Assembly (NCBI GenBank): GCA_019638085.1
Contig: JAHBUL010000001.1
Location: 127,630 to 191,629 of the forward strand
Length of the DNA stretch: 64,000 nt
From: Flavobacteriales bacterium
GTDB lineage: Bacteria > Bacteroidota > Bacteroidia > Flavobacteriales_F > PHOS-HE28
Direction: 5' to 3'
The notes under the pieces: generated by a model
Told to the model about the DNA's origin: nothing
What the model saw: the letters and a program-made list of their open reading frames with translations, nothing else
Database searches by the model: none
Position numbers and translations under genes: made by a program
Shown: positions 1 through 64,000 of the stretch, piece by piece
Position numbering within the stretch: position 1 is the first letter of the stretch
How the letters are laid out: each line of letters opens with the position of its first letter

Positions 1-248
1 GCGGAACCGTTCACTTGTATCCGAACCCGGGTACGGGCGACTTCACGTTCATGCCTTCCGTATCATGGACCGATGCGCAGATCACCGTGCTGGACATGAC
101 AGGAAGGACCGTGCATGTGGAGCAGGCGAACCTGAAAGCAGGTGAAGCATACCAACTTTCAATGGCCGGAAAACTGAAGGCCGGTAGCTACCTCTTCCAT
201 GTTACCAGCACGGAAGGCAGCACCGTGGTAAAGCTCATGGTGAAGTAA
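1..248 (+). CDS. 3' end of a T9SS-secreted protein (type-A Por_Secre_tail C-terminal sorting domain); 5' part lies upstream of the window
   Basis: Reading frame is open from nt 3; translated tail YPNPGTGDFTF...GSYLFHV...VKLMVK is a typical T9SS CTD. Confidence 0.7.
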   Translation, partial: GTVHLYPNPGTGDFTFMPSVSWTDAQITVLDMTGRTVHVEQANLKAGEAYQLSMAGKLKAGSYLFHVTSTEGSTVVKLMVK

Positions 249-374
249 CGGGGGATACCACGCACGAACAGATCAAGGGGGCGGTCGCGAATGCGGCCGC
301 CCCCTCCTTGTTCCGGGCCTTCGATTTTTATCCGCAGTTGGCGGTCCTTACTTTCGGGGACCGATCGAACCACA

Positions 375-905
375 ATGAGCATACGCCGCCCTTTCAACCT
401 GATGCAATGGGTCTCGGATAACCGCGACCTCCTGAAACCACCCGTGGGTAACAAGAACCTCTACGTGGATGCCGGCGATTTCATCGTGATGATCGTGGGC
501 GGGCCGAATGCTCGGAAGGACTACCATTGGAACGAGACCGAGGAGCTTTTCCTGCAGTTGGAAGGCGATATCGAAGTAGGTATCCAAGAGGACGGCAAGG
601 CCGTTACCATCCCGATCAAGCAGGGTGAGATGTTCCTGCTGCCTGCGCGTACGCCGCATTCGCCGCGTCGCCCGGCCAACTCCGTGGGATTGGTAGTGGA
701 GGCCAAGCGTGCCGACCGCGAAATGAAGGATGGACTGCTCTGGTTCTGCGAAAAATGCAACCACAAGCTTCACGAGGATTATTTCGTGCTGAATGACATC
801 GAGAAGGACTTTTTACCCCGGTTCAGGAAGTTCTATGGTAGCGAGGAGTTGCGCACATGCGACAAATGCGGGACCGTAATGGAGGCTGATCCGCGTTTTA
901 TTTGA
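375..905 (+). CDS. 3-hydroxyanthranilate 3,4-dioxygenase (cupin, kynurenine pathway)
   Basis: Motifs LYVDAGDFIVMIVGGPNARKDYH, EELFLQLEGD and C-terminal rubredoxin-like CEKC...CDKCG; start taken at MSIRRPF inside ORF 291..905. Confidence 0.85.
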   Translation: MSIRRPFNLMQWVSDNRDLLKPPVGNKNLYVDAGDFIVMIVGGPNARKDYHWNETEELFLQLEGDIEVGIQEDGKAVTIPIKQGEMFLLPARTPHSPRRPANSVGLVVEAKRADREMKDGLLWFCEKCNHKLHEDYFVLNDIEKDFLPRFRKFYGSEELRTCDKCGTVMEADPRFI

Positions 906-909
906 GCAC

Positions 910-1926
910 ATGGCCGAGTTGCTCACCGTAGACATTCACACCCACATCCTGCCGCAGGACATTCCTGACTTCGGAAGGCGCTTCGGCTATGGAGGTTTCA
1001 TTCATCTGGACCACCATCGCCACGGCTGCGCGCGGATGATGATGGACGACCGCTTCTTCCGTGAAGTGGATGCCAACGTGTGGGACCCGGAGGTCCGTAT
1101 GCAGGAATGCGATCACCATCGCGTCCATGTGCAGGTGCTCAGCACCGTGCCTGTGATGTTCAGCTATTGGGCCAAACCCAAGGACACGTTGAACATGGCG
1201 ATGTTCCTGAATGACCACATTGCAGGCATCGTGGAGAAGTATCCCAAGCGCTTCATCGGCCTGGGCACGTTGCCGATGCAGGATACCGAGCTGGCCCTGC
1301 AGGAACTCGAGCGCTGCAAGCTGATCGGCCTCAAAGGCGTACAGATCGGCACCCATGTGGAAGGTCTCAACTTGGGAGAACCCCGGCTGTTCCCCGTTTT
1401 CCAGGCCTGCGAGGAAAGGGGCATGGCCGTCTTCGTGCATCCTTGGGACATGCTGGGGAAGGAGCGCACGGACAAGTATTGGTCACCTTGGTTGGTGGCG
1501 ATGCCCATGGAGACCACCTTGGCCATCACCACCATGATCTTCAGTGGGCTCTTCGAGCGATTGCCGCGTTTGCGCGTGGCCTTTGCCCATGGTGGTGGTT
1601 CCTTCCCGGGGACGATCGGTCGCATACAGCACGGCTTCGATGTGCGACCTGACCTTTGTGCTGTGGACAATCCTGTACCGCCCAAGGACTACCTCGGCCG
1701 CTTTTGGTTGGATTCCTTGGTACACGACCCCGCCATGCTTCAACATGTGGTGAACCTGGTAGGTGCGGACAAGGTGGCTCTCGGTACGGACTATCCCTTT
1801 CCTCTGGGTGAGCTGGAGCCCGGAACACTCATCCGTTCCATGCCTTGGGATGATAAGCAGAAGGAAATGCTGCTGAGCGGATCGGCACTCCAATGGCTCG
1901 ATCTGGAGCCGGGTCAGTTCACCTGA
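910..1926 (+). CDS. 2-amino-3-carboxymuconate-6-semialdehyde decarboxylase (ACMSD, amidohydrolase_2)
   Basis: N-terminal HTHILP metal motif and ACMSD-like sequence throughout; 5 nt downstream of the dioxygenase gene. Confidence 0.85.
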   Translation: MAELLTVDIHTHILPQDIPDFGRRFGYGGFIHLDHHRHGCARMMMDDRFFREVDANVWDPEVRMQECDHHRVHVQVLSTVPVMFSYWAKPKDTLNMAMFLNDHIAGIVEKYPKRFIGLGTLPMQDTELALQELERCKLIGLKGVQIGTHVEGLNLGEPRLFPVFQACEERGMAVFVHPWDMLGKERTDKYWSPWLVAMPMETTLAITTMIFSGLFERLPRLRVAFAHGGGSFPGTIGRIQHGFDVRPDLCAVDNPVPPKDYLGRFWLDSLVHDPAMLQHVVNLVGADKVALGTDYPFPLGELEPGTLIRSMPWDDKQKEMLLSGSALQWLDLEPGQFT

Positions 1927-4900
1927 GCAGGTTCACGTGCCCGTAAACGGTGCGTGCCCTCCCGTTCACCTCCGTGTAATCCACCCGCCACACATAGGTG
2001 TCTATCGGGGAATCCTGTCCCTTGTATGTGCCGTCCCATGCACCCTCCAAGCGGTCCGTATCGAAGATCAGTTCGCCCCATCGATTGAAGACCATCAGGC
2101 GGTACACGGCCACCTCGCGCGTCAGCGCATGGAACAGGTCGTTCACCCCATCGCCGTTCGGGGTGAAGGTGTTCGGAACGAAGAGGCTGCCACGGAAATG
2201 AATGGTCACCTGGTCGATGGCCTTACAGCCATTGTTATCGGTGACCTCCACGGTATAGGTGGTGGTGGTTTCCGGTGAAGCGACGGGATCTGGACAGGTA
2301 CCACAACTGAGCGTGGAATCCGGTGACCAGAGATAGGTCCCCGTTCCGGAGGCGAACAGCTGCGCGCTTTCATTGAAATCGATGCTGGTCTCGTAACCTG
2401 CAGTGACGGATGCAGGAGGGTATAGGCTCACCGAAACGGATGCCGAATCCCAACAACCCAGATCATCCTCTACGATCACGGAATAGATGCCCGCCACGGC
2501 GGGGCTCAGCACCAAGCTATCCGTGGCCGAAGGCTGTGGGGACCACTCATAGACCGTTCCACCAGCCGCGTGCAGCACAAGTGGATCATTGGGGCACACC
2601 AGGGTATCCGGCCATGCCGAGGCATTCACGTATTGCACACCCACGAAAGCGGATGCGCTTACGGTTCCGCACGTGTTGCTCACCAACACCGTGTAATTGG
2701 TGGAAACACTGGGCCCGACCAGCGGATCCGGAACACCCAACTCGCTGATCCCTGCTGCGGGTTGCCATTCATAACTGTCGCCTCCTGCTGCGTGAAGCTG
2801 CACCTGATCGCCGCGGCAGATCACGGTATCGCTCACCACGGGAACAGGCAGATCGGTTTGGGTGAACACCCACATGGAGTCCTCCATCAGGCATCCTTCA
2901 GGTGTGGTCACCAGCACATGGTAGAGCGTGGTATCCAGCGGACTGGCCAGTGGGGTGGCTGACGTGGGATCATCCAACGCGGCGGCAGGCGCCCAGCTGT
3001 ATGTACCGCCGCCGCTCGCGGTCAAGGGAACGCTATTGCCCACACACACCGTGGTATCATTCCCGATCATAATGTCGGCAGGTGAGACCACAATTACCTC
3101 CACGCTTGCGGTATCCGTTCCGCAGCTATCCGTAACAAGCACGGTGTACGTGGTGTTTCCAAGAGGCTGCACAACAGGGTCGGCCACCAAAAGATCCGTG
3201 ATCCCAACGGCAGGGAGCCACTCGAACGCATGGCCACCGTGTGCCTGAAGTTGTACGGACCCGCCCGGGCAGATCGGAGGAACGGGATCGATCGAAGGGG
3301 GTGAGAGTGCCAAGATCGTCACGGTGACATAGGCGGTGTCGTTACTGGTACACACATCTTCATCGCTCAGCACCAAGCGCACGGTATAGCTGCCAGCCGT
3401 AGTGTAGGTATGATCGGGTTCGAACGCCGTGGTATCCGTGCCATCGCCGAAATCCCAATCGAAAATGCTTCCGCCGACGCTGAGGTTGATGAAGGAGACG
3501 GTGGCTCCCGGGAGGCAAGCATAGTCCGGTCCATCCACGCCGATCTCCGCAGTTGGTTGCAGCAGGTCGAACTTGAACACACCCAAGTTGCAGTTGAAGG
3601 AGCCGTTCGAGGGGGCCCATGCACCGGGGGTGGTGGGGAAATCATCATTCCCCGGACATCCCGCACACACCGCTTGGTAAACCGTTCCGTGCTTATCGAA
3701 TCGGGAGGTGCCTCCATCCACATGTTCGGCGCTGAGTGCACCGCCGAAGAAGGTGGCATAGTTCAACGCGGTGGCGTTCTCCTCCAACACCATCAGGTAG
3801 AAATCACTGCCTGTAGTAGTGGCTTGGAAAGCATCGATAGTGGTGGGAAGGCCGGTTGTGGTACTGCCAGTGGCTTGGGCGTTATGGTTGACCAGGCCAC
3901 CCCAACCACTGAAATAGATCTGGCCGCAGTCGCTCACCAAGAAGGCCGAAGGCGAAATATTTTCATTTCCCAGTCCCGAGCCGATCAATGTGGACCACAG
4001 CGAGTTGGACAGGTCGTGGTTGAATTTCTGGATGAACTGCGTACTGCCCGGATTGCTGTACACGCCCGATGAGACCGGATAGGCACCGTGTGTTTGGCCC
4101 ACTATGTACACTTCATCATCCAGGTCCAATTGCACGAAATAGCTCTGGTCGAATGTGGATGTACCCGCGTATGTTGCGGAAAGCAATTGACCCAGATCGG
4201 CACTCCAACGGGCCACGTAGCCATCTGCGCCGCCGCTATTCAATCCTTGCATGGGCGAACCCGGCATGGCCAGGTTCGTGCTTGTGGTTCCTCCGGTGGT
4301 GAAGACCTGTCCGTTGGAATCGAACTGCACGCCATAGCCGCTATTCGCCCCGGAGCCTCCATAGAACGTGGCTTGGAGCGTGGACAACGCCGGGTTCATT
4401 CGGAAGAGGTAGGCATCCTGAGTACCGCCACCAAAGGTTGACTGCGGTGCATTTGCGCTCACTGGGATGTCCGTACTCTGGGTGGAGGTACTGATCACGG
4501 GCCACTCCTGCAGGTCAAGCGCGATCTCGCCCCGGAAGTGATCACCGTAGTTGTGGGATAGTGGCAGCACATTGTTCACGCCATCATTTCCACTTCCACC
4601 CACGTATGTACTGCCGATCAACGCCGTGGCATCGGCGGAAAAATGCGCCACCACGATGTCCGTACCGTTCGTATGCCCATAGCCATAACCGCCTGTCATG
4701 CCCACCCAGCCTACCGGTGCGCTGCCGCTGATCGGCGTGCCACCATTGAAGACCGGGTCATAGGCTCCCCCGGTAGTAGGGAAATTGGCCGAACCGGAGC
4801 TACCGAACAGATACAGTTCATTGTTCGTGTTCACCACCAGGCTTTGTGGCGTTTCATTGCCGGAGCCGCCGATATACGTGCTCCAGATCAGGGAGCTGCC

Positions 4901-5792
4901 ATCCGGTGCGAACTTGGTGAGGCCGATGTCGATGGTACCACCATTGAAGCTGGGGTCCAGCACGCCCACCGAGGCGGGGTAACCGGCACCGAAGACAATG
5001 CCTCCGCCGTATAAATGCCCTGCCGCATCATAAGTGGCCGTAAAGCCGAAGTTGTCCGCCGTACTGCCGGAATAGCTGCCGAAGGTGAGCACCGGGTCGA
5101 TCACCAAGGGAAGCGAAGGATCATACCCATCCGGTAGGTCGAAGAAGACCCGATCGCCCACGAGCCCGAACGCGCACGGGACATGCTTGCGGCCCGCAGC
5201 GGTTTCCTGGAAAGCAACCGGAGCTTGCTCAGTTACCGTGCCCGCTGTGGTCGTCACGATCAATCGGCCATCCTGCAGGATCAGATCATCTTGCCCCTCG
5301 AAGTGCAATTGAACTTGCGCGGGATCGGCACCTGCCGCAACCAGGAATTCGTACTTCAACCCTTCCCGGCCATCCACCCGCAGATCAATGCCGGGATACA
5401 ATCCGCGCATGCTGACCATACCGTACACGGCGCAACCGGTACCCCATTTTTCCGGATCGTTGCCCAAGAAATAATTCTCGTAGTGCGATTGCCCGAACGC
5501 TCCTTCCGGAACGGCCTGCGAAGCTCCGTCGAACGAAACCCGGAAGGCGTGCGCATGTTCCTCTGCTACGGGTTCATCGTGTGCGTGACCATGGTTGGCC
5601 AGTGGGCCTCCGGAATGCAAGCTGTAGGTAAGCGCACTGCGCTCCACGAACATCAGCCCACCTGGCACCCGCGCCCGATAGGCCACCTGGTCGGGCCATT
5701 GCCCCTTGTTTTCCGTGAAACTGGCCACAGGCGGTTGCGCCAGCAAGGGTATGGCAGCTAAAAGGAATGCTATGATGAGGAGATGGCGCACG
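1919..5792 (-). CDS. Very large secreted adhesin-like protein (beta-propeller/PKD-like repeats) with T9SS type-B (gliding-motility-associated) C-terminal domain
   Basis: C-terminus NTFTPNGDGVNDLF...WDGTYKG...YVWRV matches the type-B CTD; signal peptide HLLIIAFLLAAIPLLAQ after a GTG start at 5792; repeat-rich body. Confidence 0.8.
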
Positions 5793-6002
5793 GTGGGAAA
5801 AGGAGACCTTAAAAGGGATCCTAAGTTATGACCGATGGCGGGGCTCAGGAGTTGCTTGGGGTCTGCTGGTCCGTGATATGGCCGGATGTACACTCCATAC
5901 CTATGCAAAGCTGGGGAGATGGACGAATATGACCTTGCACCATGTCGCCCATCTACATCCGTACCTTTGCCTTCCTTTTCATACCGGCACAATCGGCTTT
6001 CC

Positions 6003-7904
6003 ATGAGCGACGCGATCAAGCACGAATGCGGTCTGGCTTTTATCCGCTTGCGGAAGCCCTTGGCATATTATCAGGAGCAGCACGGAAGTGCGCTGTACGG
6101 CCTTACCAAGCTGTACCTGCTGATGGAGAAGCAGCACAACCGTGGCCAGGATGGCGCGGGGGTGGCAACCATCAAGCTGGACCCGCCGCCAGGTGCCAAC
6201 TTCATCGATCGTGATCGCAGCACCTCCAAGGATGCCATCCAATTGATCTTTGGCCGCATCTATCAAGGCATCGCTACTGCCATAGCGGAAAACCCCAACG
6301 CGGAACAGGATCCCGAGCTACTGAAACAGGTCGCACCTTACATGGGCGAGCTGCTGCTGGGGCATTTGCGCTATGCCACCTTCGGTCGCGATGAACTGGA
6401 GAACTGCCACCCGCGGCGCCGCCTCAGCAATTGGATCACCCGCAACCTTGTAGTGGCCGGCAACTTCAATATGACCAATGTGGACGAGCTCTTCAACCTG
6501 CTCGTGAGCATCGGCCAAACACCCAAGGAGCGCAGCGATACCATGACCGTGCTGGAGAAGATCGGGCACTTCCTGGACATGGAGAACGAGCGGTTGCGTG
6601 GCATCCATCACCAGCTGGGTTACAACGACCGGCAGATAACCAGAATGATCGAGGAGAAGCTCGATGTGAAGAGCATCCTGCAACAGAGTGCGATCGACTT
6701 CGACGGTGGCTATGCGTTGGCGGGCCTCATCGGCCATGGCGATGCTTTTGTGCTTCGCGATCCCGCCGGTATCCGTCCCTGCTTTTGGTATGCCGATGAC
6801 GAGATCGTGGTGGCTGCGAGTGAACGGCCAGCGATCCAGACCGCATTCCGCCTGAAGGCGGAGCAAGTACACGAATTGGAGCCGGGCAAGGCCTTGATCG
6901 TGAAGAAGGATGGGACGTACAGCACGCAGGAGATCCTGCCCCCATTGGAAAAGCGTTCATGCAGTTTCGAGCGGATCTACTTCAGCCGGGGTAGCGACAC
7001 CGATGTATACCGTGAACGAATTGCGCTAGGGCGATCGGTATGCCCTGCGATCCTGGAGATCATCGACCACGATCTGGAGAACACCGTGTTCTCCTTCATT
7101 CCCAACACTGCGGAAGTGGCATGTTACGGTATGATGAAGGAGATGGAGGATGAACTGGACCGTGTGAAGGAACGGCGCATTCTGGAACTGGGACCCAAGC
7201 CTGATCCAGCGGAGCTACGGGCCATCCTCGCCTTAAGGCCCCGCTTGGAAAAAGTAGCGGTGAAGGACGCTAAACTGCGCACCTTCATCACCAATGAAAA
7301 TTCACGTGCCGACCTCGTGGCACACGTGTATGACATCACCTATGGCACTGTGCGTCCCGGGGTGGACTCGTTGGTGGTGATCGACGACAGCATCGTGCGC
7401 GGCACCACGCTCAAGCAGAGCATCCTGAAGATGCTGGATCGCTTGGAACCACGCAAGATCGTGGTAGTAAGCAGCGCCCCGCAGATCCGCTACCCCGATT
7501 GCTACGGCATCGATATGGCCAAGATGGGCGACCTCGCAGCGTTTCAAGCCGCTATTTCCCTGCTGAAGGAGACCAAGCAAGAGAACATCATCGACGATGT
7601 GTATGACCGTTGCCTCGCCATGGTGGATAGGCCGCTGGCCGAACAGGAGAACGTTGTGAAGGATATTTATCGGCCTTTCTCAGCGGAACAGATCAGCAAG
7701 CGCATCGGTGAACTGTTGACCTCTCCTGAGATCAATGCCGAGGTGGCCATCGTGTATCAAAGCATTGAAGGCTTGCACGCTGCCTGCCCGGGGCACACCG
7801 GTGATTGGTACTTCACCGGCAACTACCCGACACCCGGTGGCAACCGCGTGGTGAACCGCGCCTTCATCAACTGGAGGCAAGGGAAGAACGTGCGGGCGTA
7901 TTGA
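6003..7904 (+). CDS. purF: Amidophosphoribosyltransferase (long Bacteroidota-type PurF)
   Basis: N-terminal MSDAIKHECGLAF glutamine-amidotransferase class-II nucleophile region and a PRTase domain; start at internal Met 6003. Confidence 0.85.
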   Translation: MSDAIKHECGLAFIRLRKPLAYYQEQHGSALYGLTKLYLLMEKQHNRGQDGAGVATIKLDPPPGANFIDRDRSTSKDAIQLIFGRIYQGIATAIAENPNAEQDPELLKQVAPYMGELLLGHLRYATFGRDELENCHPRRRLSNWITRNLVVAGNFNMTNVDELFNLLVSIGQTPKERSDTMTVLEKIGHFLDMENERLRGIHHQLGYNDRQITRMIEEKLDVKSILQQSAIDFDGGYALAGLIGHGDAFVLRDPAGIRPCFWYADDEIVVAASERPAIQTAFRLKAEQVHELEPGKALIVKKDGTYSTQEILPPLEKRSCSFERIYFSRGSDTDVYRERIALGRSVCPAILEIIDHDLENTVFSFIPNTAEVACYGMMKEMEDELDRVKERRILELGPKPDPAELRAILALRPRLEKVAVKDAKLRTFITNENSRADLVAHVYDITYGTVRPGVDSLVVIDDSIVRGTTLKQSILKMLDRLEPRKIVVVSSAPQIRYPDCYGIDMAKMGDLAAFQAAISLLKETKQENIIDDVYDRCLAMVDRPLAEQENVVKDIYRPFSAEQISKRIGELLTSPEINAEVAIVYQSIEGLHAACPGHTGDWYFTGNYPTPGGNRVVNRAFINWRQGKNVRAY

Positions 7905-8066
7905 GTTTTCAACCGCAACGATGCTACGGTGCAACGTGAGCGCAACGGGATACATCGCACAATTCGCTACCCGTTCTTCCTGATGGACAAGCATGCCGTA
8001 GGCAGCGCCGTCGCTGAAGTGCTTTGGCGCAGGTACTCTGATAGCTGACAGCGGACCACGGGCAAC

Positions 8067-8993
8067 TCACTTGGGCAATCCCAACGCGCTGCGGTAAGTT
8101 GAATCCGCCACGGCGTGTTGCGCCCAATACGGTTCCATCACCTGCTCCTTCAGGCGGGCCGTGGAAGTGAGCGTGCGTACGTTGTCACCGAAACCATCGG
8201 GGCGGGTTTCCTCCCAGCCGAAGATCACGTGCGGGAAAGTGGTACCGAAGTGGATCGAGACCGTTCGCTCCAGTGATATGAACTGCATGCTGTATGTGCT
8301 CGTATCGCCTTGTGCAGTGAGTTCCACGTTCACCTTTACGGGTGCGATGGGCTTGTGCATCAGCCGCAGGTAGATCAGTGTGGGCAATACGTCCACCGTG
8401 CCCTTCGGGAGCTTCGTGGGATCGATCCGGATCTGGTTCATGATATCATCCTCGAGCACGGCACTCCCGATCCTGCCGTCCATGTCGCCATCGGCTTGGA
8501 AGTAGCTCCGCAGCTCGAAGCGATGGCCAGCGGCCTGTCGATTCAACTGCATGAACGTCTGACCACACCAGTCCTGTGAGGTGTAGCTCACCTTCATCGG
8601 TGGCGTGCCGTCCACAGGGCTGAACGTGCTCGTCATCAGCGAATAGTCATAGATGCCGGTGGTGAAGCGGTCGATGCGGTTCAACTTCAACACGTTCGTC
8701 CGAGGTGCATCCCCTTGGCCCTCAAATTTCACCTGTGCGCTGTCCAGAAGATCCTCCGTGACGAAGATCAGCACTGCTTCGCCATCGCGCAGCTCGCCGT
8801 AGCGCGCTTGGGTAAGGGCGTAATGGTTCAGCTCGGCCTTGCCCTGGTGCCAGTAGGCGTTGAATTCAGCGGAGGGGACCGTACCCGTTCCCGTGCTATT
8901 GTCCACATGCGCTTCCGAAGGACCGGCGGAACACGTGGCAAACAGCACGGCGATCGCACCAACACCGATCAACATAGGCCAGGAGTGTTTCAT
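8067..8993 (-). CDS. Hypothetical lipoprotein
   Basis: Lipoprotein signal MKHSWPMLIGVGAIAVLFATCSAG; no family recognised. Confidence 0.55.
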   Translation of the reverse strand: MKHSWPMLIGVGAIAVLFATCSAGPSEAHVDNSTGTGTVPSAEFNAYWHQGKAELNHYALTQARYGELRDGEAVLIFVTEDLLDSAQVKFEGQGDAPRTNVLKLNRIDRFTTGIYDYSLMTSTFSPVDGTPPMKVSYTSQDWCGQTFMQLNRQAAGHRFELRSYFQADGDMDGRIGSAVLEDDIMNQIRIDPTKLPKGTVDVLPTLIYLRLMHKPIAPVKVNVELTAQGDTSTYSMQFISLERTVSIHFGTTFPHVIFGWEETRPDGFGDNVRTLTSTARLKEQVMEPYWAQHAVADSTYRSALGLPK

Positions 8994-9241
8994 GGTACGA
9001 AGTTCGTGAATGTGCCAAGGACCTGACAGGTTGCAATTGGTGTACCGCCAGAACGCTAAGAACGCCAAGGAATACAATTGACGCCACATACGGAGAATGG
9101 CTTCAGTGTGGCCTGTATTCCTTGTGCTGGTCGGCTCATTTTCACGTAATTCCCGTGGCGCTCCTTGCGTCTTGGCGGTGAAAACCGTGACACATCACAC
9201 AGACGCCCCGCTTGCCACCCGGTAGCTTTGCGCCGATCCGC

Positions 9242-10114
9242 ATGCAGCACTATTGGGACATCATCGTTAATTCCTACACGGGCTATTGGAACTACCTCGC
9301 AGGGGAAGTTTCGCACTTGACCTGGCACAACTACTTCTGGTGGCTGCTGGGGCTTTCGCTCTTCGCGTGGACGGCGGAGATCATCTTCCCTTGGCGTAAG
9401 GATCAGCGGCGTATCCGGCAGGATTTCTGGCTGGACGGCTTCTACATGTTCTTCAACTACTTCCTCTTCTCGTTGATCGCGTACAACGCGGTGAGCAATG
9501 TGGCGGTGGACCTGTTCAACAGTGCGTTGGCCAAACTGGGCATCTCCAACATCGTGGCAGTGGAGATCCATGGCTGGCCCCATTGGGCGCAGCTGCTCAC
9601 GCTTTTTATCGTGGCCGACTTCATCCATTGGAACGTACATCGCATGCTGCACCGCGTGCCTTGGATGTGGAAATTCCACCAAGTACATCACAGCGTGAAA
9701 CAGATGGGTTTCGCGGCACACTTGCGCTTTCATTGGATGGAGAACGTGTTCTACAAAAGCGCCCAATACATCCCTCTCGCGATGATCGGTTTCGGACTGA
9801 AGGACTTCTTCATCGTCCACATTTTCACCACGGCGATCGGGCACCTGAATCACAGCAACCTGAACCTCAGCTACGGCCCGCTGAAGTATGTGCTGAACAA
9901 CCCCGTGATGCATATTTGGCACCATGTGAAAGAGCTTCCTGAAGGCCGGAAATACGGAATGAATTACGGCATCAGTCTCAGTCTCTGGGACTATCTCTTC
10001 GGAACCGCTGAGATACCCTCCAACGGGCGCGATATCGAGCTGGGGTTCCCTGGTGACGAGACCTTTCCGAGGACATTCATCAAACAGATCGCCTTTCCAC
10101 CACGCAACGAATGA
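9242..10114 (+). CDS. Sterol desaturase / fatty-acid hydroxylase superfamily membrane protein
   Basis: Histidine boxes HWNVHRMLH, HQVHH and HIWHH; multiple predicted TM segments. Confidence 0.8.
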   Translation: MQHYWDIIVNSYTGYWNYLAGEVSHLTWHNYFWWLLGLSLFAWTAEIIFPWRKDQRRIRQDFWLDGFYMFFNYFLFSLIAYNAVSNVAVDLFNSALAKLGISNIVAVEIHGWPHWAQLLTLFIVADFIHWNVHRMLHRVPWMWKFHQVHHSVKQMGFAAHLRFHWMENVFYKSAQYIPLAMIGFGLKDFFIVHIFTTAIGHLNHSNLNLSYGPLKYVLNNPVMHIWHHVKELPEGRKYGMNYGISLSLWDYLFGTAEIPSNGRDIELGFPGDETFPRTFIKQIAFPPRNE

Positions 10115-10338
10115 ACTTCATCAACGATTGGAAGGTCCTGGTACCCATGGCGCTGTTGCTTGGCCTGATGCCATTTTTCCCTGAGCCGCACCTCTGGGGC
10201 AAATTGCGTTGGGTAGCCGGTGGTGCGCACGGCATGCAGGCGATGGATTGGCTGGATCTGTTGTGGCATGGTTTTCCTGTTCTTCTGCTTGCAAGGCTGG
10301 GTATCTTGCACGTGATGCGCAAGCGACCCACCGTGTGA
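10111..10338 (+). CDS. Small hypothetical membrane protein, translationally coupled to the desaturase (ATGA overlap)
   Basis: Start codon overlaps the desaturase stop; hydrophobic 75-aa product. Confidence 0.4.
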   Translation: MNFINDWKVLVPMALLLGLMPFFPEPHLWGKLRWVAGGAHGMQAMDWLDLLWHGFPVLLLARLGILHVMRKRPTV

Positions 10339-10351
10339 TCAATTCCTACAA

Positions 10352-10858
10352 ATGCCTTCACTCCGGCACATTGGCTTTTTACTGTTGCTACTGGCCGGCG
10401 GGGTCAATGCCTCCGCACAGCACGTACAGGAGTCCGCCTACCAAGAAAAGTTGCAGGGCTTGCTTTCGGACAAGACACCCGTGATCGATGTTCCGCAATT
10501 GGCCAAGAACCCGAAGGTGATGCTGCTGGATGCACGGCCCAAGGAGGAATTTGACGTGAGCCATATGGCCAAGGCGCGCCGCGTCGGCTACGACGACTTC
10601 GACATGGCCAAGGTGAAGGACCTGCCCAAGGACACGGCCATCGTGGTGTACTGCTCCGTAGGCTATCGTAGTGGAAAGGTCACCGAGAAACTGTTGAAGG
10701 CCGGCTTCACCAACGTGAGGAACCTCTATGGAGGCATTTTTGAGTGGGTGAACACAGGCCGCACCGTGGTGGATGATTCCGGAAAGCCGACGGATCGTAT
10801 CCACGCCTACGACAAGAACTGGTCGCGCTGGGTGTTGAAGAGAGAGAAGGTCTATTAG
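10352..10858 (+). CDS. Rhodanese-domain sulfurtransferase, secreted
   Basis: Signal peptide plus rhodanese active-site loop CSVGYRSG. Confidence 0.8.
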   Translation: MPSLRHIGFLLLLLAGGVNASAQHVQESAYQEKLQGLLSDKTPVIDVPQLAKNPKVMLLDARPKEEFDVSHMAKARRVGYDDFDMAKVKDLPKDTAIVVYCSVGYRSGKVTEKLLKAGFTNVRNLYGGIFEWVNTGRTVVDDSGKPTDRIHAYDKNWSRWVLKREKVY

Positions 10859-10917
10859 TCTGAGTGCTGATCCTTGGGTCAGGAATGGATGGGGATCACG
10901 ACTTACCCTCCGGGATC

Positions 10918-11745
10918 ATGCGAAGAGCTGTAAACATCTCGAAGAACTGGAAGCATGTGTTGATCGCATGTTTGATCTCGCCGACGGTGGAGGCGCAGGT
11001 GGATGGCTTCAACAAGGGCGCTGGCAACGTGGACGTGGTCGTATCCTTCAGCTATGAAAAAGGCTTGGGCTATTGCTTGGCGGACGGGAACGTGGCCATA
11101 AAGCGAAATACGATAGCAGCCACCCTCTTTGCAGCTGGCGGTCTAACGGAGGACCTGGATCTGCAATTGAACATCCCGTTCATCTCGAACTCGACCGAAT
11201 CCGATTTCCAGGATGTGCAAGCCTTCCTGAAATGGTTACCGATGAAAACCGCGATGGGTAACGGCAAGCTGGCAATGGGCCCGGCCTTGGGCTATAGCGT
11301 GCCGGTAACGGACTACCAGACGGAAGGCGTGAACGCGATCGGCCAAGAAGCTACGAGCATAATTCCCATGGGCGTAATGCAGTACAGCCGGAATAACGGC
11401 TATTTCACCAGCTTGGTCGGCGGTTACATAGTTGCATCGGAGCCCACTCCGGACGCACTGGTCGGTACCTTACGTTTCGGGCATTTCAATACCGTGCATT
11501 ATTGGGAACTCTATCTACAAGGCCAAAGGGCGGATGGTGGAAAGAATTATCGCGGCACCGGGGACCTTGCACCAACAAGCTTCAAGGAATTGGGGGTTGA
11601 CTTCCTGAAGGTTGGCGGGAAGTACTACAAACCTATTGGTTCACGTATCGGGATAGTGGCAGAGGCGAGCTATGTACTCAGTGGTCGCAACGTGGACCAG
11701 GCCGTAATGGGCGCACTTTCGGTGGTCATTCACTTCCGGGAGTAG
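10918..11745 (+). CDS. Hypothetical outer-membrane beta-barrel-like protein
   Basis: N-terminal signal (ACLISPTVEAQ) and alternating amphipathic beta-strand pattern; start at internal Met 10918. Confidence 0.5.
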   Translation: MRRAVNISKNWKHVLIACLISPTVEAQVDGFNKGAGNVDVVVSFSYEKGLGYCLADGNVAIKRNTIAATLFAAGGLTEDLDLQLNIPFISNSTESDFQDVQAFLKWLPMKTAMGNGKLAMGPALGYSVPVTDYQTEGVNAIGQEATSIIPMGVMQYSRNNGYFTSLVGGYIVASEPTPDALVGTLRFGHFNTVHYWELYLQGQRADGGKNYRGTGDLAPTSFKELGVDFLKVGGKYYKPIGSRIGIVAEASYVLSGRNVDQAVMGALSVVIHFRE

Positions 11746-11789
11746 TCCGGATAGGGATGCACCAAGATGTTTTGAGAACACATTCCGGG

Positions 11790-12254
11790 TTAAACCCCGA
11801 ATTGCTCCAAGTGGTGGTCGATGTGTTTGTAGAACAGATTGCTCCATTCACGAGCGGTAAGTGGGCCGAATGAGGGTGAGTTCTTGCCGTTGAAGTGCGC
11901 GCTGCCCAAGGCTTGTGTCGTGTTCATGTAGGCGATCGTTCGGTCCTTCTCATTCATGAAATCCACTTCATTGCTGACCAGGAAGGCAGGTGCTGTACGG
12001 GAGTTTCGTCGGTACTTCCCTTCGCCCACCACCACTTTTTTCAAGAAGGTGCGCAGTAGTAGCCGTACGAAAGCGTTCGGCGGCGGATGCTTCGTGTCGT
12101 AGTGGGTATCGTACGCCATTTCGTAGATCCGATTGCAGTGGGCCAGCATTTGCGCTGCGTCCATTTTGCCCCACTGGGGCCGGGTCTCAGGCGTTAGCCT
12201 TTCGATGCGTGAGACCACCTCATCGGAAATCGCCTTGTCGAAGATGTTCTTCAT
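11790..12254 (-). CDS. Hypothetical protein (DUF1569-like), divergent from egtB
   Basis: ORF starting MKNIFDKAISDEVVSRIERL; family assignment tentative. Confidence 0.5.
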   Translation of the reverse strand: MKNIFDKAISDEVVSRIERLTPETRPQWGKMDAAQMLAHCNRIYEMAYDTHYDTKHPPPNAFVRLLLRTFLKKVVVGEGKYRRNSRTAPAFLVSNEVDFMNEKDRTIAYMNTTQALGSAHFNGKNSPSFGPLTAREWSNLFYKHIDHHLEQFGV

Positions 12255-12369
12255 GTTGTATAGCTTGCAAGGGCGAACCCACGCACAAAATAGCGTCAGG
12301 AACGTGCTGGAAGAGCGACGATCGAGTCCGGTCGTCGAACAAACCAAGCCCACTACGCGTCATGCAATT

Positions 12370-13644
12370 ATGCAGAACACGATGAAAGATGAACACCCAG
12401 CAGCAGTGGTGAACATCCCCGGATCCGGCGCGTCTGAGGGGATCGCACCGGCACCGGTTGACCCACAACTACGCTTTCAGGCCGTGCGTGATCGCACCGT
12501 TGCTATTTGTGCTCCGCTCAAAGTGGAGGATCATGTCATTCAGCCTGTTACCTATGTCTCACCCCCGAAGTGGCATCTGGCTCACACCACATGGTTCTTC
12601 GAGCAATTCATCCTGAAGGATAGCAAGGAGTATGAGCTGTTCAATGAGGATATGGCCTACATGTTCAACAGCTACTACGAGCATGTGGGGAAGCGCGTGC
12701 TGCGGGGTGATAGAGGGAACATGACCCGTCCAACACTGGAAGAGGTGCATGCCTATCGCCAGCATGTGGATGATGCGATGAACAAATTCCTCGCCGGCGG
12801 AGAGGCAAGCGAAGAGCAACTGCGGATCTTGGAACTCGGCCTCAACCACGAGGAGCAGCACCAGGAACTGCTGGTGACTGATTTGAAATACATCCTCGGG
12901 AACAACCCGCTGTTCCCGGTGTACGACGACTTCACCGAGAGCCGCCCGGAAAAGACCAAGGGTGACTTTATCCAGATCAACGGCGGCCTGTATTCCATCG
13001 GTTCCGAAGGAGAAGGCTTCAGTTTCGACAATGAGCATGCACGGCACCAAGTGTACGTGGATGATTTTGAGATCAGCGACCGCTTGGTGACCAACGGTGA
13101 ATTTCTGGCATTCATGGACGATGGCGGATACGCGGACTTCAACCATTGGCACAGTGATGGCTGGCAGTGGGTGAAGGACAACCAAGTACAAGCGCCGATG
13201 TACTGGCACAAAGTGGATGGCACTTGGCATTATTACACGCTGAAGGGCTTGACCGTGGTGGAGCCTAAGATGCCGCTCTGCCACATCTCCTTTTATGAGG
13301 CGTTTGCCTTTGCGGAATGGAGCGGAAAGCGCCTGCCTACCGAGGCGGAATGGGAAGTGGCGAACACAAGGTTCCAATGGGGCCAGCGCTGGGAATGGAC
13401 GAATAGCGCCTACCTGCCGTATCCGGGGTACAAGCGCGTTCCCGGTGCGCTGGGTGAATACAACGGCAAGTTCATGGTGAACCAAATGGTGTTGCGTGGT
13501 GCTTCAGTGGCCACCGCACCAAACCATTCGCGGGGAACGTATCGCAACTTCTTTCAGCCGGACCTGCGGTGGCAGCACTCGGGGCTGCGGTTGGCGAAGG
13601 ATGGAACTGTAAAAAAGGGATCGGGTGAACAGAAAACCGGATGA
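12370..13644 (+). CDS. egtB: Ergothioneine biosynthesis sulfoxide synthase EgtB (DinB_2 + FGE-sulfatase domains)
   Basis: Iron-binding HX3HXE motif (NHEEQHQE) in the N-terminal DinB-like domain and an FGE-type C-terminal domain (WEWTNSAY...GASVAT); start at internal Met 12370. Confidence 0.85.
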   Translation: MQNTMKDEHPAAVVNIPGSGASEGIAPAPVDPQLRFQAVRDRTVAICAPLKVEDHVIQPVTYVSPPKWHLAHTTWFFEQFILKDSKEYELFNEDMAYMFNSYYEHVGKRVLRGDRGNMTRPTLEEVHAYRQHVDDAMNKFLAGGEASEEQLRILELGLNHEEQHQELLVTDLKYILGNNPLFPVYDDFTESRPEKTKGDFIQINGGLYSIGSEGEGFSFDNEHARHQVYVDDFEISDRLVTNGEFLAFMDDGGYADFNHWHSDGWQWVKDNQVQAPMYWHKVDGTWHYYTLKGLTVVEPKMPLCHISFYEAFAFAEWSGKRLPTEAEWEVANTRFQWGQRWEWTNSAYLPYPGYKRVPGALGEYNGKFMVNQMVLRGASVATAPNHSRGTYRNFFQPDLRWQHSGLRLAKDGTVKKGSGEQKTG

Positions 13645-13651
13645 TCGGAAA

Positions 13652-14641
13652 ATGAAGGACGTGCTCGAAAAGACATCGGCAGCGACGGAAGAGTTCCGGG
13701 CGCATGTGCTTGCTGGACTTGCCAGCACACCGAAGAGGATCAGCTCGCGATATTTCTATGATGCTGAAGGCGACCGGCTCTTTCAGCAGATCATGGCCTC
13801 GGAGGATTATTATGTGACCCGTGCTGAGAATGAGATCTTACGGGATCAAACAGATGCGGTCCTCACGGCCTTGGCCAACGGACATCAACGCTTTTCCCTT
13901 TTCGAACTGGGTGCCGGTGATGGGGCGAAGACCAAGCATTTGTTAAGGCGCGCACTGGAGATGGGGCGCGATCCGCTCTATCGTCCCATTGACATTTCCG
14001 AGAATGCATTGGAACAATTAGGCACGACATTGAAGAAGGAACTTCCCGCACTTCGCTACCACGCGGAACAAGGTGAATATTTCGAGGCGATCGAACGGAG
14101 CTTCACTGATCCGTCCGAGGCGAAGGCCGTACTTTTCCTCGGTTCCAACATAGGAAATCTCGAACATGAGAGGGCCGTTGAATTACTGAAAGGGGTAGCG
14201 CAAAACCTCGGGCCGAACGACCGGTTCCTTGTCGGCTTTGACAGGAAGAAGGATCCCGCGACCATACGGCGTGCCTATAACGATAGCGAAGGCCATACAC
14301 GCGACTTCAACCTGAACTTGCTACGGCGGATAAACAATGAACTCGGTGCAGATCTCGATCTGGACCACTTCATCCACACACCCGTCTATGATCCCTCCAG
14401 CGGCCGCGCACTCAGCTACATCGTGAGCACCCGTGATCAGCAGGTCCATGTCCCTGGCTCGGAGCGGACCTTCCACTTCAAAGCATGGGAAGCACTGCAT
14501 ACGGAGATCAGCCAGAAGTACGATGATGAGATGATCGCCGATCTCGCCAAGCGCTCAGGCCTGAGGATCGCCGATCAATTCACGGACAGCAAAGGCTACT
14601 TCTCCGATGTTGTATTCGCACCTAAAGAGACGATGTCATGA
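13652..14641 (+). CDS. egtD: L-histidine N-alpha-methyltransferase EgtD
   Basis: Histidine-specific SAM methyltransferase signature (YFYDAEGDRLF, LFELGAGDG, FLGSNIGN); starts 8 nt after the egtB stop. Confidence 0.85.
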   Translation: MKDVLEKTSAATEEFRAHVLAGLASTPKRISSRYFYDAEGDRLFQQIMASEDYYVTRAENEILRDQTDAVLTALANGHQRFSLFELGAGDGAKTKHLLRRALEMGRDPLYRPIDISENALEQLGTTLKKELPALRYHAEQGEYFEAIERSFTDPSEAKAVLFLGSNIGNLEHERAVELLKGVAQNLGPNDRFLVGFDRKKDPATIRRAYNDSEGHTRDFNLNLLRRINNELGADLDLDHFIHTPVYDPSSGRALSYIVSTRDQQVHVPGSERTFHFKAWEALHTEISQKYDDEMIADLAKRSGLRIADQFTDSKGYFSDVVFAPKETMS

Positions 14642-14919
14642 AAGCTTTATGGAACGGCAAGACACTTGCCGAAAGCGACGATACGGTGGTGGTGGAAGGC
14701 AACCACTACTTTCCCGAGGACGCGATCAAGAAGGAATACTTCAAGCCGTCCACCACGCACACGCACGACCCATGGCGAGGTGAGGCGAGCTACTATACAT
14801 TGGAGGTGGACGGCAAGCGGAACCCGGATGCCGCCTGGTACTATCCCACGCCGCTGGACACCGTGAAGGAGGTCAAAGGGCGAGTGGCGTTCTGGAAGGG
14901 GGTTACCGTGGAGGGATAA
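14638..14919 (+). CDS. DUF427 domain protein
   Basis: ATGA overlap with the egtD stop; sequence DDTVVVEGNHYFP...ASYYTLEVDG is typical of DUF427. Confidence 0.7.
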   Translation: MKALWNGKTLAESDDTVVVEGNHYFPEDAIKKEYFKPSTTHTHDPWRGEASYYTLEVDGKRNPDAAWYYPTPLDTVKEVKGRVAFWKGVTVEG

Positions 14920-15010
14920 CCGCAGCGCATAGTTATCAGTTGCTCATTCTCAGTTGTCAAGGGTGACTGCGGATGACAACTTCGTGTTCTTTGTGGAAGA
15001 AGCGGACCCG

Positions 15011-16084
15011 TCACTTGCTGGTCAACGCTTTCACCAGTCGCTCCACATCCTCCTCGTCATTGTAGAAGTGGATCCCGATGCGGATGCCCGCGCCACGCAA
15101 CTGAGCCTGCACACCGGCCTCGCGCATTTTCGTCAAATGCTTTTCATCGCCTTCAATGATCAGGATCCCGCCACGCGTTGCCGGGTCCGTGCCGTTCAGC
15201 ACGCGCACACCAGCCTTCTGGAGCTGATCAACCGCAAGGTCACAGAGTTGCAAGAGGCGCTCCCTGACGGCATCGGCTCCAATGGCCAAGGACCGCTCCA
15301 CGGCATCACTCAGGCGCACCAGTGCGATCGGGTCCAAGTGGCCTTCACAAAGTGCTCCGATGGGGTCGAAGCCGTTCTTTTCCGATAGTTCCGTACGCAC
15401 TGTTTCCGAGAGGTGGAAGAAGCCATTTCCAAAACCTGCCAAAGGCCATTTGTATCCGCTGGAACCAACGATGTCAACGGGTGTGCGTCGCAGATCAATG
15501 GGCACGCTGCACCAGGACTGCGTGATATCCACCACGGACCAAGTTCCATGCGCACGGCACAATTCCGTCAATGCGTGCAGATCGATCATGAAGCCCGTCT
15601 GCCATTGCACATGGCTGATCGCCACGAGCTGTGGACGTTCACGTTGGATCGCCGCAGCCAGCACATCCATCGGGATCGTTCCGTCAGCAGCCGGCTCCAC
15701 TGCGACGATATCAAATCCGTTCCACTTGAACGGCGCATGCAGTGTGGGGTAATCCCCACCAACGAGCAGCACTTTCCTCCGGTGCTTCAGCATGGGTGCC
15801 AAGCGTGCCATCCCACCGGTGAAGTTCTGCAGCAAGGCCATTCCAGAAGCATTGCCACCCACATGCCGCGCAACGAGGCCCACGACATCCGCTTTTCCTT
15901 TCCCGTGCCAATGCATGAAGCGGGCGGAACCCTCCATCATCAGGCGCTCCTGCTCCTTGCGCGCCGCTTCTTCCGTGGAGCGTGCGATCAGGCCGCAGGA
16001 GGAGGTGTCCACATATGTGCCGCGTTCCAGACCGGGATAGTCCTTGCGGACCAGATCCCAGTTCGAGGTGTTCCGGTCTTCCAT
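15011..16084 (-). CDS. Class-V PLP-dependent aminotransferase/C-S lyase-like enzyme (candidate EgtE)
   Basis: Aminotransferase class V fold with PLP-lysine motif SSGYKW; convergent with the egtB-egtD-DUF427 unit. Confidence 0.75.
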   Translation of the reverse strand: MEDRNTSNWDLVRKDYPGLERGTYVDTSSCGLIARSTEEAARKEQERLMMEGSARFMHWHGKGKADVVGLVARHVGGNASGMALLQNFTGGMARLAPMLKHRRKVLLVGGDYPTLHAPFKWNGFDIVAVEPAADGTIPMDVLAAAIQRERPQLVAISHVQWQTGFMIDLHALTELCRAHGTWSVVDITQSWCSVPIDLRRTPVDIVGSSGYKWPLAGFGNGFFHLSETVRTELSEKNGFDPIGALCEGHLDPIALVRLSDAVERSLAIGADAVRERLLQLCDLAVDQLQKAGVRVLNGTDPATRGGILIIEGDEKHLTKMREAGVQAQLRGAGIRIGIHFYNDEEDVERLVKALTSK

Positions 16085-16300
16085 GGTGCGAAGGTCGGAA
16101 TGGGAAGACCATTTGCGATGAAAAAGGGCTGACTGAGGTTACATGTCGTTCGGGGGCGACCTTGCTGCGGAGTATGCACCGCGCGCCCTGTACATCCGTG
16201 CTCGGACGATAGTGGCACGACCCAACGTCAGGAATGCCAAACCTGCGGGACTACCTTGTGCGGAGGCGGGGCTTCATCCCGGTTCGAAAACCAAAAGCAC

Positions 16301-17047
16301 ATGACCAAGTCGACCCAGGAAAAGCCCGATTTCACAGGACTCAAGGCAATGTTCGTCAACTGTACACTGAAGCGGTCACCACAAAAAAGTCACACTTCCA
16401 AGCTGATCGAAGTATCCAAAGCGATCATGGAAAAGGAACGGGTTTCGGTGGAGGAGATCCGTTTGGTGGACCACGATGTGGCCAGTGGCATTTATCCGGA
16501 CATGAGGGAACACGGCTGGAAAACCGATGAATGGCCAACGCTTTTCAGGAAGCTTTTTGCGGCGGATATCCTCGTGGTCGGCACGCCGATCTGGTTGGGT
16601 GAAAAATCATCCATTGCGCAAAAGCTGATCGAACGCCTCTACGCCATGAGCGGCAAGACCAACGAGCAAGGCCAGTACCTGTACTATGGCAAGGTGGGTG
16701 GCTGTGTGGTCACGGGCAACGAGGATGGCATAAAGCATTGTGCCATGGGCATCTTGTACTCCCTACAGCATGTGGGGTATTCCATACCGCCGCAAGCGGA
16801 TTGTGGTTGGATCGGTGAAGTCGGACCGGGGCCTAGCTACGGCGACACTGAATGGAAGGGAAAGAAAGCGGACCCTCCCGTCGGCTTCGATTCCGATTTC
16901 ACCAACAGGAATACCACGTTCATGACCTACAATCTGTTGCACTTGGCAGCGATGTTGAAGAAGCAAGGCGGTTATCCCAATTATGGCAACTCCCGCGAGG
17001 CGTGGGATGAGGGTGAGCGTTGGGGTTTCCAACCCCGGAACCGTTGA
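16301..17047 (+). CDS. NADPH-dependent FMN reductase (flavodoxin-like fold)
   Basis: ADILVVGTPIWLGEKSS motif typical of the FMN_red family. Confidence 0.75.
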   Translation: MTKSTQEKPDFTGLKAMFVNCTLKRSPQKSHTSKLIEVSKAIMEKERVSVEEIRLVDHDVASGIYPDMREHGWKTDEWPTLFRKLFAADILVVGTPIWLGEKSSIAQKLIERLYAMSGKTNEQGQYLYYGKVGGCVVTGNEDGIKHCAMGILYSLQHVGYSIPPQADCGWIGEVGPGPSYGDTEWKGKKADPPVGFDSDFTNRNTTFMTYNLLHLAAMLKKQGGYPNYGNSREAWDEGERWGFQPRNR

Positions 17048-17114
17048 TCCCCAATGCCCCGGGCCACTATCAGTTCACCTCTTTGGCGCTACGCTCTTGC
17101 ACTCTCGCCCCTCT

Positions 17115-18335
17115 TCACTCCTTCTTCAACCACGTCACCACTTCCACTGTTTCGTGTAGAGTGCGATGCACCGGGCATCGATCGGCTATCTCCAACAAGC
17201 GCTTTCGCTGGGTATCGTCCAGATCTCCATGCAGTTCCACCATGCGCTCGAAGCGGTCGATCTTTCCGTTAGTGCCTTCCACGCAACTTTCGCAATCCTC
17301 AGCGTGGATCTTACCATGTTTCAGGTGAACGTAGGCTTCTTGCAGGTCCCACTTCTTTCGCTCGGCATACATCTTCATGGTCATTGCGGTGCAGGCACCC
17401 AGCGCAGCGCTCAGTAGATCATAGGGCGTAGGGCCGTAGTTGCTTCCCCCCACGCTTTCGGGCTCATCCGCCGTTAGGTGATGGCCACCGGCGAGGATCT
17501 GTGTGGTGTATTTCTCATTTGCGATGTGTACCACCACGGGCATGTCACTGTGCAGCTCTTCCTGTGGTTGCTCTTGTGTCAAATAGCGCTTCGACCAGGC
17601 GGCGATCATGCTGCCGGCATAATTGGAATCCGTGTTGTTGCTGAGTAAATGATCGGCACCGTCCAAACTGAGAAAGCTCTTCGGATGTCGTGCGGCTGCG
17701 AACAGCACGGCTGCATTGGCGATGCCCACCACGGTGTCCTGCGGGCTGTGGGCAATAAGGATGGGCTTGCGCAGATCGCCGAGGATGCTGGAGAGGTCCC
17801 GCTTCTCAAGGTCGTCCAGAAAGCCCTTCGCAATGGTGAACGCTCTCCCGCCGATGTTCACCTCGGCATGTCCTTCCGTCTTGATCTTTTCCAGATCTCC
17901 GCTGAACAATTTCTTGATGTGCCCCACATCGCCCGGCGCTCCGATAGTTGCCACGGCCTTGATGTTCTCCGCCTCGGAACCCGCCACGATGGCCGCCGCA
18001 CCACCCAGCGAATGCCCGATGAGCAAAGCAGGTTCCATGTGCTCGGTCTTCAGGTAGTCCATGGCAGCGTGAAGGTCGGCCACGTTGCTGCTGAAGTTGG
18101 TCTCACTGAATTCACCATCGCTCTGTCCCAGACCGGTGAAGTCGAAGCGTAGCACGCCAAAACCCGCACCGGTGAGTGCGCGGCTGATGTTGCGCACCGC
18201 ATGGAGGTCCTTGCTGCAGGTGAAGCAATGCGCGAAGAGTGCGAAGTGGATCGGCTTGCGATCCGCAGGCAGGTCGATACGAGCACTGAGCATGGTGCCC
18301 TCGGCATTGGGAAAGGTGATCGGGGTGCTTTTCAT
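17115..18335 (-). CDS. Alpha/beta-hydrolase fused to OsmC/Ohr-family peroxiredoxin-like domain
   Basis: GHSLGG nucleophile-elbow in the N-terminal half; OsmC-like C-terminal half with conserved Cys (GACTAMT). Confidence 0.8.
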   Translation of the reverse strand: MKSTPITFPNAEGTMLSARIDLPADRKPIHFALFAHCFTCSKDLHAVRNISRALTGAGFGVLRFDFTGLGQSDGEFSETNFSSNVADLHAAMDYLKTEHMEPALLIGHSLGGAAAIVAGSEAENIKAVATIGAPGDVGHIKKLFSGDLEKIKTEGHAEVNIGGRAFTIAKGFLDDLEKRDLSSILGDLRKPILIAHSPQDTVVGIANAAVLFAAARHPKSFLSLDGADHLLSNNTDSNYAGSMIAAWSKRYLTQEQPQEELHSDMPVVVHIANEKYTTQILAGGHHLTADEPESVGGSNYGPTPYDLLSAALGACTAMTMKMYAERKKWDLQEAYVHLKHGKIHAEDCESCVEGTNGKIDRFERMVELHGDLDDTQRKRLLEIADRCPVHRTLHETVEVVTWLKKE

Positions 18336-18564
18336 GTTACTTCGATGAAGGGCTATTGGCCGCTGGTCCTGCGTTCTGCTGCCAGTGATCATGGGTGGAT
18401 GGAATGTCAAATAGGTCTCTTTCAGGCACCCTTGTCGAGAGCACGAGCTATACGGTTTTGCCTACAACTTAATGCTATATGGACAAGGTCGAGGTACTTC
18501 TTGTTCCTGACGGGTTATCACAACATTCTTGATCACTATAAGCAGCACCGATAGCTTTGTCGGC

Positions 18565-19143
18565 ATGCCAATTGCCTACCACACTGTGGAAAAGCGCGAG
18601 TTCAACGAATGGGTGCATGCGCACACCGGCGACCTGCTCCGTTATGCCAAGACGCGCGTGCGGGAGGAGGCTGAGGCCGAGGACCTGGTTCAATCGGCAT
18701 TCGTTGCCGCTTGGGAAGGACGAAAGAAATACGCGCAGCAAAGCAGCCCGCGCACGTGGCTTTTCTCAATTCTGAAGAACAAGATCGCCGACCATTGGCG
18801 CAAGGCCTACCGGGATCCCGTGGTCCATGGCCAGGAGCCGGTGGACGCGGACTTCTTCGGTGACAACGGGCGCTGGGCCCCGGGACATATACCGGCAGAA
18901 TGGGGACTCGGTGGGCCGGACCAAGCGGAACAGATGCATCGCTTCCTCGCCGATTGTCTCCGGCTATTGCCGTCCCATTGGCGGGCAGTGGTTGAAATGA
19001 AGTTCCTGAAAGACAAGGATGCCGAGTTGATCTGTCAGGAGCTTGGGATCAGCGCGACGAACTACTGGCAACAGATACACAGGGCCAAGGTGCGGCTGCG
19101 CGAATGCATCAGCACCAAGATCACGAAAGACAACCACCACTGA
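18565..19143 (+). CDS. ECF-subfamily RNA polymerase sigma factor
   Basis: Sigma-70 regions 2 and 4 (DLVQSAFVAAWE...; ELICQELGIS...WQQIHRAKVRLR). Confidence 0.85.
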   Translation: MPIAYHTVEKREFNEWVHAHTGDLLRYAKTRVREEAEAEDLVQSAFVAAWEGRKKYAQQSSPRTWLFSILKNKIADHWRKAYRDPVVHGQEPVDADFFGDNGRWAPGHIPAEWGLGGPDQAEQMHRFLADCLRLLPSHWRAVVEMKFLKDKDAELICQELGISATNYWQQIHRAKVRLRECISTKITKDNHH

Positions 19144-19144
19144 T

Positions 19145-19402
19145 ATGGGACTTATGCAAACCCTCATGCTCTCCTGCCGCAAGGCTGCCGAGCTTACCGA
19201 GCGGCAGTCCTTTGCGCCGCTACCTGCGGTACAGGGATTCCAGCTTTGGATGCACACCCGGATCTGTGCCGGTTGCCAGGCCTACCAGCGGCAGAGCAAA
19301 CGGATCGACTTGCTCCTCGAACAACGCGGCACGGAGACCGCGCTCCGGCCCACAGGGCCCATGGAGGAGCGCATCATTGCAGCGATCAGCTGCAAGAATT
19401 GA
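19145..19402 (+). CDS. Zinc-binding (ZAS-type) anti-sigma factor
   Basis: Starts 1 nt after the sigma stop; HX3CX2C motif HTRICAGC. Confidence 0.65.
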   Translation: MGLMQTLMLSCRKAAELTERQSFAPLPAVQGFQLWMHTRICAGCQAYQRQSKRIDLLLEQRGTETALRPTGPMEERIIAAISCKN

Positions 19403-19427
19403 AACCACAGAAAAGTATCCGATCACC

Positions 19428-19766
19428 ATGTCAAAGAAGTACTATGACCCTGTAGACCTCGGCAAATTCGGCGACATCGCCGAGTTCCAGAAACCCATGG
19501 CGGATAAATTCTTCGCATGGTACAATGAAGTCTTCAAGGAGGGCGCTCTTACCGCCCGGGAGAAATCCTTGATCGCACTGGCTGTTGCACATGGCGTGCA
19601 ATGCCCGTATTGCATCGATGCATACAGTACCGATGCACTGGAAAAGGGCTGTAGTGAGGCCCAGATGATGGAGGCCGTGCATGTGGCTGCCGCGATCCGT
19701 GGAGGGGCGACATTGGTGCATGGCACGCAAATGATGAATCACGTAAAGGCCCTGACCGGAGCATGA
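19428..19766 (+). CDS. AhpD/carboxymuconolactone-decarboxylase-family peroxidase-like protein (arsenosugar-biosynthesis-associated type)
   Basis: CxxC motif VQCPYCIDAY in an AhpD-like fold; directly precedes the ArsS gene. Confidence 0.75.
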   Translation: MSKKYYDPVDLGKFGDIAEFQKPMADKFFAWYNEVFKEGALTAREKSLIALAVAHGVQCPYCIDAYSTDALEKGCSEAQMMEAVHVAAAIRGGATLVHGTQMMNHVKALTGA

Positions 19767-20803
19767 AGAGCCTGTTGGCACAACAGGCCCTATTGAGCGC
19801 AGCCTCCGAGCAGCGGCGTGTGCTGGAGGACCCGGGTTCGGCGCTGCCTTTTTTTGCCAAAAAACTGGCCGAGAGCGGATTGCCCGAGTTGCGTGCCACC
19901 GAGCTGGAAGTGCTGCAGCTCAACCTCGGCCGCATGTGCAACCAAACCTGTGTACACTGCCATGTGGATGCCGGGCCGGATCGCAAGGAGCGCATGAGCC
20001 GCGAGGTGATGGAGGATTGCCTGCGCTCCTTGGATGCGCACCCCGTGCGTACCGTGGACCTTACTGGAGGCGCCCCTGAGATGCACCCTGATTTCCGCTG
20101 GTTCGTGGAGCGATTGAGCGAAACGGGATGCCACATCATCGTGCGATGCAACCTCACCATCATCCTGGCCAACAAGAAGTACCACGACCTGCCTGAATTC
20201 TACCGGAAGCACCGCGTGGAAGTAGTGAGCTCGCTCCCGTTCTATACTGCCGACCGCACCGATCGCCAACGCGGGAAGGGCGTGTTCGAGCATTCCATCG
20301 AAGCCCTGAAGATGCTGAACGCCGTGGGCTATGGCATGCCCGATAGCGATCTGGAATTGAACTTGGTCTACAATCCGGCCGGCGCATTCTTGCCGGGATC
20401 ACAGGACGAACTGGAGAAGCAGTTCAAGAGAAGTTTGATGGCGGACCATGGGATCCAGTTCCACAAGCTGTTCGCCATCACCAACCTGCCGATCAGCCGA
20501 TTTCTGGAATACCTCGTGCGCACCGAACATTACGTGGGATACATGGAGCGCTTGGTCAACGCCTTCAATCCCGCTGCGGTGGCCGGTGTGATGTGCCGCA
20601 ACATGGTCTCCGTATCGCACGATGGGAGCATCTACGATTGTGACTTCAACCAGATGCTGGACCTGCCGTTGAGCGCTGGAATGCCACGCCACATCCGCGA
20701 CCTGGCCGATGCGAACGTGGCGGGCAGGCTGATCGTGACCGGCAGACATTGTTACGGATGCACCGCCGGCGCGGGCAGTAGTTGTGGCGGCTCCGTGGCA
20801 TGA
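19763..20803 (+). CDS. arsS: ArsS-family radical SAM protein with Cys-rich C-terminal domain
   Basis: Radical SAM CNQTCVHCH cluster motif and C-terminal CYGCTAGAGSSCGGS tail; ATGA overlap with the upstream gene. Confidence 0.8.
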   Translation: MKSLLAQQALLSAASEQRRVLEDPGSALPFFAKKLAESGLPELRATELEVLQLNLGRMCNQTCVHCHVDAGPDRKERMSREVMEDCLRSLDAHPVRTVDLTGGAPEMHPDFRWFVERLSETGCHIIVRCNLTIILANKKYHDLPEFYRKHRVEVVSSLPFYTADRTDRQRGKGVFEHSIEALKMLNAVGYGMPDSDLELNLVYNPAGAFLPGSQDELEKQFKRSLMADHGIQFHKLFAITNLPISRFLEYLVRTEHYVGYMERLVNAFNPAAVAGVMCRNMVSVSHDGSIYDCDFNQMLDLPLSAGMPRHIRDLADANVAGRLIVTGRHCYGCTAGAGSSCGGSVA

Positions 20804-21408
20804 GTACCAGGCCATTGCTTCTTGTATTTCTGCGCGCTCCCGTGCTGGGGAAAGTAAAAACGCGCTTGGCCGCCACCATGGGGAAGGAAAGGGCGCTGGA
20901 GATCTACAAGCGATTACTTCAGCACACCATTGAACAAGGCGCGGCCTTGGACGTGGACCGTCAGGCGTGGTACGCTGATGAAATTGCCGACCCGGAACCT
21001 TGTGCCGAACTGGGCTACTCGGTGTATGTGCAAGCAGGCAGGGACCTCGGCGATCGTATGAAATGCGCGTTCGGATCAGGTTTCTCCGCCGGTCACGGTC
21101 CCATCATCATTATCGGTACGGACCTCCCCCAGCTGAGCGCCGCTCTGCTTCGCGAAGCCTATATGGCGCTGGAAACCCATGATGCGGTGATCGGTCCCGC
21201 CAACGACGGTGGCTACTACCTATTGGGCTTACGAGAGCCATGTGAGGAGGTCTTCAGCGGGAAGGCTTGGAGTTCGGACAGTGTATATGCACAGACCATT
21301 GAAGACCTGCGTCAGCTAGGTCGCACCTACCATACGCTTCCGACATTGATCGACATTGACACGGCGGAGGACCTCAAAAGCGTTGAAATTCCGGGAGTGG
21401 CTCGCTGA
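20800..21408 (+). CDS. TIGR04282-like (DUF2064) nucleotidyl/glycosyl-transferase-like protein associated with ArsS clusters
   Basis: N-terminus STRPLLLVFLRAPVLGKVKTRL typical of DUF2064; ATGA overlap with arsS. Confidence 0.7.
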   Translation: MSTRPLLLVFLRAPVLGKVKTRLAATMGKERALEIYKRLLQHTIEQGAALDVDRQAWYADEIADPEPCAELGYSVYVQAGRDLGDRMKCAFGSGFSAGHGPIIIIGTDLPQLSAALLREAYMALETHDAVIGPANDGGYYLLGLREPCEEVFSGKAWSSDSVYAQTIEDLRQLGRTYHTLPTLIDIDTAEDLKSVEIPGVAR

Positions 21409-21544
21409 TCGCTGAATTACGCATCGCTCATCCCTCATGTCCGGAGGTGCGTTCATCCGGAATCAGCAATATGCGATGGTATCAGAATACTATCCCTTGG
21501 TGATCAGCTTCTTTGCTGCGCTTGCTACCCACTTTATTGGAGGT

Positions 21545-21586
21545 TACCTTTGTGGTCGAATCCGTACTTAGAATCAATCTAAATAA
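21545..21586 (+). promoter_or_regulatory. Candidate sufCDSE promoter (-7 box TACCTTTG) followed by a 9-5-9 palindromic operator GTACTTAGA-ATCAA-TCTAAATAA
   Basis: Seen directly; a homologous module lies upstream of sufA at 38541-38580. Confidence 0.55.
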
Positions 21587-21613
21587 GCCGATCATCGGCA
21601 GATAACGAATATC

Positions 21614-22354
21614 ATGCTACAGATCAAGGACCTCCATGCCCGCATTGAAGGCAAGGATATTTTGAAAGGCCTCAACCTGGAGGTGAACGCAGGTGAGGTA
21701 CACGCCATTATGGGACCCAACGGAAGTGGCAAAAGCACCTTGGCCAACGTATTGGCCGGGCGCGCCGAATACGAGGTGACCGGGGGAAGCGTGAAGTACT
21801 TTGGAGAGGACCTGCTGGAACTGGCCCCGGAAGAGCGGGCGTGGAAGGGCATCTTTCTCGCCTTCCAATATCCGGTGGAGATCCCCGGGGTAAGCAACAT
21901 GAATTTCCTGCGTACTGCATTGAACGAAGGGAAGAAGGCCCGGGGTGAGGCTGAGCTCAGCGGTAAGGACTTCCTCGCTTTGGTCCGCGAACGCGCCAAG
22001 CTGGTGGAGATGGATCCCGCCCTGATGAACCGCAACCTGAACGTGGGGTTCAGCGGGGGTGAAAAAAAGCGCAACGAGATCTTCCAAATGGCCATGCTGG
22101 AGCCCAGACTGGGCATCCTCGATGAGACAGATAGCGGATTGGACATCGACGCATTGCGCGTGGTTGCAAGCGGAGTGAATACCCTGCGCGCCAAGGACAA
22201 CGCCTTTATCGTGGTGACCCACTACCAGCGCTTGCTGGATCATATCATTCCGGATGTGGTCCACGTGATGGCTGATGGCAAGATCATTCGCAGTGGTCCC
22301 AAGGAGTTGGCCTTGGAGTTGGAGGAAAAAGGATACGATTGGGTGAAAGCGTGA
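21614..22354 (+). CDS. sufC: Fe-S cluster assembly ATPase SufC
   Basis: Walker A GPNGSGKST and ABC signature FSGGEKKR, SufC-like throughout. Confidence 0.9.
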   Translation: MLQIKDLHARIEGKDILKGLNLEVNAGEVHAIMGPNGSGKSTLANVLAGRAEYEVTGGSVKYFGEDLLELAPEERAWKGIFLAFQYPVEIPGVSNMNFLRTALNEGKKARGEAELSGKDFLALVRERAKLVEMDPALMNRNLNVGFSGGEKKRNEIFQMAMLEPRLGILDETDSGLDIDALRVVASGVNTLRAKDNAFIVVTHYQRLLDHIIPDVVHVMADGKIIRSGPKELALELEEKGYDWVKA

Positions 22355-22460
22355 TCGCCGATCAGCCGATGAAATACCGATGCCGCTACACAAGTTGCAC
22401 GGAACTCGTGGAACGCATCGTTACCGTCGAGGCAAGGACTCGACCCCTATAAGCATTGAG

Positions 22461-23786
22461 ATGAGCACCGATCAGATAATGGAACTTAATAAGGACGGGA
22501 GATCTCCCGACACGTTGGATATATCAGGCCCCAAGGCCAGTGTGATGGCGCTGTTGCAAGATGGCACCTGGCCCTTGGCTGCAGAAGCTTTTGCTCGGGT
22601 ACAGGAGTTGCCCATCCCCGACAGGCGGACCGAAATGTGGAAGTACACACGGGTCGCCAAGCTCTTCACCGAAACCTATGGCAAGCCCTTGGGCAATGTG
22701 ATCGTGGAACTTCCGCCGCGCATGCCTTTTCCGACCACCCGCGTGGTCTTCGTGAACGGGCATTTCCGCCCCGACCTCAGTGATGACCGGAAGACGGATA
22801 AAGGCGTTGTGATCGACAGCATCTCGCATCACCTGAGCCATGGGCCGCTAAAAGCACTTTACGGACAGATCGCACCCATTGGTGACCGATTGTTCACGGC
22901 GATGAACATGGCTTCGCCCACGGATGGCCTGTTCATCCTGGCCACCAAGGGCTCGAAGACCAGCAAGCCCATCCATGTGCTGCGCATTACCACGCCCATG
23001 AGCGATGGCCAAGCCATGTTGATCCAACCGCGGGACCTTTTCATGCTGAAGGAAGGTGCTGAGGTGGAGGTGATCGATGAGCATATCTCGATCGGGAACA
23101 CCACGTCCTCGCTGGTGAACGGCGTGCGTGAAAGTGTTGTGGGTGAGGGCGCAAACCTCACGCTGCACCTGTTGCAGAATGAACCCGATGGTCCGGCCGA
23201 TATCGGACTGGACAGCGTGAAGATCGCGGCCAAAGGGAATTTCAGCGTCGATACCACGACGCTCTACGGTTCGCTGGTGCGTAACGAATTGAACGTGGCA
23301 CTCGATGGTGCCGAGGCGCATGCCGAACTCAACGGCGTGTACCTGCTCAACGGTACAGCGCACTGCGACAACCACAGTTACATCGGGCACAACGTGCCGG
23401 ATTGCACCAGCGACGAGCTGTACAAGGGCGTAATTGCCGACAAGGCCACGGGCGTATTCAATGGCAAGGTGTACGTGAAGCAGGATGCCCAACGCACCCG
23501 TGCCTATCAACGGAACGCGAATATCCTTCAGGGTGAACATGCCCGCGTGTATTCCAAGCCCGAACTGGAGATCTACGCGGATGACGTGAAGTGCAGCCAC
23601 GGATGTACGATCGGCCGCATGGATGAAGAGGCCATCTTCTACCTCCGCTCACGTGGTGTAAGTGAGGAAGAGGCGCGCCGCATGATGTCGCATGCGTTCA
23701 TGGTGGATGTGCTGGAGCGCGTTACGAATCCGGATTGGAGAAAACACTTGGGCGATATGATCGATGCAAAGTTGGAAGAGCTATGA
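22461..23786 (+). CDS. sufD: Fe-S cluster assembly protein SufD
   Basis: SufBD-family C-terminal region; positioned between sufC and sufS. Confidence 0.85.
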   Translation: MSTDQIMELNKDGRSPDTLDISGPKASVMALLQDGTWPLAAEAFARVQELPIPDRRTEMWKYTRVAKLFTETYGKPLGNVIVELPPRMPFPTTRVVFVNGHFRPDLSDDRKTDKGVVIDSISHHLSHGPLKALYGQIAPIGDRLFTAMNMASPTDGLFILATKGSKTSKPIHVLRITTPMSDGQAMLIQPRDLFMLKEGAEVEVIDEHISIGNTTSSLVNGVRESVVGEGANLTLHLLQNEPDGPADIGLDSVKIAAKGNFSVDTTTLYGSLVRNELNVALDGAEAHAELNGVYLLNGTAHCDNHSYIGHNVPDCTSDELYKGVIADKATGVFNGKVYVKQDAQRTRAYQRNANILQGEHARVYSKPELEIYADDVKCSHGCTIGRMDEEAIFYLRSRGVSEEEARRMMSHAFMVDVLERVTNPDWRKHLGDMIDAKLEEL

Positions 23787-23877
23787 AGAGGAGAACCGCC
23801 AAGACGCAAAACACGCCAAGAATTCACGCCATCCGGTGCATTTCACGTTGCGCTTAGCGTCTTTGCGGTAAAAAACA

Positions 23878-25134
23878 ATGACGAACTCAATCTCAGCGGT
23901 AAAGCCTGCCTTCGACGTGGAGGAGATCCGTGCACAATTCCCGATATTGAAGGAACTGGTGCATGGCAAGCCGCTGGTCTATTTCGATAATGCCGCAACC
24001 AGCCAGAAGCCGCGTCGTGTGATCAAGGCCGAAAGCGCCTACTACGCCAAGATCAACGCGAACGTCCATCGCGGAGTGCATACGCTGAGCACCTTGGCCA
24101 CCGATGCACAGGAGGCCGCTCGCGAGATCATCCGCGCGCACATCAACGCGAAGCACGTACATGAGGTGATCTTCACCGCTGGTACGACGGCCAGCATGAA
24201 TCTCGCGGCAAACAGCCTCGGACAATTGTTATTGAAGCCGGGTGATGAAGTACTCATCAGTGGCATGGAACACCACGCGAACATCGTTCCCTGGCAATTG
24301 GTCTGTGAGCGATATGGCGCCACGTTGAAGGTGATCCCCATCACGGATACCGGTGAGTTGGACATAGCAGCAGCTGAACAGATGATCGACTCATCAGCTG
24401 ATCGCTTAAAGATCCTATCGCTCACCCACGTCAGCAACACGCTCGGCACGATCAATCCGGTCAAGCAGTTGATCGCTGACGCGAAAAAGCGGGGCATCGT
24501 TACGGTACTCGATGGTGCCCAAGCGGTGCCGCACATGGCCGTGGATGTACAGGATCTCGGCTGCGACCTGTACGCATTCAGCGGACACAAAATGTATGCA
24601 CCCACCGGCATCGGCGTGCTATATGGTCGCGAGGAATTGCTGGAGCAAATGCCACCTTGGCAAGGCGGCGGCGAGATGATCGACCAGGTCACCTTTGAGA
24701 AGACCACCTTCGCCAAGCTACCCTTCAAGTTCGAGGCGGGTACGCCGCACATCGCGGGCATCATCGGCTTGGGCGAGGCCTTCCGCTGGATGCAGGACTA
24801 TGACCTGGAGGCCATGGCAGCGCACGAACATGCGCTGCAGGAACATGCAACCAAGGAGCTGCTCGCCATCGAGGGCTTGCGCATCATCGGAACAGCGAAG
24901 GAGAAAGTGGGTGTGATCAGCTTCGTCATTGATGGGGTTCATCATTACGACCTAGGCACGCTGCTCGACCAGCAAGGTATCGCGGTGCGCACGGGCCACC
25001 ACTGCACACAGCCGTTGATGGACCACTTCGGTATCAGCGGGACCACGCGGGCAAGCTTCGCACCTTTCAATACGACCGCTGAAGTGGATGCCATGGTGGC
25101 GGCCACGAAGAAGGCGGTGAAGATGTTGCGATGA
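23878..25134 (+). CDS. sufS: Cysteine desulfurase SufS
   Basis: Class-V aminotransferase fold with SufS-type motifs (FSGHKMYAPTGIG; RTGHHCTQP). Confidence 0.9.
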   Translation: MTNSISAVKPAFDVEEIRAQFPILKELVHGKPLVYFDNAATSQKPRRVIKAESAYYAKINANVHRGVHTLSTLATDAQEAAREIIRAHINAKHVHEVIFTAGTTASMNLAANSLGQLLLKPGDEVLISGMEHHANIVPWQLVCERYGATLKVIPITDTGELDIAAAEQMIDSSADRLKILSLTHVSNTLGTINPVKQLIADAKKRGIVTVLDGAQAVPHMAVDVQDLGCDLYAFSGHKMYAPTGIGVLYGREELLEQMPPWQGGGEMIDQVTFEKTTFAKLPFKFEAGTPHIAGIIGLGEAFRWMQDYDLEAMAAHEHALQEHATKELLAIEGLRIIGTAKEKVGVISFVIDGVHHYDLGTLLDQQGIAVRTGHHCTQPLMDHFGISGTTRASFAPFNTTAEVDAMVAATKKAVKMLR

Positions 25135-25553
25135 ACACCTCATTGAAAGAAGCCCAACAGGAGATCGTGGACGAGTTCGCCATGCTCGGCGATTGGCAGG
25201 ACCGCTATGAGCACCTGATCGAGCTGGGGAAGGAACTGCCATTGATCGCACCCGAACTCAAGACGGATGAGAACCTTGTGCGCGGATGCCAGAGCCGGGT
25301 ATGGCTCACCGCTGAAGATCGGGGAGAAGCCATCCATTTCACTGCGGACAGTGATGCGATGATCACCAAAGGCTTAGTAGCGCTGCTGGTACGTGTGCTG
25401 AACGACCGCACGCCCGAGGAGATCATGGGCACTCCGCTCACCTTCATCGATGCCATTGGTCTGCGCGAACACCTTTCACCCAACCGCAGCAACGGCCTCG
25501 TGGCCATGCTGGACCAGATGAAGCGGTATGCGTTGGTTTATTCCTCGAAATGA
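25131..25553 (+). CDS. sufE: Cysteine desulfuration protein SufE
   Basis: SufE family with conserved Cys in RGCQSRVWL; overlaps the sufS stop. Confidence 0.85.
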   Translation: MNTSLKEAQQEIVDEFAMLGDWQDRYEHLIELGKELPLIAPELKTDENLVRGCQSRVWLTAEDRGEAIHFTADSDAMITKGLVALLVRVLNDRTPEEIMGTPLTFIDAIGLREHLSPNRSNGLVAMLDQMKRYALVYSSK

Positions 25554-25573
25554 GAGCATCGGAGATACATACT

Positions 25574-25631
25574 TGTCTTATGTCCAATGTCCCACGCTTT
25601 GCAAGCGTCATAGGACATCGGACATGAGACA
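25574..25631 (+). repeat. Nested palindrome/stem-loop in the sufE-sufT intergenic region
   Basis: 19-nt arms TGTCTTATGTCCAATGTCC / GGACATCGGACATGAGACA (17 Watson-Crick pairs, 1 G-U, 1 mismatch) enclosing the perfect inner palindrome ACGCTTTGCAAGCGT. Confidence 0.6.
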
Positions 25632-25658
25632 ATACCACCGCACCTGCGGCACATTAAA

Positions 25659-25979
25659 ATGACCAACGAAGAGAAAAAGCAATTGGAGGAGCGCGTGATC
25701 ATGATGCTCAAGACCGTCTATGACCCGGAGATCCCCGTGGACATCTACGAGCTGGGCTTGATCTACGACGTGGTGGTCCGCGATGATGCAAGCATCTACA
25801 TCAAGATGACCTTGACCAGCCCGGCTTGTCCGGTGGCAGGCACCCTGCCTGGCGAGGTGGAGGAGAAAGTGGCCCAGACCATGGGGGCAAATGGCGCCAA
25901 GGTGGACCTCACCTTCGAACCGGCTTGGGACCGCAGCATGATGAGCGAGGCAGCGATGCTGGAACTCGGGTTCATGTGA
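25659..25979 (+). CDS. sufT: SUF-system Fe-S assembly protein SufT (DUF59/MIP18 family)
   Basis: DUF59 signature (VYDPEIPVDIYELGLIY...TLTSPACP). Confidence 0.8.
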   Translation: MTNEEKKQLEERVIMMLKTVYDPEIPVDIYELGLIYDVVVRDDASIYIKMTLTSPACPVAGTLPGEVEEKVAQTMGANGAKVDLTFEPAWDRSMMSEAAMLELGFM

Positions 25980-26038
25980 TGATCGGACGCAGAGACGCAG
26001 AGAAGAATAACGAGACGCTATTACGCGATGAAGTTTCA

Positions 26039-26554
26039 ATGAGCAACGAAGGTATCATCAACAAGGTCGCGTCCAGTGGCATCATCACCTTGGACCTGGA
26101 AGAGATGTATCCCCATGGTGAGCGTGTGGTTTTCGATATAGCACCGTTGCTGTGGGAAGGGATCGCTTTGAAGGAGAAGGATTTCCGGGAGACGTTGAAA
26201 GCCCATGAATGGTCGCAGTACCAAGGTAAGTTCGTAGCAGTGCACTGCTCGGTGGATGCGATCATCCCCACCTGGGCATACATGCTGGTTGCTACCTATC
26301 TGCAACCTCATGCGGCCTTTGTAACACAAGGTGATGCAGAGCAGATGGAGCGAGCTGTGTTCACCCGCTTTGTGCAACAATTGGATGTGGAACCCTACCG
26401 CGGTGCGCGCATCGTGGTAAAAGGCTGTAGCAAAATGGCTGTGCCCTTGAGTGCTTATGTGGAACTGTCGGCCAAGCTGTTGCCGGAAGTGAAAAGCCTG
26501 ATGTTCGGGGAGCCATGCAGCACCGTGCCGCTGTACAAGGCCCCGAAAGCGTAG
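26039..26554 (+). CDS. DUF2480-family protein
   Basis: Typical Bacteroidota neighbour of sufT; start at internal Met 26039. Confidence 0.6.
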   Translation: MSNEGIINKVASSGIITLDLEEMYPHGERVVFDIAPLLWEGIALKEKDFRETLKAHEWSQYQGKFVAVHCSVDAIIPTWAYMLVATYLQPHAAFVTQGDAEQMERAVFTRFVQQLDVEPYRGARIVVKGCSKMAVPLSAYVELSAKLLPEVKSLMFGEPCSTVPLYKAPKA

Positions 26555-26569
26555 CCTAACTTCGGCATC

Positions 26570-28687
26570 ATGCGTTCGGTTTTTTTTCTTTTGACTTTGC
26601 TGTTGCTCGCTCCGGTATTTCCGCAGGTGGGAACACCTTCTGATAGCCTGAACATTCCCGATAGTGAGAATGGTTGGTACCTCAGCCCGCACGGCACCAT
26701 CCGCATCCTGGTGATCTTCGCCGAGATCGACTACGACAAGAACCCCAAGGACGACCCGCAGCCGAAAGCCACCGCCAATTGGCCAAAGGGTGAGCTACCC
26801 ATATGGAAGGATGACCTCTTCGACCCATTCCCTTCGGAACAACCTAAGGCGCAGGTGACGCGGTACTATCACGAAATGAGCCTGGGGCAGTTCACCGTGC
26901 TGGGCGATTACGTGGATCAGCTGATGATCATTCGCGAGAGTGAACAGCGCAACCTGAGGAATTGGAGCGGCATGGCCTGGGAGGAGGCCAACAAAATGGG
27001 TATGCTGCAAACTGCACATAACCTGTCCATTGAGGATTTCGATATGTGGACGGATGGAGGGCGACCGGGTATGCCCAAGCTGAACGTTCCTGATGATCCG
27101 CACAGTTACGATCATGTGATGGTGATCCTGCGCAACAGCAGCCTTACCCACGGGCAAGGCAGCACCGATGCAGGAAGTGCGGGCCTGCTGTTCGGTTATC
27201 CCAGCGACACCCAAAGTCGCTTCGGTGCAATGAACAGCCTTCCTTTTGCGATCCTGAAGCACGAGTTCAACCACCTTCTATTGGGCGGGAACAACTTCCA
27301 TAGCGGTGGAGGTAATGCCCCGACCTTCACCGGATATTTCATTCCTGTACAAGGCGGCTGGAGCTTGATGGGCGCGGCGAACAGCTCGTTGCTCACCGCC
27401 AGTGCCTGGGATCGCGACCGCTTGGGATGGAGACCGGAGGGAAGCCGCTTTCACATTCGTGCAAGTGATCGGAATGACGCAGAGGTGAATGGTGATCTGG
27501 ATCCATTGGCTGGGGATACCGGGATCTATGTTATACGTGATTTCATCACCAGTGGCGATGCTATTCGCATTCGTATGCCTTTCCTTGAAGCGGATGAATA
27601 CCCCCAATGGCTGTGGCTGGAGAACCACCAGACCAAGAGCAATAACGGTTGCCAAATGGATGTGTTCCATTATGAAGAGATGGACTGTGTGAAGCCTGCG
27701 GTGCCCGGCATCTATGCGCAGATGCAGGTGGACAAGGAAAAGAAGACCGGGAGTGGGATCTATGGAGGGCATGCCGATTACCTGCGGCCCGTATTGGCGA
27801 ACGGGAACTTCGATCAGCGCTTGCGCGGCGATACCATCACCTTCAAATGCTTGTGGCCGGGGCCGACCGAACCCTATGTGGTAAAGCGTGCTTGGGCCAA
27901 TCCGTTGAGCGGAACACAGGATCAGGAATTCCCACTGTTCGATAAGAACGGCGATGGCAAGCTTACCCGGAAGGAAGCGAACGCTCCACGTGTGGGCATC
28001 CATGATGGAAAGATGGTGGATGATGCCGCGTACTTGGGTAGTTCGCGTCAGGTGTTCACCCCACAAGGCAATAGGCGTATTGGCATGGGTACCAACCCCT
28101 CCAGTGCGAACATGCTAAGCTTGGCGACCAACATGAGCATGGAGCAGAACCGGGGGAAGAAGCCGGACAACCGCACCGTGTATCTGAACGGCATCAGCGT
28201 GGAGCTGCTGGAACAGCGCAGCGATGGCGCTATTGTACTCCACATCCGGAGTGGCGATACGCGCCTGACGGAAGATGTGCGCTGGTGTGCCGACAGCATC
28301 GTGCTACCCGGACTGAAGGGGTACAAGGGCACCGCGCTCACCTTGGCAACGAGGAAAACGTTGAAGGTGGATCGCTCCGGTACGCCCACGCGTATGGCGC
28401 AACAAGGTGAGAAGGAAGACGGAACGTTCTGGTTCAGTCCGCCCACGCAATTCACCGTGGCAGCGGATGCACGGATGGTGCTGGAACCCAAAGCGAAGCT
28501 TCAGTTACTGAACAACTCAGTGATGCACCTGATGCCGGGTTCCGAGCTGGTGTTGGGCCGAAAAGCAAAGCTGGATGTCCAGGCCGGTTCACAATTGGTG
28601 CTGCATGGCGATGCATCCCTACAGGCAAAGCCGTGTGTTCTTCGCAAGCTGCGGAAGAATGGACGGATCGTGAACGTTCCCGAGTGA
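26570..28687 (+). CDS. Secreted putative zinc metalloprotease (HExxH) of unassigned family
   Basis: Signal peptide MRSVFFLLTLLLLAPVFPQ; HEFNH zinc-binding motif; no T9SS CTD seen. Confidence 0.55.
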   Translation: MRSVFFLLTLLLLAPVFPQVGTPSDSLNIPDSENGWYLSPHGTIRILVIFAEIDYDKNPKDDPQPKATANWPKGELPIWKDDLFDPFPSEQPKAQVTRYYHEMSLGQFTVLGDYVDQLMIIRESEQRNLRNWSGMAWEEANKMGMLQTAHNLSIEDFDMWTDGGRPGMPKLNVPDDPHSYDHVMVILRNSSLTHGQGSTDAGSAGLLFGYPSDTQSRFGAMNSLPFAILKHEFNHLLLGGNNFHSGGGNAPTFTGYFIPVQGGWSLMGAANSSLLTASAWDRDRLGWRPEGSRFHIRASDRNDAEVNGDLDPLAGDTGIYVIRDFITSGDAIRIRMPFLEADEYPQWLWLENHQTKSNNGCQMDVFHYEEMDCVKPAVPGIYAQMQVDKEKKTGSGIYGGHADYLRPVLANGNFDQRLRGDTITFKCLWPGPTEPYVVKRAWANPLSGTQDQEFPLFDKNGDGKLTRKEANAPRVGIHDGKMVDDAAYLGSSRQVFTPQGNRRIGMGTNPSSANMLSLATNMSMEQNRGKKPDNRTVYLNGISVELLEQRSDGAIVLHIRSGDTRLTEDVRWCADSIVLPGLKGYKGTALTLATRKTLKVDRSGTPTRMAQQGEKEDGTFWFSPPTQFTVAADARMVLEPKAKLQLLNNSVMHLMPGSELVLGRKAKLDVQAGSQLVLHGDASLQAKPCVLRKLRKNGRIVNVPE

Positions 28688-28696
28688 GCCTGTTGA

Positions 28697-30001
28697 TCAG
28701 GTTCCGATGGCCATCGGCTTCCTGAACCCGCGTGCCTCCCGGATGATGAACGCTCCCAGTACAACGTATTCGATCGCTAGCCACCAGTACGGCTGTGCAT
28801 ACGGCACACTGCCATAGGTGAGGTAGGTGGGCACGATCAGTAGTGACCAGAGGACAGGCCATCGCCAACGGGTCAGCGGCGCTAAAGCCACCAACGGCAG
28901 GATGTACCACGGATGCACCACTTGCGAGCAGCTCAGGTAGATGGCCAGCAGCCACAACATCGCCTCCGGCCATGGCGTACGCCTGGTTCTCCACAGCCAA
29001 AGCGAATACGCACCTAAGCCGATCAATGCGATCGCGCCCAGCAGCCCGGTGCCTTTCACCAGGGCATCACCAAACAGCCGGCGCAGCCCTTCGAACAGAA
29101 CGCCGTTGAATTCGAGATAGCTCACAAAGAGCTTAAGGATGCTGCCAAGGTGCGCGAAGAACCCGGGAGTGTAGAGCGGGATCCAAGAGGCCACGAAGAG
29201 GATGAGCGTGATCGCGAAAAAGCGGACCGAGCGCCGCCAGCCGAGCTGCGAGGGGATCCATGCGAGTAGGATCAAGGGCCACAACTTGGCGGCTGCGGCG
29301 ATGGCGATGAGCACCGCTGCCGCATCGTAGCGCTTCTGGCGGAACAGGTGGATCGCCCAAAGGCAAGGCGCGATCATCAGCACTTCGCTGTGCAGGTTCA
29401 CGTTGAATTCCATCAGCACCAACGGATTCAGTGCGTAGAGGCCCACCTTCCGCACGCGATCGGGTGCATCCTTCAAGAGCACGCCCAGCGCGGTGATCGT
29501 GGCCAGGTCGAAGACGATGGACACGAAGCGCAGCACGAGCGTGGAGTACCATATATCACCTTGGCCCAAGCCTGCCGCGATCGCGTATACCAACTGCGCG
29601 ACCGGCGGGTACACGGAATGGAAGTGCGGTGAATTCAGCTTCGCATACAGTGCGGGCGTGAAGACCTGCGGCATTGTTTTCACCAGTTCATCCGGCGTGA
29701 ACGCAAATGGGGAGATCCCGTGGATCGAGCAGAGGCCGTCCCAGATGTAGCGGTAGTGATCGTCCGTCCAGGTGATCGGCGCGAGGAAGAGCAGTACCCG
29801 CAGCACGACCGCCACGACCATGAGCTGCTTCCATGTCAGTTGCGATCGGCGATCGACCCACAGATAGGTGAAGAAGGCCGTGCCGAAACCGAGCAAGAGT
29901 TGCAGGCTTTGCGAGCGTGATGGACCATAGCCCAGAAAGAGCACGGCAGCAGCAAGCAAAATGATCGGGACGAGGCGTTGAGCGATGCGCGTGCTCATCA
30001 T
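28697..30001 (-). CDS. GT-C fold membrane glycosyltransferase (DUF2029/GT87-like mannosyltransferase family)
   Basis: Polytopic membrane protein resembling DUF2029; start at internal Met 30001, overlapping the stop of the upstream GT2 gene. Confidence 0.65.
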   Translation of the reverse strand: MMSTRIAQRLVPIILLAAAVLFLGYGPSRSQSLQLLLGFGTAFFTYLWVDRRSQLTWKQLMVVAVVLRVLLFLAPITWTDDHYRYIWDGLCSIHGISPFAFTPDELVKTMPQVFTPALYAKLNSPHFHSVYPPVAQLVYAIAAGLGQGDIWYSTLVLRFVSIVFDLATITALGVLLKDAPDRVRKVGLYALNPLVLMEFNVNLHSEVLMIAPCLWAIHLFRQKRYDAAAVLIAIAAAAKLWPLILLAWIPSQLGWRRSVRFFAITLILFVASWIPLYTPGFFAHLGSILKLFVSYLEFNGVLFEGLRRLFGDALVKGTGLLGAIALIGLGAYSLWLWRTRRTPWPEAMLWLLAIYLSCSQVVHPWYILPLVALAPLTRWRWPVLWSLLIVPTYLTYGSVPYAQPYWWLAIEYVVLGAFIIREARGFRKPMAIGT

Positions 30002-31470
30002 GTGGTAGTGCGCAGCGAATGCACCACGGAGTACCAGCCCACCAGCCCGAAGCCGAGCGCCAACATGATGTGGTAGGGCAAGAGCCCGAGGTCGCCGGTG
30101 CGGAAGCCGATCACGATGCCCCATACCGCATAAGCCGCGATCGCGCCTTCCAACACAGTGATCGGACTGATCACGCTCTTCCAATAGCCATCACGGCGGA
30201 TCGCCTTGTCGCCTTTGTCGCCACCGAGCTTCGGGGTCCGCAAGAACGGAGTGCGACGTCCTGCGTAGCCCTCCAGTACAGCGATGGCATTGTGCAGCGA
30301 AAGGCCCATGCTTACGGAAAGGAACAACGGGAAGGTCCACAGGAACCGCAGGGTGCCGCGCCATTCGGGCATGTCCTTGCGGTGGGCGATCCAATAGAAC
30401 ACCACCAGCACCAGCAAGGCGAACGTGAAGACGATCGCAATGTTGAACAGCATGCGCAGTTCGGGATGGTCCTGTTTCACCAGCAGCACGGGTACGCTAA
30501 GCAGGGCCGTGCCGAGGATGCACACGAAAACGGTGCTGTTCATCAAGTGGAAGAGCGCGTGGACCTTCGTGGAGAATGACAACGCGGGATCGCGGAGCAC
30601 GCTCGGTAGGTTTTTCACCACGCACTCCGCCGCGCCCTTGTTCCAGCGGTATTGCTGCGTCTTCAGCGCGTTCATGGCAGCGAGCAGTTCGGCGGGCGAC
30701 ACCACGTTCTCCAAGTAGTGGAACTGCCAACCTTTCAACTGTGCGCGGTAGCTCAGGTCGAGGTCCTCGGTGAGCGTATCGGGTCGCCAACCGCCCGCAT
30801 CCGTGATGCATGCCTTGCGGCAAACACCCGCCGTGCCGTTGAAATTGATGAAGCGGCCCATGGTGTTCCGGCCCACCTGCTCTACGGAGAAGTGCGCGTC
30901 CAGCCCGAAGGCCTGCAGGCGCGTGAGCAGGTTGCTGTCGCGGTTGATGTGGCCCCAGCAGGTCTGCACCATGCCGATCCCCGGATCGTTGAACCACGGG
31001 ACCACCGCTTGGAGCAGGTCCGTTGGTGGAAGGAAATCGGCATCGAAAATGGCGATCAGTTCACCCTTCGCGCGTTCCGTTCCGTAGGCCAACGCACCGG
31101 CCTTGAAGCCCGTGCGGTCCGGCCTGCGGATCAGCGTTATGTCAATGCCCTGCGCCTGCCAATGCGCAACGCGTTCCGCGGCCAACCGGGTGGTCTCGTC
31201 CGTGCTATCGTCCAGCACCTGCACCTCGAAGCGGTCGTGCGGCCAATCCATTTTCGCCACTTGGTCGATCAGCCGTTCCACCACGTGGCGCTCGTTGTAC
31301 AGGGGCAATTGCACCGTTACCAATGGCCGCTTGCCGAAGACGGGCGGGGGCATCATCCGCACGTGCTTTTCCTTGTGCAGGTAGGCCCAGGTGAGCTGCA
31401 ACTGTACCACGCTGAAGAGCAGGATGAAGCTCAACAACAGGCCGTAAACGATGAGCAGTGCGATGGCCAT
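29998..31470 (-). CDS. Processive family-2 glycosyltransferase (cellulose/chitin-synthase-like, membrane-embedded)
   Basis: DDSTDET and downstream D motifs, QQYRW (QxxRW) motif, N-terminal TM plus C-terminal TM bundle; start at internal Met 31470. Confidence 0.75.
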   Translation of the reverse strand: MAIALLIVYGLLLSFILLFSVVQLQLTWAYLHKEKHVRMMPPPVFGKRPLVTVQLPLYNERHVVERLIDQVAKMDWPHDRFEVQVLDDSTDETTRLAAERVAHWQAQGIDITLIRRPDRTGFKAGALAYGTERAKGELIAIFDADFLPPTDLLQAVVPWFNDPGIGMVQTCWGHINRDSNLLTRLQAFGLDAHFSVEQVGRNTMGRFINFNGTAGVCRKACITDAGGWRPDTLTEDLDLSYRAQLKGWQFHYLENVVSPAELLAAMNALKTQQYRWNKGAAECVVKNLPSVLRDPALSFSTKVHALFHLMNSTVFVCILGTALLSVPVLLVKQDHPELRMLFNIAIVFTFALLVLVVFYWIAHRKDMPEWRGTLRFLWTFPLFLSVSMGLSLHNAIAVLEGYAGRRTPFLRTPKLGGDKGDKAIRRDGYWKSVISPITVLEGAIAAYAVWGIVIGFRTGDLGLLPYHIMLALGFGLVGWYSVVHSLRTTT

Positions 31471-32162
31471 CAGCGGTATTTGATGATGGTGGTGATGATC
31501 TTCCAGCCCGCCAGCACCGAGCCCTTCACCGTGCCGCTGATCTTCGAAAAGCCGATCCGCTTGCGGTAATCCACGGGCACTTCCGTGATCCGCAGGCGCT
31601 GTTTCGCGGCCTTCAGTTGCATCTCCACCGTCCACCCGAAGGTACGATCGCGCATGCCCATGGCCTGAAGCGCTTCCCAACGCACGGCACTGAACGGGCC
31701 GAGATCAGTGTATTTCACGCCGTAGAAAAGCTTGAGCATTCGTGTTGCCAACCAGTTGCCGAAGATCTGCTGGGGCATCATGCTGCCCGCATCACGATGG
31801 CCCAACGCACGCGAACCGATCACGAAGTCGGCATGTCCCTCGACGATCGGCGTGACCACTTCCGTCATCTGCTCCGGGTGGTCGCTGTTGTCCGCGTCGA
31901 TGAAAACCACGATGTCCGGCGGCGGCTCGTGCGTGGCTACCTGCGCAATGCCCTTCAAGCAGGCATTGCCGTAGCCGCGCTCCGGCTGGTCCACCACGAT
32001 GGCGCCCGCAGCCCGGGCCATCTCGCTGGTCTTGTCGCTGCTGGCGTTGTTCACCACCACGATATGGCGCACCAATCCTTTAGGGATGTCGCGCACCACC
32101 AGGCCCACGGCCTCCTGCTCATTGAAAGCGGGGATGATGACGTCGATGATCGGTGCTGGCAT
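31470..32162 (-). CDS. Family-2 glycosyltransferase, dolichyl/polyprenyl-phosphate sugar synthase-like
   Basis: N-terminus IIPAFNEQEAV and DAD-type motif FIDADNSD; stop overlaps the start of the next gene. Confidence 0.75.
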   Translation of the reverse strand: MPAPIIDVIIPAFNEQEAVGLVVRDIPKGLVRHIVVVNNASSDKTSEMARAAGAIVVDQPERGYGNACLKGIAQVATHEPPPDIVVFIDADNSDHPEQMTEVVTPIVEGHADFVIGSRALGHRDAGSMMPQQIFGNWLATRMLKLFYGVKYTDLGPFSAVRWEALQAMGMRDRTFGWTVEMQLKAAKQRLRITEVPVDYRKRIGFSKISGTVKGSVLAGWKIITTIIKYR

Positions 32163-32303
32163 GGCCCTCTGGCGGGGTTGCGAAGAAACGGCTTCGCACG
32201 CCGATGTGGTTTACATACGGTGTAGCGGTGCCTCGTGGTTGGTCGTGATCCGAGGAGGAACTGACAGTTTCGAAACAAAGGCAACGGTGAAGCCCGCAAA
32301 TGC

Positions 32304-33878
32304 CTAACGCAACGTTGCGCCAGTCTTCCCGATGGCGATTGGATCGCTGCTGAAACGCCCAGGGACCTTTCCGTTCTCCAACTTCAGTACTCCCCTTGGG
32401 CACGCCGCTGCGCAGATGCCGCAACCCACGCAGCTGGAGCGCACGATGTTCTCGCCGCGTTGCGCGTAGCTGCGCACGTCGATGCCCATTTCGCAGTAGG
32501 TGCTGCAGTTGCCGCAGCTGATGCACTGCCCGCCGTTGGTGGTGATGCGGAAGCGCGAGAAGAAGCGCTGTTGCATGCCGAGGATCGCCGCCATGGGGCA
32601 ACCGAAGCGACACCACACGCGGCTGCCCATCAGCGGATAGAAGCCCACGCCTATCACGCCGTTGAAGATGGAGCCGATCGCGAAGCCGTAGGTTTTCCGC
32701 AGCGGATAGCTCTGCACGAAGAAGATGTCGCCGCGACCCGTGAAGTAGGCCCACGCCGTGAAACCGATGAGCAGCACCGCGACGCCGATGCCGACGAAGC
32801 GGGCGGTCCGGTCGATCTCCTTCACCATGCCGGGCCGGATCAGCAGTACGGCGGCCACCGCACCGAGGACGATCACGATGATGCCGAGCAACATGCCGCG
32901 CGTCACCCAAAAGCCTTTCGCACTGTCGCTGCCGAGGTAGCTGTAGATCAGCGCTGCCGTCATCAACACCGCGAAGACGAGCACCGCATGGATCACCCAG
33001 CGCTCGATCTTCCAGGCCTTCACGCTCTTGTCGCTGAGCTGCCGGAAGGGATCGCCCGCCGTTTCCGCCAAGCCGCCGCAACCGCAGACCCACGAGCAGT
33101 ACCAGCGCTTGCCGTAGAAGTAGGTGAGGATAGGCGAAATGATGAAGATCATCGCCACGCCGAAGAGCAGCATGAACAGGCCGAAACCGCCCGCGTCGAT
33201 CATGCCCTTCACGCTCCAATCATCGAAGAAGTAGTAGTTGAGCGGCCACATGTTCTTGAAGTCGTTGTACGGCAAACTGAGCCGCGCCAATACTTCCGGG
33301 ATCAAGAATGCGAAGCCGAGCTGGAAGAACATCACCGAGCTGGTGCGCACCACTTCGTACTTGTTGTGCCGGTATTTCAAAATGAATTTGATGCCCATTG
33401 AGAGGATGGCCACCGTGTAGAGCGTGCCGTAGACGAACCACTGCGAGGCCGGGTTGCCACTTAGAAGCCTGCTGAGCGGATCGAAGAGCGCGATGATGCC
33501 GGTGTTCGCTTTGCCATCGCCAGTGAGGCCGAGGTATTGCGGAAAGAAATAAAGCACCACGTAGAATCCCGTGAGCAGGATGCCGACCACCCACGCCACC
33601 GCGCCGCGCGAGGTGAGGCTATTGTGCCAAACGCCGTCGTTCTTGATGCCCGCCGGCCGATGCGCATACGAGCGCCAAGCATAGCCCACCGCGCCAACGC
33701 CGATGGCGAGCAGGGCTGAAGTGAGCCAAAGGCCCGCATGCGGAATTTGCTCCATCGGCAGGCTCATCAGCAAGCCGAGAACGCCCAAGGCCGCCAACGC
33801 CAGCGCGCCTTTTTGCAAGCCGTCCAAGCTCCCGCTGTGCGGTGCCGCGATCGAGAGGCTGTGGACCGAACGGCTCAT
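32304..33878 (-). CDS. Polytopic 4Fe-4S polyferredoxin of the NapH/CcoG(FixG) family
   Basis: Membrane Cys motifs CSWVCGCGG and CRFGCP plus a C-terminal 2x[4Fe-4S] ferredoxin domain (CISCGNCSTYC...CVGCGICAAACP). Confidence 0.75.
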   Translation of the reverse strand: MSRSVHSLSIAAPHSGSLDGLQKGALALAALGVLGLLMSLPMEQIPHAGLWLTSALLAIGVGAVGYAWRSYAHRPAGIKNDGVWHNSLTSRGAVAWVVGILLTGFYVVLYFFPQYLGLTGDGKANTGIIALFDPLSRLLSGNPASQWFVYGTLYTVAILSMGIKFILKYRHNKYEVVRTSSVMFFQLGFAFLIPEVLARLSLPYNDFKNMWPLNYYFFDDWSVKGMIDAGGFGLFMLLFGVAMIFIISPILTYFYGKRWYCSWVCGCGGLAETAGDPFRQLSDKSVKAWKIERWVIHAVLVFAVLMTAALIYSYLGSDSAKGFWVTRGMLLGIIVIVLGAVAAVLLIRPGMVKEIDRTARFVGIGVAVLLIGFTAWAYFTGRGDIFFVQSYPLRKTYGFAIGSIFNGVIGVGFYPLMGSRVWCRFGCPMAAILGMQQRFFSRFRITTNGGQCISCGNCSTYCEMGIDVRSYAQRGENIVRSSCVGCGICAAACPRGVLKLENGKVPGRFSSDPIAIGKTGATLR

Positions 33879-35176
33879 GCGATAACGGTATTTCCTTGTT
33901 TGAATGAAGCACGGATGGCGGGCTCGGAACGGTGGTGGAGCTCGGGGTCGAATGCGGCTTCGTGCAAGTGTTCCACCACGTGATCCACGGTCGTTCTTTC
34001 GCGCAGCCAGCGATCGAACACTTCATGCCGCAAACGGAAGCCGAAGCTGTTCACGCCGTGCAGCACGCGGTTTTTCGCGTTCCACACCAAGTGCAGCGCG
34101 GACTTTCCGTTGGGATGTTCCCAGTAATGTCCGGCCTCGCCGTCCTGCAATTCGTTGCGCACCCAGCCGTAGGTCTGGTATTCAATGTCGAAGAACTTCG
34201 CGCTGTTGAACCAGATGCCGGGATCGTACGCGGTGCGATCGCCAGTGAGCGTGCGGGCCACGGTCTCTCCCATCAATCGACCGGTGTACCACACCTGCTC
34301 GATGTTCTTCCGCTGCGGATCGGGATGTTCGTGGAATTCCACGCAGTCGCCGATCGCGAAGACGTCCGCTGCGCTGGTCTCCAAGTAGGTGTTCACCAGC
34401 ACGCCCTTTTTCGTTTTGATGCCCGGACTTTCCTTCAGCCACTTGATGTTCGGGTGTACGCCGACCGCAAGCCCGACAAAGCCGCAATCGATGGTGTCGC
34501 CGCCCTTCGTTCGCACCGCTTGCACGCGTCCGTCAGCACCCGCGAGCACTTCTTCCAATTCCGTGTTGAAATGCAGGTCCACGCCATGCTCGCGCATGTG
34601 CCGCGTGATCAGGTCCGCTTCCTGCTTTGGAAGAATGCCGCCCCAGAAACTGTCCTCGCGCACGAAGAAGGTCACTTCAATGTTCCGCGTGCGCAGCATC
34701 TCCGCCATCTCCACGCCGATCAATCCGCCGCCCACGATCACCGCGCGCGAAATGCCCTTCGTGTTGGCTTCCATCGCTTCCACGTCCTGCAAGCTGTACA
34801 GGCCCTGCACGCCGGGCAGGTCCTGCCCGGGCCAGCCGAACATATTGCTCTCGCTGCCGGTGGCGATGATGAGTTTGTCGTAGTCGACCGCACTGCCATT
34901 GCTCAACATCACGGATTTTTTTTCGGTGTCGATCCGCGCCACCTTGGCGTGCTTCAACGCGATGCGGTTCTTTGCCCAGAAATGGTCCTCGTAGGGCTTG
35001 ATGTCGCGATAGCGCATGTGGCCCATGTACAGGTACATCAGCGCGGTGCGGCTGAAGAAATGCTCGCTTTCCTTGCCGATCACGGTGATCCGCGCATCGC
35101 TCCGTTTGCGGATGTGCCGCGCCGCCGTGATGCCGCTGATGCCGTTGCCGATGATGACGATGCGATCGTTGCTCAT
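33875..35176 (-). CDS. FAD/NAD(P)-dependent pyridine-nucleotide-disulfide-family oxidoreductase
   Basis: N-terminal IVIIGNGISG Rossmann motif and a second NAD(P) motif VIVGGGLIG; ATGA overlap with the polyferredoxin gene. Confidence 0.8.
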   Translation of the reverse strand: MSNDRIVIIGNGISGITAARHIRKRSDARITVIGKESEHFFSRTALMYLYMGHMRYRDIKPYEDHFWAKNRIALKHAKVARIDTEKKSVMLSNGSAVDYDKLIIATGSESNMFGWPGQDLPGVQGLYSLQDVEAMEANTKGISRAVIVGGGLIGVEMAEMLRTRNIEVTFFVREDSFWGGILPKQEADLITRHMREHGVDLHFNTELEEVLAGADGRVQAVRTKGGDTIDCGFVGLAVGVHPNIKWLKESPGIKTKKGVLVNTYLETSAADVFAIGDCVEFHEHPDPQRKNIEQVWYTGRLMGETVARTLTGDRTAYDPGIWFNSAKFFDIEYQTYGWVRNELQDGEAGHYWEHPNGKSALHLVWNAKNRVLHGVNSFGFRLRHEVFDRWLRERTTVDHVVEHLHEAAFDPELHHRSEPAIRASFKQGNTVIA

Positions 35177-35227
35177 GTGCGAAATTTGTGCGATGCGCGT
35201 GCCTCATTGGCTGTCGCGATCATCACA

Positions 35228-35563
35228 ATGTACCTGACAACACGGCTAGCCTTCTCCCTGTTCTTAGGACTTGCCACTCTGCATCCTGGGAAATTGCAGG
35301 CGCAGAAGATCGATGGGGTTTGCTTCAGCGCTCCACCGCGAGAGGACTGCAACAGCAACATTGCGCATGTGGAAGCCATCGGCGCCAACTGGCTCGGAGG
35401 ATACAAGAGCGGCCACGAAGAGCGACAAGGGAATGGATTTTCACCGCAAGGGAAGGCAGCCTTGAACGTGCTGCGCAAGGAGAACAAGGGGGAGTACGGA
35501 GAGCACAGAAAGTATGAATCAACGCAACCGTGCTATCTTCGGGAGAACCGGATGGGATCCTGA
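35228..35563 (+). CDS. Candidate small secreted hypothetical protein (about 111 aa)
   Basis: 3' portion of long antisense ORF 33932..35563 that lies beyond the oxidoreductase gene; Met at 35228 with signal-like MYLTTRLAFSLFLGLATL and a charged C-terminal half. Confidence 0.3.
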   Translation: MYLTTRLAFSLFLGLATLHPGKLQAQKIDGVCFSAPPREDCNSNIAHVEAIGANWLGGYKSGHEERQGNGFSPQGKAALNVLRKENKGEYGEHRKYESTQPCYLRENRMGS

Positions 35564-35606
35564 TGTCAGGAAAGCTTGACGATCACGACGTCTTCGGTGG
35601 AACACC

Positions 35607-36218
35607 ATGCGTAACTGGACCACGACCATTCCTCTTTTGCTTGCCACGTTTTGTGGCACGGTGGAAGCGTATGCGCAAGAACATCCTTTTCTTTCCGAGT
35701 ATTCGCTGAACGAACTTTCCAATGGCGTGCTGGTCACTTGGACCATCCATGGTGGAAGCACATGCGACGGACAAGAAGTGCAGCGCTCCACGGACAGCCT
35801 GAACTTTACGACGGTGCATGTGATCCAAGGGATCTGCGGAAGCCCGGAAAGTTCCACGCCCTACATCTGGTTCGACCCTACACCGCCCGAACTCAGCAAG
35901 GTCTACTACAAATTGAAATTGGGTTTTGATGGATACAGCTCGGTGAAATCCGTGTTCTTCGCCCAGCTCAACGAAAGTGAACAGCGCTTCTTCCCCAATC
36001 CTGTGACGGATGTGGCGACCTTGGTGGTGGATGCAAAGCCGAACACCCCGGTGGACCTGCTTGTTTTCGATGGGTCCGGGAAACTGGTGGTTAGCTTGAA
36101 CGGACTGAACGGGCCGACCTTGGATGTGCCCGTGCGTAAGCTACCGGCCGGGGTGTACAGTTATCGTGCGAGCACGCCGACAGGCCGCTCATTCAGTGGT
36201 CGCTTCGTGAAAAACTGA
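35607..36218 (+). CDS. Small T9SS-secreted protein (type-A CTD)
   Basis: Signal peptide plus C-terminal FFPNPVTDVATLVV...GVYSY CTD. Confidence 0.7.
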   Translation: MRNWTTTIPLLLATFCGTVEAYAQEHPFLSEYSLNELSNGVLVTWTIHGGSTCDGQEVQRSTDSLNFTTVHVIQGICGSPESSTPYIWFDPTPPELSKVYYKLKLGFDGYSSVKSVFFAQLNESEQRFFPNPVTDVATLVVDAKPNTPVDLLVFDGSGKLVVSLNGLNGPTLDVPVRKLPAGVYSYRASTPTGRSFSGRFVKN

Positions 36219-36230
36219 AACGCACAAAAA

Positions 36231-36263
36231 AAGCAGGCACTTGCGATCCGCAAACGCCTGCTT
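36231..36263. terminator. Bidirectional rho-independent terminator between convergent genes
   Basis: AAAAAAA-AGCAGGC...(nested TTGCG-ATC-CGCAA)...GCCTGCT-TTT. Confidence 0.6.
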
Positions 36264-36278
36264 TCAAGGATGTTCGGT

Positions 36279-36602
36279 TCAGACTTCCTTCACCTCGGCG
36301 ATCGGCGCATTCTTCTTCACGCTCTCGATGCCCCCATCGCGTGAGCTTTCGGTGGTATACACTTGGCTGGAGCCGATCACTTGCTTGTTGGCGGCGAGCA
36401 GGTTGAACGAGGCACCAGCATCTGTGGTCTTGCATTCGTAGTTGGCATCGTCAGACGCGTTGGCCTTCACGCTCTCGATTCCGTTCGTGGCGGATGCCTT
36501 GGAGGTGTAGCCTTGGCTGGCCAAGATGATCTCGCCGTTCCCGGCCTTCAAGCGAAAACGGAATTGATCGGCTTTATCGGTATACAATTCAAATGTTGCC
36601 AT
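36279..36602 (-). CDS. DUF1508 (YegP-like) tandem-domain protein
   Basis: Two YegP repeats (FELYTDKADQFRFRLKAGNGEII; ECKTTDAGASFNLLAANKQVI). Confidence 0.8.
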   Translation of the reverse strand: MATFELYTDKADQFRFRLKAGNGEIILASQGYTSKASATNGIESVKANASDDANYECKTTDAGASFNLLAANKQVIGSSQVYTTESSRDGGIESVKKNAPIAEVKEV

Positions 36603-36656
36603 GGTCTTCAGAGGTTTTAGTGATGAACAGAAGGTTCGCAGCTAAGGTAAGATTCT

Positions 36657-36685
36657 GTGAGAAAAGCCTAACGCATTTAGGCCTC
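36657..36685 (-). terminator. Candidate rho-independent terminator just after sufB
   Basis: On the minus strand: GGCCTAA-ATGCG-TTAGGC followed by TTTTCTC, starting about 25 nt past the sufB stop. Confidence 0.45.
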
Positions 36686-36707
36686 AACCCGCAACGGATC
36701 GTGGTCC

Positions 36708-38156
36708 TTACCCGACACTCCCCTCCAAACTCACCGCCAGCAATTTCTGCGCTTCAACTGCAAACTCCATGGGCAGCTGGTTCAGAACATCCTTGCAGTA
36801 GCCGTTCACGATCAAGCTGATCGCTTTCTCGGGAGGTATGCCGCGCTGGTTCAGGTAGAAGAGCTGGTCCTCACCGATCTTGCTCGTGGTGGCCTCGTGC
36901 TCCACCATGGCGCTCGGGTTCTCACTTTCGATATACGGGAAGGTATGTGCTCCGCAACGGTCGCCGAGCAGGAGCGAATCGCACTGGCTGAAGTTGCGCG
37001 CACCCTGTGCGCCCTTTCCGATCCTTACCAGGCCGCGATAGCTGTTGTTGCTGCGCCCGGCGCTGATACCCTTGCTGATGATGGTGCTCTTGGTGCCTTT
37101 GCCGATGTGGATCATTTTGGTCCCCGTGTCGGCCTGTTGCTTGAACTTGGTGAGGGCCACGCTGTAGAATTCGCCTACGCTGTTGTCGCCCTTAAGCACG
37201 CAACTGGGGTATTTCCAAGTGATGGCACTACCGGTCTCCACCTGCGTCCAGCTGATCTTGCTGCGGTCGCCCAGGCACAGGCCACGTTTGGTGACGAAGT
37301 TGTACACCCCACCCACGCCGTGCTCATCCCCGGGGTACCAGTTCTGTACGGTGCTGTACTTGATCTCCGCATCCTTCATCGCCACCAGCTCCACTACGGC
37401 GGCATGCATCTGGTTCTCGTCACGCATCGGTGCCGTGCAGCCTTCGAGGTAGCTCACGTAGGCACCTTCGTCGGCGATCAACAAGGTGCGCTCGAACTGG
37501 CCCGTGTTCGCTGAGTTGATCCGGAAGTAGGTGCTCAATTCCATGGGGCAGCGCACGCCGGGCGGGATGTAGCAGAAGCTGCCGTCGCTGAATACCGCGC
37601 TGTTCAGCGCCGCATAGAAGTTGTCCGTGCGGGGGACGACGCTCCCCAAGTATTTGCGCACCAGATCAGGATGGTTCTGTACCGCATCGCTGAAGCTGCT
37701 GAAGATGATCCCCTTCTCCTTGAGCGCCGATTGGAACGTGGTCTTCACGCTCACGCTATCGAACACCACGTCCACGGCCACACCGACCAAGCGCTTCTGT
37801 TCCTGAAGCGAGATCCCCAATTTCTCAAAGGTCTTGATCAGCTCCGGGTCGGCCTCGTCCAAGCTGTTGAGCGAAGGCTTTTGCTTCGGAGCACTATAAT
37901 AGTGGGCATCCTGGAAATCCACTGGAGGGTAGTTCACAAAGGCCCATGTGGGCTCCACCATCTTCAACCAACCCCGGAACGCCTCCAAGCGCCATTCCAG
38001 CAGCCATTCGGGCTCGTTCTTCTTGGCGCTGATGTAGCGGACGATATCCTCATTCAACCCCTTGGGGGCCAATTCACTTTCGATATCGGTAACAAAGCCG
38101 AACTCGTACTCCTTGTTGGCTACTTCCTGAAGGAGTTCGTCGCTGGTCTGAGACAT
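36708..38156 (-). CDS. sufB: Fe-S cluster assembly protein SufB
   Basis: Full-length SufB similarity (e.g. [38 protein letters not shown]). Confidence 0.9.
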
Positions 38157-38204
38157 ATGATCGCTGATTTTTTACTGTAAGGAGAATGGATTCTTCCGGA
38201 AGGA

Positions 38205-38531
38205 CTAAATGCTGAAGCTTTCACCACAGCCACAGGTGCGGCTGGCATTGGGGTTGACGAACTGGAAACCCTTCCCGTTAAGGCCGCCACTGAATTCCAA
38301 TGTGGTACCCAACAAGTAGAGGAGGCTTTTCTTGTCCACCACCACCTTCACGCCATTGTCCTCGAACACTTTGTCGCCATCCTGCATCTTGTCGTCAAAG
38401 ACCAGATCATAGGAGAGGCCACTGCATCCACCGCCCTTAACGCCCACACGCACAAAGTGCTGTGGCCCCCGGCCTTCCATGCCGAGAAGTTTGGAGAATT
38501 CTTCTTTTGCGTTGTTACTGACCTTGATCAT
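38205..38531 (-). CDS. sufA: A-type Fe-S cluster carrier (SufA/IscA/ErpA, HesB family)
   Basis: HesB family with CSG...CGCGESF cysteine ligands. Confidence 0.85.
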   Translation of the reverse strand: MIKVSNNAKEEFSKLLGMEGRGPQHFVRVGVKGGGCSGLSYDLVFDDKMQDGDKVFEDNGVKVVVDKKSLLYLLGTTLEFSGGLNGKGFQFVNPNASRTCGCGESFSI

Positions 38532-38540
38532 GCTGGTTCG

Positions 38541-38580
38541 TTATTTAGAATCTGTCTAAATAATCTCGGCCACAAAGATA
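38541..38580 (-). promoter_or_regulatory. Candidate sufAB promoter (-7 box TATCTTTG) followed by a perfect 9-5-9 palindromic operator TTATTTAGA-CAGAT-TCTAAATAA
   Basis: Seen directly; paralogous to the module upstream of sufC. Confidence 0.55.
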
Positions 38581-38617
38581 CAAAGCAATAAAGCCGCGAA
38601 CAATGGTCGCGTATTCC

Positions 38618-39739
38618 TCACGGATAGCCCTTGGCCAAGCTCCGGAATAGCGGGGTCCAGTCCACCTTGCCATAGTTGGTACCCAGCCGCACGATCACCA
38701 GTTCACGAGAAGGATCCACATAGACGTATTGCCCCAGGATCCCTTGCGCTTGAAAATCGCCTTCGGTGGACGGGAGCCACCACTGGTACTGATAGTACTG
38801 AACACTGCCGTTCGTAGTGTCCACGCGGGTACTCTGCGCTACCCACTCCTTCGGCACGAGTTGCTTGCCCTGCCATTCACCTTGGTGCAGATACAGCGAA
38901 CCCAGCTTCGCAAAGTCCCGGGCTGGCGCGTTGATGCAACAAAAGGTCTTCTCGATGCCTCCGTTTTTGCGATCGATGCTCCAGGATGCCGGGTATTCCA
39001 TCCCTAGTGGGGACCACAGCTTGTCGTTCAGGTATGCCGTGATGGTGCGCGGGTCATTGGCCTTGCGCAACGCGCGCTCCAGCACCCAGCCCAGCAATTG
39101 GCTGCTCCCACTTTGGTATTCAAAGTGCTCGCCCGGTGCAGCCTTCAGCTTCATCTTCGCCATGCTCTTGTACAGCCGCCGCCCGTAGTAGAAGGTGGCG
39201 GCATCGCCGAAAGGATTGGTATAGCTCTCGTTGAATTTGAGCCCGCTGGTCATTTGCAGCACGTGTTCCACGGTCACCTTATCGAAGCCGCGCTCCCGCA
39301 ATTCCGGAATGAAGTCGGTGACCGGCTGGTCCACGCTTGTGATCATGCCATCCGCGATGGCACAGCCCATCAGCATGCTCATCACCGATTTGGCCATGGA
39401 GAACGAGGTATGGATCCGCGAAGGGTCGTAACCCTTGAAGTAACGTTCATAGCGGATCGTATCGCGTTGGATCACCAGGAAAGCCACGGTCTTATACTTC
39501 TCCAGGAACGCATCGAACTGAAGGTCCTTTCCAGTCGCAGTGATCTGGCGCGGTGCTTTTTCCGTTGCGGCTTCCGCAAAATGGAACGGCTCAGGTGAGG
39601 CCGCAAGAGGGCGCGAAGGGAACTTCCGATGGTCGTTGGTATCGGCGAAATTGTAAATGAAAAAGCGCCCCACTTTGCAGCCACTGAGCAGCAGATACGC
39701 AAAGAGCAGGATGACCGATCGAGGCGAAAAATGGAGCAT
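38618..39739 (-). CDS. Serine hydrolase of the beta-lactamase/PBP-like family, lipoprotein
   Basis: Lipobox LLSGC; S-x-x-K motif SMAKS; beta-lactamase-fold similarity. Confidence 0.75.
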   Translation of the reverse strand: MLHFSPRSVILLFAYLLLSGCKVGRFFIYNFADTNDHRKFPSRPLAASPEPFHFAEAATEKAPRQITATGKDLQFDAFLEKYKTVAFLVIQRDTIRYERYFKGYDPSRIHTSFSMAKSVMSMLMGCAIADGMITSVDQPVTDFIPELRERGFDKVTVEHVLQMTSGLKFNESYTNPFGDAATFYYGRRLYKSMAKMKLKAAPGEHFEYQSGSSQLLGWVLERALRKANDPRTITAYLNDKLWSPLGMEYPASWSIDRKNGGIEKTFCCINAPARDFAKLGSLYLHQGEWQGKQLVPKEWVAQSTRVDTTNGSVQYYQYQWWLPSTEGDFQAQGILGQYVYVDPSRELVIVRLGTNYGKVDWTPLFRSLAKGYP

Positions 39740-39791
39740 GGCGAAATGTAACCAAACCGTCCTCGGGTTCCTCGACGGACTTCTTGGGCCC

Positions 39792-41699
39792 TCAATCCTT
39801 CACCACCATGGTTCGATCGACCCGATCCGCCATCCTCACCTCCAATAGATAAACGCCATGGGCGATCCCAGCGACATTCATTTCCCAGCGATCACCCGGA
39901 GGCATCCGTTCGGAACGGACCGTTCCACCGCGCATATCAAGCAAGATCAGCTCGGCACCGGTGTGCCTTTGCTCAAGCTGGATCGTGAACACGTCGGTAG
40001 CGGGATTGGGAAAGGTGGAAACACGGCCCGAACGCTCCTCCTGCGCCATTCCTGTAGTGAGCACTTCCGCGCAGTCGGAAACCGGCATGCAATAAAGGGT
40101 GCCCGCTTGCACGGCGTAGCTTCCCGGGTCCGTGGCCTCGAGGACCGGAGCGGTGGCCCCGGCGATCGGATCGCCCGTGGAGCAGTCCACCCATTGATAA
40201 TATGGCCCGGGCGAATCGGTGGAAAGCAGCTGGCCCACTGCTTCGATCCCGGGTGCTTCATCCACGGTGCAAACACCCAATGTGATGATCCAGCCGTCCT
40301 TGTTGCCATGGCTGGTCATCGCCAACGTGTCCGAGGTGGGATCGAAGTCCGCGGTACCGAGAAAGCTACCGCATACGCGGGCATTCCCGTCGGCATCAAG
40401 CGCGACCGCATAGGCTGTGGTGTGCTGGTTCCCACCGATCGCTTCCGCATTCAGGTATGCGCCATCCGGATCGAGTTTCAGCAAAAAGGCCGAGCTGACC
40501 AGGTCATCATGGCTGGGCAGGATGGCTGTTCCCGGTCCGGGGTCCATGTCGATCGATCGATAGTTCGAACCGGCAACAAGGAGGTTCCCTGCCGGATCGG
40601 AGATCACCCGATGGCCTTGGGAATTGGTTGCCTGGTCGAACCGGAGCGCCCAGATCAGGTCGCCGTCGGGACTTAGTTTGCTCACGAACAGTTCCCAAGT
40701 TCCGCTATAGAGCAATTCTTCCGGGCCGGGATCGAGGTCGATGGTCCCGGAGAAATGCCCGGTGGTGATCACGTTGCCCCAGGGATCACTGGTGATGGAT
40801 CCGCCCAAGGTATTGTACGCCGTACTGGTGAATTGCCGTGCCCAGATGAAGCTCCCGCTGGTGTCCCACTTGCTCACGAATACGTCGCGCCGATCAGGCC
40901 CGGGTGCATCCATGGTGAAGCTACCGGCGCCGGGATCGAAGTCCATGGTCCCCGAGAAACCGCCCGTAAGCAGAAGGCCACCGGTACCGTCGAGTGCGAT
41001 ATCGAGTATATCGTCGAACTGCGGCCCTCCGATCCGTCCTGCCCAGATCAGCTCACCTGTGGGGTCCAGCTTCACCACGAATCCGTCCGTCCCACCGTAG
41101 GAGGTGAACGAAAGTGTTCCGGCACCGGGATCCAGGTCCGTGACCCCTTGGAAGGACCCTCCGAGATAGATGTTGCCCACCTCGTCGAGTACCATGCTTG
41201 ATGCGGTGGTCTTCGTGCCCAAGGCCCTCGCCCACACATGCTCGCCATCACCGGTGAGCTTCAGCACGAAGGCGCGCGAGGTGAACGCGTTGGAGACGAA
41301 AATGTCCTCATTGGGACCCGGATCAAGGTCCACCGTGTTCTGGAATTCACCGAAAACGAGGATGTCCCCGCTCCCATCCACCACCACGCGCCGAATGATA
41401 TCATGGTCCACTCCTCCGATGCGATGCGCCCAGACCGGATGGCCCAAGCTATCGAGCTTCATCACGAACGCATCGTACTGGCCTGCGGATACCAGCTGCA
41501 GTGGCCCGGCACCGAAGTTGGCCGTACCGCTGAAATAACCCACTGCATAGGTATGGCCCGCGCTATCCACGGCGACATCGATCGCCTCGTCGATGGAGAC
41601 ACCGCCGACCTGGATGGCCCAGCCGGTAGCGAGCGGTTCCTGTGCAAGAGCGGGATCAAAGAGCGCGAACGGTAAAAGGGGAAGGAAGTATTTCAACAT
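39792..41699 (-). CDS. Beta-propeller repeat (SBBP-like) protein with T9SS type-A CTD
   Basis: Repeated GG(S/T)xxD...D(L/F)DPG units; C-terminal STFPNPATDVFTI...GVYLLEV CTD. Confidence 0.8.
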   Translation of the reverse strand: MLKYFLPLLPFALFDPALAQEPLATGWAIQVGGVSIDEAIDVAVDSAGHTYAVGYFSGTANFGAGPLQLVSAGQYDAFVMKLDSLGHPVWAHRIGGVDHDIIRRVVVDGSGDILVFGEFQNTVDLDPGPNEDIFVSNAFTSRAFVLKLTGDGEHVWARALGTKTTASSMVLDEVGNIYLGGSFQGVTDLDPGAGTLSFTSYGGTDGFVVKLDPTGELIWAGRIGGPQFDDILDIALDGTGGLLLTGGFSGTMDFDPGAGSFTMDAPGPDRRDVFVSKWDTSGSFIWARQFTSTAYNTLGGSITSDPWGNVITTGHFSGTIDLDPGPEELLYSGTWELFVSKLSPDGDLIWALRFDQATNSQGHRVISDPAGNLLVAGSNYRSIDMDPGPGTAILPSHDDLVSSAFLLKLDPDGAYLNAEAIGGNQHTTAYAVALDADGNARVCGSFLGTADFDPTSDTLAMTSHGNKDGWIITLGVCTVDEAPGIEAVGQLLSTDSPGPYYQWVDCSTGDPIAGATAPVLEATDPGSYAVQAGTLYCMPVSDCAEVLTTGMAQEERSGRVSTFPNPATDVFTIQLEQRHTGAELILLDMRGGTVRSERMPPGDRWEMNVAGIAHGVYLLEVRMADRVDRTMVVKD

Positions 41700-42087
41700 G
41701 TTCTTGGTTCTCCTGATGAGGCGTCCTCACCAAGCGTGGTGGACTGTTAACCGCATTCCAGTGGCGATCGGAGAGCTTACGGAAGTGATCGAGGGCAGGG
41801 CACTTGGAACCGCGTTCCTGCGCACATGCATTTACATGGATCGGGAAGTATTCCAGTTCGCTCCAACTTGATATCCCACCGGGTTTTACTTGGGGTGGAT
41901 CAAGGCCCGAAGATAGCCCCTTTATCCCGATGGGTTGCCGCGATGGAGCGCGATGGGCCACACCTTGGTCCCATTGAACGTACAGGAGAGAAGTGGGGAG
42001 GGCTTCTTCCTACATGCCCGGGCAACAGGGCCACGGTGGTAACTTCGCACGCACAAGCCACGGCCCGAACGCCGCACCGCAGTTGCC

Positions 42088-43542
42088 ATGCTCAAGCAAT
42101 ACCTCTCCCAGAAACTTCAACAGAAGCTAAGCCCTCAGCAGATCCAGCTGATGAAACTGCTTCAGGTACCCACGTTGGAACTTGAACAGCGGATCAAGCA
42201 GGAAATGGAGGAAAACCCGGCGCTGGAGGAAGGGGAGGACCATGAGGAGGAGGAAATGCTCACGGAGGAACAGACCATCGATGAGAGCGAGGAGGAATCC
42301 GAGAGCAGCAATGAGGAGTTCGATCTGAGCGATTACTTCCAGGATGATGACACGCCGGATTACAAGCTGAGCGCGAAGAACCAGGGTGCGGATGACGATG
42401 ACTTCGAGATGCCGTTGTCCGTCGGTTCCACGTTCCAAGAAGCCATGCGCACCCAGCTTTCCTTGCGGGATGTGGATGAGCGCACCGAACTGTTGGGTGA
42501 GCACCTGATCGGGAACTTGGATGAGGACGGCTATCTCCGGCGCGGCTTGGACCAGATCGTGAACGACCTGGCCTTCACCGCCAACGTGATGACCGATGAG
42601 GCCGAGTTGAAAGGCGTTTTGCGCGAGGTGCAAACGCTCGATCCCCCCGGAGTGGCCGCGCGGGATCTGCGCGAATGCCTGCTTTTGCAACTGAACCGGT
42701 TGAGCAATGCAGTGGATGTTCTTACAGCAAAGGAGATCGTGGACAAGCACTTCGATGCCTTCACCAAGAAGCACTATGAGCGCATCATGGAACGCTTGGA
42801 GATCGATGAGGATGCGCTGCGCGATGCCATCGATGTGATCGTGCGCCTCAATCCCAAACCGGGGAATACCGGCAGGGATTCATCCAGGACCGCACAGACC
42901 ATTGTTCCGGATTTTGCCATCACAGTGGTGGATGGGCAGTTGGAGCTTTCACTCAATGGGCGGAATGCCCCGGAACTGAGGGTGAGCCGACAATATCGCG
43001 ACATGATCAAGGAGTATCAGCGCAACAAAAAGGACAAAAAGTCCAAGGATGCGCTGCTCTTCATCAAGCAGAAGCTCGATTCGGCCAAGTGGTTCATCGA
43101 TGCCATCAAGCAGCGACAGAACACCTTGCTCATCACCATGGAGGCCATCATGGAACACCAACGTGAGTTCTTCCTCACCGGCGATGAGACCAAGATGAAG
43201 CCGATGATACTGAAGGACATCGCCGAGAAAGTGGAGATGGATATCAGCACGGTGAGCCGCGTGGCCAACAGTAAATACGTGCAAACCGACCACGGCACGT
43301 ACCTGCTGAAGTTCTTCTTCAGCGAGAGCCTCACCACCGATAGTGGAGAGGAAGTAAGTACCCGGGAAGTGAAGAAGATCCTGGAAGAGGCCATCATCGC
43401 GGAGAATAAACAAAACCCCTATACCGATGATGAGCTCACCAAGCTCCTTCGCGAAAAGGGATACAACATCGCTCGCCGCACTGTGGCCAAATACCGTGAG
43501 CAATTGCAGATGCCGGTAGCTCGCTTGCGGAAGGAGCTTTAG
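42088..43542 (+). CDS. rpoN: RNA polymerase sigma-54 factor
   Basis: Activator-interacting N-terminal region, core-binding region and RpoN box (ARRTVAKYRE). Confidence 0.9.
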   Translation: MLKQYLSQKLQQKLSPQQIQLMKLLQVPTLELEQRIKQEMEENPALEEGEDHEEEEMLTEEQTIDESEEESESSNEEFDLSDYFQDDDTPDYKLSAKNQGADDDDFEMPLSVGSTFQEAMRTQLSLRDVDERTELLGEHLIGNLDEDGYLRRGLDQIVNDLAFTANVMTDEAELKGVLREVQTLDPPGVAARDLRECLLLQLNRLSNAVDVLTAKEIVDKHFDAFTKKHYERIMERLEIDEDALRDAIDVIVRLNPKPGNTGRDSSRTAQTIVPDFAITVVDGQLELSLNGRNAPELRVSRQYRDMIKEYQRNKKDKKSKDALLFIKQKLDSAKWFIDAIKQRQNTLLITMEAIMEHQREFFLTGDETKMKPMILKDIAEKVEMDISTVSRVANSKYVQTDHGTYLLKFFFSESLTTDSGEEVSTREVKKILEEAIIAENKQNPYTDDELTKLLREKGYNIARRTVAKYREQLQMPVARLRKEL

Positions 43543-43544
43543 GC

Positions 43545-44159
43545 ATGCACAAGGCGGCCCACACGCTTTCCCTCCTGCTCCATCCCGTGTGGATGCCGAC
43601 CCTCGCGGTGATCATCGCGTTCGGCATCGACCCGCACCTCACCTTCGCCTTTTCCTACAAGGGTCAATGGGTGATCGTCGGCATGGTCTTCATCATGACG
43701 GCCCTTTTCCCGGTCTCCAGCATGTTCATGCTCTGGCGGAGCGGGGTGGTTTCGGAGCTGGCCATGCACCGGCGCAGCGAGCGCATTGTGCCGTACATCC
43801 TTACGCTGATCTACTTCTGTATGGCGTACTATCTGTTGCGCCGCACCCCCAACCATCCGTTCACGCTTGCGCTCTTTTCGGGGATCATTCTGGCTCTGGC
43901 GGCGGACCTGTTGATCACGCTCCGGTGGAAGGTGAGCATCCACATGACCGGGATAGGTGGCATCATCGGCATGGTCCTGGGCCTGATGTTGTTCCATGGT
44001 GCCCGTGCCTGGTTCCTGCCGTTGCTCTTTATTCTTGCCGGCGCTTTGGGGACGGCCCGGCTGCTCATATCGGACCATACGCCGGCCCAGATTTACGTGG
44101 GTGCGGCCATTGGGCTGGCCGGTACTTTCGGTTGCTTGGCCTTCGGGATCTACTACTGA
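43545..44159 (+). CDS. PAP2-family membrane phosphatase
   Basis: PAP2 motifs (KVSIHMTG ... SDHTPAQIYVGAAIG); starts 3 nt after rpoN. Confidence 0.7.
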   Translation: MHKAAHTLSLLLHPVWMPTLAVIIAFGIDPHLTFAFSYKGQWVIVGMVFIMTALFPVSSMFMLWRSGVVSELAMHRRSERIVPYILTLIYFCMAYYLLRRTPNHPFTLALFSGIILALAADLLITLRWKVSIHMTGIGGIIGMVLGLMLFHGARAWFLPLLFILAGALGTARLLISDHTPAQIYVGAAIGLAGTFGCLAFGIYY

Positions 44160-44166
44160 GAGCAGT

Positions 44167-45195
44167 TCACGAGCTGGCCTTGTCCGCAGCAATGGTCTGT
44201 TGCCAATGCCACGCATCCCGCAGGGCATCCGCCAATGTGAGCTTAGTGCTCCAACCAAGCACTTCCCGGCTCTTGGTGGTATCCGCATACATGGCCATCA
44301 CATCGCCTGCCCTGCGTGGGCCGATCACGAACGGCACCTTCACTCCGTTCTCCTTTTCGAACGTGTGAACGGCCTCCAGCACGGTGTTCCCGGTACCGGT
44401 GCCCAAGTTGAAGACCTCACAGGCAGGCGCCTGTTGTTCCGCGATCCATTGCAAGGCCAGCACGTGCGCCTTGGCCAGGTCCACTACGTGGATATAGTCC
44501 CGGATGCATGATCCATCACGTGTGGGGTAATCGTCGCCGAACACCGTGAGGCGATCGCGAAGCCCGGCAGCAGCTTGGGTGATAAAAGGTATCAGGTTGT
44601 TCGGGACACCGATCGGCAGTTCACCGATGATCCCTGAAGGATGCGCTCCAACCGGGTTGAAATAGCGCAGCATCACCACGCGCAGCAAGGGGTCCGCTGC
44701 GGAAGCATCGCGGAGCATCTGCTCGCATACCACCTTGGTATAGCCATAGGGTGATGCAGCGGCACCGGTAGGGGAGGTCTCCGTCACCGGCAACTGGTCC
44801 GTATCGCCATACACCGTGCAGGAGGAAGAGAAAACGAGGTCCTTCACGCCATGCTTTTCCATCACACGCAGCAGCGTGAAGAGGGAACCGATGTTGTTGG
44901 AATAATACTTCAACGGGTCGCGGACACTTTCGCCCACGGCCTTGTCGGCCGCAAAGTGGATCACGCTGGTAGGCTTCTCCTGCTCGAATACTTTGTCCAA
45001 GGAGTCCGCGTCGCCACAATCGATGCGATGGATCGGCAGTGTACGTTCGACGATCTTCTCCAATCCCCGCAGCACGCGCTCCTCACTGTTCCGCAGGTCA
45101 TCAACGATGACAGGGGTGAGGCCGGCCTCCACCATTTCAACGCAGGTGTGCGAGCCGATAAAACCTGCACCCCCCGTTACGATCGTTTTGCCCAT
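44167..45195 (-). CDS. galE: UDP-glucose 4-epimerase
   Basis: TGGAGFIGSH Rossmann motif and YGYTK catalytic motif; GalE-like throughout. Confidence 0.9.
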   Translation of the reverse strand: MGKTIVTGGAGFIGSHTCVEMVEAGLTPVIVDDLRNSEERVLRGLEKIVERTLPIHRIDCGDADSLDKVFEQEKPTSVIHFAADKAVGESVRDPLKYYSNNIGSLFTLLRVMEKHGVKDLVFSSSCTVYGDTDQLPVTETSPTGAAASPYGYTKVVCEQMLRDASAADPLLRVVMLRYFNPVGAHPSGIIGELPIGVPNNLIPFITQAAAGLRDRLTVFGDDYPTRDGSCIRDYIHVVDLAKAHVLALQWIAEQQAPACEVFNLGTGTGNTVLEAVHTFEKENGVKVPFVIGPRRAGDVMAMYADTTKSREVLGWSTKLTLADALRDAWHWQQTIAADKASS

Positions 45196-45272
45196 GTTCC
45201 CGAAAGTAGCATTGCACACGATCGCTGGGAAGTTCGCCCCCTAGCGACCGTGCTGCTGAATTGAGTGTTCAG

Positions 45273-45345
45273 TGGGCCCAGCAGGATTTGAACCTGCGAC
45301 CAACGGATTATGAGTCCGCTGCTCTGACCGCTGAGCTATAGGCCC
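45273..45345 (-). tRNA. tRNA with CAT anticodon (elongator Met, or Ile2 if lysidinylated)
   Basis: Cloverleaf folded by hand: acceptor GGGCCTA/TGGGCCC, anticodon stem GCGGA/TCCGT, loop CTCATAA, T-arm GCAGG-TTCAAAT-CCTGC; CCA not encoded. Confidence 0.8.
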
Positions 45346-45407
45346 GGTAGGAAGCCGCGAAAGTAGCGGTTGACGTGGATCCCGCGTAGCGGATAGCTTC
45401 GCGGCCC

Positions 45408-46049
45408 ATGGAACGACCCTTACCCTACGATACGATCCTGCTCGATCTGGGCGGGGTACTCATCGATGTGGACTACCAAGCCGCGGCAATTGCCTTTGCA
45501 CAATTGGGCTTCAAGGATTTTGATGAACTCTACAGCAAGGCCAAGCAGGACCACCTTTTCGATGGCTTTGAAACAGGAGAGATTTTTCCGGCCCAATTCC
45601 GGGACAAGATCCGCAGCCTTTACGGACATCCCCTTTTGGACGAGCAGATCGATAGCTGCTGGAATTCCATGCTGGGAAGCATTCCGGAGGAGCGCATCGC
45701 ATTGGTGAAGCGCTTGAATGAGCGCTATAAAGTGCTATTGCTGAGCAACACCAACGCCATCCATGTTCCGGCATTCGAGGCCATCGTGGCCAAGGAGAAC
45801 GGGATATCCGATTTCAAGGCGTTGTTCGCTGGTGCCTATTACAGCTGCGAACTGGGCATGCGCAAACCGGATGTGGAGATCTATCAGTATGTGCTCAACA
45901 AGCAAGGCGCTATAGCCGAGCGTACCCTGTTCATCGACGACAGCATCCAACACGTGATCGGGGCGCGAGAGGCGGGCCTGCATGCGGAGCACTTGGACCT
46001 GGCCAAGGAGGATGTGATCCACTTGGTGGAGCGGCTGGGTTTGCTCTGA
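45408..46049 (+). CDS. HAD-superfamily (subfamily IA) hydrolase
   Basis: DxG motif LLDLGGVL, SNTN motif, and C-terminal DD (FIDDS). Confidence 0.75.
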   Translation: MERPLPYDTILLDLGGVLIDVDYQAAAIAFAQLGFKDFDELYSKAKQDHLFDGFETGEIFPAQFRDKIRSLYGHPLLDEQIDSCWNSMLGSIPEERIALVKRLNERYKVLLLSNTNAIHVPAFEAIVAKENGISDFKALFAGAYYSCELGMRKPDVEIYQYVLNKQGAIAERTLFIDDSIQHVIGAREAGLHAEHLDLAKEDVIHLVERLGLL

Positions 46050-47045
46050 TCAGTGGGCCACCACATACCGTCCAGTCCAACGCGTAGCTCCTCGGCCTAG
46101 CGAAACGAAGTAGATGCCCGCGCCATAACGCGCCAGTTCCACCTTGTTGTCGGCGCTGGGTAGCGTACGTGTTTCAAGCACTTTACCATCCAAAGAGGTA
46201 ATGGAGAGCATTGTGTGCTCCATGCTCATTGGGGTGCTCAAGTACAAAACGCTGGACTGCGGGTCGTAGCGGTCCACCACCTGCGGGTCGGTTGGCTCAG
46301 CGATCGCCGTAGGACCACCAAAGCTCAAGGCGTAGGCCGTGTTCAGTTCGCCCGGTGCCAACAAGCGGCCATACAATCGGATCTCATCCATGGCACCAAC
46401 GAGATCCTCACCGAAGGTGGTGAGTTGCGTATTGTTCTCATTCGCGTTGAAGTTGCAAAGGGAAATGTCCGCCATGGTGCCGCTTATCGCTTCGCCGCAT
46501 ACCGTGCCAGCAAGCTCCTGCGGTACGTTGTCCACGTTCATGCGCACGGTCATACTGCTCTTGTCCACCAACAACGCCACTTGGTGCCAAGCCCCATCGT
46601 TGTAGGTCACAGCCGTGTGGATATCCACCAAGCTCGCCCCTGCTCCACTTTGGAAGGATACATAACCGGTATTCCCGTAGAATCCGATACGCCAGCCCAC
46701 ACCCGTGCTCAACAGGTCGCGGAACAAATTCTGCTGCGCGGACGAGGATGAACGGAAATCAGTGATGAACGTGAAGCTGGTGGTCAGCCCGAAGTCGATC
46801 AAGTCGTCCGTGTCCAACCACAATTGGGGGTCGCTACCACCAAAAGCCAAGGCTTGGTTCGCCATACCCAACGCGTTCGTTGTGCCCGATGTGCCTTGTG
46901 CATACAAGGTGGAGAATGATGTACCCGACTGATTGTTGGTGTTGCCGTTGTTGAACGGGTAGTAGGCGATAAGGCCATTGTTCAGTTGTGCATTTACCGA
47001 AAGTGCAAGCAACAGGAAAAGGCCGAAAGAGGAAATACGGGTCAT
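46050..47045 (-). CDS. LamG/concanavalin-like domain protein with T9SS type-A CTD
   Basis: Signal peptide plus LamG-like core; C-terminal tail ...GIYFVSL... Confidence 0.7.
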   Translation of the reverse strand: MTRISSFGLFLLLALSVNAQLNNGLIAYYPFNNGNTNNQSGTSFSTLYAQGTSGTTNALGMANQALAFGGSDPQLWLDTDDLIDFGLTTSFTFITDFRSSSSAQQNLFRDLLSTGVGWRIGFYGNTGYVSFQSGAGASLVDIHTAVTYNDGAWHQVALLVDKSSMTVRMNVDNVPQELAGTVCGEAISGTMADISLCNFNANENNTQLTTFGEDLVGAMDEIRLYGRLLAPGELNTAYALSFGGPTAIAEPTDPQVVDRYDPQSSVLYLSTPMSMEHTMLSITSLDGKVLETRTLPSADNKVELARYGAGIYFVSLGRGATRWTGRYVVAH

Positions 47046-47099
47046 GGGTCAAAGTATTTGACCGCCAAAGTAATTCATGGGGCATGGGATCGTCGGCTT

Positions 47100-48650
47100 C
47101 GAGCTCGGGTTTCTCGTTTCCAAGTCCAGCATCCCGGCGCTTATTCTATGACATCTCCAAACGCTTGTTGAGTTTTTTGAGGCATGAGGAACTCCGGGCT
47201 TGGGCGGGAAGTCCTTTGGTCTCCCCGCCCATGGCCGAAGCCCGTCGTTCGTCGGGTTGATCCCTGGCGGGTTGCTCTCCAGCATGGCCCGCTTCCGTTT
47301 GGCCCGATGTGGCAAAGTTGGTCGATGTATTGCTGATCATGCCCACCTCCTCAGGGACCGCTTGGACCTTGCGTGGCTCGTATGGTCTTCCCTCCCTGAT
47401 CACGGCGCATACCCTGAGAATGATCTTGCACCGAATAGCGTTCAGTACGCTCATGGGGTGCTTGCCCTCGGCCACCTTCCGGCGATAGTAGGCGCTGAGC
47501 TCGTTGTCGCATTGGATCATGCCTAGTGCCGCCATGTGTAGCAATGATTTCAATCGCTTGTCGGCATGATGCGATACTCTAGAGCGGCCTTTGATACTGG
47601 AGCCGGAGGTATGCTCGTGCGGAGCCACACCAGCATGGCAGGCCAGTTGGCGGCCCGTGCACATCCGAGTGAAGAGATCAGTAGCAGCCAGCAAGTGTGC
47701 GGCCAATACAGGTCCTACGCGAGGAATGGTGAGCAAGAGTTGGTACTGCTCCTGCATGATGGGATCTTGGGCAATGTGGTCCTTGATCATCTTGTCCACC
47801 TGTTTCACCATCGCCTTGCTGTCCTTGATGCGCCTTGCGGAGTACTCCTTGAACACCTTCTGCAGGGGCTTTGCCACACAGGTATTCAGGTCGCTGTTGT
47901 ATACGCCATGCTTGACTCCGTCAACCACCATCCGGTCCCGGAACGCCAGTAGCTGTTTGAGTTCCAATGTGGCCAAGGTGGTCGGACCAGCTACACGCTT
48001 CTTGTCCTGGTACCGCATGGCGTAGTCGGCAATGCGCAGCGCATCGATGCGGTCGTTCTTGCCGCGTACCATGCCCATGCGCTGCCGGATGTCCATGGGA
48101 TGGGCGACCCACGTGGGCACTTGGCCCTTCACCAATGCGGCCAACACGGTGTTGGAGTAATGCCCGGTGGGTTCCAAACAGGCCAAGCAGTTATTGCGGT
48201 CCACACCAGCTTCACGGTTCCACCGCTTCAAGAGCGAGTTGACCGCGGCACTGGTGTTGTCCACTTCGGCCTGACGCACCATGTGGCCTTGGCCATCGAG
48301 CAAGGCGAAGTCCAGCTTGGCCTTGCTCACATCTATCCCGATGTAATGCATCGTTGTTTAGTTTTGGGTTACACCTGTGGTCTCCGGAGGGGCTGTGCGC
48401 AGGGTCTTGATGCTCGATGACTCTAATAGGCCGCTAGCCTGATATTCTATTCGAGCCTTGGACCCGAGTGGACGGCAGGTACCGATAAGCGCCCTAGGTC
48501 ATTGACCTGTCGGGTGTTCTGGTTCACCTGCCGCCCTGCTCAGTTCTCTCCGGGGATCCACTTTTCGTCCTAAAGTTGGTTCAAACAACCAAGGGCAAGT
48601 GTAGAGTCAGGTGTTTTCCGAGTGCTTCGCCTTTGCGCCATCCGATCACA
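47100..48650 (-). mobile_element. IS110-family insertion sequence (boundaries approximate)
   Basis: Single DEDD-type transposase gene with a long 5' leader, lodged between two chromosomal genes; IS110 elements lack terminal inverted repeats, so ends cannot be fixed by eye. Confidence 0.6.
47146..48351 (-). CDS. IS110-family transposase
   Basis: N-terminal MHYIGIDVSKAKLDFALLD DEDD-type domain plus a C-terminal transposase_20-like domain. Confidence 0.85.
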   Translation of the reverse strand: MHYIGIDVSKAKLDFALLDGQGHMVRQAEVDNTSAAVNSLLKRWNREAGVDRNNCLACLEPTGHYSNTVLAALVKGQVPTWVAHPMDIRQRMGMVRGKNDRIDALRIADYAMRYQDKKRVAGPTTLATLELKQLLAFRDRMVVDGVKHGVYNSDLNTCVAKPLQKVFKEYSARRIKDSKAMVKQVDKMIKDHIAQDPIMQEQYQLLLTIPRVGPVLAAHLLAATDLFTRMCTGRQLACHAGVAPHEHTSGSSIKGRSRVSHHADKRLKSLLHMAALGMIQCDNELSAYYRRKVAEGKHPMSVLNAIRCKIILRVCAVIREGRPYEPRKVQAVPEEVGMISNTSTNFATSGQTEAGHAGEQPARDQPDERRASAMGGETKGLPAQARSSSCLKKLNKRLEMS

Positions 48651-48707
48651 TTCAACTTTCTCCCTCCGGCGCCGGAGTTAAGATCGCTTCCTTGAGCAAC
48701 TCCCTGT

Positions 48708-49040
48708 TCACTGGCTCTTCTTTTTTCTCGCTTTCGGCAGGGGCAATACCTCAGCCATGCGCAGCAATACGCCCGGCAGGTGGTGGTCGCCGGTGATCAG
48801 CTCCTCGGGCACCAAGTAGTAGTCCTTCGAGCCGGGATAGGCGGGTGCACGTTCGCATCGCCCCTCCAGCACTGCGCTCTCGGGCATGATCTTCACAAGA
48901 AGCTGGTCGTCGCAGATGAAGCCTACCGTCTTGCCATCAGCGTAGATGGCGAATTCACCGAACATGGGTTTTATGCTGAAACGTTCGGACTGGCCCAACT
49001 GGTCCAAAATGAAAGCAGCGGTCTCCTTGCTCGTGGCCAT
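48708..49040 (-). CDS. TfoX N-terminal-domain family protein
   Basis: TfoX_N-like sequence (AAFILDQLG...KPMFGEFAIYADGKTVGFICDDQLLVK). Confidence 0.65.
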   Translation of the reverse strand: MATSKETAAFILDQLGQSERFSIKPMFGEFAIYADGKTVGFICDDQLLVKIMPESAVLEGRCERAPAYPGSKDYYLVPEELITGDHHLPGVLLRMAEVLPLPKARKKKSQ

Positions 49041-49447
49041 CACGCGGGTCGTATTTCCTGACATAATTCCACCAGAACGCCATTGGCACTCTTCGGATGG
49101 ATGAAGCAGACCAGCTTGTTGTCCGCTCCGCGCTTGGGCTCCTCATTCAGCAAGGTGAAGCCCTCAGACCGCAGCCTTTCCATTTCAGCCCTTATATCCT
49201 CTACCTCAAAGGCGATGTGATGGATCCCTTCACCGCGCTTCTCGATCGCTTTGGCGATGGGCCCGTCCGGACGTGTGCTTTCCAAAAGCTCCACCTTGTT
49301 CGGACCTACTTGAAAGAAGGACGTGATCACCCCCTCACTGGCTACCTCCTCCCGCTTGTAGGAGGGAGTTCCCAACAGCTTTTCATACAGGGCCTCGGCC
49401 TTGCCCAGGTCTTTCACGGCGATGCCGATATGCTCGATCCGGATCAT
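49040..49447 (-). CDS. Methylmalonyl-CoA epimerase (VOC/glyoxalase fold)
   Basis: N-terminus MIRIEHIGIAVKDL and the IHHIAFEV metal-ligand region. Confidence 0.8.
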   Translation of the reverse strand: MIRIEHIGIAVKDLGKAEALYEKLLGTPSYKREEVASEGVITSFFQVGPNKVELLESTRPDGPIAKAIEKRGEGIHHIAFEVEDIRAEMERLRSEGFTLLNEEPKRGADNKLVCFIHPKSANGVLVELCQEIRPA

Positions 49448-49526
49448 GGTGGGAAGGTAGGAACGCAAAGGACCTTTCAACAAAAAAGCCCCGCTGGAGC
49501 GAGGCTTTCAAGTGCGAAGGAAGGGG

Positions 49527-50324
49527 TCAACGCTTGAGGAACGTGTCCCCCATTTTGTTGTCGAAATTCAGGTAGTACAGACCTTTCTTCAGGTCGCTTA
49601 CATCAATGTCGGTGGAGTAGCCGCGCTTCACGATGTTACCGAACTGGTCATAGATCTCGTAGAGGCTACCGCTGCTGAGCTTGACCGTCTTGGCGCTTTT
49701 GTCATAGGTCCAAGTAACCACGGGTACGGAAGGGTCCGTGTAGCTGACGCTCTCGCTGAAACGCGAACGCTTGCTCATGTCCGTCTGCTTTACGCGGAAG
49801 ATGTTCTCACCGCTATGCGGGATCACTTTGAAGGAGTATTCATGTTCGCCGGGAGTACCGATGCCCATCACCTCCCCCACGCGGATCCATTTGTTCCACC
49901 GCTTCTGCTGTACCACGAACGGCAGCTCGCCGGTCTCGTTGGTGGTGGTCCAGGTGTACGTCCCGTCCGGTGAAACACTCTGTTTCACAATGTCAAAAGT
50001 GCTCTTCGGCTTCAGCACCTCCGGATTCAGCACCTTGGGTGTGCATCCATCCTTGTGCATGATCTTGATCGTCACCTTGTCACCCACCTTCAAATTGAAA
50101 AGGGTGAGGTCCACTTCGAATGCACTGGAATTGATCTCGTCGGTGGAGATCTTATCGTTCACAGTGACCTGGAATACGCAAAAGCCTACGCCAGCCTCGG
50201 AGAACGGGTTCTGAACGAAGATGTTCTTACCTTGGTAATTGCCGTCCAGAACAATGGTTCCTGCCTGCGCGAACAGACCTGTGAGAAGGGCACCAAGAAG
50301 GAACAGATGTCGGAACTTCAGCAT
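49527..50324 (-). CDS. Hypothetical secreted protein with T9SS-like C-terminal domain
   Basis: Signal peptide MLKFRHLFLLGALLTGLFAQA; C-terminal ...KGLYYLNF... tail. Confidence 0.55.
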   Translation of the reverse strand: MLKFRHLFLLGALLTGLFAQAGTIVLDGNYQGKNIFVQNPFSEAGVGFCVFQVTVNDKISTDEINSSAFEVDLTLFNLKVGDKVTIKIMHKDGCTPKVLNPEVLKPKSTFDIVKQSVSPDGTYTWTTTNETGELPFVVQQKRWNKWIRVGEVMGIGTPGEHEYSFKVIPHSGENIFRVKQTDMSKRSRFSESVSYTDPSVPVVTWTYDKSAKTVKLSSGSLYEIYDQFGNIVKRGYSTDIDVSDLKKGLYYLNFDNKMGDTFLKR

Positions 50325-50410
50325 TACGGTCGGGTATAGAGGGTCGAAATATAACAAGAACCGGTGGGAGCTGGAGAAGGCATTTCCGGAAAATAGGAAA
50401 GAAGTAATGG

Positions 50411-50935
50411 TCAAACCGGTTTTTTGCCATGGACCGCAGATGCCATCCGATGGACATCCTCCAAGGTGAAGGCGGTCCCGTCCTTGGCGTCCTCTACGCG
50501 GAGGGTACGCCCGTCCACAGTGATCCACCGCTCGAAATGATGGAAGACCAATGTGGTGTCATCAGGGAATTCAGACCGGTAGATCAAGAGTTCAGGTGTT
50601 TCCTCCAAAATGGTGTTCCGCTTCAGGAGATCACGCTCCAGATCTGCCTTGAGGCGTTCCTGATCGGCGGGCGCCTCGGAGATATCCAGTGCAAAATGCT
50701 CACCCGCCCGTACGGCCAGCGTGCCGATCTGATCCTTCCAGACCAGAACGGGATCCGGACTTCCGGCAGGCATGTCCAACATCAATGGCAGGTGATGCAC
50801 GGACAGGTCCACCATGGCTGCTGTTCGGGCGCTATCGGCTTGCGCCAGCTGCTTGGCAGCATCGGCTTCTCCATTGCCGCAAGCATTCAAAAGCAAGGCT
50901 AGGGCGATGACCGTGGAGGGGAAAAGTGCTTTCAT
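50411..50935 (-). CDS. Hypothetical lipoprotein
   Basis: Lipobox LLLNACG; no recognisable family. Confidence 0.5.
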   Translation of the reverse strand: MKALFPSTVIALALLLNACGNGEADAAKQLAQADSARTAAMVDLSVHHLPLMLDMPAGSPDPVLVWKDQIGTLAVRAGEHFALDISEAPADQERLKADLERDLLKRNTILEETPELLIYRSEFPDDTTLVFHHFERWITVDGRTLRVEDAKDGTAFTLEDVHRMASAVHGKKPV

Positions 50936-51163
50936 GCGGCGAAGGTATACGCGTGCTTGTGGGGGAGGTTCGGCGGGTGATGGATTTCGTCGGCTGCGCC
51001 GGTTCGAGGTCATGTGTGCTGAATGATCAAGATGCGATCCAGGTAGACGCGATAAACCGCCATCACTGGTCGTCCACAGCGAATGGGAACTGTGACTGGA
51101 CGCACTGGACATAGTAGACAATCACCAGCTACCAATCACCAGCTACCGATCACCGATTTCAAC

Positions 51164-54100
51164 TCACTCTCCGACCAACACCCGCACCCCTTCACTATGC
51201 GACGCGAACTCCGGCGCATACATGCACATCGCCGTGGTGATGCCATTGCTGAAGTCCCCAGCATGGGAGACGCGCAGGTCATACTCGAATACGTAGGTGC
51301 CCGGCCGGATGTGGTCGAAGAAGAAGTCAGTGGCGGCATCGCGGGTGCTTTGGTAATAGCCCAAGCCGCCTTGGAAGCGATAGCCGCTCAGCGTTTCGGT
51401 AGGCTCCAGGCCAGCAGCCCGCAGATCCTTGAGGTGTACGAAGTCCATGGCGCGGTCGGTGCGAAGCTCGATGCGGATAGTGAGCTTGTCGCCCGGCTTG
51501 AGCACGCGGGCCTTGTCCAGCGCGACGAGCTGTTGTCCGGCGTCGGTTTGTTCCTTCAGCATCACTTGCTTCTTGATGCTGAACGGGCTTTCGGCGGAAG
51601 TGACCTTGTCCATTTGCTCGAAGTACTGCCAGTAGAGCGCACCCCACGCCGCACGATCAGTAGTGGTGGTGATCGTTACATCGCCCATGGCGGGTGTGAT
51701 GGCGTCAGCGGGCCACATTTTCTGGAAGTAGCCGGTCCCCGCCTCCTGCTTTTCGGGCACCACCTTCTGCCCACCTACCGTGATCACCGGTGCATCCACC
51801 GGTTCCAGCCAATTGTCGCCGGTGAGCAATAGCGCGAAGCATGCTTCAGCAGTGGCCTTGGTGGTTTTCCAATCGGTGGTCTGTTTCAATTTCAACAGGT
51901 ACAGGCGCAGCTCGTTCACGGCAGTTTCATCCTTGGCCACTTCGTGGAAGGCCTCGATCAGCAAGGCATGCGTCTCCGTGGGGAAATCCCACCAGTAGTA
52001 TCCCGCGTTGAAGTTCTTCCAGTACATGCCCAACTCCTCGCTGCGGGTGGCGCGTTCACCCAACGATTTCATGATGAGCTGCGCGGTGGTGCTATCACCC
52101 AAGCGGTCCATGGTGAGCGCGATCATGGCTTGTTCCTGCAGGCCGAAGCTGAGCCAAGTCGCCGCCAAACGGCCCTTGTAGAAGTTCACGGCGGTACTGG
52201 TGGCTCCGGTGATGGCCCATCGTGGGAAGAAGCTGCGCGCATAGAGGTACTGCACCACGGAATGGTCCGGCGTGTAGTTCATGCGCTCGGCTGCGGTGGT
52301 CCGCTTCAAAAGGCGCTTGTACTCTGCGTCCACATCGTTGTCCAACCAGCGCACGGCGCTCTTCAGCATCAGTTGCGTTTGTCCGTCGGGGCGGAGATCA
52401 GCCGCACCGAGCTTTTCCAGATGCCCGAAACCCGACACGATGCCCTGCGTTACCCAGCGCGAGGGCTGCATGCCGCTGAACCAAGGCCATGCGCCATTTC
52501 CAAGTTGGGCATCGCTCAATTTCTTCAAGGCCACGGCCTTCTCATTGGCCATCCGTTGCATGTCGAAGAGCAAGGCAATGCGCTCCTTGCTTTCTTTTTC
52601 ACTGCGGGCATTCAGCACCCACGGCGTTTCCGCCAGCACGATGTTCTTCAGGTCGCTGTTCTTCTCCAGCTTGCTAAGGAATGCCTCCTCGTTGCCTTCG
52701 CCCTTCGCGGCCCACTGCGCAAATACCTGCTTGATCGCGGGACGCTCCTCCACGATGTGCGCGGCGAGGCTGTTGGCGTAGAACCGGCTGAAGATCTGCT
52801 CCGAGCATTCATGCGGGAACTCCATCAAGTAGGGCAGTGCCTGCACGGCATACCACGCGGGGTTCGGCGTGAATTCCAGCTTTAGGCTCTGATGGCGCAG
52901 CGTTGAACTGGTATCGTTCTTCAATTTTTCCAGCGTGAAGGTTTTCTTTCCGGCCTTGCTGATCGGCAGCGGCAGGCTTTCGGTAACGAGCACACGATCG
53001 GTGAGGATCGGCAGCGGCTTCTCTTCCCCATCGGTGAAGGAACCGGCCTTGGCGCTGATCCGCACGCTTACGGCGCTCACACCTTCCGGCACTTGGACCT
53101 TCCACTCCACAGCAGCGCTCGCTCCCGGCCCTGCGGTAAAGGGAATGCTGTTGCTCTTCAGCCCGAAGCGATCGTTCAAGGAAGCATTGGTGAAGGGATC
53201 GAAGAGTTCGAGTGCTGCGGTGCCATCCACTTGCCCACCTTCGATAACAGCCACTTTGGAGGTCAACGTGATCGCATCTCCTTCCCGCAAAAAGCGCGGC
53301 AGGTTGGGCGTTACCATCAGCGGCTTCTGCGTGATCACTTCCTTGGTGAACTGCGCCGTCTTCAGGTCCGTGGTGTGTGCGAGGCCGAGCAGTTTCCAAC
53401 GCGTAAGCGCATCTGGCATGGTGAATCGCAGTATCACGCTGCCGTCCTTATCGGTGAGCAGGTCCGGGAGGAAGAATGCCGTCTCGCGGAAGTCGGTACG
53501 AGTGGCCGGTGGTCCACCATCCAGTCCGGCTTGCTCAGGTGAATCCTGTTCCATGTCAACCTGGACTTCTTCTTCATCTGGCATCATTGGAGGAGCAGGA
53601 GATGCTACTTGCGCCACCCCGGCTGTGGATTTTGTCGTGCTGAATTCAAGTGACTTGTCCATCTCAGCGCTATCCTCGAGGTATCTCCCGCTACTGCGGA
53701 AACGGTATCCGTACATCCCGAGACCGAAGGTGTTCAGCACTGGGTAGGAGTGCGTTGTATCCGCAGGTAGCTGAAGATCCCGCCAGAGCTGATCTCCACT
53801 GTTCACGCCGAACGGTACGGCTCCGCCCCAGCCCAATTGCGAACGGTAGGTTGGCCAAACGGACAGTTCCCATGCATGCGGCACAAAGTGGTCCAACGAT
53901 GCATCGTACATGCCGGCCAGCAACTGGGCCGCCAACTTCTCGCCTTTCGGTCCGGTGATCTTCAAGCGCCATTCCTCCTTTGCGCCGGGCAAGAGCTTAT
54001 CGCGGAAGGTCATCCATTCCACCAGCAGCTCCTTGTTGCTCCAGGGCACATCGATGTTCACATCCCGGCTATGTGCACGGCCGCGCTCCACGCAGATGAA

Positions 54101-57100
54101 GTGTACGGTGAAACCACCGCGGTCAGCCTCCAAGACCGGCAGTTCCACGCGCTGTTGGCCGTCCTTCAACGTGAGCCAGCGCCGCACCGCGATCAACCCG
54201 TTCCTTTCCACCTCCATCAAAATTTGCGCTTCCGGCAGTGCGGAGCTGACCAACAGTACTGCCTTTTCACCGGGCTCTGCCTTGGCCTTCACGGCTTCCA
54301 CATGGAAGGCATCGTTGACAAATCCGGTGTGCTGCACGGCGGGGTCATAGATCGCCACCACCTTTCGGGCGAGCACGAGATTGCTATCAGCATCCCTGGC
54401 ACTTACCTCGATGAGGTAGTTGCCCACATCCCATTCCGCAATGCCTTCCAGCACCAGCGATCTGCCGTCGGCAGTCCAGTCCGTGCGCTCCAGCATCACC
54501 GCCTCCTCCGACCAGGTGAGCGGGTCATTATCATCGGTATATACATCCTGCGGAAAGCGCTCCTCGAACTCGCCGCCAGTGAGAACAGGACGATCCGGAC
54601 GTTCCCACAGGCGGCCTCGCAGCGGCTTGGCCGTTGGTCGCAAGAGCGCGATCTTCACATGCATGGGTACATCCAGTACATGGCCATTGAGGTCCTGCAC
54701 GTTCACCTTCAAACTGTCCACGGCAGAACGGTCGATCCCGTCACCAACGGTCATCGCGATCTGGATGCTGCGGTAGCCCACGGAAATGTTGGTGCTGTTG
54801 CGTTGCGTCTCACCGTTCACGTCGGTGATGCTCGCTTCCACGGTAAAGGTGAAAATGGGTTCGGCGTTGGGCGAAATGGCCCGGTCTGCTTCTGCGGGAA
54901 AAGGGATGGCGAAGTTGCCCGAAGCATCGGTTTCGGCGGTTCCGCTGGCCACTTCCGTGGGTGCTCCCCAAGGAATGAAGGAGCGCCAGAACCCACGTGC
55001 CCACCAAGGCAGCCGGGCTGATCGGGTCACGCTCCACTGCACTTGAGCGCCGTCGAGCGGCACGCCCGCGTAGCTTTTTGCTTGGCCATGCACGGTGGCC
55101 ATGGCATTCAATACCGGCGCTGCGGAAGCGGTGGCAGTATCACTGGTGGGGAAGAGCACCTCGAAGGTGGGGCGCTTGTACTCCTCCACTTGGACACCCC
55201 GGCTGCCGAATACCTCTTCCAGCCGCATGCTGCCGGTGAGTGTGCCTACAGGCGCATTGAACTGCCCGTGGAAGGAGCCGAATGCATCGGTGGTCACCTG
55301 CACGGAATCCACGAGCTGGTGGTTCACGTCGAAGAAGCGGACCGTGGTTTTGTATCCCGTTTTCACTACGGTGCTCCCAGCACGCTTCACCGATACGATG
55401 CCCTTGAACAGGATGGGTTGGCCCGGGCGGTAGATCGCACGATCGGTGAAGAGGAAGGTGCGCATGCTATCGGCCTTCGCGGCGCTTTCATCCCTCCAGT
55501 AATAGTAGTTCCCGGAAGCTTCGAGCTTGTCCTTGCCATGGGTGATCACCCAACGCTGCTGTCCGCGCGAACGGTCCGGCACGGTTACCTGCGCTATGCC
55601 ATTCGCATCGGTGGATGCCGAGCCGACCAATCGATCCTGCCAGCCATTGCGCTGGTATTCCTGCACGAAGTACTGGGCCTTTGCATCGGTGATCGGTAGG
55701 CCGCTCGCGCGGTCCATCACCACCACGGCGGCCATATGGTCTGGTAGCTGGCGTTGAGCAATGGCAAGTTGTGTTACCTGTACAGATGTTACCACTACGG
55801 TGGGTGCATCCAAGGCGATCGGCTTGTCCATGGCGATGATGCTGTATCCACCCAGATCCAGAGGTTCCACAGGCAGTTCCGTGAGGTGCTCGTTCAGGTC
55901 GCCATCATCCGGAAGCAGTATGTTCCATTCACGCAGTACAGGCAGATGTAGTAGCCGCTTCAATTCATCCTGATCACGGTAGCGACTTCGGCCTTTGCGT
56001 TCTACATCATCCTTTACCACGCGCAACCACACCTGCTTTACGTTGGTGTAGCTCACGGCCAGCCGAAATGGAGCATTGGGGATCACTGCCTCTTCCGCTT
56101 CTACACGCATGGCGGGCAACTCCAACTGGGCCAGCAGGGCAGTGGCACGCTTCACCGCAAAAGGGCCAGGGGCGTCACTAATGACCTTCCGATAAATGTC
56201 CGCTGCGGTCTTCTTCTCCCATTTCCATGAAGCCGATGGGTCCAAGCGTTGGTAATTGGCCGCTTGTTCCACATGCCATTCAGCAATGGCGATCATTACG
56301 GCAGCATGGGCCTCCCCTGCGGGTAGCGCCGTGGCCAACGTGGTCAGGGCGTTCAGGTACAGGCTATCCTTTTCGTCAAGTGTGCTGTTCGCCTGGACAA
56401 AGGCCAAGCGATCGAGTGTGATATCCGTCAACGCGCTTGGTGCGCTATCCGGTAAGTGGAGCGCAGTGAGCCGTTGATACAGGTCCAGGGCTTGGAAATG
56501 CCACGAGCCACTGTCACGGTGGGCAAGCTTCAGTGCGGCGAATGCCGCAGCCGGAGCGTAGTACCCAGGCTCATTCAACTGGAAGCGCCACGCTGGCTCC
56601 GTAAGACGTGTTTCGCTATTGCTGAAGACAGCCAGTGCCCGATGTGCGAGCAGGTCGAAGAGGGTGGGGCGAAGTGTGCTATCCGCTTGGGAATGTTCCA
56701 ACAGTGACCGCAATTCACCCACCGGGATCTTCTCCAAGGTTGCCGCCGGCTCCAATGAAGCGGAATACTCCGCGATCACTTTCTGCATATACGTGGCCTG
56801 GTCCCAGGTGTCGGGGTCCTCGGTCGGCTCCGCCACGTTGGTGTGATCGAGCACGGCCCATCGCTGGCTTTGGTAATAGCTCCACCACTGCTCAGCGATC
56901 ACGCTGTGCAGCAATTGCTTCAGCGGCGTACTGCTGATGGAGACTGCGGAATCCATTTGGGCGATCACTGTTCTTTGATCTACGCCGGTGTACCCTTGCA
57001 GGCGGCTGCGGTACATCCAGGCGCGGAAGGCGGTGCGCCAGTCATCCTTTGCGGAAGCATCACCGAGGATCACTTCCGTTGCGGTGAGCGCAGTAGCATA

Positions 57101-57250
57101 TTGGCCAAGGCCGGTGAGTGAATCCACCTGCACCCATCGCGGGTCCTGCTGCACATCGGTCATGGGTGTGGTCTTACTTAGGGAAGCGCAACTAAACAGG
57201 ACCACTGCGATGGCCGAGAGGGTGAGGAGGACTTTCTGAGTGAACTTCAT
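51164..57250 (-). CDS. Alpha-2-macroglobulin-family lipoprotein with thioester motif
   Basis: About 2,030 aa; lipoprotein signal MKFTQKVLLTLSAIAVVLFSCAS; CxEQ thioester motif (HECSEQ); A2M-like domain organisation. Confidence 0.8.
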   Translation of the reverse strand: MKFTQKVLLTLSAIAVVLFSCASLSKTTPMTDVQQDPRWVQVDSLTGLGQYATALTATEVILGDASAKDDWRTAFRAWMYRSRLQGYTGVDQRTVIAQMDSAVSISSTPLKQLLHSVIAEQWWSYYQSQRWAVLDHTNVAEPTEDPDTWDQATYMQKVIAEYSASLEPAATLEKIPVGELRSLLEHSQADSTLRPTLFDLLAHRALAVFSNSETRLTEPAWRFQLNEPGYYAPAAAFAALKLAHRDSGSWHFQALDLYQRLTALHLPDSAPSALTDITLDRLAFVQANSTLDEKDSLYLNALTTLATALPAGEAHAAVMIAIAEWHVEQAANYQRLDPSASWKWEKKTAADIYRKVISDAPGPFAVKRATALLAQLELPAMRVEAEEAVIPNAPFRLAVSYTNVKQVWLRVVKDDVERKGRSRYRDQDELKRLLHLPVLREWNILLPDDGDLNEHLTELPVEPLDLGGYSIIAMDKPIALDAPTVVVTSVQVTQLAIAQRQLPDHMAAVVVMDRASGLPITDAKAQYFVQEYQRNGWQDRLVGSASTDANGIAQVTVPDRSRGQQRWVITHGKDKLEASGNYYYWRDESAAKADSMRTFLFTDRAIYRPGQPILFKGIVSVKRAGSTVVKTGYKTTVRFFDVNHQLVDSVQVTTDAFGSFHGQFNAPVGTLTGSMRLEEVFGSRGVQVEEYKRPTFEVLFPTSDTATASAAPVLNAMATVHGQAKSYAGVPLDGAQVQWSVTRSARLPWWARGFWRSFIPWGAPTEVASGTAETDASGNFAIPFPAEADRAISPNAEPIFTFTVEASITDVNGETQRNSTNISVGYRSIQIAMTVGDGIDRSAVDSLKVNVQDLNGHVLDVPMHVKIALLRPTAKPLRGRLWERPDRPVLTGGEFEERFPQDVYTDDNDPLTWSEEAVMLERTDWTADGRSLVLEGIAEWDVGNYLIEVSARDADSNLVLARKVVAIYDPAVQHTGFVNDAFHVEAVKAKAEPGEKAVLLVSSALPEAQILMEVERNGLIAVRRWLTLKDGQQRVELPVLEADRGGFTVHFICVERGRAHSRDVNIDVPWSNKELLVEWMTFRDKLLPGAKEEWRLKITGPKGEKLAAQLLAGMYDASLDHFVPHAWELSVWPTYRSQLGWGGAVPFGVNSGDQLWRDLQLPADTTHSYPVLNTFGLGMYGYRFRSSGRYLEDSAEMDKSLEFSTTKSTAGVAQVASPAPPMMPDEEEVQVDMEQDSPEQAGLDGGPPATRTDFRETAFFLPDLLTDKDGSVILRFTMPDALTRWKLLGLAHTTDLKTAQFTKEVITQKPLMVTPNLPRFLREGDAITLTSKVAVIEGGQVDGTAALELFDPFTNASLNDRFGLKSNSIPFTAGPGASAAVEWKVQVPEGVSAVSVRISAKAGSFTDGEEKPLPILTDRVLVTESLPLPISKAGKKTFTLEKLKNDTSSTLRHQSLKLEFTPNPAWYAVQALPYLMEFPHECSEQIFSRFYANSLAAHIVEERPAIKQVFAQWAAKGEGNEEAFLSKLEKNSDLKNIVLAETPWVLNARSEKESKERIALLFDMQRMANEKAVALKKLSDAQLGNGAWPWFSGMQPSRWVTQGIVSGFGHLEKLGAADLRPDGQTQLMLKSAVRWLDNDVDAEYKRLLKRTTAAERMNYTPDHSVVQYLYARSFFPRWAITGATSTAVNFYKGRLAATWLSFGLQEQAMIALTMDRLGDSTTAQLIMKSLGERATRSEELGMYWKNFNAGYYWWDFPTETHALLIEAFHEVAKDETAVNELRLYLLKLKQTTDWKTTKATAEACFALLLTGDNWLEPVDAPVITVGGQKVVPEKQEAGTGYFQKMWPADAITPAMGDVTITTTTDRAAWGALYWQYFEQMDKVTSAESPFSIKKQVMLKEQTDAGQQLVALDKARVLKPGDKLTIRIELRTDRAMDFVHLKDLRAAGLEPTETLSGYRFQGGLGYYQSTRDAATDFFFDHIRPGTYVFEYDLRVSHAGDFSNGITTAMCMYAPEFASHSEGVRVLVGE

Positions 57251-57443
57251 CCAGTGAGGCAACGGACGATTTATTGGCTCCGAAGCATTGCAAAGTTCGC
57301 GCATCATGGTACGTGGTACACCCGGGAGCGGCTGTTGGTTCGATCTGAATCCGCACATTTCCGCGGTGTGGATGTTCCTTCCGTGTTGCCTTGGATACAA
57401 CACAAGCCATGCCGACCGCAGCAAGCCACTAATTTCACCCCCC

Positions 57444-58976
57444 ATGCGCAAGCTTTTCTACATCCTCACTTTTTCACTTTTGGTGCTTATCGGCGTACTC
57501 GGTATTCTCGATCACCGGGCGTTCTGGGCCTATGCCGTGGTGTTGCCGCTGTTCGCACTGGGTATCTACAACATGGTGCAGCCGCGGCACACCATCCTGC
57601 GGAATTTCCCCGTGCTCGGTTACATGCGGTATGCCTTCGAGTTCATCGCTCCGGAGATCCAGCAGTACTTCATTGAACGGCATACCGATGGAAGACCCTT
57701 CAGCAGGCAACAGCGCTCACTGGCCTATCAACGGGCCAAGAACGTGGGTGACACGACGCCATTCGGCACCCAACTGGATATCAATGCAGCGAACTACGAA
57801 GGGATCCGCCATAGTATCTATCCCAAGGAAGTACCGGCCGATCCACCCCTGATCAAGATCGGCGGGGAGTACTGCAAGAAGCCCTACATGGCCTCCCTGC
57901 TCAATATTTCCGCCATGAGCTTCGGGGCCTTGAGCGATCGGGCCGTGCTTGCGCTCAATACCGGTGCACGCAAAGGTGGTTTCTACCACAATACCGGAGA
58001 AGGAGGCCTGAGTGATCACCACCTGAAACCAGGAGGCGATCTGGTATGGCAGATCGGAACGGGGTACTTCGGATGCCGTACCGAAGCAGGCGATTTTGAT
58101 CCGGAGCTGTTCCGGACCAAGGTGGCCGAACATCACCAGGTGCGGATGATCGAACTGAAGATCTCACAAGGGGCCAAGCCCGGGCACGGCGGCGTTCTCC
58201 CGGCCGTGAAGAACTCCCCCGAGATCGCGCGTATCCGGCATATTGAGCCGCATACAACCGTGCTATCGCCGCCCGGCCACAGTGCTTTTACGGATGCCGA
58301 TGGCTTCCTGCGCTTTATCACCCAGTTGCGCGAGCTGAGCGGAGGTTTGCCAGTGGGATTCAAACTGTGTATTGGTCGTACGGATGAGTTCACGTCACTC
58401 TGCGAACTGATGGTGGAGACCGGTATGCGGCCGGACTTCATCACGGTGGATGGTGCGGAAGGAGGGACCGGTGCTGCGCCATTGGAGTTCACGGATTCCG
58501 TTGGAATGCCCATTGAACCCGCGTTGATGTTCGTCCGTCGCACCCTTGAACGTTTCGGACTGCACGGGGAGATCAAGATCATTGCCAGTGGTAAGGTGCT
58601 CACCTCTTCCAGCCTGATGAAGATGCTGGCATTAGGTGCCGACCTCTGCAACAGCGCACGGGGCTTCATGTTCTCCTTGGGTTGCATTCAAGCGCTGCGT
58701 TGTAATACCAACGATTGTCCCACCGGCATCACTACTCAGGACCCGGCATTAGTGCGGGGGATCGTGGTCTCGGATAAAAGTGAACGCGTGTTCCACTTTC
58801 ACCGGAATACCTTGCTTTCATTGATGGAGTTGCTTGCTGCGTGTGGCTTGGAGCGCGTGGAGGATGTGAACATGAACCACTTTATGCGGGGTGATGAATT
58901 CGTACGACTGGCAGATCGTTACTTCCCGGATGGCTTGGCTAAAGTGATGCATGCATCACCGGGAGGAACACGTTGA
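57444..58976 (+). CDS. Glutamate-synthase-related FMN-binding membrane protein (GltS domain-2-like)
   Basis: Two N-terminal TM segments, then a GltB FMN-domain-like region (KISQGAKPGHGGVLP; GAEGGTGAAP). Confidence 0.75.
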   Translation: MRKLFYILTFSLLVLIGVLGILDHRAFWAYAVVLPLFALGIYNMVQPRHTILRNFPVLGYMRYAFEFIAPEIQQYFIERHTDGRPFSRQQRSLAYQRAKNVGDTTPFGTQLDINAANYEGIRHSIYPKEVPADPPLIKIGGEYCKKPYMASLLNISAMSFGALSDRAVLALNTGARKGGFYHNTGEGGLSDHHLKPGGDLVWQIGTGYFGCRTEAGDFDPELFRTKVAEHHQVRMIELKISQGAKPGHGGVLPAVKNSPEIARIRHIEPHTTVLSPPGHSAFTDADGFLRFITQLRELSGGLPVGFKLCIGRTDEFTSLCELMVETGMRPDFITVDGAEGGTGAAPLEFTDSVGMPIEPALMFVRRTLERFGLHGEIKIIASGKVLTSSSLMKMLALGADLCNSARGFMFSLGCIQALRCNTNDCPTGITTQDPALVRGIVVSDKSERVFHFHRNTLLSLMELLAACGLERVEDVNMNHFMRGDEFVRLADRYFPDGLAKVMHASPGGTR

Positions 58977-58986
58977 GCATTTCGAT

Positions 58987-59484
58987 ATGCTGGACGCCTC
59001 CGGATTTCTGCGGAAACTGTTCGACGCCTTGGCGATCGCGGGATTGGATACCACGGACCTGGAACTGGATCATCTCTGCTACCGCGTGGAGACCCACTGC
59101 CGCTTCGATGCACTGCGGAAGGCGTTGAACAACAAAGCAACCCTGCTGGGTGATAGCATCATCGGGAAAAGGCCCATTGCCACTTATCGGCTGAATGAGC
59201 CGATCTTCTTTGAAGGACGGCGGATCGAGGTGGTCGAGTTACCGGCACCGAAGACCGGTAGGCCGTATCCTGAAGGCTATGAACATGCCGAGTTCGTGGT
59301 GCTTGAGGAACTCGTAGCGTTCACGCAGCGGCATCCGCATCTTGATTGGGATCTCAGTGCTCTGGCCAAGCCCGTCAATGCGGATGTGCGTCTCCGCTTT
59401 GATGGCTTCAGCGTGAAGTTCCACCGGCAAACGCTCGCATCCGTGATCGAGATGGAACACGCTCAAGTGGCGAGAAAGGTCTGA
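58987..59484 (+). CDS. VOC-family (YecM-like) protein
   Basis: Size and fold resemblance only; start ambiguous (58951 or 58987). Confidence 0.45.
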   Translation: MLDASGFLRKLFDALAIAGLDTTDLELDHLCYRVETHCRFDALRKALNNKATLLGDSIIGKRPIATYRLNEPIFFEGRRIEVVELPAPKTGRPYPEGYEHAEFVVLEELVAFTQRHPHLDWDLSALAKPVNADVRLRFDGFSVKFHRQTLASVIEMEHAQVARKV

Positions 59485-60503
59485 TCGAATCGCGCACGAT
59501 CCACTTCCGAGGCTAACTCCTTTCCGTCGAATAAGTGTTCCAGCAGGTGCTCCGCGCACCACGGTGCCAGCATCACACCGCGCGCTCCGAGGCCATTGAT
59601 CACGGCCTTGTGCGGGCCGCTCCTGCCAAGGATCGGTCGGCGATCACGCGCTGCAGGGCGTACCCCGGCATGCTGTGCGATCACTTCGATCGGGGCATCC
59701 AACGTAGCCCTCAGTTTCGCCAAGAGGTATTCGCGTGCTTCTGCGGTCGGTCCTTCCCATACATCCGTCCACTTGAACGTGGCGCCTATGCGATAGAGGT
59801 CATCGCCTAACGGCAACAGACCAACGCCAACATGTAACATCTGCGTGAGGTGTAGCCTCGGGATGCGCACGGTCAATGTTTCTCCTTTTACTGGAACAAG
59901 TCCTGATAGGGCTGCGAATGGCCCCGTGCAATCCACCACCCAACGCCCTTGTACTTCACCGATCCGCACGCCGTCCGGTTCGAGTTGGATATCAGCTTCT
60001 TTCACGGTTATCTCCGTGAACTCATCTTGACCGAACAGGCTTTGCCGATGTGCTTCCAAGAGCATGGGTAGATCCAGCCATGCAGCGTCGGTCACCGTGC
60101 CGTAGCCATGCGGTGCATGTAGAGGTGCCTCGTCGATCTCCGGTTCCGGCCTGCTCGCGATGAAGGGTGCTGTCCCCGGATCAGCTAGGGCGCGTTCCCA
60201 CTGTTTCACCTCGTTCGGTGTCGGAAAGATCTTCACCAAGGAGGTGGGGTGCCAGCACCGGATGCCGAGGTGCTGCTCCCAATTGCTGTAGAACGAACGC
60301 GTACGCGGCATCAGTTCGGCCGCGCGCCAGCTGGGCACATCCCGGCGCAGCACCACGGGGTTCACCGCTCCACCTGCTGCCATGGATGCATTGCCCGCGC
60401 GCTTTTGATCGAGCACGTGAAAGGATAGACCGCGCTGGCGACAGCTTTCCGCCAGCACCGCTCCGGCGATGCCATGCCCAAGTATCAGAACGTCATGTTG
60501 CAC
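59463..60503 (-). CDS. FAD-dependent oxidoreductase (DAO/glycine-oxidase-like)
   Basis: N-terminal VLILGHGIAGAVLA dinucleotide-binding motif. Confidence 0.7.
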   Translation of the reverse strand: MQHDVLILGHGIAGAVLAESCRQRGLSFHVLDQKRAGNASMAAGGAVNPVVLRRDVPSWRAAELMPRTRSFYSNWEQHLGIRCWHPTSLVKIFPTPNEVKQWERALADPGTAPFIASRPEPEIDEAPLHAPHGYGTVTDAAWLDLPMLLEAHRQSLFGQDEFTEITVKEADIQLEPDGVRIGEVQGRWVVDCTGPFAALSGLVPVKGETLTVRIPRLHLTQMLHVGVGLLPLGDDLYRIGATFKWTDVWEGPTAEAREYLLAKLRATLDAPIEVIAQHAGVRPAARDRRPILGRSGPHKAVINGLGARGVMLAPWCAEHLLEHLFDGKELASEVDRARFDQTFLAT

Positions 60504-60550
60504 GGCGCAAAGGTGTGCCGGAACAGGTTTTCCGATGTACTTGTTCCGAG

Positions 60551-61849
60551 TTAGAGCTTCACGAACTCCACCCGGCGATTGTTGGCCTTGCCTGCCGGTG
60601 TGTCATTGGGCCCTGCGGGATCGCTCTCGCCTTTGCCATCGGTCTGCATGCGCCCAGCATCCACCTTGAACTCCGTTATCAGCGCATCCTTTACTGCAGC
60701 GGCCCTCCGCTTACTCAGATCCAGGTTCTTGGCATCATCGCCATCGCTGTCCGTATGACCGATGATGCGGACCTTCACTGACGGGTTCTCATTGAGCGCG
60801 GTGGCGATCTCCTTCAGAGTGCCATAGCTCTCCGGCTTGACCTGGTCCTTTCCGCTATCGAATAAGATACCATGGGTCACCAAGCGACCATCCGTGATCA
60901 GTTTGTTGCGCACGTCCGGTGCACCCACGGCTACGCGTAGGTTGGTGATGAGGATCGGTTGCTCCTCGCAACCATTGTTCTCCAGGACCAAGCGGTAGTT
61001 GATCGCATCGGAGAACGCACGGGGCAGGTCCCATACTTTCTCTTCGTCCAAATACATACGCAGGCGCCCCTTCTGTCGCTGGATGGAGACACGGGAGATC
61101 GGTGGGCGCATGGTGGAAGCAGGTGCGGTCAAAGAGCGCGTATTGCTCATCGCATCATTCCCTTCACGGTCCCAAACCTGCACCTCTGAATAGGGTTCCC
61201 CATCGGTACCCGCTCCGCGAGGAACCACACGCAACCGCACCATGCCATCGACCTTTTCGGAGAGCAGGCTGCCTTCTGCCGTCCGCAGGTAGACGTACAG
61301 ATCGGAACAGGAGACCTGTTCCTCCAGCCCGGTCACGTCGAACTCCAAGGTGAATTGCTCCGGCAGAACGCCGAGGGATTCCGGGTAAGCCATTCCGCTA
61401 CCCCCGAACTTGAACCAGCGGCCTTCTGCACCATCTACTGTGACCACTTCGCCACTGCTGTTGGTGTTCCAGCGAGCGGGAAAGTCACCGACCGCATCCT
61501 GGCTGAAATCCTCGAAGGCGATGAGCTGATCTCCCGGCACAAAATCGAACTTGCTATAAGCGCGTAGCGAAGTCTGGTATCCGGAAGGGTCTTCCACCTC
61601 GGAATCCACTGCATCATCACTTTCCGGCTTTTTATCCTTGCTTCCCTTGGTGGCTTCCTTGGCTCCTTTGTCAACACCTTCCTCGGTCTTGTCAAAACCT
61701 TTGTCGATGGTTTTATCCACCTTGCGCTCCAAGCGCTCCTTGGCCTTGCGCTCCAGCTTATCTCCAATGTTGATCTGGGCCATGCAAAGGCTGGCCATCA
61801 GGGGTATTGTGGCCAATATGGCCCCAATACGGGAGTGGGTCATGTCCAT
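60551..61849 (-). CDS. OmpA-family protein (C-terminal OmpA/MotB peptidoglycan-binding domain)
   Basis: C-terminal NLDLSKRRAAAVKDAL...NRRVEF OmpA_C motif; N-terminal signal peptide. Confidence 0.8.
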   Translation of the reverse strand: MDMTHSRIGAILATIPLMASLCMAQINIGDKLERKAKERLERKVDKTIDKGFDKTEEGVDKGAKEATKGSKDKKPESDDAVDSEVEDPSGYQTSLRAYSKFDFVPGDQLIAFEDFSQDAVGDFPARWNTNSSGEVVTVDGAEGRWFKFGGSGMAYPESLGVLPEQFTLEFDVTGLEEQVSCSDLYVYLRTAEGSLLSEKVDGMVRLRVVPRGAGTDGEPYSEVQVWDREGNDAMSNTRSLTAPASTMRPPISRVSIQRQKGRLRMYLDEEKVWDLPRAFSDAINYRLVLENNGCEEQPILITNLRVAVGAPDVRNKLITDGRLVTHGILFDSGKDQVKPESYGTLKEIATALNENPSVKVRIIGHTDSDGDDAKNLDLSKRRAAAVKDALITEFKVDAGRMQTDGKGESDPAGPNDTPAGKANNRRVEFVKL

Positions 61850-61909
61850 AGCACGAACTTAAGCGTTCGTACTTCAACTTGGCGAACTACTGATACGGCC
61901 AAGCCACTT

Positions 61910-62269
61910 TTATGCTGCCAGCATACGCTCCATGCGGTCGATCAGCTCATCCGGATCGAAGGGCTTTTGAAGCAGTCCGTTCGCGCCTGCGCCCATTACG
62001 GTCGTCATCAGATGCGGAAGCTCATATGCGGTGATGATGAGCACCGGCGTTTTAACGCCCCGAGCACGCAGGTCCTCCAACAGGGAAAGGCCGTCCACGT
62101 GTGGAAGCCCCAGGTCGATCAGCAACAGGTCTGCCGGTTCGTCCTGCAGCATCCGTTCCAGTTCGCGGCCATCCTTCAAAGTGGTCACACGCCAATCGGC
62201 ATCCATGGCGTGGTGAGCGATCAACGTGCGGACCAATGCATCATCCTCAATAAGCATGACATGTCTCAT
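61910..62269 (-). CDS. Single-domain response regulator (CheY-like receiver)
   Basis: Receiver domain with phospho-acceptor Asp in LLLIDLGLP. Confidence 0.75.
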   Translation of the reverse strand: MRHVMLIEDDALVRTLIAHHAMDADWRVTTLKDGRELERMLQDEPADLLLIDLGLPHVDGLSLLEDLRARGVKTPVLIITAYELPHLMTTVMGAGANGLLQKPFDPDELIDRMERMLAA

Positions 62270-62492
62270 GGCAGGAGGGATTTGGATGTTCCTACGGAAG
62301 AAGCGGCACGGAGGTTCGTGGATGTAGGACATGGAGGCGCGGAGGTTCTTGAGAATGCTATTGAGTACCTGGTACAATGCCGAGTGCGGCGGCAGCTACG
62401 CGGTACCCTGTACCCGTACTCAGTACCCCGTACCAAGCACCCAATACCGACCTGCATTCGCTGCGCCTCAGCGTCCCTGCGTGCGACCTTCG

Positions 62493-63845
62493 CTACAAAT
62501 TCCCGGTCACCAGCTTCACGATGTCGTGTCCGTTCACCGCAATGATCAAGGAGAGCAGAAAGACCATGCCGGCCATTTGGGCGTACTCCAACACCTTTTG
62601 GTTCGCTGGCTTACGCGCCACGGCTTCGTACAAGAGGAACACCACATGGCCTCCGTCAAGAGCGGGTATCGGTAGGATGTTCAGCACGGCCAAGGCCAAG
62701 GAGAGGAAAGCGGTCATTTCCCAGAACCGCTGCCACACCCACACGGGGCCGTATGCCTTGCTCATGGAGATCAGTCCACCCATCTGCTTCATGCCTGCCT
62801 TGCTACCAAGCAATTTGAAGGAAGAGACGTTGTCCTTCAAGCGCTGCCAGCCGTACTTGATCCCAGCGGGAATGCTGCCGAGCAACGTGTACCGTTCAGT
62901 GGCGAATGTGAAATATTCCGAGGGCGATCGGGGCTGCAAACCGACGATGCCGTTCTCATCCACATCCACGGGTACTTGCACTTGATGACCTTCGCGGAGT
63001 AGTGTCACCTGCACTTGCTGGCCCTTCTTATCCTTCACCGCTTCCACGAAATCCTGGAAATAGCGGGCGGGCTGGCCATCCAAGGCCACGATGCGGTCGC
63101 CCTTGCGGAAACTACCCACCTTGGCGGCATTGTTGTTCGCCAGTACCGAATCCACGTAGAAAGGGAAGCGTGGACTGAACAGCAGTTTGTCGTTGCTCTC
63201 CAGGATCCGTTCTTGAATATTGGCGCTCAGCTCGATCTTCTTCCGCACAAGTTCGCCTGAGGAGTCCGTCCGTTCCACGGTCACGCTGCGCGCACCGTCT
63301 ATCAAGATCCCGAGCGATACATCCCCCAACGTTTTCGGGTCGCGGCCATCCACATCCACGATCATATCCCCGTCCTGGAAACCCTCACTCTTCATCAACG
63401 CACTGGGCGTAACGCCGTAGGTCAGGTTCTTTACAGGAAGATATTCCCGGCCCCATACAAAGAGCACCATGGCGTAGATCGCGAAGGCCAACAGCACGTT
63501 GACCGTTACGCCACCCACCATTACGATCAGGCGCTGCCATACCGGTTTGGCCCGGAACTCCCATGGCTCAGGTGGCTTCTGCATGCGCTCCTTCTGATCG
63601 GCGTCCATGCTCTCGTCCACCATACCGGAGATCTTCACATAACCACCGAAAGGCAAGCTGCCGATACCGTATTCGGTACCGCGGAATTTTTTCTTCACCA
63701 AGGCCCACGGCCAATCGAAGAAGAGGTAGAATTTTTCCACGCGCATGCCAAAGAGCTTGGCGGGAAGGAAGTGGCCGAATTCGTGCAGGGCCACCAGAAT
63801 GGAAAAGCCCAGGATGAGCTGTCCGGCATAGATCAAGATCTCCAT
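62493..63845 (-). CDS. rseP: RIP metalloprotease RseP (site-2 protease, M50 family)
   Basis: HEFGH zinc motif, PDZ domain, C-terminal LDGGH motif. Confidence 0.9.
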   Translation of the reverse strand: MEILIYAGQLILGFSILVALHEFGHFLPAKLFGMRVEKFYLFFDWPWALVKKKFRGTEYGIGSLPFGGYVKISGMVDESMDADQKERMQKPPEPWEFRAKPVWQRLIVMVGGVTVNVLLAFAIYAMVLFVWGREYLPVKNLTYGVTPSALMKSEGFQDGDMIVDVDGRDPKTLGDVSLGILIDGARSVTVERTDSSGELVRKKIELSANIQERILESNDKLLFSPRFPFYVDSVLANNNAAKVGSFRKGDRIVALDGQPARYFQDFVEAVKDKKGQQVQVTLLREGHQVQVPVDVDENGIVGLQPRSPSEYFTFATERYTLLGSIPAGIKYGWQRLKDNVSSFKLLGSKAGMKQMGGLISMSKAYGPVWVWQRFWEMTAFLSLALAVLNILPIPALDGGHVVFLLYEAVARKPANQKVLEYAQMAGMVFLLSLIIAVNGHDIVKLVTGNL

Positions 63846-64000
63846 TGCGGGGTATTGAGGGTCTCGTAGGCCATGCGGCGCGTGTCCGCATCACTGGCCT
63901 CGAGTTCTTCGAGCGTAGGTGAGGATACAAAGGTCGACTTTGCCAAGCGATCGGCGATGAGGTCACTCATCTCCCGGAATCCGATGCGCTCGTCCAGGAA
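63833..64000 (-). CDS. dxr: 3' end of 1-deoxy-D-xylulose-5-phosphate reductoisomerase (5' part beyond the window end)
   Basis: Hand translation of the minus strand gives ...ERIGFREMSDLIADRLAKSTFVSSPTLEELEASDADTRRMAYETLNTPQWRS*, matching the DXR C-terminal region; stop overlaps the rseP start by 13 nt. Confidence 0.55.
   Translation of the reverse strand, partial: FLDERIGFREMSDLIADRLAKSTFVSSPTLEELEASDADTRRMAYETLNTPQWRS

Follow-up and report, generated by a model that had tools for sequence, protein, structure and literature searches.

A putative short ergothioneine locus in a Flavobacteriales genome, with a convergent class-V PLP gene and a DUF427 gene

In the 64,000-nt stretch of DNA analysed here (the window), which comes from a Flavobacteriales genome, the two-gene ergothioneine core is intact and flanked by two uncharacterised genes. 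The cluster given in the preliminary description is real, and its four genes were verified at their coordinates: egtB (12370-13644, plus strand, 424 aa), egtD (13652-14641, plus strand, 329 aa), a DUF427 gene (14638-14919, plus strand, 93 aa) and a class-V PLP gene facing them (15011-16084, minus strand, 357 aa). Their HMM scores are far above chance level. The egtB stop codon ends at 13644 and the egtD ATG lies at 13652, so the two genes are 7 nt apart and not 8 nt as described. The translational coupling of the DUF427 gene to egtD was described correctly: the TGA of egtD is shared with the ATG of the DUF427 gene in an ATGA overlap at 14638-14641. The convergent stop codons of the DUF427 and PLP genes are separated by 91 nt (14920-15010, sequence read directly), in which a consensus scan revealed no terminator-like site. 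The PLP gene, being convergent, is not co-transcribed with egtBD. As had been claimed, neither an egtA-like nor an egtC-like gene is present within about 10 kb of the locus. A 633-aa GATase-like protein (6003-7904) is purF-like.

EgtB combines a DinB-like and an FGE domain (Pfam DinB_2, 37.7 bits; FGE-sulfatase, 109 bits), with the expected HX3HXE motif present as HEEQHQE at residues 160-166. It scores 525 bits against the NCBIfam EgtB model TIGR03440 (cutoff 360) and deviates at none of 101 near-invariant columns. Among solved structures, its best match is the EgtB of Chloracidobacterium (6o6l/6qki, 1.5e-129), whose His/Tyr-Tyr/HX3HXE motifs it keeps, as compared to only 5.5e-31 for the type I enzyme 4x8b. 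The Chloracidobacterium entries presumably use cysteine. Together with the lack of nearby egtA and egtC, this kinship agrees with the cysteine-dependent route proposed earlier, and the window EgtB is predicted to be a type II, cysteine-dependent hercynine sulfoxide synthase. EgtD scores 320 bits against Pfam Methyltransf_33 (PF10017) and 276 bits against TIGR03438, slightly below the cutoff of 290.9. It matches M. smegmatis EgtD at 6e-45, keeps GSxIGN and TExSxK and has 0 deviations at 47 near-invariant columns. In line with the earlier description, it is assigned by homology as a SAM-dependent L-histidine N-alpha-methyltransferase, which would make hercynine. In domain architecture and in the co-oriented egtB-egtD pair, the locus resembles the type II two-gene clusters of Chloracidobacterium thermophilum, cyanobacteria and Methylobacterium, which likewise have no egtA or egtC. 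It differs from them by the coupled DUF427 gene and the conserved convergent PLP gene; no description of either gene at such clusters was found in the literature searched.

The convergent protein has the class-V aminotransferase fold ascribed to it (Aminotran_5, 66 bits), with SSGYKW at residues 208-213, and shows 0 deviations at 21 near-invariant columns. Membership in the EgtE or Egt2 families was rejected: the EgtE model gives 45 bits against a cutoff of 400, and SufS-type models score the protein equally well. Its predicted structure (pLDDT 94.5) reaches a TM-score of 0.85-0.86 to both SufS and the mycobacterial enzyme MsEgtE, the latter being top when the score is normalised by target length (0.81-0.82); the model is thus equally near to EgtE and to SufS. 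In comparison with the window's own SufS, about 20 aa spanning the catalytic Cys loop are deleted, and the family alignment contains no invariant Cys. Tyr112 corresponds in the alignment to the first His in the window SufS motif 'EHHAN', which by analogy with E. coli SufS would stack on PLP. In MsEgtE, Tyr106 stacks on PLP (PMC10805701). The enzyme thus resembles mycobacterial EgtE (TIGR04343; PDB 8irk/8iry) in its class-V PLP fold, in its PLP Lys, Asp, Gln and C-terminal Arg, in the Tyr at this position and in having no persulfide Cys loop. It differs in sharing only about 21% identity and in its lysine motif, S-x-Y-K instead of S-x-R-K (S-x-YKW in its own subfamily). As compared to mycobacterial EgtA-E, moreover, the window has no gamma-glutamylcysteine branch (no EgtA/EgtC), and the PLP gene is convergent rather than operonic. 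The fungal Egt1/Egt2 system is similar in having cysteine as sulfur donor and a class-V PLP lyase as the last step. However, EgtD and EgtB are fused in Egt1 and separate in the window, and the PLP enzyme, whose profile matches Egt2 (5uts) at 5.8e-14, is no Egt2 orthologue (357 aa vs. about 500 aa). Judged by its sequence, it belongs to an undescribed class-V subfamily without the desulfurase Cys loop.

The association of DUF427 with ergothioneine is the strongest new result of the analysis. The family consists of 93-aa CPWKG beta-tent proteins, and an ergothioneine-related gene lies within 8 kb at 34 of 80 DUF427 loci from many phyla, in a sample biased to relatives of an egt-linked query. Across phyla the neighbours are EgtBD, anaerobic EanAB, EgtU-like importers, and disulfide-reductase or Msr/OsmC islands. 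EanB accompanies DUF427 at two loci (L058 and L135; 1.5e-209 to 6ktv). At four others without egtBD (L060, L092, L096 and L102) the order is DUF427, an ATPase gene and an EgtU-like gene, the binding domain of the latter matching 9egi at 7e-58. These DUF427-adjacent transporters match EgtU only slightly better than OpuB/C-type proteins, and for the Gemmata type the top score is to ProX, so that specificity for ergothioneine is putative. The EanA/EanB route and the EgtUV importer, each found beside canonical DUF427 genes in other genomes, are absent from the window. Annotated proteobacterial plasmids carry the order hydrolase/OsmC-DUF427-disulfide reductase-...-egtB-egtD. Only 11 of 52 EgtD-centred loci carry DUF427, EgtD is also present on about 15 of 230 DUF427-bearing plasmids, and DUF427 occurs in egt-free redox cassettes as well. 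No mention of DUF427 and ergothioneine together was found in the literature searched. The fold is an MsrB-like beta-tent, and the family is reported to have no zinc site (PMC4287342); in sequence, no similarity to MsrB was detected. DUF427 is also comparable to the mycoredoxin/mycothione reductase and glutaredoxin/glutathione reductase pairs, being small, having an invariant Cys and often directly preceding a class-I pyridine-nucleotide disulfide oxidoreductase, although it does not have the thioredoxin fold. The likeness to low-molecular-weight-thiol redox pairs and to MsrB is one of analogy.

The window copy (PF04248, 110 bits) deviates from the family by C44D, K47R and A76V, and it alone among the compared DUF427 proteins has lost C44 and K47. 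Without these invariant residues it is probably degenerate. DUF427 is deleted at the related loci L106 and L110, and in the clade where it has decayed or is dispensable, egtB, egtD and the PLP gene are intact. The most likely reading is that the window protein is a remnant, either decaying or put to another use.

Several other explanations deserve consideration. Another thiohistidine or a selenohistidine, such as selenoneine or an ovothiol-like compound, is a very improbable product. EgtB does match the SenA model, and several neighbours (ArsS, OsmC-related, rhodanese-related) fall in families with names that mention selenoproteins. However, the SenA model, at 357.6 bits, stays short of its cutoff (420), whereas the EgtB model clears its cutoff by a wide margin, and the window EgtB gives 125 bits with solved SenA vs. 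436 with Chloracidobacterium EgtB. The OvoA model yields 120 bits against a cutoff of 400, and senB-like or senC-like genes were not found nearby. A more serious contender, though still doubtful, is that the PLP gene is unrelated to ergothioneine. It would then encode a class-V lyase with a housekeeping role and have a fixed place between the suf operon and the purF-like gene, its egt adjacency being incidental, and unspecific PLP lyases elsewhere in the genome would cleave the C-S bond. Two loci (L179 and L021) do keep the PLP gene by the same backbone genes without egt genes, L179 retaining the whole suf...PLP...GATase backbone. Homologues at 54-66% identity sit in other, non-egt contexts, including a clade at 54-57% with no egt linkage; among EgtD matches of at least 49% identity, none belongs to the complete 3.9-Mb genome that carries the homologue P0050. 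The convergent orientation points the same way, as does the absence of an adjacent lyase from most EgtD loci: the PLP family occurs at only three EgtD-centred metagenome loci, two of which belong to the 38 whose downstream flank measures 1.5 kb or more. Fission yeast cells lacking Egt2 reportedly still make some ergothioneine. Against this, the PLP gene faces egtB-egtD, with or without DUF427, in three or more unrelated gene neighbourhoods, although PLP identity is only 24-35%: a suf/GATase backbone (the window and L023), a thyA/folA backbone (18 loci, mostly Flavobacteriaceae) and a Vut_1/MOSC backbone (L184). Thirteen further homologues lie on contigs equal in length to that of an EgtD match, egt-linked members are found on all deep branches of the neighbour-joining tree, and the family features are lyase-like, not desulfurase-like. 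The proposal of the PLP enzyme as EgtE therefore stands insofar as its gene is conserved next to egtBD, in convergent orientation, on several backbones, but not as regards family, and close homologues are also found where no egt genes are adjacent. Since such relatives occur, its role as a candidate hercynylcysteine sulfoxide C-S lyase is plausible only.

For DUF427, the preliminary description had hinted at an accessory role. In biosynthesis the protein could, e.g., be a chaperone of the sulfoxide intermediate or reduce the sulfenic acid that the lyase sets free. L023 shows the same ATGA coupling to egtD, in L184 and at most loci of Flavobacteriaceae the two genes overlap or are directly adjacent, and the MsrB-like fold (PMC4287342) would suit such a function. 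We nevertheless regard it as improbable. DUF427 also accompanies importer-only loci and EanB-EanA, a route that is not known to involve a sulfoxide. In Mucilaginibacter and on proteobacterial plasmids it lies upstream of the disulfide reductase and not beside egtD. In the window's clade it is lost or degraded next to intact pathway genes. It is somewhat easier to imagine, though still unlikely, that DUF427 acts in thiol redox or stress generally, with no specific tie to ergothioneine, and merely shares oxidative-stress islands with egt genes. Tn3 cargo on plasmids of Klebsiella, E. coli, Acinetobacter and Pseudomonas combines a sulfite-oxidase-like gene, ferredoxin reductase, grxC and DUF427 but lacks egt genes; Deinococcus and Mycolicibacterium plasmid contexts include lpdA-like, peroxiredoxin-like and glutaredoxin genes, and the egt link is missing at 46 of the 80 loci. 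Yet in that sample no neighbours other than egtD and egtB recur broadly, and genes for EgtD, EanA or an EgtV-like ATPase lie immediately beside DUF427, often overlapping it, across several phyla and with varying gene order.

The joint explanation that we favour, with reasonable though not high confidence, is a short, cysteine- and oxygen-dependent ergothioneine pathway with a PLP C-S lyase and a DUF427 redox/recycling partner family. EgtD would trimethylate histidine to hercynine, and type II EgtB would join hercynine and free L-cysteine into hercynylcysteine sulfoxide, both steps being assigned by homology. The PLP enzyme, a putative new subfamily acting like EgtE/Egt2, is most likely the C-S beta-lyase, whose products would be pyruvate, ammonia and ergothioneine sulfenic acid, the last being presumably converted to ergothioneine by cellular reductants. 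The enzyme probably acts on other substrates too, since relatives are retained where no egt gene is adjacent. DUF427 would not be a biosynthetic helper. The family appears tied to ergothioneine itself, whether aerobically synthesised, anaerobically synthesised or (probably) imported, and to flavoprotein disulfide reductases. Its most likely function is to use a Cys in redox reactions with ergothioneine or in the recycling of this compound. We infer that the uncultured source organism produces ergothioneine. As PLP and DUF427 genes adjoin ergothioneine genes in many bacteria, both are candidates for missing parts of ergothioneine biology.

The genes around the locus were largely as described. 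Divergent from egtB lies a DUF1569 (DinB-like) gene (11790-12254, minus strand, 154 aa; PF07606, 34 bits), which was not found at related egt loci. The ECF sigma factor gene (18565-19143, plus strand; Sigma70_r2/r4_2) and the gene of the 85-aa ZAS-type anti-sigma factor with an HTRICAGC motif (19145-19402, plus strand) are present in the window. This block is absent in five strain variants (L004, L005, L012, L013 and L015) and is therefore no fixed part of the locus, so the thiol-redox neighbourhood proposed earlier holds for the two genes nearer to the PLP gene. One encodes a member of the NADPH-dependent FMN reductase family (16301-17047, plus strand; PF03358, 38.7 bits), with homologues directly upstream of egtB at L045, L107, L150 and L172. 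The other is an alpha/beta-hydrolase-OsmC fusion (17115-18335, minus strand; Hydrolase_4 and OsmC), which also occurs in L023 and L105 and shares 44% identity (E 1e-115) with the fusion that immediately precedes DUF427 in plasmid islands of Comamonas and P. aeruginosa. Both probably belong to the same oxidative-stress module.

All four genes that the preliminary description placed in 12370-16084 are found there. They are egtB (12370-13644; DinB_2 and FGE-sulfatase domains, HEEQHQE at residues 160-166), egtD (13652-14641), a DUF427 gene (14638-14919; PF04248, 110 bits) and, on the minus strand and convergent to them, a gene for a PLP enzyme of class-V fold (15011-16084; SSGYKW at residues 208-213). 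The spacer between egtB and egtD turned out to be 7 nt rather than the 8 nt given previously. The DUF427 gene is ATGA-coupled to egtD as described, the stop codon of the latter overlapping the start codon of the former, and the stop codons of the PLP and DUF427 genes are separated by 91 nt. The locus comes from a Flavobacteriales metagenome-assembled genome and is identical in GCA_049647565.1 and about 19 metagenome contigs. A scan of 11700-16400 for sigma-70 promoters and terminators gave nothing above shuffled sequences and nothing in the convergent spacer; Bacteroidota promoters lie outside the models of the scan, so this result is uninformative.

The assignment of egtB-egtD as an ergothioneine core is routine and confident. 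EgtB scores 525.2 bits against a curated TIGR03440 equivalog cutoff of 360. It matches the structure of the Chloracidobacterium thermophilum enzyme (6o6l/6qki) with 1.5e-129 (436 bits) and the type I, mycobacterial-type enzyme that uses gamma-glutamylcysteine (4x8b) with only 5.5e-31 (111 bits). The former we take to be the reference type II EgtB, which uses free cysteine. The KWH, NSYY and HEEQHQE segments of the two proteins align, and they presumably carry the metal-binding histidines and the N-terminal Tyr-Tyr pair. No GCS2-type (EgtA) or EgtC-type gene was found within about 10 kb, which, together with the proximity to the Chloracidobacterium enzyme, bears out the proposed cysteine-dependent route lacking egtA and egtC. 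The window EgtB is predicted to use cysteine and hercynine. The sole glutamine-amidotransferase-like protein nearby (633 aa, 6003-7904) is purF-like and was rejected as EgtC. Assignment of EgtB as SenA was also rejected (NF041186, 357.6 bits vs. a cutoff of 420; no senB or senC neighbours), as was OvoA, whose model score falls under its cutoff.

EgtD scores 320.6 bits with PF10017 (cutoff 23) and 276 bits with TIGR03438, slightly below the cutoff of 290.9, as does the EanA-type protein of a Mariniphaga locus (L058, 286 bits). It aligns over its full length with M. smegmatis EgtD (4uy6, 6e-45) and keeps the histidine-binding residues in FYDAxGxxLF, GSNIGN (GSxIGN) and TEISQK (TExSxK). In the mycobacterial enzyme histidine is, we assume, bound by the Asn of GSxIGN, the Glu and Ser of TExSxK and the N-terminal aromatics. 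Since the window EgtB and EgtD have 0 substitutions at 101 and 47 near-invariant family columns, respectively, the core looks functional as far as the sequences tell.

Many bacteria produce ergothioneine or import it. Two aspects are poorly defined: the C-S cleaving enzyme in the widespread cysteine-dependent EgtB/EgtD clusters without EgtE, and the proteins through which ergothioneine is used or recycled within bacterial cells. For the lyase step, a distinct class-V PLP subfamily emerges as a candidate from the window locus and its relatives. The preliminary description had proposed the convergent PLP enzyme as a candidate EgtE, and this holds for its lyase-like fold and its recurrent convergence with egtBD. 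It does not hold for membership of the EgtE family, as the protein reaches 45.2 bits with the EgtE equivalog TIGR04343 against a cutoff of 400. The enzyme also has relatives without adjacent egt genes. Of the 19 family members, 13 match TIGR04343, and each of these matches is weak (best E 3e-22). Nor is the protein a cysteine desulfurase by model score, the best value being 54.5 bits (SufS) against a cutoff of 475.

Alignments of homologues encoded next to egt genes in other genomes (A1) and of database homologues (A3) place the PLP enzyme within a coherent family of 355-365 aa. D186, T188, Q189, S209, Y211, K212, W213, G217, G219, R330, R335, H339 and N342 are invariant in both alignments and Y112 is nearly so; no invariant Cys exists among the 19 or 39 aligned members. 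Compared to the window SufS, a segment of about 20 residues with the desulfurase catalytic Cys loop is absent, and Y112 is aligned with the first His in the EHHAN motif of SufS. In E. coli SufS this His presumably stacks on PLP. The active site of MsEgtE comprises the PLP Lys203, Asp180, Gln183 and Arg348, together with Tyr106, which is stacked on PLP and takes part in catalysis (PMC10805701). EgtE stood too far down the ranking of PDB sequence matches for a direct residue alignment, so the window SufS served as a bridge; the putative counterparts K212, D186, Q189 and R335 are invariant in the family, and Arg202 of MsEgtE would correspond to Tyr211. A profile of the family matches SufS-type structures best (8e-33), then the C-DES lyase, which lacks the Cys loop (2e-27), and EgtE/Egt2 at about 1e-14. 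The predicted structure (pLDDT 94.5) has a query-normalised TM of 0.85-0.86 to SufS and MsEgtE alike; the target-normalised TM (0.81-0.82) and the identity (21%) are highest for MsEgtE. Taken together, the sequence, Cys-loop and model data indicate that the protein belongs neither to the desulfurases nor to EgtE/Egt2, yet its shape and residues are those that a C-S beta-lyase would be expected to have, with cleavage of hercynylcysteine sulfoxide as a candidate activity. The window also has a canonical suf operon (sufC, sufD, sufS at 23878-25134, sufE; 21614-25553), so that a bona fide SufS with its Cys loop is encoded along with the separate enzyme devoid of it.

Scanning genomes at species level with the DUF427 protein as a query yielded 80 loci. 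In 18 of them a member of the PLP family, only 25-31% identical to that of the window, lies convergent just downstream of egtB-egtD-DUF427. These loci belong mostly to Flavobacteriaceae (Flagellimonas, Zobellia, Maribacter, Eudoraea, Aquimarina, Luteirhabdus), with Luteibaculum and two MAGs, and are flanked by thyA, folA and murI. The window flanks are different, with DUF1569 and rhodanese genes to one side and the FMN reductase, the OsmC fusion and suf to the other. The module was also found in L023 (PLP identity 50%) and in L184 (35%, with Vut_1 and MOSC genes flanking), and 13 further PLP homologues were paired with an EgtD match by identical contig size in the match lists. In two metagenome loci (L106 and L110) egtB-egtD face the PLP gene and DUF427 is wholly absent.

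Other observations speak against a dedicated role: homologues with 54-66% identity (P0025, P0050, P0059, P0085) and more distant ones (P0100, P0106) reside in unrelated contexts, and L179 keeps the sufC...PLP...purF-like...CHU_C backbone with the entire egt block missing. On the complete 3.9-Mb chromosome encoding P0050, EgtD was not found among the matches listed (at least 49% identity); the pairing of unlinked homologues with egtBD elsewhere in the genome is informative for only one complete genome and rests on the best 120 matches. In a neighbour-joining tree, egt-linked members occur on all deep branches and unlinked ones are nested, a pattern that fits ancestral coupling followed by repeated uncoupling. 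We read the functional coupling between the PLP and egt genes as real though not exclusive. That the enzyme is the physiological C-S lyase, an analogue of EgtE, is a reasonable but unproven proposal, to which we give slightly less than even weight. Two loci show other arrangements. In L180 (4501-8031) a PLP-family member with 61% identity to that of the window is convergent to a gene for an EgtD-like methyltransferase (PF10017, 308 bits), which follows a Cys/Met-metabolism PLP enzyme; EgtB and DUF427 are absent, and the set may belong to a different betaine or thiol pathway. In Reichenbachiella agariperforans (L081, 8001-9463) a 390-aa class-V PLP protein, sharing 23% identity with that of the window, is encoded convergently to DUF427, and egtB/egtD are absent within 8 kb of DUF427.

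The most novel outcome is the association of the DUF427 family with ergothioneine genes. The 93-aa protein shows unusually high conservation, with 62-71% identity across Bacteroidota, Planctomycetota, Deinococcota, Acidobacteriota and others. Within 8 kb of DUF427, egtD occurs in 30 and egtB in 28 of the 80 loci, mostly as egtB-egtD-DUF427, and an ergothioneine-related gene is present in 34 overall, in a sample skewed to relatives of the egt-linked query. No other neighbour among these loci recurs beyond the genus level. In an EgtD-centred metagenome sample DUF427 was seen in only 11 of 52 informative loci. The gene order varies. In Mucilaginibacter, DUF427 comes first and is followed by genes for a pyridine-nucleotide disulfide oxidoreductase, an ABC ATPase and a fusion of permease and binding domain, then by egtB and egtD, and the closest solved structure to the binding domain is the ergothioneine transporter EgtUC (7e-58). 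In L060, L092, L096 and L102, DUF427 is followed directly by an ATPase and an EgtU-like gene, with no egtBD in range. A search for residue signatures separating EgtU from OpuC-type proteins and for an NCBIfam EgtU/EgtV model gave nothing usable, and the transporters are therefore named EgtU-like only. In Mariniphaga (L058, 1858-6704) DUF427 precedes a sulfurtransferase matching 6ktv/6h98 (1.5e-209), an EgtD-type gene and an EgtU-like gene. These structures are, to our understanding, of the anaerobic ergothioneine synthase EanB from Chlorobium limicola. The order EanB, EanA, DUF427 was seen on a metagenome contig (L135, 380-2849). In the literature searched, DUF427 and ergothioneine are not mentioned together, and the EgtU discovery paper does not include DUF427. 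We consider it quite probable that the association is functional at the family level; any specific mechanism deserves much less confidence. A further distinct order, DUF427, PhzF-like (PF02567, 68 bits), egtB, egtD, was noticed in a gammaproteobacterial MAG (L059, 8001-11397), and a lead to a DUF427-glutamine riboswitch was dropped as a prefix match to DUF4278.

Co-translation with egtD had hinted at an accessory role. A role in the biosynthetic pathway loses ground because DUF427 is also found beside EanAB, a route that we take to involve no sulfoxide, and at importer-only loci, which makes action on EgtB-pathway intermediates unlikely. The common denominator of the DUF427 loci is ergothioneine itself or its oxidised forms. 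The family has a single invariant Cys, located in a T-x-C-P-W-K-G motif, and many invariant aromatics, and a class-I flavoprotein disulfide reductase is repeatedly the next gene after DUF427, sometimes with overlapping stop and start codons. We infer that DUF427 probably serves as a Cys-based redox partner for ergothioneine. In a bolder and rather unlikely reading, the 93-aa CPWKG protein would be the missing bacterial redox protein specific for ergothioneine, a single-Cys beta-tent 'redoxin' or S-oxide reductase acting with the adjacent class-I flavoprotein disulfide reductase. It would regenerate ergothioneine from disulfide or S-oxidised forms or use it to repair targets, and would be common to producers (EgtBD, EanAB) and probable importers (EgtUV-like); the convergent class-V enzyme would be a third, independently recruited C-S lyase family beside EgtE and Egt2. 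DUF427, often accompanied by the disulfide reductase, the hydrolase-OsmC fusion and the FMN reductase, is nominated for ergothioneine-linked redox chemistry. A crystal structure of DUF427 exists and the protein has no known function, so the ligand hypothesis is immediately testable.

The pyridine-nucleotide disulfide oxidoreductase (PRK06370/RclA/MerA-like) also occurs in an operon with a ProV-type ATPase, an EgtU-like permease-binding-domain fusion, egtB and egtD in eight metagenome loci (L113, L116, L125, L128, L131, L141, L149, L156). The same order is present in two Mucilaginibacter genomes (L104, 8255-14480; L070) with DUF427 just upstream, and in L139 and L171 the oxidoreductase directly precedes egtB with no transporter. 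This recurrence with egtB-egtD makes it a candidate ergothioneine-linked reductase. The DUF427-adjacent flavoprotein of Mucilaginibacter (L104, 8255-9667) has a CVNDGC redox-active pair; that of a Comamonas plasmid (L186, 6279-7688) reads CVNRGY at the same place, with one Cys only.

The window's own copy of DUF427 departs from its family. Its PF04248 score and beta-tent fold are those of a member, but the invariant Cys44-Pro-Trp-Lys47-Gly reads D44-P-W-R47-G. Cys44 and Lys47 are kept in all 80 genome loci, in all copies found in metagenome loci, in L023, L184 and 3djm, and in the 19 nearest homologues retrieved from the database, whose identity reaches 84%. Counting a third change, A76V, the window protein departs from its family at 3 of 27 near-invariant columns; the mean for other sequences is 0.12. 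C44D and K47R require two base changes each. A sequencing error does not account for this, since exactly the same aberrant protein is found on about 19 contigs from several samples. In two relatives, L106 and L110, the gene was lost outright. These findings suggest that constraint on DUF427 was relaxed, or its function altered, in this lineage, in which egtB, egtD and the PLP gene are still intact. The window copy is probably inactive.

DUF427 and egt genes also meet on plasmids. An island on Comamonas testosteroni pNFYY023-1 (L186) and P. aeruginosa pAFM-PA19-3158 (L189) comprises msrA, SelO, msrB, hydrolase/OsmC, DUF427, a 'mercuric reductase', a sulfite-oxidase-like gene, an FAD oxidoreductase, egtB, egtD and MOSC; a literature search on egtB, egtD, msrB and OsmC together with plasmids found no account of it. 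A similar DUF427-egtD spacing is seen on plasmids of Achromobacter, Aquincola and other Comamonas strains. In Achromobacter, Aquincola and a Comamonadaceae strain the two plasmid genes are separated by a few kb, and egtB is recorded for most of these matches; a Sinorhizobium plasmid has the order msrB, msrA, TlpA, egtB, DUF2171, DUF427, AraC, egtD. The presence of the same module beside msrA/msrB on clinical Pseudomonas and Achromobacter plasmids hints at transferable oxidative-stress protection. EgtD is nevertheless present on only about 15 of the 230 DUF427-bearing plasmids, and a more distant DUF427 follows glutaredoxin 3, with no egt genes, in Tn3 cargo of enterobacterial, Acinetobacter and Pseudomonas plasmids. 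An example is the Tn3-associated region 2863-5279 of a Klebsiella pneumoniae MGH 39 plasmid (L193), which shows a sulfite-oxidase-like oxidoreductase, a ferredoxin reductase, glutaredoxin 3 and DUF427, and no egt genes. Plasmids of E. coli, Klebsiella, Aeromonas, Acinetobacter and Pseudomonas have a DUF427 match with the same statistics as in L193 (42.4% identity with the query).

The thiol-redox neighbourhood described earlier stands in part. In Maribacter halichondriae (L045) and three metagenome loci (L107, L150, L172), a homologue of the FMN reductase (16301-17047) immediately precedes egtB. The hydrolase-OsmC fusion (17115-18335) shares 44% identity (1e-115) with its counterpart directly before DUF427 in the proteobacterial plasmid islands and is also kept in L023 and L105. 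Owing to this recurrence near egt/DUF427 genes elsewhere, both plausibly belong to a single oxidative-stress module. The block of ECF sigma, ZAS anti-sigma, CMD, ArsS and TIGR04282 genes (18565-21408) is swapped for two small ORFs in strain variants and is thus not an obligatory part of the locus. Within it, CMD, ArsS (TIGR04167, 448 bits) and the TIGR04282 glycosyltransferase are found at 19404-21408, on the downstream side of the egt locus; on the upstream side, at 10352-10858, is an NF045521 'rhodanese near glycosyltransferase' gene. Burkholderia plasmids (L190, L194) have DUF427 beside a block formed by DUF547, radical SAM and ArsS genes; the co-presence of ArsS and DUF427 in the window and on these plasmids may be a coincidence or a second recurrent association.

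Follow-up and report, generated by a model that had tools for sequence, protein, structure and literature searches.

In the 64-kb stretch of Flavobacteriales DNA analysed here (the window), the genes for an ECF sigma factor and a small anti-sigma protein stand directly before a module that encodes an AhpD-like protein, the radical SAM enzyme ArsS and a TIGR04282 protein. The evidence supports one tight unit of five genes, and the adjacency of the sigma/anti-sigma pair to the ArsS module exceeds chance, because related genomes retain the unit although its flanks have changed and the arrangement recurs in unrelated low-GC contigs. As for its meaning, the reading we prefer, and consider about as likely as not, is that an ECF switch for thiol, oxidant or metalloid stress has recruited the ArsS module, and that the five genes are one operon under the sigma factor and its ZAS-like anti-sigma.

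Gene content of the five-gene unit

The five ORFs lie on the + strand between positions 18565 and 21408 and encode, in order, the sigma factor, the anti-sigma, the AhpD-like protein, ArsS and the TIGR04282 protein. The intergenic gaps are 1, 25, -4 and -4 nt in gene order, no terminator-like site was found on the + strand inside the unit, and the gene calls of the source contig are identical to the five ORFs read in the window; the tight packing reported in the preliminary description is confirmed in its ORFs, coordinates and gaps. Divergent from the sigma gene there is an alpha/beta-hydrolase-OsmC fusion (17115-18335, - strand; Pfam Hydrolase_4 and OsmC). The ergothioneine genes EgtB and EgtD are also near the unit in the window.

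Regarding the sigma factor (18565-19143, + strand, 192 aa), it matches Pfam Sigma70_r2 and r4_2 (PF04542, PF08281) and has only regions 2 and 4 in about 190 aa, as expected of an ECF (group IV) protein. It scores 76.2 bits against TIGR02937 (cut-off 42.9) and is best described as TIGR02943-like, this being the best NCBIfam model with 128.9 bits, under the curated cut-off of 162.2. All 80 family members share two cysteines of region 4, C131 and C181, which line up with C133 and C183 of Mycobacterium tuberculosis SigK (PDB 4nqw; hhalign probability 88%), which suggests, at the level of the alignment, a pair equivalent to that of the ECF18/ECF19 type; the comparison is limited to this cysteine pair, the overall resemblance of SigK to the family being weak (E 0.0075 with the family profile). 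In the ECF classification paper, the SigK pair is described as an oxidative-stress-sensing disulfide conserved in ECF18 and ECF19 (PMC7826278).

The anti-sigma (19145-19402, + strand) is a small soluble protein of 85 aa with a putative zinc site of the form C11-x25-H37-x3-C41-x2-C44, the ligand motif of ZAS proteins, in which the sequence HTRICAGC is present. Each of the 69 homologues has all four residues, and the ZAS-type Cys/His site proposed earlier holds as a ZAS-like one. Membership in the ZAS family is only partial: the match to NF052368 (E 7e-11, 41.7 bits) is below the cut-off of 50, the window protein has no match to Pfam zf-HC2 (PF13490), which 7 of 20 relatives match weakly (best E 0.0019), and searches of PDB sequences with phmmer and with a profile found nothing. 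An AF2 model built from a shallow alignment had three helices and a pLDDT of 75, and Foldseek gave no match to the PDB at E<=0.001; fold was dropped as support, since this model yielded insignificant matches alone. In most of 80 metagenome loci, an anti-sigma homologue stands no more than a few hundred nt away from the sigma gene, and ORF clustering recovered it in 63 of them. Of the 1000 cluster representatives that a profile search of the whole library gave at E<=0.001, 150 were listed, and almost all of these had 75-97 aa. Numerous ZAS proteins do not sense redox state, and redox-active and structural ZAS sites are inseparable by sequence alone.

The first protein of the module (19428-19766, + strand) is an AhpD-like CxxC protein with CPYC, of the type named "arsenosugar biosynthesis-associated peroxidase-like"; it matches Pfam CMD and TIGR04169 (173.6 bits, cut-off 120), and in 70 of 80 Bacteroidota loci its gene is the immediate upstream neighbour of ArsS. 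ArsS itself (19763-20803, + strand, 346 aa) scores 448 bits against the equivalog model TIGR04167 (cut-off 300) and matches PF04055 and PF12345 (DUF3641); the cysteines of its radical SAM motif, CNQTCVHC (C59, C63 and C66), and C330, C333 and C341 of its Cys-rich C-terminal tail are invariant in an alignment of 13 sequences, and its identity to 80 Bacteroidota homologues is 57-77%. The last protein (20800-21408, + strand) is transferase-like, of the TIGR04282/DUF2064 type (CofC-like; PF09837, PF01983); it scores 202.6 bits against TIGR04282 (cut-off 134), and such a gene follows ArsS in 53 of the 80 loci. Characterised ArsS transfers a 5'-deoxyadenosyl group to DMAs(III), which gives DDMAA (PMC13598754), and the family includes selenoprotein forms (PMC13188914).

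Conservation, recurrence and upstream elements

Two relatives, with sigma factors 77% and 66% identical to that of the window, retain the whole unit and the divergent hydrolase-OsmC gene; the flanks differ, one relative having PGK downstream instead of sufC and the other having no EgtBD upstream. The divergent position of the hydrolase-OsmC gene is common to the window and to loci L165, L167 and L085, and this gene is likely to belong to the same regulatory unit as the sigma operon. In L085 (sigma 59% identical), FMN reductase, hydrolase-OsmC, sigma and anti-sigma genes are present and ArsS is not; L169 (56% identical) has other neighbours. In low-GC Chitinophagaceae-like contigs, too, an ArsS module lies downstream of a sigma gene of this family. 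Locus L136 (37% GC) reads sigma-DUF6789-anti-sigma-DUF6799-AhpD-ArsS-PNP-TIGR04282 with gaps of -4 to 73 nt, L108 has a similar arrangement, and in L119 and L122 ArsS is 1.3-1.5 kb downstream of the pair. In L015, the anti-sigma adjoins AhpD-ArsS, and the 800 nt before it contain no sigma ORF, so that this locus documents an anti-sigma/ArsS link only.

The ArsS-linked sigma factors span at least three subclades of a neighbour-joining tree, and the anti-sigma adjoins ArsS in just one of 80 species-level ArsS loci, there without the sigma factor. The sigma-ArsS link is thus unusual but real; in the literature searched, no paper connects an ECF sigma factor to ArsS, DUF3641 or TIGR04167, in line with the earlier statement that a role of this kind is undocumented for the family.

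The sigma family is not reserved for ArsS, and other members precede very different genes: bufferin-like MNIO operons, DUF6799, a DCC1 thiol-disulfide oxidoreductase, DoxX, the OsmC fusion, FMN reductase and EgtBD. Apart from DUF6799, these are genes of redox or metal stress. The bufferin-like operons (Cys-rich precursor, MNIO, DUF2063 and DoxX) are directly downstream of a family sigma factor in seven metagenome loci, which points to control of metal or oxidative-stress genes by the family; bufferins have been linked to copper stress (PMC12452194, PMC11626156). A sigma factor dedicated to an arsenic or selenium response, as envisaged in the preliminary description, does not fit these data, because the same family precedes many different stress-type genes.

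As for the upstream region, the window shares with L165 and L167 the semi-palindrome GGACAAGGTCGAGGTACTTCTTGTTC (18481-18506, no strand; GGACA-N16-TGTTC), the block that is best conserved before their sigma genes, and L086 and L088 have similar sites, GGACR-N16-TGTCC, upstream of theirs. With at most two mismatches, GGACA-N16-TGTTC occurs twice in the window, where 0.24 sites would be expected. The block is in the divergent intergenic region and is a candidate sigma-dependent promoter or operator, possibly a repressor site; since GGACA-N16-TGTTC is palindromic, a strand control cannot tell a promoter from an operator. Direct reading of the sequence also gave TAGCTTTG (18552-18559, + strand), 5 nt before the sigma ATG, which fits TAnnTTTG, a pattern that we take to be the consensus of the Bacteroidetes primary-sigma -7 box; a TA(G/C)CTTT(G/C) box is at the same place in L085, L088, L090, L092, L094, L096, L098, L165 and L167. 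Given its distance from the ATG, TAGCTTTG may be a basal promoter that gives a near-leaderless mRNA.

Dyad counting in 75 upstream regions gave no clear ECF-type -35/-10 motif common to the sigma family; a family-wide ECF promoter was dropped, the counts being AT-rich noise alone. Another motif, TGTWA-N15-18-YCGWC, occurs upstream of Flavobacteriaceae AhpD-ArsS operons; it is absent near the window operon and upstream of the sigma genes, and was discarded as the motif of the sigma factor for this reason. In some loci it overlaps with a housekeeping-type -33/-7 promoter, so its role could be that of an operator and not of a promoter.

Arsenic genes around the module

A six-frame HMM search of the 64-kb window found no arsenosugar-type arsM (NF038099), PNP or TIGR04283 gene, and Pfam and NCBIfam gave no ars match among the window genes scanned or precomputed, all but a few small ORFs, in agreement with the earlier observation that no ars gene is visible in the window. 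GT2 matches were weak alone (35 bits at 29998-32162), and the FMN reductase at 16301-17047 was ruled out as ArsH because it had no NCBIfam match. The 10 kb past the right end of the window, read on contigs with an identical gene, contain no ars gene, and locus-derived HMMs found no arsM, PNP or TIGR04283 in the loci of the relatives.

Such a layout is common. Among the 53 Bacteroidota ArsS loci with full flanks of +-6 kb, arsM is absent within 6 kb in 32 (about 60%), and 11 have the minimal layout in which TIGR04282 is present and arsM, PNP and TIGR04283 are not. In the order of the ArsS tree, the window enzyme is within a block of about 11 loci, none with arsM nearby; elsewhere arsM-linked and unlinked enzymes are interspersed, and the window ArsS is 57-64% identical to arsM-linked homologues.

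Two accessory genes are present at a distance from the unit. The rhodanese of subfamily NF045521 (10352-10858, + strand; 188 bits, cut-off 145; locus-derived HMM 180 bits) lies between ArsS and the TIGR04282 gene in other Bacteroidota and is 9 kb upstream in the window; of 18 loci with this gene, 14 also have arsM. The fatty-acid-hydroxylase family membrane protein (9242-10114, + strand; PF04116, locus-derived HMM 357 bits) is frequent in ArsS clusters elsewhere, is displaced in the window and shares its locus with arsM in 10 cases out of 15. The absence of arsM had been read in the preliminary description as a sign of different chemistry; this is not indicated, because arsM-less loci are common and two accessory genes usually linked to arsM are still present in the window, with an ArsS that scores far above its cut-off.

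A possible stress switch and its relation to known systems

In the preferred reading, the housekeeping-type promoter beside the ATG would maintain low levels of sigma and anti-sigma, and the anti-sigma would retain the sigma factor through a zinc-bound C11/H37/C41/C44 site. Thiol-reactive stress would then hit this site, and possibly also the C131/C181 pair of the sigma factor; this stress could come from oxidants, electrophiles, and soft metals or metalloids, trivalent arsenicals included. The released sigma factor would boost its own operon, with 18481-18506 as the candidate element, and would probably also drive the divergent hydrolase-OsmC gene. If ArsS acts as known for its family, it would transfer a 5'-deoxyadenosyl group onto dimethylarsenite, with the AhpD-like and TIGR04282 proteins working upstream or downstream of this reaction. 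An arsM in another part of the genome, or else the environment, would supply the methylated arsenic.

It is improbable that the arrangement is a lineage-specific accident, in which the pair serves the hydrolase-OsmC gene and unlinked targets, and the ArsS module landed downstream, to be read through or to remain under its own control. The ArsS-free locus L085 is consistent with such an origin, as are the 79 of 80 species-level ArsS loci without such a sigma or anti-sigma nearby and the high variability of the genes downstream of the family; against it stand the 25 nt gap, the overlapping start and stop codons further on and a + strand free of terminator-like sites, the retention of the unit across 66-100% sigma identity despite changed flanks, and the recurrence in low-GC Chitinophagaceae-like contigs of other sigma subclades. 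Unlikely, yet to be taken seriously, is a real switch with a signal other than thiol oxidation: the zinc site would be structural, and the cue would be copper, another metal or a light-generated species, or would act mainly on the cysteine pair of the sigma factor. The relatives upstream of bufferin-like operons, with their tie to copper stress, argue for this, together with the invariant SigK-like pair and the general ambiguity of ZAS sites, whereas the neighbours OsmC, AhpD-like, DCC1 and EgtBD lean to thiol or peroxide stress; this reading and the thiol one overlap, because thiols are a target of soft metals as well as of oxidants.

As for the substrate, we consider it quite improbable that ArsS in this arsM-poor clade acts on a soft nucleophile other than arsenic, such as a selenium or sulfur compound, to yield a stress-induced 5'-deoxyadenosyl-derived metabolite, which would be the different small-molecule modification of the preliminary description. 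The lack of arsM and PNP in the window, in the 10 kb beyond it and in the relatives points this way, as do the run of arsM-free tree neighbours, the closeness of EgtB and EgtD and the selenoprotein forms of the family, but the strength of the TIGR04167 match, the identity to arsM-linked homologues and the mixing of linked and unlinked enzymes outside the block all count against it. An arsM-free neighbourhood is, moreover, usual for Bacteroidota ArsS, the arsM companions rhodanese and fatty-acid hydroxylase are retained, and the sigma-linked Chitinophagaceae-like loci carry PNP, consistent with an arsenosugar route. Least probable of all is the bolder version, in which ArsS of this Flavobacteriales clade has no role in arsenic chemistry, belongs to a thiol-stress regulon and 5'-deoxyadenosylates a selenium or sulfur metabolite possibly tied to ergothioneine, with the C-H-C-C anti-sigma as the sensor.

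The ArsS/AhpD-like/TIGR04282 module is very common in heterotrophic Bacteroidota; we know of no physiological role assigned to it there, and no description of its regulation was found in the literature searched. Its recurrent link to a cysteine-based ECF switch gives the testable idea that its activity, be it organoarsenical adenosylation or another one, is induced by thiol-reactive stress and not through an ArsR-type arsenic repressor; if trivalent arsenicals were to trigger the switch directly, it would represent a novel kind of arsenic sensor. The analysis also outlines a large family of Bacteroidota anti-sigmas, small C-H-C-C proteins that are uncharacterised and paired with sigma factors bearing SigK-like cysteines; the genes that follow these pairs serve redox or metal defence, among them bufferin-like and ergothioneine genes.

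Compared with the known arsenosugar gene set (ArsS, TIGR04169, TIGR04282, TIGR04283, ArsM NF038099 and PNP), the window has the AhpD-like, ArsS and TIGR04282 genes in the usual order with overlapping stops, all three proteins exceed the curated cut-offs, and the rhodanese and fatty-acid-hydroxylase genes are also present; it differs in having no ArsM, PNP or TIGR04283 within its 64 kb and in the ECF sigma/anti-sigma pair that precedes the module. Classical ars operons are controlled by an ArsR repressor.

A close regulatory parallel is with SigR-RsrA and SigH-RshA (ECF12 with ZAS), which share the small soluble anti-sigma gene directly after the ECF sigma gene and a neighbourhood rich in thiol-homeostasis genes; RsrA presumably has the same ligand spacing, with C11, H37, C41 and C44. 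In contrast, the window sigma factor is TIGR02943-like and not ECF12, the host is from Bacteroidota and not Actinobacteria, and no similarity of the anti-sigma to ZAS proteins of known structure was detectable in either sequence or fold, its redox sensing being putative. With SigK-RskA and ECF18/ECF19 the likeness is in the aligned cysteine pair of the sigma factor, whereas RskA-type anti-sigmas are membrane proteins and the window partner is an 85-aa soluble Cys/His protein. Finally, the sigma family shares with the sigma/anti-sigma pairs of bufferin (MNIO RiPP) clusters, such as SigF-NrsF, the position directly upstream of bufferin-like operons; the published clusters list NrsF membrane anti-sigmas (PMC12452194), while in the window the partner is a small C-H-C-C protein and the downstream genes are the ArsS module.

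Composition and packing of the unit

Regarding its layout, the unit consists of five genes on the forward strand, separated by 1, 25, −4 and −4 nt, in a window with a GC content of ~57%. The first gene (18565-19143) encodes an ECF sigma factor with Sigma70_r2 and r4_2 domains, and its best model is TIGR02943, with 128.9 bits, under the cut-off of 162.2; the second (19145-19402) encodes an anti-sigma of 85 amino acids, which carries the motif HTRICAGC and matches the NF052368 subfamily with an E-value of 7e-11, at 41.7 bits against a cut-off of 50. They are followed by an AhpD-like TIGR04169 protein with a CPYC motif (19428-19766; 173.6 bits, cut-off 120), by ArsS (TIGR04167, 19763-20803; 448 bits, cut-off 300) with CNQTCVHC and DUF3641, and by a TIGR04282/DUF2064 protein (20800-21408; 202.6 bits, cut-off 134). 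The forward strand of the unit, scanned for terminator-like sites, had none. The same five genes are called on JBARXX010000048.1 (GCA_049647565.1) and on three further contigs with an identical ArsS, and a protein identical to the sigma is recorded from Flavobacteriales MAGs. ORF coordinates, gaps and family scans thus agree with the packing and the family calls of the preliminary description, and the unit is at once an ArsS and an ECF locus by the criteria of both families.

Arsenic-related genes around ArsS

The neighbours of 80 species-level Bacteroidota ArsS loci, taken from a genome collection, were clustered, and the recurrent clusters were annotated. In many Flavobacteriaceae the full cluster comprises the AhpD-like protein, ArsS, the rhodanese NF045521, TIGR04282, a purine nucleoside phosphorylase (PNP), ArsM (NF038099, 577 bits) and TIGR04283, and behind these there is often a member of the fatty-acid-hydroxylase family and a protein of 282 aa. 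With HMMs derived from the clusters, no ArsM, PNP or TIGR04283 was detected in the window or in the loci of its relatives, and the three were also absent from the 10 kb beyond the right end, for which contigs with an identical gene were used; on the left, the related genome L171, which is arranged differently, covers the end of the window only in part. No arsB, ACR3, arsC or arsR occurs among the other window genes with Pfam and NCBIfam annotation. The absence of arsenic genes from the 64 kb, as claimed earlier, therefore holds for everything scanned, and arsM, encoded with ArsS in a full arsenosugar cluster, is missing from the unit.

A missing ArsM near ArsS is not unusual: it is nearby in only 21 of the 53 ArsS loci with a full ±6 kb, and 11 of the 53 share the minimal layout of the window, with TIGR04282 and without ArsM, PNP and TIGR04283. 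In addition, the window has the rhodanese NF045521 (10352-10858, 188 bits), elsewhere co-located with ArsM in 14 of 18 loci, and the hydroxylase partner, of the fatty-acid-hydroxylase family (9242-10114), elsewhere co-located with ArsM in 10 of 15.

Two other genes of the window, at 32304-35203 on the reverse strand, encode a NapH-like Fe-S membrane protein and an FAD-dependent pyridine nucleotide-disulfide oxidoreductase; they match genes that adjoin ArsS elsewhere, in six loci of Bacteroidota (locus-derived HMMs, 682 and 656 bits), and in the window 11 kb separate them from ArsS and their neighbours are GT2 glycosyltransferases. As for the closest species-level ArsS locus (L005, a Flavobacteriales MAG, 77% identity), it has no sigma or anti-sigma upstream, and the match to its AhpD-like gene (5287-5718) is divided between two ORFs (45 and 112 bits), which suggests either a frameshift or faulty assembly.

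Recurrence of the sigma-ArsS link and its regulatory DNA

No sigma homologue lies within 6 kb of ArsS in any of the 80 loci, and an anti-sigma homologue stands upstream of AhpD-ArsS in one only, a Chitinophagaceae MAG (L015), with no sigma ORF ahead of it. Two relatives, with sigma factors 77% (L165) and 66% (L167) identical, have retained AhpD-ArsS-TIGR04282 together with the sigma and the divergent hydrolase-OsmC gene; of the two, L165 has a called anti-sigma, and L167 has an uncalled gap of 283 nt in its place. Their flanks are altered: in L165 the downstream neighbour is PGK and not sufC, and L167 lacks EgtBD on the upstream side. At lower identity, one locus (L085, sigma 59%) retains the pair and the OsmC fusion and lacks ArsS, and another (L169, 56%) has unrelated neighbours.

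A scan of metagenome contigs with the sigma alignment gave 80 sigma loci, most of which also have the small anti-sigma homologue. In L136 the order is sigma-DUF6789-anti-sigma-DUF6799-AhpD-ArsS-PNP-TIGR04282, with gaps from −4 to 73 nt, and L108 is similar; in L119 and L122, ArsS lies 1.3-1.5 kb past the pair. These four contigs have 36-37% GC and ArsS proteins nearest to Chitinophagaceae, and are therefore far from the window lineage. Of the 39 sigma loci whose downstream sequence spans 3 kb or more, 7 carry ArsS, and the ArsS-linked members fall into at least three subclades of a neighbour-joining tree of the 80 sigmas; the link is thus a minority arrangement, yet recurrent and non-random.

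Since PGK replaces suf after the unit in L165, suf is not part of it. In the window the suf genes are split: sufC, sufD, sufS and sufE (21614-25553, forward strand) follow the unit after 205 nt, and sufB with an Fe-S_biosyn (PF01521) gene is 11 kb away from them (36708-38531, reverse strand). A 401-aa ORF on the reverse strand (47146-48351), starting with MHYIGIDVSKAKLD, is presumably an IS110-family transposase and may be a recent insertion; a contig with an identical sufB (L170) has no counterpart called between its Laminin_G_3 and TfoX genes.

As for the regulatory DNA, the box TAGCTTTG (18552-18559), 5 nt ahead of the sigma ATG, is conserved in the relatives. The box agrees with TAnnTTTG, the −7 consensus of Bacteroidetes housekeeping promoters, and this agreement, so close to the ATG, suggests basal, near-leaderless expression of the sigma gene. 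Across the window, L165 and L167, the intergenic element with the strongest conservation is the palindromic GGACAAGGTCGAGGTACTTCTTGTTC (18481-18506), with look-alikes in two further sigma loci (L086 and L088); its GGACA-N17-GTT geometry is similar to that of SigR/SigH-type promoters, but, as a palindrome, it could be an operator. No promoter motif common to the whole sigma family emerged. A second copy of the semi-palindrome, GAACAGGTTTTCCGATGTACTTGTTC (60521-60546), precedes by ~18 nt the gene of a DAO-family FAD oxidoreductase (~59463-60503, reverse strand), and the regulator of the unit may also act on this gene; 0.24 sites per window are expected by chance.

A different motif, TGTWA-N15-18-YCGWC, stands upstream of the AhpD ATG, mostly by 34-60 nt, in 17 of 70 ArsS loci, all Flavobacteriaceae within L027-L083 (e.g., L040, L042, L050 and L078), with none on the opposite strand and a shuffle mean of 0.25. 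Its geometry is ECF-promoter-like, and it could be an operator, because in some loci it overlaps a housekeeping-type −33/−7 promoter. The motif is absent near the window operon.

Nature of the proposed switch and comparison with known systems

In the anti-sigma, C11, H37, C41 and C44 are invariant in 69 of 69 family members, and are spaced like the ligands of RsrA. When a representative library was searched with a profile, the result was at least 1000 cluster representatives at E ≤ 0.001, and nearly all of the 150 listed have 75-97 aa. The protein appears ZAS-like, and is not called a proven ZAS because its curated-model and fold support are weak. One representative of 306 aa (P0392) has the domain at its C-terminus (residues 224-301), and may be a fusion with another domain.

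The sigma has two cysteines in region 4, C131 (18955-18957) and C181 (19105-19107), invariant in 80 of 80 members, and a third, C157, in 65 of 80. In a profile alignment with SigK, whose sequence was checked against PDB 4nqw, C131 and C181 fall on C133 and C183, and would thus correspond to the oxidative-stress-sensing disulfide of SigK, conserved in ECF18 and ECF19 (PMC7826278).

Elsewhere the sigma family adjoins bufferin-like operons (Cys-rich precursor, MNIO PF05114, DUF2063 and DoxX), DUF6799 and DUF6789 proteins, a DCC1-like thiol-disulfide oxidoreductase and an epimerase; from this variety, it looks like a general regulator of thiol, oxidant or metal stress with exchangeable downstream genes, and the idea of a sigma dedicated to arsenic was not borne out. 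As for ergothioneine, its genes lie 2.5-6 kb upstream of the window sigma (12382-16084) and encode EgtB (TIGR03440, 525 bits), EgtD (276 bits, just below its cut-off), a DUF427 protein and, on the opposite strand, an EgtE-like class V aminotransferase; EgtB-EgtD is also directly upstream of a sigma homologue of another subclade in four metagenome loci (L121, L124, L126 and L127). Ergothioneine synthesis within the sphere of the sigma family is suggested.

The best-supported model is that of an autoregulated ECF/ZAS-like stress operon that would have recruited the core ArsS module. ArsS would most likely perform its known reaction, the adenosylation of DMAs(III) (PMC13598754), for which other organisms, or an arsM not linked to the unit, would supply the methylarsenic. 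Direct sensing of trivalent arsenicals by the Cys/His site, which we entirely infer, is plausible because these compounds are thiol-reactive.

This model has to be weighed against the possibility that the sigma-ArsS adjacency is hitch-hiking, with which the exchangeable downstream genes would be compatible; the recurrence of the link in several sigma subclades argues against it. A non-arsenic substrate of ArsS would agree with the different chemistry proposed in the preliminary description, and one caveat to the ordinary route is that, in the ArsS tree order, the window falls inside a run of ~11 loci that all lack a nearby ArsM; the evidence does not favour this reading, given that 32 of 53 ArsS loci lack a nearby ArsM and that the window keeps the rhodanese and the hydroxylase. 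Finally, the signal of the switch may be non-redox, as metal stress among the likely roles of the family would allow. The recruited-module model, for its part, offers a testable regulatory hypothesis for ArsS, a module that is widespread but physiologically obscure.

No literature linking ECF sigma factors to ArsS, DUF3641, TIGR04167 or TIGR04282 was found, and the main text of the ECF classification paper contains no radical SAM or arsenic context (PMC7826278). The literature connects bufferins with copper stress and bufferin clusters with sigma/NrsF pairs (PMC12452194); in seven loci (L105, L114, L125, L139, L154, L157 and L159), bufferin-like operons stand directly behind the sigma and the small C-H-C-C anti-sigma, whereas the published clusters list NrsF-type anti-sigmas, so that this looks like a different regulator pairing. 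In conclusion, the components are of known kinds; the coupling of the sigma to ArsS is an undescribed variant, and so is, in Bacteroidota, the pairing of a small C-H-C-C anti-sigma with a sigma that has SigK-like cysteines.

Follow-up and report, generated by a model that had tools for sequence, protein, structure and literature searches.

The suf operon in the 64,000-nt stretch of Flavobacteriales DNA analysed here (the window) is divided into two units on opposite strands, and this split is an old, fixed evolutionary rearrangement. Very probably, it goes back to one in-place inversion of a module of about 7 kb, reaching from sufC to p705, which took place in the ancestor of the clade and was fixed, its junctions being filled by other genes later. 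That a single event was responsible we infer.

Layout of the split operon and the ancestral array

SufB, SufC and SufD together make up one scaffold complex; its sulfur comes from SufS and SufE. In Escherichia coli, sufABCDSE is the canonical contiguous suf operon, with one regulated promoter before the first gene. Pfam and NCBIfam bear out the original prediction that in the window sufA and sufB read leftward (38531-36708), and sufC-sufD-sufS-sufE-sufT-DUF2480 rightward from 21614. The half left in place (36708-38531, minus strand), with the same orientation to the left flank that the outgroups show, consists of sufB (36708-38156, minus strand; Pfam, and NCBIfam equivalog NF008773 with 902 bits, cutoff 717) and “sufA” (38205-38531, minus strand; NCBIfam subfamily TIGR00049, 115/59). 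The product of the latter scores under the SufA, IscA and ErpA equivalog cutoffs of NCBIfam, and is best described as an A-type carrier. The flipped module (21614-28687, plus strand, about 7.1 kb) has the gene order of the outgroups: sufC (21614-22354; NCBIfam TIGR01978, 361/213; Pfam ABC_tran), sufD (22380-23786; NCBIfam 235/222; Pfam), sufS (23878-25134; NCBIfam subfamily TIGR01979, 568/475), sufE (25131-25553; Pfam SufE at 1.6e-47, under the NCBIfam equivalog cutoffs), a sufT-like DUF59 gene (25659-25979) and a DUF2480 gene (about 26039-26554), both from domain matches, and p705 (26570-28687), encoding a conserved 705-aa protein, which closes the array. The three scaffold genes of this Fe-S cluster assembly system, which match the Pfam domains SUFBD_core and ABC_tran, are all present above the NCBIfam cutoffs, and the cysteine desulfurase SufS and the sulfur acceptor SufE are both present.

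A contiguous array from sufA to p705 is the ancestral state. SufC is encoded downstream of sufB on the same strand in 73 of 80 Bacteroidota sufB loci, and the nearest outgroups (loci L011, L104 and L105) have sufA-sufB-sufC...DUF2480-p705 all on one strand. L012 is likewise a co-directional outgroup; the array of L106 is co-directional but interrupted by an insertion between sufB and sufC. The contiguous sufBCDSE sought in related Bacteroidota is thus found, in the outgroups, and the split derives from it by inversion. The contiguous outgroups L012 and L105 carry hairpin-flanked 23S-rRNA-IVP (Avd-like four-helix-bundle) cassettes exactly in the sufB|sufC spacer.

The flank beyond p705 shows what was turned. 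Homologs (79-88% identity) of the purF-like glutamine amidotransferase gene of the window (5886-7904, plus strand; a weak NCBIfam purF match) converge on p705 in L011, L104, L105, L106 and L094, either directly beside it or one gene off. The order in L104, L106 and L094 is p705> (one gene) <purF-like, CHU_C>, <Amidohydro_2, <3-HAO; L105 has the purF-like and CHU_C part of it, with the purF-like gene directly beside p705, and in L011 this gene stands beside p705 where the locus ends. In the window and in L101, a member of the split clade, the same flank genes (75-88% identity) follow in the same order on the sufC side, with sufB/sufA unchanged, and in L101 the purF-like gene, encoded on the sufC strand, is the second gene upstream of sufC. 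Between L104/L106 and the window/L101, the left flank (3-HAO, Amidohydro_2, CHU_C, purF-like) and sufB-sufA are collinear, with sufC-p705 reversed; the module is flipped relative to the left flank and sufBA in the window, L099, L100 and L101. The gene upstream of sufA differs: L104 has an M13 peptidase gene there, L105 an AIRS-domain gene and the split clade rpoN. Since the outgroups share no flank on this side, one flank only anchors the inversion.

Extent and age of the inversion

An inversion of about 15 kb, with 21409-21613 and 36603-36707 as its junctions, had been proposed. Its geometry holds, in that inverting 21409-36707 restores contiguity on one strand, and one breakpoint in the sufB|sufC spacer is supported. 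The size has to be revised: the flipped unit is the 7.1-kb module, and p705 of the outgroups faces the purF-like gene. Nor are the two intervals the original breakpoints, as 33 bp lie between the convergent p705 and sufB of L101, and the two genes are separated by DUF1508 only in L091 and by Por and DUF1508 only in L099. From these short gaps, it follows that the historical inversion moved the sufC-p705 module. In the ancestor, sufC-sufD-sufS-sufE-sufT-DUF2480-p705 would have been flipped in place, with one breakpoint in the short sufB|sufC spacer and the other just downstream of p705, beside the purF-like gene. The outcome, sufC...p705> <sufB <sufA, would then have been fixed, and unrelated genes would have been gained and lost at both new junctions.

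The right block (about 8 kb) and the genes left of sufC vary among relatives, and partly among strains. The left-junction genes (7905-21408) fill 13.5 kb between the purF-like gene and the sufC side, and include egtB/egtD-like genes, Aminotran_5 (15011-16084, minus strand), Abhydrolase-OsmC (17115-18410, minus strand), a sigma-70 gene (18529-19143) and CMD, radical-SAM DUF3641 and DUF2064 genes (19104-21408). Aminotran_5 alone separates the purF-like gene from sufC in L101, and the sigma70-to-DUF2064 set is missing from L099 and L114. Three strains of the window species with identical SufC (L108, L109 and L113) are without 18476-20816 (sigma70 to radical-SAM, just upstream of DUF2064), and retain part of DUF2064 only. 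The right-junction genes, assigned by Pfam (28697-36602, 7.9 kb), are GT87 (28697-30001), two GT2 genes (29998-31470 and 31470-32162), a polyferredoxin (32304-33878), Pyr_redox_2 (33875-35176) and DUF1508 (36279-36602), all on the minus strand, and a T9SS-tail protein gene on the plus strand (35607-36218). The GT87-to-DUF1508 block, with a GC content of 0.60-0.62 vs. 0.55-0.57 in the suf genes, is full in L100, wholly absent in L101 and enlarged by a 2.8-kb insert in strains L004 and L010; L114 resembles L099 at this junction as far as its contig reaches. It is this later gain and loss at both junctions that gives the rearrangement the appearance of a 15-kb inversion.

The hairpin directly after sufB (36657-36685, minus strand) exists as described (RNAfold −12.7 kcal/mol, with TTTTCTC next to it), and may be regarded as a candidate intrinsic terminator. 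A terminator scan did not call it, nor is it conserved in L099, L100, L091 or L101.

The inversion had also been thought recent, and here the prediction fails: close relatives all have the split, and the contiguous form occurs only outside the clade. Seven relatives share it, with a concatenated protein identity to the window of 75-88% vs. 68-69% for the outgroups. The split clade is monophyletic in NJ trees, with a bootstrap of 1.0 for the window and six relatives (1946 columns, L102 left out) and of 0.89 when L102 is included (1130 columns), and L104, L105, L106, L011 and L012, all co-directional, fall outside it. In basal L102 and L094 and in the L092/L095/L107 group the sufC-p705 module has been rearranged further, with p705 or sufAB elsewhere, which means more than one event in the clade. 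The adjacency p705> <GT87 is found in the window, L100 and basal L102, so that GT87 might belong to an early arrangement and have been lost in L099, L101 and L091.

This adjacency, the fitting geometry and the full layout of L100, which equals that of the window, are what a fairly recent single inversion of 21409-36707 would predict, in which GT87-to-DUF1508 was carried along and DUF1508 formerly lay beside DUF2064. Such an event is nevertheless very unlikely. The outgroups L011, L104, L105 and L106 have neither the GT87...DUF1508 genes nor DUF2064 at the p705 end, where the purF-like flank is found instead; most or all of the 8-kb block is missing in L101, L091, L099 and L114; 18476-20816 comes and goes among strains with identical SufC; and the split is common to a clade of such protein divergence.

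Promoter/operator copies and probable co-regulation

The promoter-operator copy that sufC was said to have acquired is real, its operator motif being matched and kept across the split clade. The region (21521-21599, plus strand) contains a −33 TTG (21522-21524), a −7 box TACCTTTG (21545-21552), the operator TTAGAATCAATCTAA (21568-21582) and a small leader hairpin (21587-21599, plus strand). The original suf promoter/operator before sufA (38545-38580, minus strand) has the −7 box TATCTTTG (38580-38573) and the operator TTAGACAGATTCTAA (38559-38545). The pattern TTAGA-N5-TCTAA has exactly two sites in the window, 21568-21582 and 38545-38559, each preceded by a TAnnTTTG box; chance alone would give about 0.31 matches, and two are reached in 5 of 100 shuffled sequences. 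At sufC the −33 TTG and the −7 TAnnTTTG are about 20 nt apart in the window and 7 relatives, in keeping with the −33/−7 consensus of the Bacteroidota sigma-A promoter. The predicted operator, a palindrome, would lie over the putative transcription start of sufC, accompanied by Bacteroidota-type promoter elements.

Each of the eight genomes of the split clade, the window and its 7 relatives, has both the promoter and the operator of sufC. The −7 box does not vary among them and the operator is kept, bar one right-half-site substitution in L100, while the surrounding sequence has diverged. The same −7/operator architecture is found upstream of sufA in L099, L101, L011, L012 and L105; L104 has it in a TCC variant. 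In 10 further Bacteroidota loci it stands ahead of the leading suf gene. Among all fetched loci, the motif occurs almost only before suf units, including the detached sufS of L061 and the interrupted sufC of L106; two relaxed-pattern matches stand elsewhere, in L015 and L080. It shows, to our knowledge, no resemblance to the E. coli Fur, OxyR or IscR sites, and marks a conserved and apparently uncharacterised suf operator in Bacteroidota.

Because the operator before sufC also stands before sufA, the two halves are probably still repressed and derepressed together, and the sufAB and sufC units probably remain co-regulated. Judged by these motifs, their regulation would be independent yet joint. 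The detached module carries a Bacteroidota −33/−7 promoter and the same TTAGA-N5-TCTAA operator as sufA, and a shared regulator would hold SufB in step with SufC and SufD. The broken operon may have survived because this promoter/operator stands before its detached half as well. A simple inversion does not account for the origin of the sufC copy, and how it arose is a part of the model that we infer.

A wider conjecture makes the sufB|sufC spacer a recurrent weak point in Bacteroidota, with an IVP cassette seeding the inversion and detached fragments regaining the operator. An operator copy indeed precedes the detached suf fragments of the split clade, L106 and L061; taken as a whole, the conjecture is unlikely. 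If true, it would mean that a suf repressor, uncharacterised in Bacteroidota, has a regulon that is actively maintained, possibly via gene conversion between promoter copies.

The identical −7 box, spacing and operator architecture of the two halves would be explained by an inverted duplication of the entire operon together with its promoter/operator, the copies meeting at their p705 ends, and by subsequent reciprocal loss, in which sufAB was deleted in one copy and sufC-p705 in the other. The convergent layout would be the same, with gene order and flanks identical to those seen, and if SUF is indispensable here, as it may be, every intermediate would stay viable. However, at least three events are needed instead of one, and tblastn detects no sufA/sufB relic upstream of sufC and no sufC...p705 relic downstream of sufB in any member. 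The 33-bp gap between p705 and sufB in L101 also speaks against this course, as do L106 and L061, where detached suf units gained the operator without inversion, and it has little probability beside the in-place inversion of the sufC-p705 module.

A programmed switch, in which a site-specific recombinase toggles suf expression, recalls the invertible promoters and shufflons for which Bacteroidota are known, but is rejected as extremely improbable, since each half has its own outward-independent promoter and there are no boundary inverted repeats, no recombinase and no orientation polymorphism. As originally stated, neither inverted repeats nor mobile-element remnants are found at the junctions: a repeat search of 20500-39000 gives no pair there, its 17-28 nt imperfect matches lying elsewhere at chance level, and no recombinase/integrase domain turns up in the 20 ORFs scanned from 19104 to 41699. 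The suggested flipping of the segment within populations is not borne out either, every arrangement shown having one orientation among up to 46 contig records of the species (23 with identical SufB and 23 with identical SufC, the sets overlapping) and among the relatives.

Relation to known systems

The suf split is an ordinary evolutionary rearrangement and no new kind of system. As a clear-cut and dated case, it shows an essential multi-subunit operon broken by inversion, and rearrangement-made junctions becoming sites of gene gain and loss. It is also an aid to the annotation of Flavobacteriales MAGs from wastewater and soil, in which sufB and sufCD are split, not missing.

Compared with the canonical suf operon (E. 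coli, and the clusters of L011 and L104), the core genes and their internal order are the same. By contrast, the array of the window is cut after sufB, sufC-to-p705 lies on the opposite strand behind a promoter/operator of its own, and the cluster is extended by a SufT-like DUF59 gene, DUF2480 and a 705-aa secreted protein specific to the family. Loci of Runella, Spirosoma and Cytophagales (L031, L077 and L049) likewise have sufB without sufC within at least 4.5 kb downstream, but these separations are independent events in a different bacterial order. The segment resembles the invertible DNA switches of the Bacteroides type in being inverted relative to relatives; unlike them, it has no inverted repeats, recombinase or orientation polymorphism, and does not belong to that class.

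The closest parallel is operon splitting with retention of the regulon. In the “life-cycle of operons” view (Price, Arkin and Alm 2006), operons reportedly break through rearrangement or insertion, with the same regulatory site kept or regained in each piece. Here, too, rearrangement disrupted an ancestral operon, whose downstream part has a new copy of the ancestral operator; splitting with an operator copy also arose, as separate events, in L106, where an insertion parts sufB from sufC, and in L061, where sufS is detached. Compared with that general view, the split described here is a specific and dated case in an uncultured Flavobacteriales clade, with co-regulation predicted from sequence.

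Gene content and order of the suf locus

ORF listing and domain scans bear out the gene calls of the original prediction, and the gene set of the window is a standard SUF system. SufB (36708-38156, reverse strand) scores 902 bits against an NCBIfam equivalog cutoff of 717, and the A-type Fe-S carrier (38205-38531, reverse) matches the TIGR00049 subfamily, under the SufA equivalog cutoff. The forward strand encodes SufC (21614-22354), SufD (22380-23786), SufS (23878-25134), SufE (25131-25553), a SufT-like DUF59 protein (25659-25979), DUF2480 (about 26039-26554) and p705 (26570-28687), which is 705 aa long, begins with a signal-peptide-like sequence and matches no Pfam or NCBIfam family. p705 has 349 homologs at E<=1e-30; as the gene 3' of DUF2480 it closes the suf cluster in all outgroups (the co-directional genomes L011, L104, L105 and L106; L-numbers denote fetched contigs or loci) and in most members of this Flavobacteriales group. 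A single gene separates it from DUF2480 in L103, and it lies apart from the suf genes in L094, L092, L095 and L107.

The interval from p705 to sufB contains GT87, two GT2, polyferredoxin and Pyr_redox_2 genes (28697-35176, all reverse), a T9SS-tail protein gene (35607-36218, forward) and DUF1508 (36279-36602, reverse). The Pyr_redox_2 gene (33875-35176) appears as two ORFs (90 and 344 aa) in several strains whose SufB is identical (L001, L005, L007 and L008), suggestive of a frameshift or a misassembly there. To the left of sufC are DUF2064, radical-SAM/DUF3641 and CMD genes (19104-21408, forward), and farther left an ergothioneine-like cluster (12133-16084) with DinB_2+FGE-sulfatase (EgtB-like), Methyltransf_33 (EgtD-like), NTP_transf_9 and class-V aminotransferase (weak EgtE hit) genes. 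The spacer after sufB carries a hairpin (36657-36685, -12.7 kcal/mol) followed by TTTTCTC, a candidate terminator that receives no call in a terminator scan; this spacer, hairpin included, is unconserved in relatives. An Rfam search of 20-40 kb returned no known RNA families, and a literature search found nothing on DUF2480 or on gene order or inversion in Bacteroidota suf operons.

The ancestral state is a contiguous suf operon. A genome-collection scan with SufB gave 80 Bacteroidota loci, in which sufC was placed by tblastn; in 73 loci it follows sufB in the same direction, and in three others (Runella L031, Cytophagales L049 and Spirosoma L077) at least 4.5 kb of sequence 3' of sufB lacks sufC. 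The two closest genomes in the collection (SufB identity 84-85%) are L011, with sufA-sufB-sufC-sufD-sufS-sufE-sufT-DUF2480-p705 on one strand, and L012, with sufA-sufB-sufC on one strand up to the contig end within sufC. Three more relatives were found through p705 homologs: the operon is contiguous in L104, contiguous with a small IVP gene (23S-rRNA-intervening-sequence protein, a four-helix bundle) between sufB and sufC in L105, and co-directional in L106, where four reverse-strand genes are inserted between sufB and sufC.

Promoter and operator copies upstream of sufC and sufA

As originally predicted, sufC possesses its own promoter-operator copy, with the same architecture of -7 box and palindrome as upstream of sufA. 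A Bacteroidota-type -7 box (TAnnTTTG), TACCTTTG or TATCTTTG, precedes both genes, and the palindrome TTAGA-N5-TCTAAATAA follows it by 13-17 nt. The window has exactly two copies of TTAGA-N5-TCTAA (21568-21582 and 38545-38559), against a chance expectation of ~0.31 matches; two were reached in 5 of 100 shuffles. A scan for sigma-70-type promoters, a model irrelevant for Bacteroidota, gave matches at or under shuffle expectation.

In the split clade (the window and seven relatives in which sufC-p705 opposes sufB-sufA), the invariant core 5' of sufC consists of CTTG, ~20 nt, TACCTTTG, 16-17 nt and TTAGAATCAATC(T/C)AAATAAGC, with C in the right half-site in L100 alone. A small GC hairpin usually lies 3' of this core, and the surrounding intergenic sequence has diverged. 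The equivalent promoter/operator is kept at sufA in split and contiguous genomes alike; in the contiguous outgroups the operator is found neither in nor before the sufB-sufC spacer, which measures 12-54 bp. The sufC and sufA promoter regions of the window (21533-21560 and 38565-38592), and the equivalent regions of L099, share the further identical words CTTTATTG and TTTGTGG(C/T)CGA outside the core motifs. Absent from other split-clade members, these words may have arisen by chance or through gene conversion of one inverted promoter copy by the other.

Throughout the fetched loci the palindrome is almost restricted to the fronts of suf units. In 10 other Bacteroidota loci it precedes whichever suf gene comes first; it also stands 5' of the interrupted sufC in L106 and immediately 5' of a detached sufS in L061. 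Two matches to a relaxed pattern, one each in L015 and L080, are located elsewhere. Loci with matches are the window (two sites), L015, L021, L026, L039, L042, L046, L048, L061, L066, L068, L080 and L106. TTAGA-N5-TCTAA, placed 13-17 nt 3' of a TAnnTTTG box, has the appearance of a suf operator conserved widely among Bacteroidota. Since the palindrome is almost confined to suf fronts and both halves of the split operon carry it, the most likely arrangement is two convergent transcription units under the same putative repressor, which would keep SufB co-expressed with SufC and SufD.

Extent of the inverted segment and alternative origins

The flank of the operon defines what was reversed. Beyond p705, the order in L104, L106 and L094 is one extra gene, a glutamine amidotransferase (purF-like) gene pointing towards p705, a CHU_C-type gene pointing away, and Amidohydro_2 and 3-HAO genes pointing towards it. 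The purF-like gene adjoins p705 in L105, which has the purF-like and CHU_C part in common, and also in L011, at the locus end. The window homologs (purF-like 5886-7904, CHU_C-type 1919-6019, Amidohydro_2 910-1926 and 3-HAO 291-905; 53-85% identity) form the same flank in unchanged internal order on the sufC side, as in L101, and the strand of sufB/sufA relative to the flank is also unchanged. In window orientation, the ancestor thus reads purF-like forward, then p705 through sufC, sufB and sufA in reverse; the split clade reads purF-like forward, variable cargo genes, sufC through p705 forward, further cargo, and sufB and sufA in reverse.

Because of this synteny, the reversed part is the ~7.1-kb sufC-p705 module only. 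The inversion and its sufB-sufC breakpoint were predicted correctly; the proposed size of 15 kb and the second breakpoint were not. The minimal form is L101: purF-like forward, Aminotran_5 reverse, sufC to p705 forward, 33 bp, sufB and sufA reverse, and rpoN forward. DUF1508 alone separates p705 from sufB in L091; Por and DUF1508 do so in L099, and L114 is alike as far as its contig extends. The full GT87-to-DUF1508 set is present in the window and L100, and neither these genes nor DUF2064 stand beside the suf operon in any outgroup. A diverged GT87 after p705 in the outgroups would have favoured a larger inverted unit; the extra genes in L104 (456 aa) and L094 (588 aa) were considered as such and rejected, having no similarity to it.

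The presence of two operators could equally be accounted for by an inverted duplication with later reciprocal loss, but this requires more events and no relic fragments are seen. Movement of sufAB in place of a sufC-p705 flip is rejected, because it puts sufA beside the purF-like gene, which is instead found on the sufC side. Nor is the locus a programmed invertible switch, as it lacks inverted repeats, a recombinase and polymorphism: no inverted repeats bracket the junctions and no mobile-element remnants were found there, in keeping with the original prediction, none of the 20 ORFs scanned between 19104 and 41699 has a recombinase or integrase domain, and a single orientation occurs in every arrangement shown by 23 contigs with identical SufB and 23 with identical SufC (overlapping sets), which speaks against flipping of the segment. 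The event is best described as an evolutionary inversion, now fixed, by which an operon was split, with the operator retained on each piece. Right after a simple inversion, sufC would be co-directional with the purF-like gene, and read-through from the latter could have bridged the gap before sufC had a promoter.

Age of the split and later changes at its junctions

In neighbour-joining trees built from a concatenation of the Suf proteins and p705, the split clade has bootstrap 1.0 (window and six relatives, L102 left out; 1946 columns) or 0.89 with L102 added (1130 columns), and the co-directional genomes lie outside it. The window groups with L099 (1.0), then with L100 (0.99). p705 identity to the window is 84% in L099 and L114, 77% in L100, 73-75% in L101 and L091, 72% in L093, 71% in L103 and 65% in L102. 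As the split is common to a clade at 75-88% concatenated identity to the window, against 68-69% for the outgroups, the inversion is old and fixed. The recent date first proposed is weakened, the split being common to the whole clade and the contiguous form lying outside it.

The junctions have continued to change. Aminotran_5, the class-V aminotransferase gene of the ergothioneine-like cluster, is the common sufC neighbour in L093, L101 and L103 and lies a few genes farther upstream in L099, L100, L114 and the window; Abhydrolase-OsmC, a sigma70-CMD-radical-SAM-DUF2064 set and egtB/egtD-like genes are added at this left junction in subsets of relatives. Window 18476-20816 (sigma70, 85-aa, CMD and radical-SAM(DUF3641) genes, directly upstream of DUF2064) is absent from L108, L109 and L113, of the same species with 100% identical SufC, which retain a DUF2064 remnant that has diverged (86% identity over 20816-21012). 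The right-hand block is richer in GC (0.60-0.62) than the suf genes (0.55-0.57); strains L004 and L010 of the window's species carry in it a 2.8-kb insert (RraB, ABC ATPase, DUF5687; L004:15854-18403), located at window ~32249-32306 between the polyferredoxin and first GT2 genes. GT87 lies 3' of p705 in the window, L100 and the basal L102, and may have joined early and then been lost in L099, L101 and L091. Aligning the edges of the cargo in the window with those in L099 at the nucleotide level is uninformative, the sequences being too diverged. The module lies in opposite orientations in L102 and L103 relative to a holB-PSP1-gldH-PBP flank, at which L107, L095 and L092 have p705 and DUF1508 without suf genes; more than one rearrangement has therefore had its breakpoints at the edges of the module.

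Small IVP genes (PF05635, Avd-like) occur within suf spacers in many Bacteroidota: between sufB and sufC in L105 (4537-5060), L012 (11447-12121), L070, L029 and L021, between sufA and sufB in L021, L086 and L088, and between sufS and sufE in L042. Those of L105 and L012 have long GTTACG/GTTGCG-type inverted repeats on both sides. In the nearest contiguous outgroups an IVP gene thus sits exactly at the sufB-sufC inversion breakpoint. A word-match search at the breakpoints established no link with the inversion: matches of 10-13 nt downstream of the window sufB (E 0.1-0.4), absent in sister taxa, are taken as chance rather than an IVP remnant.

A literature search found no report of the present instance, which belongs to a known kind of event, the operon-splitting inversion; its most interesting points are the widely conserved, uncharacterised suf operator and the recurrent insertion of IVP/Avd-like genes into suf spacers.

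Follow-up and report, generated by a model that had tools for sequence, protein, structure and literature searches.

Putative Fur boxes of the Bacteroidota type at both promoters of a split suf operon

In the 64 kb stretch of DNA analysed here (the window), the suf genes are divided between two convergent units, sufCDSE with a DUF59 gene on the plus strand and sufAB on the minus strand (Table 1). This DNA comes from an uncultured 'Flavobacteriales bacterium' lineage with a G+C content of 57%. A preliminary description of this DNA proposed that near-identical modules before sufC and sufA, each combining a promoter and a palindrome, carry a shared repressor operator whose binding factor is unknown.

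The two modules follow a common plan, consisting of TTG, 20 nt, TAnnTTTG, 11–13 nt and an AT-rich 19-bp palindrome, and their near identity, sequences and coordinates are as first described, including the 27 nt (sufC) and 9 nt (sufA) that separate the palindromes from the ATG start codons at 21614 and 38531, respectively; measured from the end of the 19-bp core, these distances are 29 and 11 nt. The order of -7 box, TGGYCGA and inverted repeat also stands, whereas the TGGYCGA heptamer is not contiguous with the repeat, 4 nt (sufC) or 2 nt (sufA) lying between them. Similarly, the 9-5-9 repeat is perfect in the sufA copy, whereas the left arm of the sufC copy pairs at only seven of nine positions. 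A feature absent from the earlier account is a TTG that precedes the -7 box by exactly 20 nt in both promoters and presumably represents the -33 element according to the published Bacteroidota promoter model of a -33 TTG and a -7 TAnnTTTG (as cited in PMC5609570). A scan for sigma-70 promoters returned nothing relevant, as expected for Bacteroidota.

Table 1. Coordinates of the suf genes and of the promoter and operator elements in the window
Feature	Position	Strand	Comment
sufC	21614-22354	+	NCBIfam
sufD	22380-23786	+	NCBIfam
sufS	23878-25134	+	NCBIfam
sufE	25131-25553	+	NCBIfam
SUF-associated DUF59/sufT-like gene	25659-25979	+	NCBIfam; plus-strand unit spans 21614..25979
sufA	38531-38205	-	NCBIfam
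sufB	38156-36708	-	NCBIfam; sufAB unit spans 36708..38531
-33-like TTG, sufC promoter	21522..21524	+	20 nt upstream of -7 box; read from sequence
-7 box TACCTTTG, sufC promoter	21545..21552	+	Conserved in orthologous sufC promoters (L217, L215, L214)
TGGTCGA, sufC module	21553-21559	+	Followed by ATCC
sufC palindrome, left arm GTACTTAGA	21564-21572	+	Followed by ATCAA
sufC palindrome, right arm TCTAAATAA	21578-21586	+	
Predicted Fur box at sufC, GTACTTAGAatcaaTCTAAATAA	21564..21586		Core 21566-21584, starting 13 nt after -7 box
Small G+C hairpin GCCGATCATCGGC, sufC 5' leader	21587..21599	+	Directly 3' of box
-33-like TTG, sufA promoter	38601..38603	-	20 nt upstream of -7 box; spacing as at sufC
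-7 box TATCTTTG, sufA promoter	38573..38580	-	Conserved in L011/L014, L012, L015, L216
TGGCCGA, sufA module	38572-38566	-	Followed by GA
sufA palindrome, left arm TTATTTAGA	38563-38555	-	Followed by CAGAT
sufA palindrome, right arm TCTAAATAA	38549-38541	-	Same as sufC right arm
Predicted Fur box at sufA, TTATTTAGAcagatTCTAAATAA	38541..38563		Perfect 9-5-9 repeat; core 38543-38561, starting 11 nt after -7 box
Terminator-like hairpin after upstream beta-lactamase-family gene	38595..38611	-	T-rich tail is CTTTATTG (38593-38586)

A search with TTATTTAGA-N5-TCTAAATAA allowing up to three mismatches located only the two suf sites in the 64 kb, against 0 expected from 100 shuffles. No third copy had been seen by eye, in agreement with the absence of any further match of at least 0 bits to a position weight matrix derived from relatives (32.1 bits for the sufA box and 28.9 bits for the sufC box); the heptamers ATTTAGA and TCTAAAT do not occur elsewhere in the window, so that it holds neither another copy nor a half-site. 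The sufA module is unchanged in 10 same-species contigs.

The preliminary description had also excluded a classical Fur or IscR site and a local regulator gene, and the searches agree with it on these points. The classical Escherichia coli Fur box GATAATGATAATCATTATC has no match within three mismatches in the window and shares only the 9-1-9 architecture with the palindromes. The IscR type-2 pattern (A-N3-CC-N2-A-N7-TA-N-GG-N3-T) is absent from both promoters and, with up to one mismatch, occurs 11 times in the window compared with 6.9 expected. Genes of the Fur or IscR(Rrf2) type were not found in the window by tblastn, for which two Fur sequences and E. coli IscR served as queries. An IscR type-2 operator was rejected, since its pattern occurs in neither promoter and no IscR homologue is present in the window. 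An AraC-type protein used as a tblastn query likewise gave no match in the 64 kb. The sole regulator-type Pfam match among the neighbouring genes is an ECF sigma factor (18565-19143); a sigma-54 gene is annotated at 42088-43542 on the basis of same-species loci.

The sufA core (ATTTAGACAGATTCTAAAT) and the sufC core (ACTTAGAATCAATCTAAAT) each agree at 16 of 19 positions with the Fur box ATTTAGAATTATTCTAAAT of Riemerella anatipestifer, and all but one of the mismatches of the window cores (ATTTAGAcagATTCTAAAT and AcTTAGAATcAaTCTAAAT) fall in the central 3–5 positions. The R. anatipestifer box was predicted from Fur-regulated promoters, fragments of which bound Fur in EMSA (Guo et al., 2017, PMC5609570). 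Since entire promoter fragments were used and the abstract quotes the E. coli consensus, this is limited as direct proof of Fur on the 19-mer (PMC5609570). Deletion of the box derepresses rhuH in the same species, as does deletion of fur (PMC11967795). The deleted box appears to be ATTTAGAATAATTTTAAAT, located 25 bp from rhuH and 78 bp from rhuR, an equation drawn from these two distances because the 2025 text gives no sequence (PMC11967795). Binding of Fur to a receptor promoter of this species requires Mn2+. Its sufA, sufB and sufD are induced under iron restriction (PMC5609570). The described boxes resemble those in the window in being 19-bp 9-1-9 palindromes, in lying less than 100 bp from a start codon and adjoining a promoter of the -33/-7 type, and in having TonB-dependent receptors and haem or iron uptake among the co-regulated genes. 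In contrast, the window boxes stand at suf promoters, one for each half of a split operon, whereas the R. anatipestifer study listed no suf gene among those bearing a box and classed suf as iron-induced and Fur-independent (PMC5609570).

The palindrome thus matches the Fur site described for Flavobacteriales, suggesting an ordinary iron-responsive operator on both halves of suf. The Bacteroidota-type Fur box is a 19-bp 9-1-9 inverted repeat with the consensus ATTTAGAAT-T-ATTCTAAAT, and both palindromes are probably such boxes, placed just downstream of -33/-7 promoters and repressing suf under iron sufficiency (probability roughly 0.78). The supposed unknown regulator would then probably be Fur, acting on a flavobacterial Fur box.

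The element is conserved among relatives, as the comparison of suf promoters suggested in the preliminary description revealed. A box precedes sufA in approximately 45 of 80 distant Bacteroidota loci (SufA identity 62–94%), and matches to the position weight matrix over 711 kb of such loci lie almost exclusively upstream of sufA. Among 41 sufA promoters with a recognizable -7 box, the core begins 5–17 nt after it in 34 and lies 31–55 nt upstream of it, over the -33 region, in six; both placements suit occlusion of the promoter. The gap between sufB and sufC lacks a box in 44 loci in which the genes are contiguous and on the same strand (gaps of up to 1.7 kb), whereas a separate -7 box and predicted Fur box precede sufC in all four split relatives found (L013, L214, L215 and L217), so that the second box goes with splitting of the operon. 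In these orthologous sufC promoters both the box and the -7 element have been retained, although the spacer and the flanking DNA have changed. In L217 (85% identity) and L215 (71%), a hydrolase-OsmC gene corresponding to window 17115-18392 lies divergently to sufC. From this shared OsmC-type neighbour and the retention of both elements between diverged flanks, the suf split is old. A literature search combining suf with Fur or Rrf2 for Bacteroidetes yielded no description of the box at suf promoters, and the present comparison adds suf promoters across Bacteroidota to the occurrences of an element hitherto described in a single pathogen.

An exact-pattern scan with YTATTTAGANNNNNTCTAAATAR across 185,579 genomes (contigs) gave at least 120 sites. 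Of the 120 matches listed, about 114 belong to Bacteroidota, Ignavibacteria, Rhodothermales or Balneolaceae, the last three likewise enlarging the known range of the box, and 117 are intergenic, with one box serving divergent gene pairs in some cases. Pfam matches of the flanking open reading frames for these 120 comprise hemA (19), AraC-type (18), TonB Plug (10), SufA (8), cytochrome c (7), NqrA (6), SufB/D (4), FUR (3), FeoA (2) and Fe/Mn SOD (2); among the matches listed, the non-suf targets are mainly TonB-dependent receptors and feoA. A strict search for TAnnTTTG near the non-suf sites proved too stringent and left most boxes unplaced. The preliminary description had regarded occurrence at many unrelated positions, such as IS ends, as a sign of chance or repetition; the motif does occur at many genomic positions, but these are iron-gene promoters and not IS ends or repeats. 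Since the flanking genes include suf, TonB-dependent receptors, feoA, hemA with the AraC-type gene, nqrA, cytochromes, SOD and fur itself, they constitute an iron regulon, which together with the core match removes the basis for calling the binding factor unknown. The adjoining genes (nqr, alternative complex III-like cytochromes, hemA with the AraC-type gene, SOD, feoA and TonB-dependent receptors) provide a draft of the iron regulon of environmental Bacteroidota, which has been little studied.

The evidence supports the proposal of a conserved promoter-proximal DNA operator giving both suf halves common control; that Fur is the protein bound in the source organism, that it represses and where transcription starts are inferred. 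In iron-sufficient cells the box, which would lie at roughly +5 to +25, would be occupied by a metal-loaded dimer of a Fur-family protein encoded outside the window, and this could hinder initiation or promoter escape. Loss of Fur from the box when iron is scarce would derepress sufAB and sufCDSE-sufT together. With SufB encoded in one unit and SufC and SufD in the other, the presence of a box on both would keep the parts of the SufBC2D scaffold co-regulated after the split. The locus may thus illustrate regulatory bookkeeping in evolution, in which the distal half of a broken suf operon carries its own promoter and box and SufB stays co-regulated with SufC and SufD.

In E. coli, suf has a site for an iron-sensing repressor at its promoter and is induced by iron starvation, and the window promoters may be analogous in both respects. 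Control of the sufABCDSE promoter there involves Fur, IscR and OxyR (Outten et al., 2004, as cited in PMC5609570). The window promoters differ from it in the sequence of the box, in having no site resembling the IscR type-2 pattern and in their core elements, which are of the -33/-7 type known from Bacteroidota. In the source organism, SUF probably serves as the main Fe–S system and not as a stress back-up as in E. coli. Bacillus subtilis PerR, a Fur-family peroxide sensor, recognizes an AT-rich palindrome and has hemA, fur and oxidative-stress genes in its regulon. The present element resembles the PerR system as an AT-rich palindrome for a presumed Fur-family protein with hemA, fur and SOD in its gene set, whereas iron uptake (TonB-dependent receptors, feoA), suf and respiratory complexes predominate in the Bacteroidota set.

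That the boxes are the operator of another regulator, such as a PerR-like Fur-family paralogue, the AraC-type protein adjoining hemA or an iron or Fe–S sensor, is unlikely; the R. anatipestifer label 'Fur box' would then be only partly right. It is favoured by the resemblance of hemA, fur and SOD beside boxes to typical Bacillus PerR targets and by an ahpC gene with the same box upstream in Akkermansia and Sulfuricella genomes (AhpC being identified by eye and not by Pfam). Counting against Fur, an AraC-type gene lies beside 18 of the 120 exact matches listed and fur beside only three, and the box stands 5–45 nt upstream of the start of the AraC-type gene in most of 21 AraC-hemA cluster loci. 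However, the compact 19-bp 9-1-9 palindrome has the architecture of a classical Fur box, from which typical AraC-family sites differ, the box also occurs in orders in which no AraC-hemA pair was seen among the matches listed, and uptake genes (TonB-dependent receptors and feoA) predominate among the non-suf targets listed. A single Fur-family gene is reported in Flavobacterium psychrophilum and Bizionia, and the equal effects of fur and box deletion at rhuH (PMC11967795) and the Mn2+-dependent binding in R. anatipestifer also argue for Fur. In strain YM of that species, iron restriction induces suf genes in both the wild type and the fur mutant (log2 1.3–2.6), and these genes are absent from the list of those derepressed in the iron-supplied mutant (PMC5609570, Table 3), so that iron control of suf there is partly Fur-independent; 'Fur-regulated' receptor genes also remain iron-inducible in the mutant (PMC5609570). 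With rather low probability, a second regulator of iron or Fe–S status, or a Fur-family paralogue independent of the deleted fur, may also bind the ATTTAGA-N5-TCTAAAT box. This would explain the iron induction of suf and of several box-bearing receptor genes in the fur mutant, and the suf boxes would, in that case, point to a controller of iron and respiratory metabolism in Bacteroidota that has yet to be described.

An action of the repeat as an RNA hairpin in the sufA and sufC leaders, affecting stability or translation, is very improbable. The repeat follows the -7 box at both window promoters, where it is probably transcribed, and the sufA leader folds into a 9-bp hairpin (z = -4.6 compared with shuffles), but this hairpin is weak (-5.5 kcal/mol) and sufC forms only five pairs. 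Across 39 sites, neither paired cells (82.1%, compared with 82.2% shuffled) nor covariation (0.086, compared with 0.085) exceeds the shuffled values, and bases that deviate from the consensus mostly disrupt pairing and go uncompensated; the pairing arises because each arm is conserved independently. Where the box precedes the -7 box, in six lineages, it falls outside the sufA transcript and thus acts as DNA, divergent gene pairs share the same box and no Rfam family matches, so that a structured cis-regulatory RNA is largely refuted. Equally improbable is a relic of sufA promoter duplication at the operon split, or a mobile repeat, with no present regulatory role. The modules do share bases beyond the recognized elements, namely TGGYCGA and the octamer CTTTATTG (21532-21539 and 38593-38586), but the octamer was not found in orthologous suf promoters and is hence not the conserved part, whereas the split relatives retain the box and the -7 element. 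An origin as a repeat or IS element was likewise rejected, since the window holds no other copy or half-site and the genomic sites are promoters; neither IS ends nor coding DNA carry the box, which lies beside iron-related genes.

Directly 3' of the sufC box, the leader contains a small G+C hairpin (Table 1). Its counterpart in L217, GCCGCttgGCGGC, occupies the same place, with one pair changed on both sides.

Both promoter-plus-palindrome modules of the preliminary description were recovered at the positions it reported when the sequence was re-read. Each comprises a TTG resembling a -33 element, a -7 box and a palindrome (the box, whose central 19 bp are termed the core). Allowing as many as three mismatches, the palindrome was matched at only two sites in the window, at sufC and sufA, against zero expected, and the heptamers ATTTAGA and TCTAAAT were not found elsewhere in this 57% G+C window. 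By NCBIfam, the plus-strand unit contains sufC, sufD, sufS, sufE and a SUF-associated DUF59 gene, and the minus-strand unit, sufA and sufB, converges with it. The source, labelled 'Flavobacteriales bacterium' by NCBI, is an uncultured lineage with type IX secretion sorting domains; the sufA module is identical in ten contigs of the same species.

Positions of the suf modules and other features discussed in the text
Feature	Position	Strand	Remark
sufC TTG	21522-21524	+	20 nt before -7 box
sufC octamer CTTTATTG	21532-21539	+	5 nt upstream of -7 box
sufC -7 box TACCTTTG	21545-21552	+	followed by TGGTCGA, ATCC
sufC palindrome GTACTTAGA-ATCAA-TCTAAATAA	21564-21586	+	27 nt before ATG (21614)
sufC leader hairpin GCCGATCATCGGC	21587-21599		directly 3' of box
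sufA terminator-like hairpin	38611-38595
sufA TTG	38603-38601	-	20 nt before -7 box
sufA octamer CTTTATTG	38593-38586	-	5 nt upstream of -7 box
sufA -7 box TATCTTTG	38580-38573	-	followed by TGGCCGA, GA
sufA palindrome TTATTTAGA-CAGAT-TCTAAATAA	38563-38541	-	9 nt before ATG (38531)
EgtB-like and EgtD-like genes	12205-16084
Hydrolase-OsmC gene	17115-18392
Four-gene cassette	18565-21408	+
Pyr_redox_2 oxidoreductase gene	33875-35176	-	433 aa
IS110-family transposase gene	47146-48351	-	DEDD_Tnp_IS110 + Transposase_20

Comparison with the suf promoters of relatives, suggested in the preliminary description, shows the palindrome to be conserved there. Close relatives keep it at sufA (TTATTTAGAtggatTCTAAATAG in database loci L011 and L014, TTGTTTAGAactaaTCTAAATAA in L012 and L016, CTGTTTAGActcatTCTAAATAA in L015), and a metagenome scan with SufA, which produced 80 loci at 62–94% identity, placed a box just upstream of sufA in about 45 of them. 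Hits of a position weight matrix built from relatives lie almost exclusively just upstream of sufA across 711 kb of SufA loci; conservation in the box arms is complete or no lower than 90% at T4–A9 and T15–A18, and the five central bases are variable. The sufA promoter of L013 (9960-10000) carries a degenerate box, TTGGAacagaTCCAG, with no matrix hit, and the separated sufC of that locus has a good box. At L055:6364-6386 and L068:8359-8381 the box lies 3' of a sufA-like gene and before sufB rather than upstream of the sufA-like gene.

An RNA element at the same position was considered and rejected in favour of a DNA operator. Over 39 distinct sites, pairing of cells was 82.1% compared with 82.2% when the letters of the 3' arm were shuffled, and covariation was 0.086 compared with 0.085; the palindromy therefore reflects two independently conserved half-sites. 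As RNA, the repeat folds weakly (−5.5 kcal/mol at sufA; no more than five pairs at sufC), and an Rfam search of 21000-39200 gave no match. Of 41 sufA promoters whose -7 box can be recognised, 34 have a core beginning 5–17 nt after that element; the core of six lineages is found 31–55 nt upstream of the -7 box, over the -33 region, and in these the box would be outside the sufA transcript.

The preliminary description had left the binding factor unnamed. As judged from the sequence, the suf palindromes are a Bacteroidota-type Fur box, based on the match to a published consensus, the literature and the iron regulon described below. In Riemerella anatipestifer (Flavobacteriales) a 19-bp box, ATTTAGAATTATTCTAAAT, was derived from Fur-regulated promoters and Fur shifts promoter fragments containing it (Guo et al., 2017; PMC5609570); each window core matches this consensus at 16 of 19 positions. 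The 9-1-9 repeat architecture of the classical Fur box is common to the window element, although the sequence differs. Deletion of the box in the bidirectional rhuH/rhuR promoter, or of fur, derepresses rhuH (PMC11967795). This box appears to be ATTTAGAATAATTTTAAAT, for which PMC5609570 lists distances of 25 bp to one start codon and 78 bp to hmuR; the two are equated because PMC11967795, whose text gives no sequence, reports identical distances. Binding of Fur to a receptor promoter is Mn2+-dependent (Huang et al., 2021). As had been noted, no Fur-family gene was found in the window.

An exact scan with YTATTTAGANNNNNTCTAAATAR using one genome for each of 185,579 species gave at least 120 sites. 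About 114 of the 120 listed matches are in Bacteroidota (Flavobacteriales, Cytophagales, Chitinophagales/Saprospiraceae, Sphingobacteriales and Bacteroidales) or in Ignavibacteria, Rhodothermales or Balneolaceae, 117 are intergenic and only about 18 adjoin suf genes. Clustering and Pfam analysis of the flanking ORFs identified, among these listed matches, hemA (glutamyl-tRNA reductase; 19), an AraC-type regulator divergent from hemA (18), TonB-dependent receptors with a Plug domain (10), SufA (8), c-type cytochromes resembling alternative complex III (7), NqrA (6), SufB/D (4), Fur-family regulators (3; L114, L119 and L152), FeoA, Fe/Mn superoxide dismutase and an IscS-like desulfurase (2 each) and an ECF sigma factor, a PepSY-TM-like protein and the 20-kDa subunit of NADH dehydrogenase (1 each). 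The genes flanking the box are an iron regulon. By eye only, a succinate dehydrogenase cytochrome b was noted among the neighbours as well. In two non-Bacteroidota genomes of 56–60% G+C (L106:7768-7790, Akkermansia sp.; L140:5671-5693, Sulfuricella sp.) an exact box lies 36–60 nt upstream of a gene assigned by eye, not by Pfam, as an AhpC-like peroxiredoxin, which suggests a Fur-family (possibly PerR-like) site of the same type beyond the phylum.

The AraC-type/hemA intergenic region is the commonest context of exact boxes among the matches listed. This divergent pair was observed at L155:3227-3249 and about 20 other loci of Flavobacteriaceae and some Sphingobacteriales (including L108, L130, L131, L164, L168, L188, L190, L191, L195, L199, L208 and L210), with the AraC-type start about 20–45 nt and the hemA start about 150–160 nt from the box. 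The AraC-type gene is regarded as a putative target of the box and not its binder because the palindrome is compact, the box has a wider taxonomic spread and the fur and box deletions have the effects described. In the R. anatipestifer fur mutant the suf genes are still iron-inducible and box-bearing receptor genes such as RAYM_09824 keep a large iron response (PMC5609570); another factor may therefore contribute to iron control besides Fur.

No box was found in the sufB–sufC gap at 44 loci with both genes on the same strand and a gap of at most 1.7 kb; contiguous sufB–sufC with a single box at sufA is the ancestral state. In every relative with sufC apart from sufB, a separate -7 box precedes sufC, and a Fur box comes 11–13 nt after that element: TCATTTAGAcctgtTCTAAATAA in L013, which has a 3.9-kb insertion with opposite-strand genes, TGATTTAGAacgatTCTAAATAA in L214, CTATTTAGAaccatTCTAAATAA in L215 and TTGCTTAGAatcaaTCTAAATAA in L217, the ortholog of the window sufC promoter. 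The window's hydrolase-OsmC gene (17115-18392) corresponds to a gene lying directly divergent from sufC in both L217 (85% identity) and L215 (71%); thus the split is older than L217 and L215, and the box has persisted from that time, a modest evolutionary point on split operons. In the window a cassette encoding an ECF sigma factor, a CMD-family protein, a radical-SAM/DUF3641 protein and a TIGR04282 'arsenosugar biosynthesis glycosyltransferase' lies between this gene and the sufC promoter.

The proposal of a shared operator giving both suf halves common control is judged to be right. Repression of both units by holo-Fur is best supported: with sufficient iron, holo-Fur on the box just downstream of the -7 element would repress both, and iron limitation would release them together, keeping SufB from one unit in step with SufC and SufD from the other. 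The box position and E. coli suf biology are the basis for inferring which way control runs and where transcription starts. In R. anatipestifer sufA, sufB and sufD are induced by iron restriction (PMC5609570).

The nearest relatives lack the octamer preceding both -7 boxes in their orthologous promoters (L217 for sufC and L014 for sufA). In the window sufA promoter the octamer is the T-rich tail of the terminator-like hairpin; its occurrence at both window promoters could arise either from gene conversion between them or from coincidence. The small G+C hairpin in the sufC leader has a counterpart in L217 (GCCGCttgGCGGC, ∼1268-1280) with one pair altered on both sides, and L013 has GCCGACC at this position. 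A '23S rRNA intervening sequence' four-helix-bundle gene lies directly 3' of sufB in relatives (L216:5553-5963 and L011:11941-12429), between sufB and sufC in L216; Table 3 of PMC5609570 lists RAYM_06462, a 'four helix bundle protein' that R. anatipestifer encodes between sufA and sufB, as iron-induced alongside suf.

Elsewhere in the window, the EgtB-like (DinB_2 and FGE-sulfatase) and EgtD-like (histidine-specific methyltransferase) genes, adjoined on the opposite strand by a class-V aminotransferase gene, probably constitute an ergothioneine-type thiol-histidine biosynthesis cluster. The window has an intact Pyr_redox_2 gene, located upstream of a 4Fe-4S protein gene; in several same-species contigs (L001, L005, L007 and L008) this gene is called as two pieces of 90 and 344 aa, suggesting either a frameshift polymorphism or an error in assembly. 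The IS110-family transposase gene is unrelated to the palindromes.
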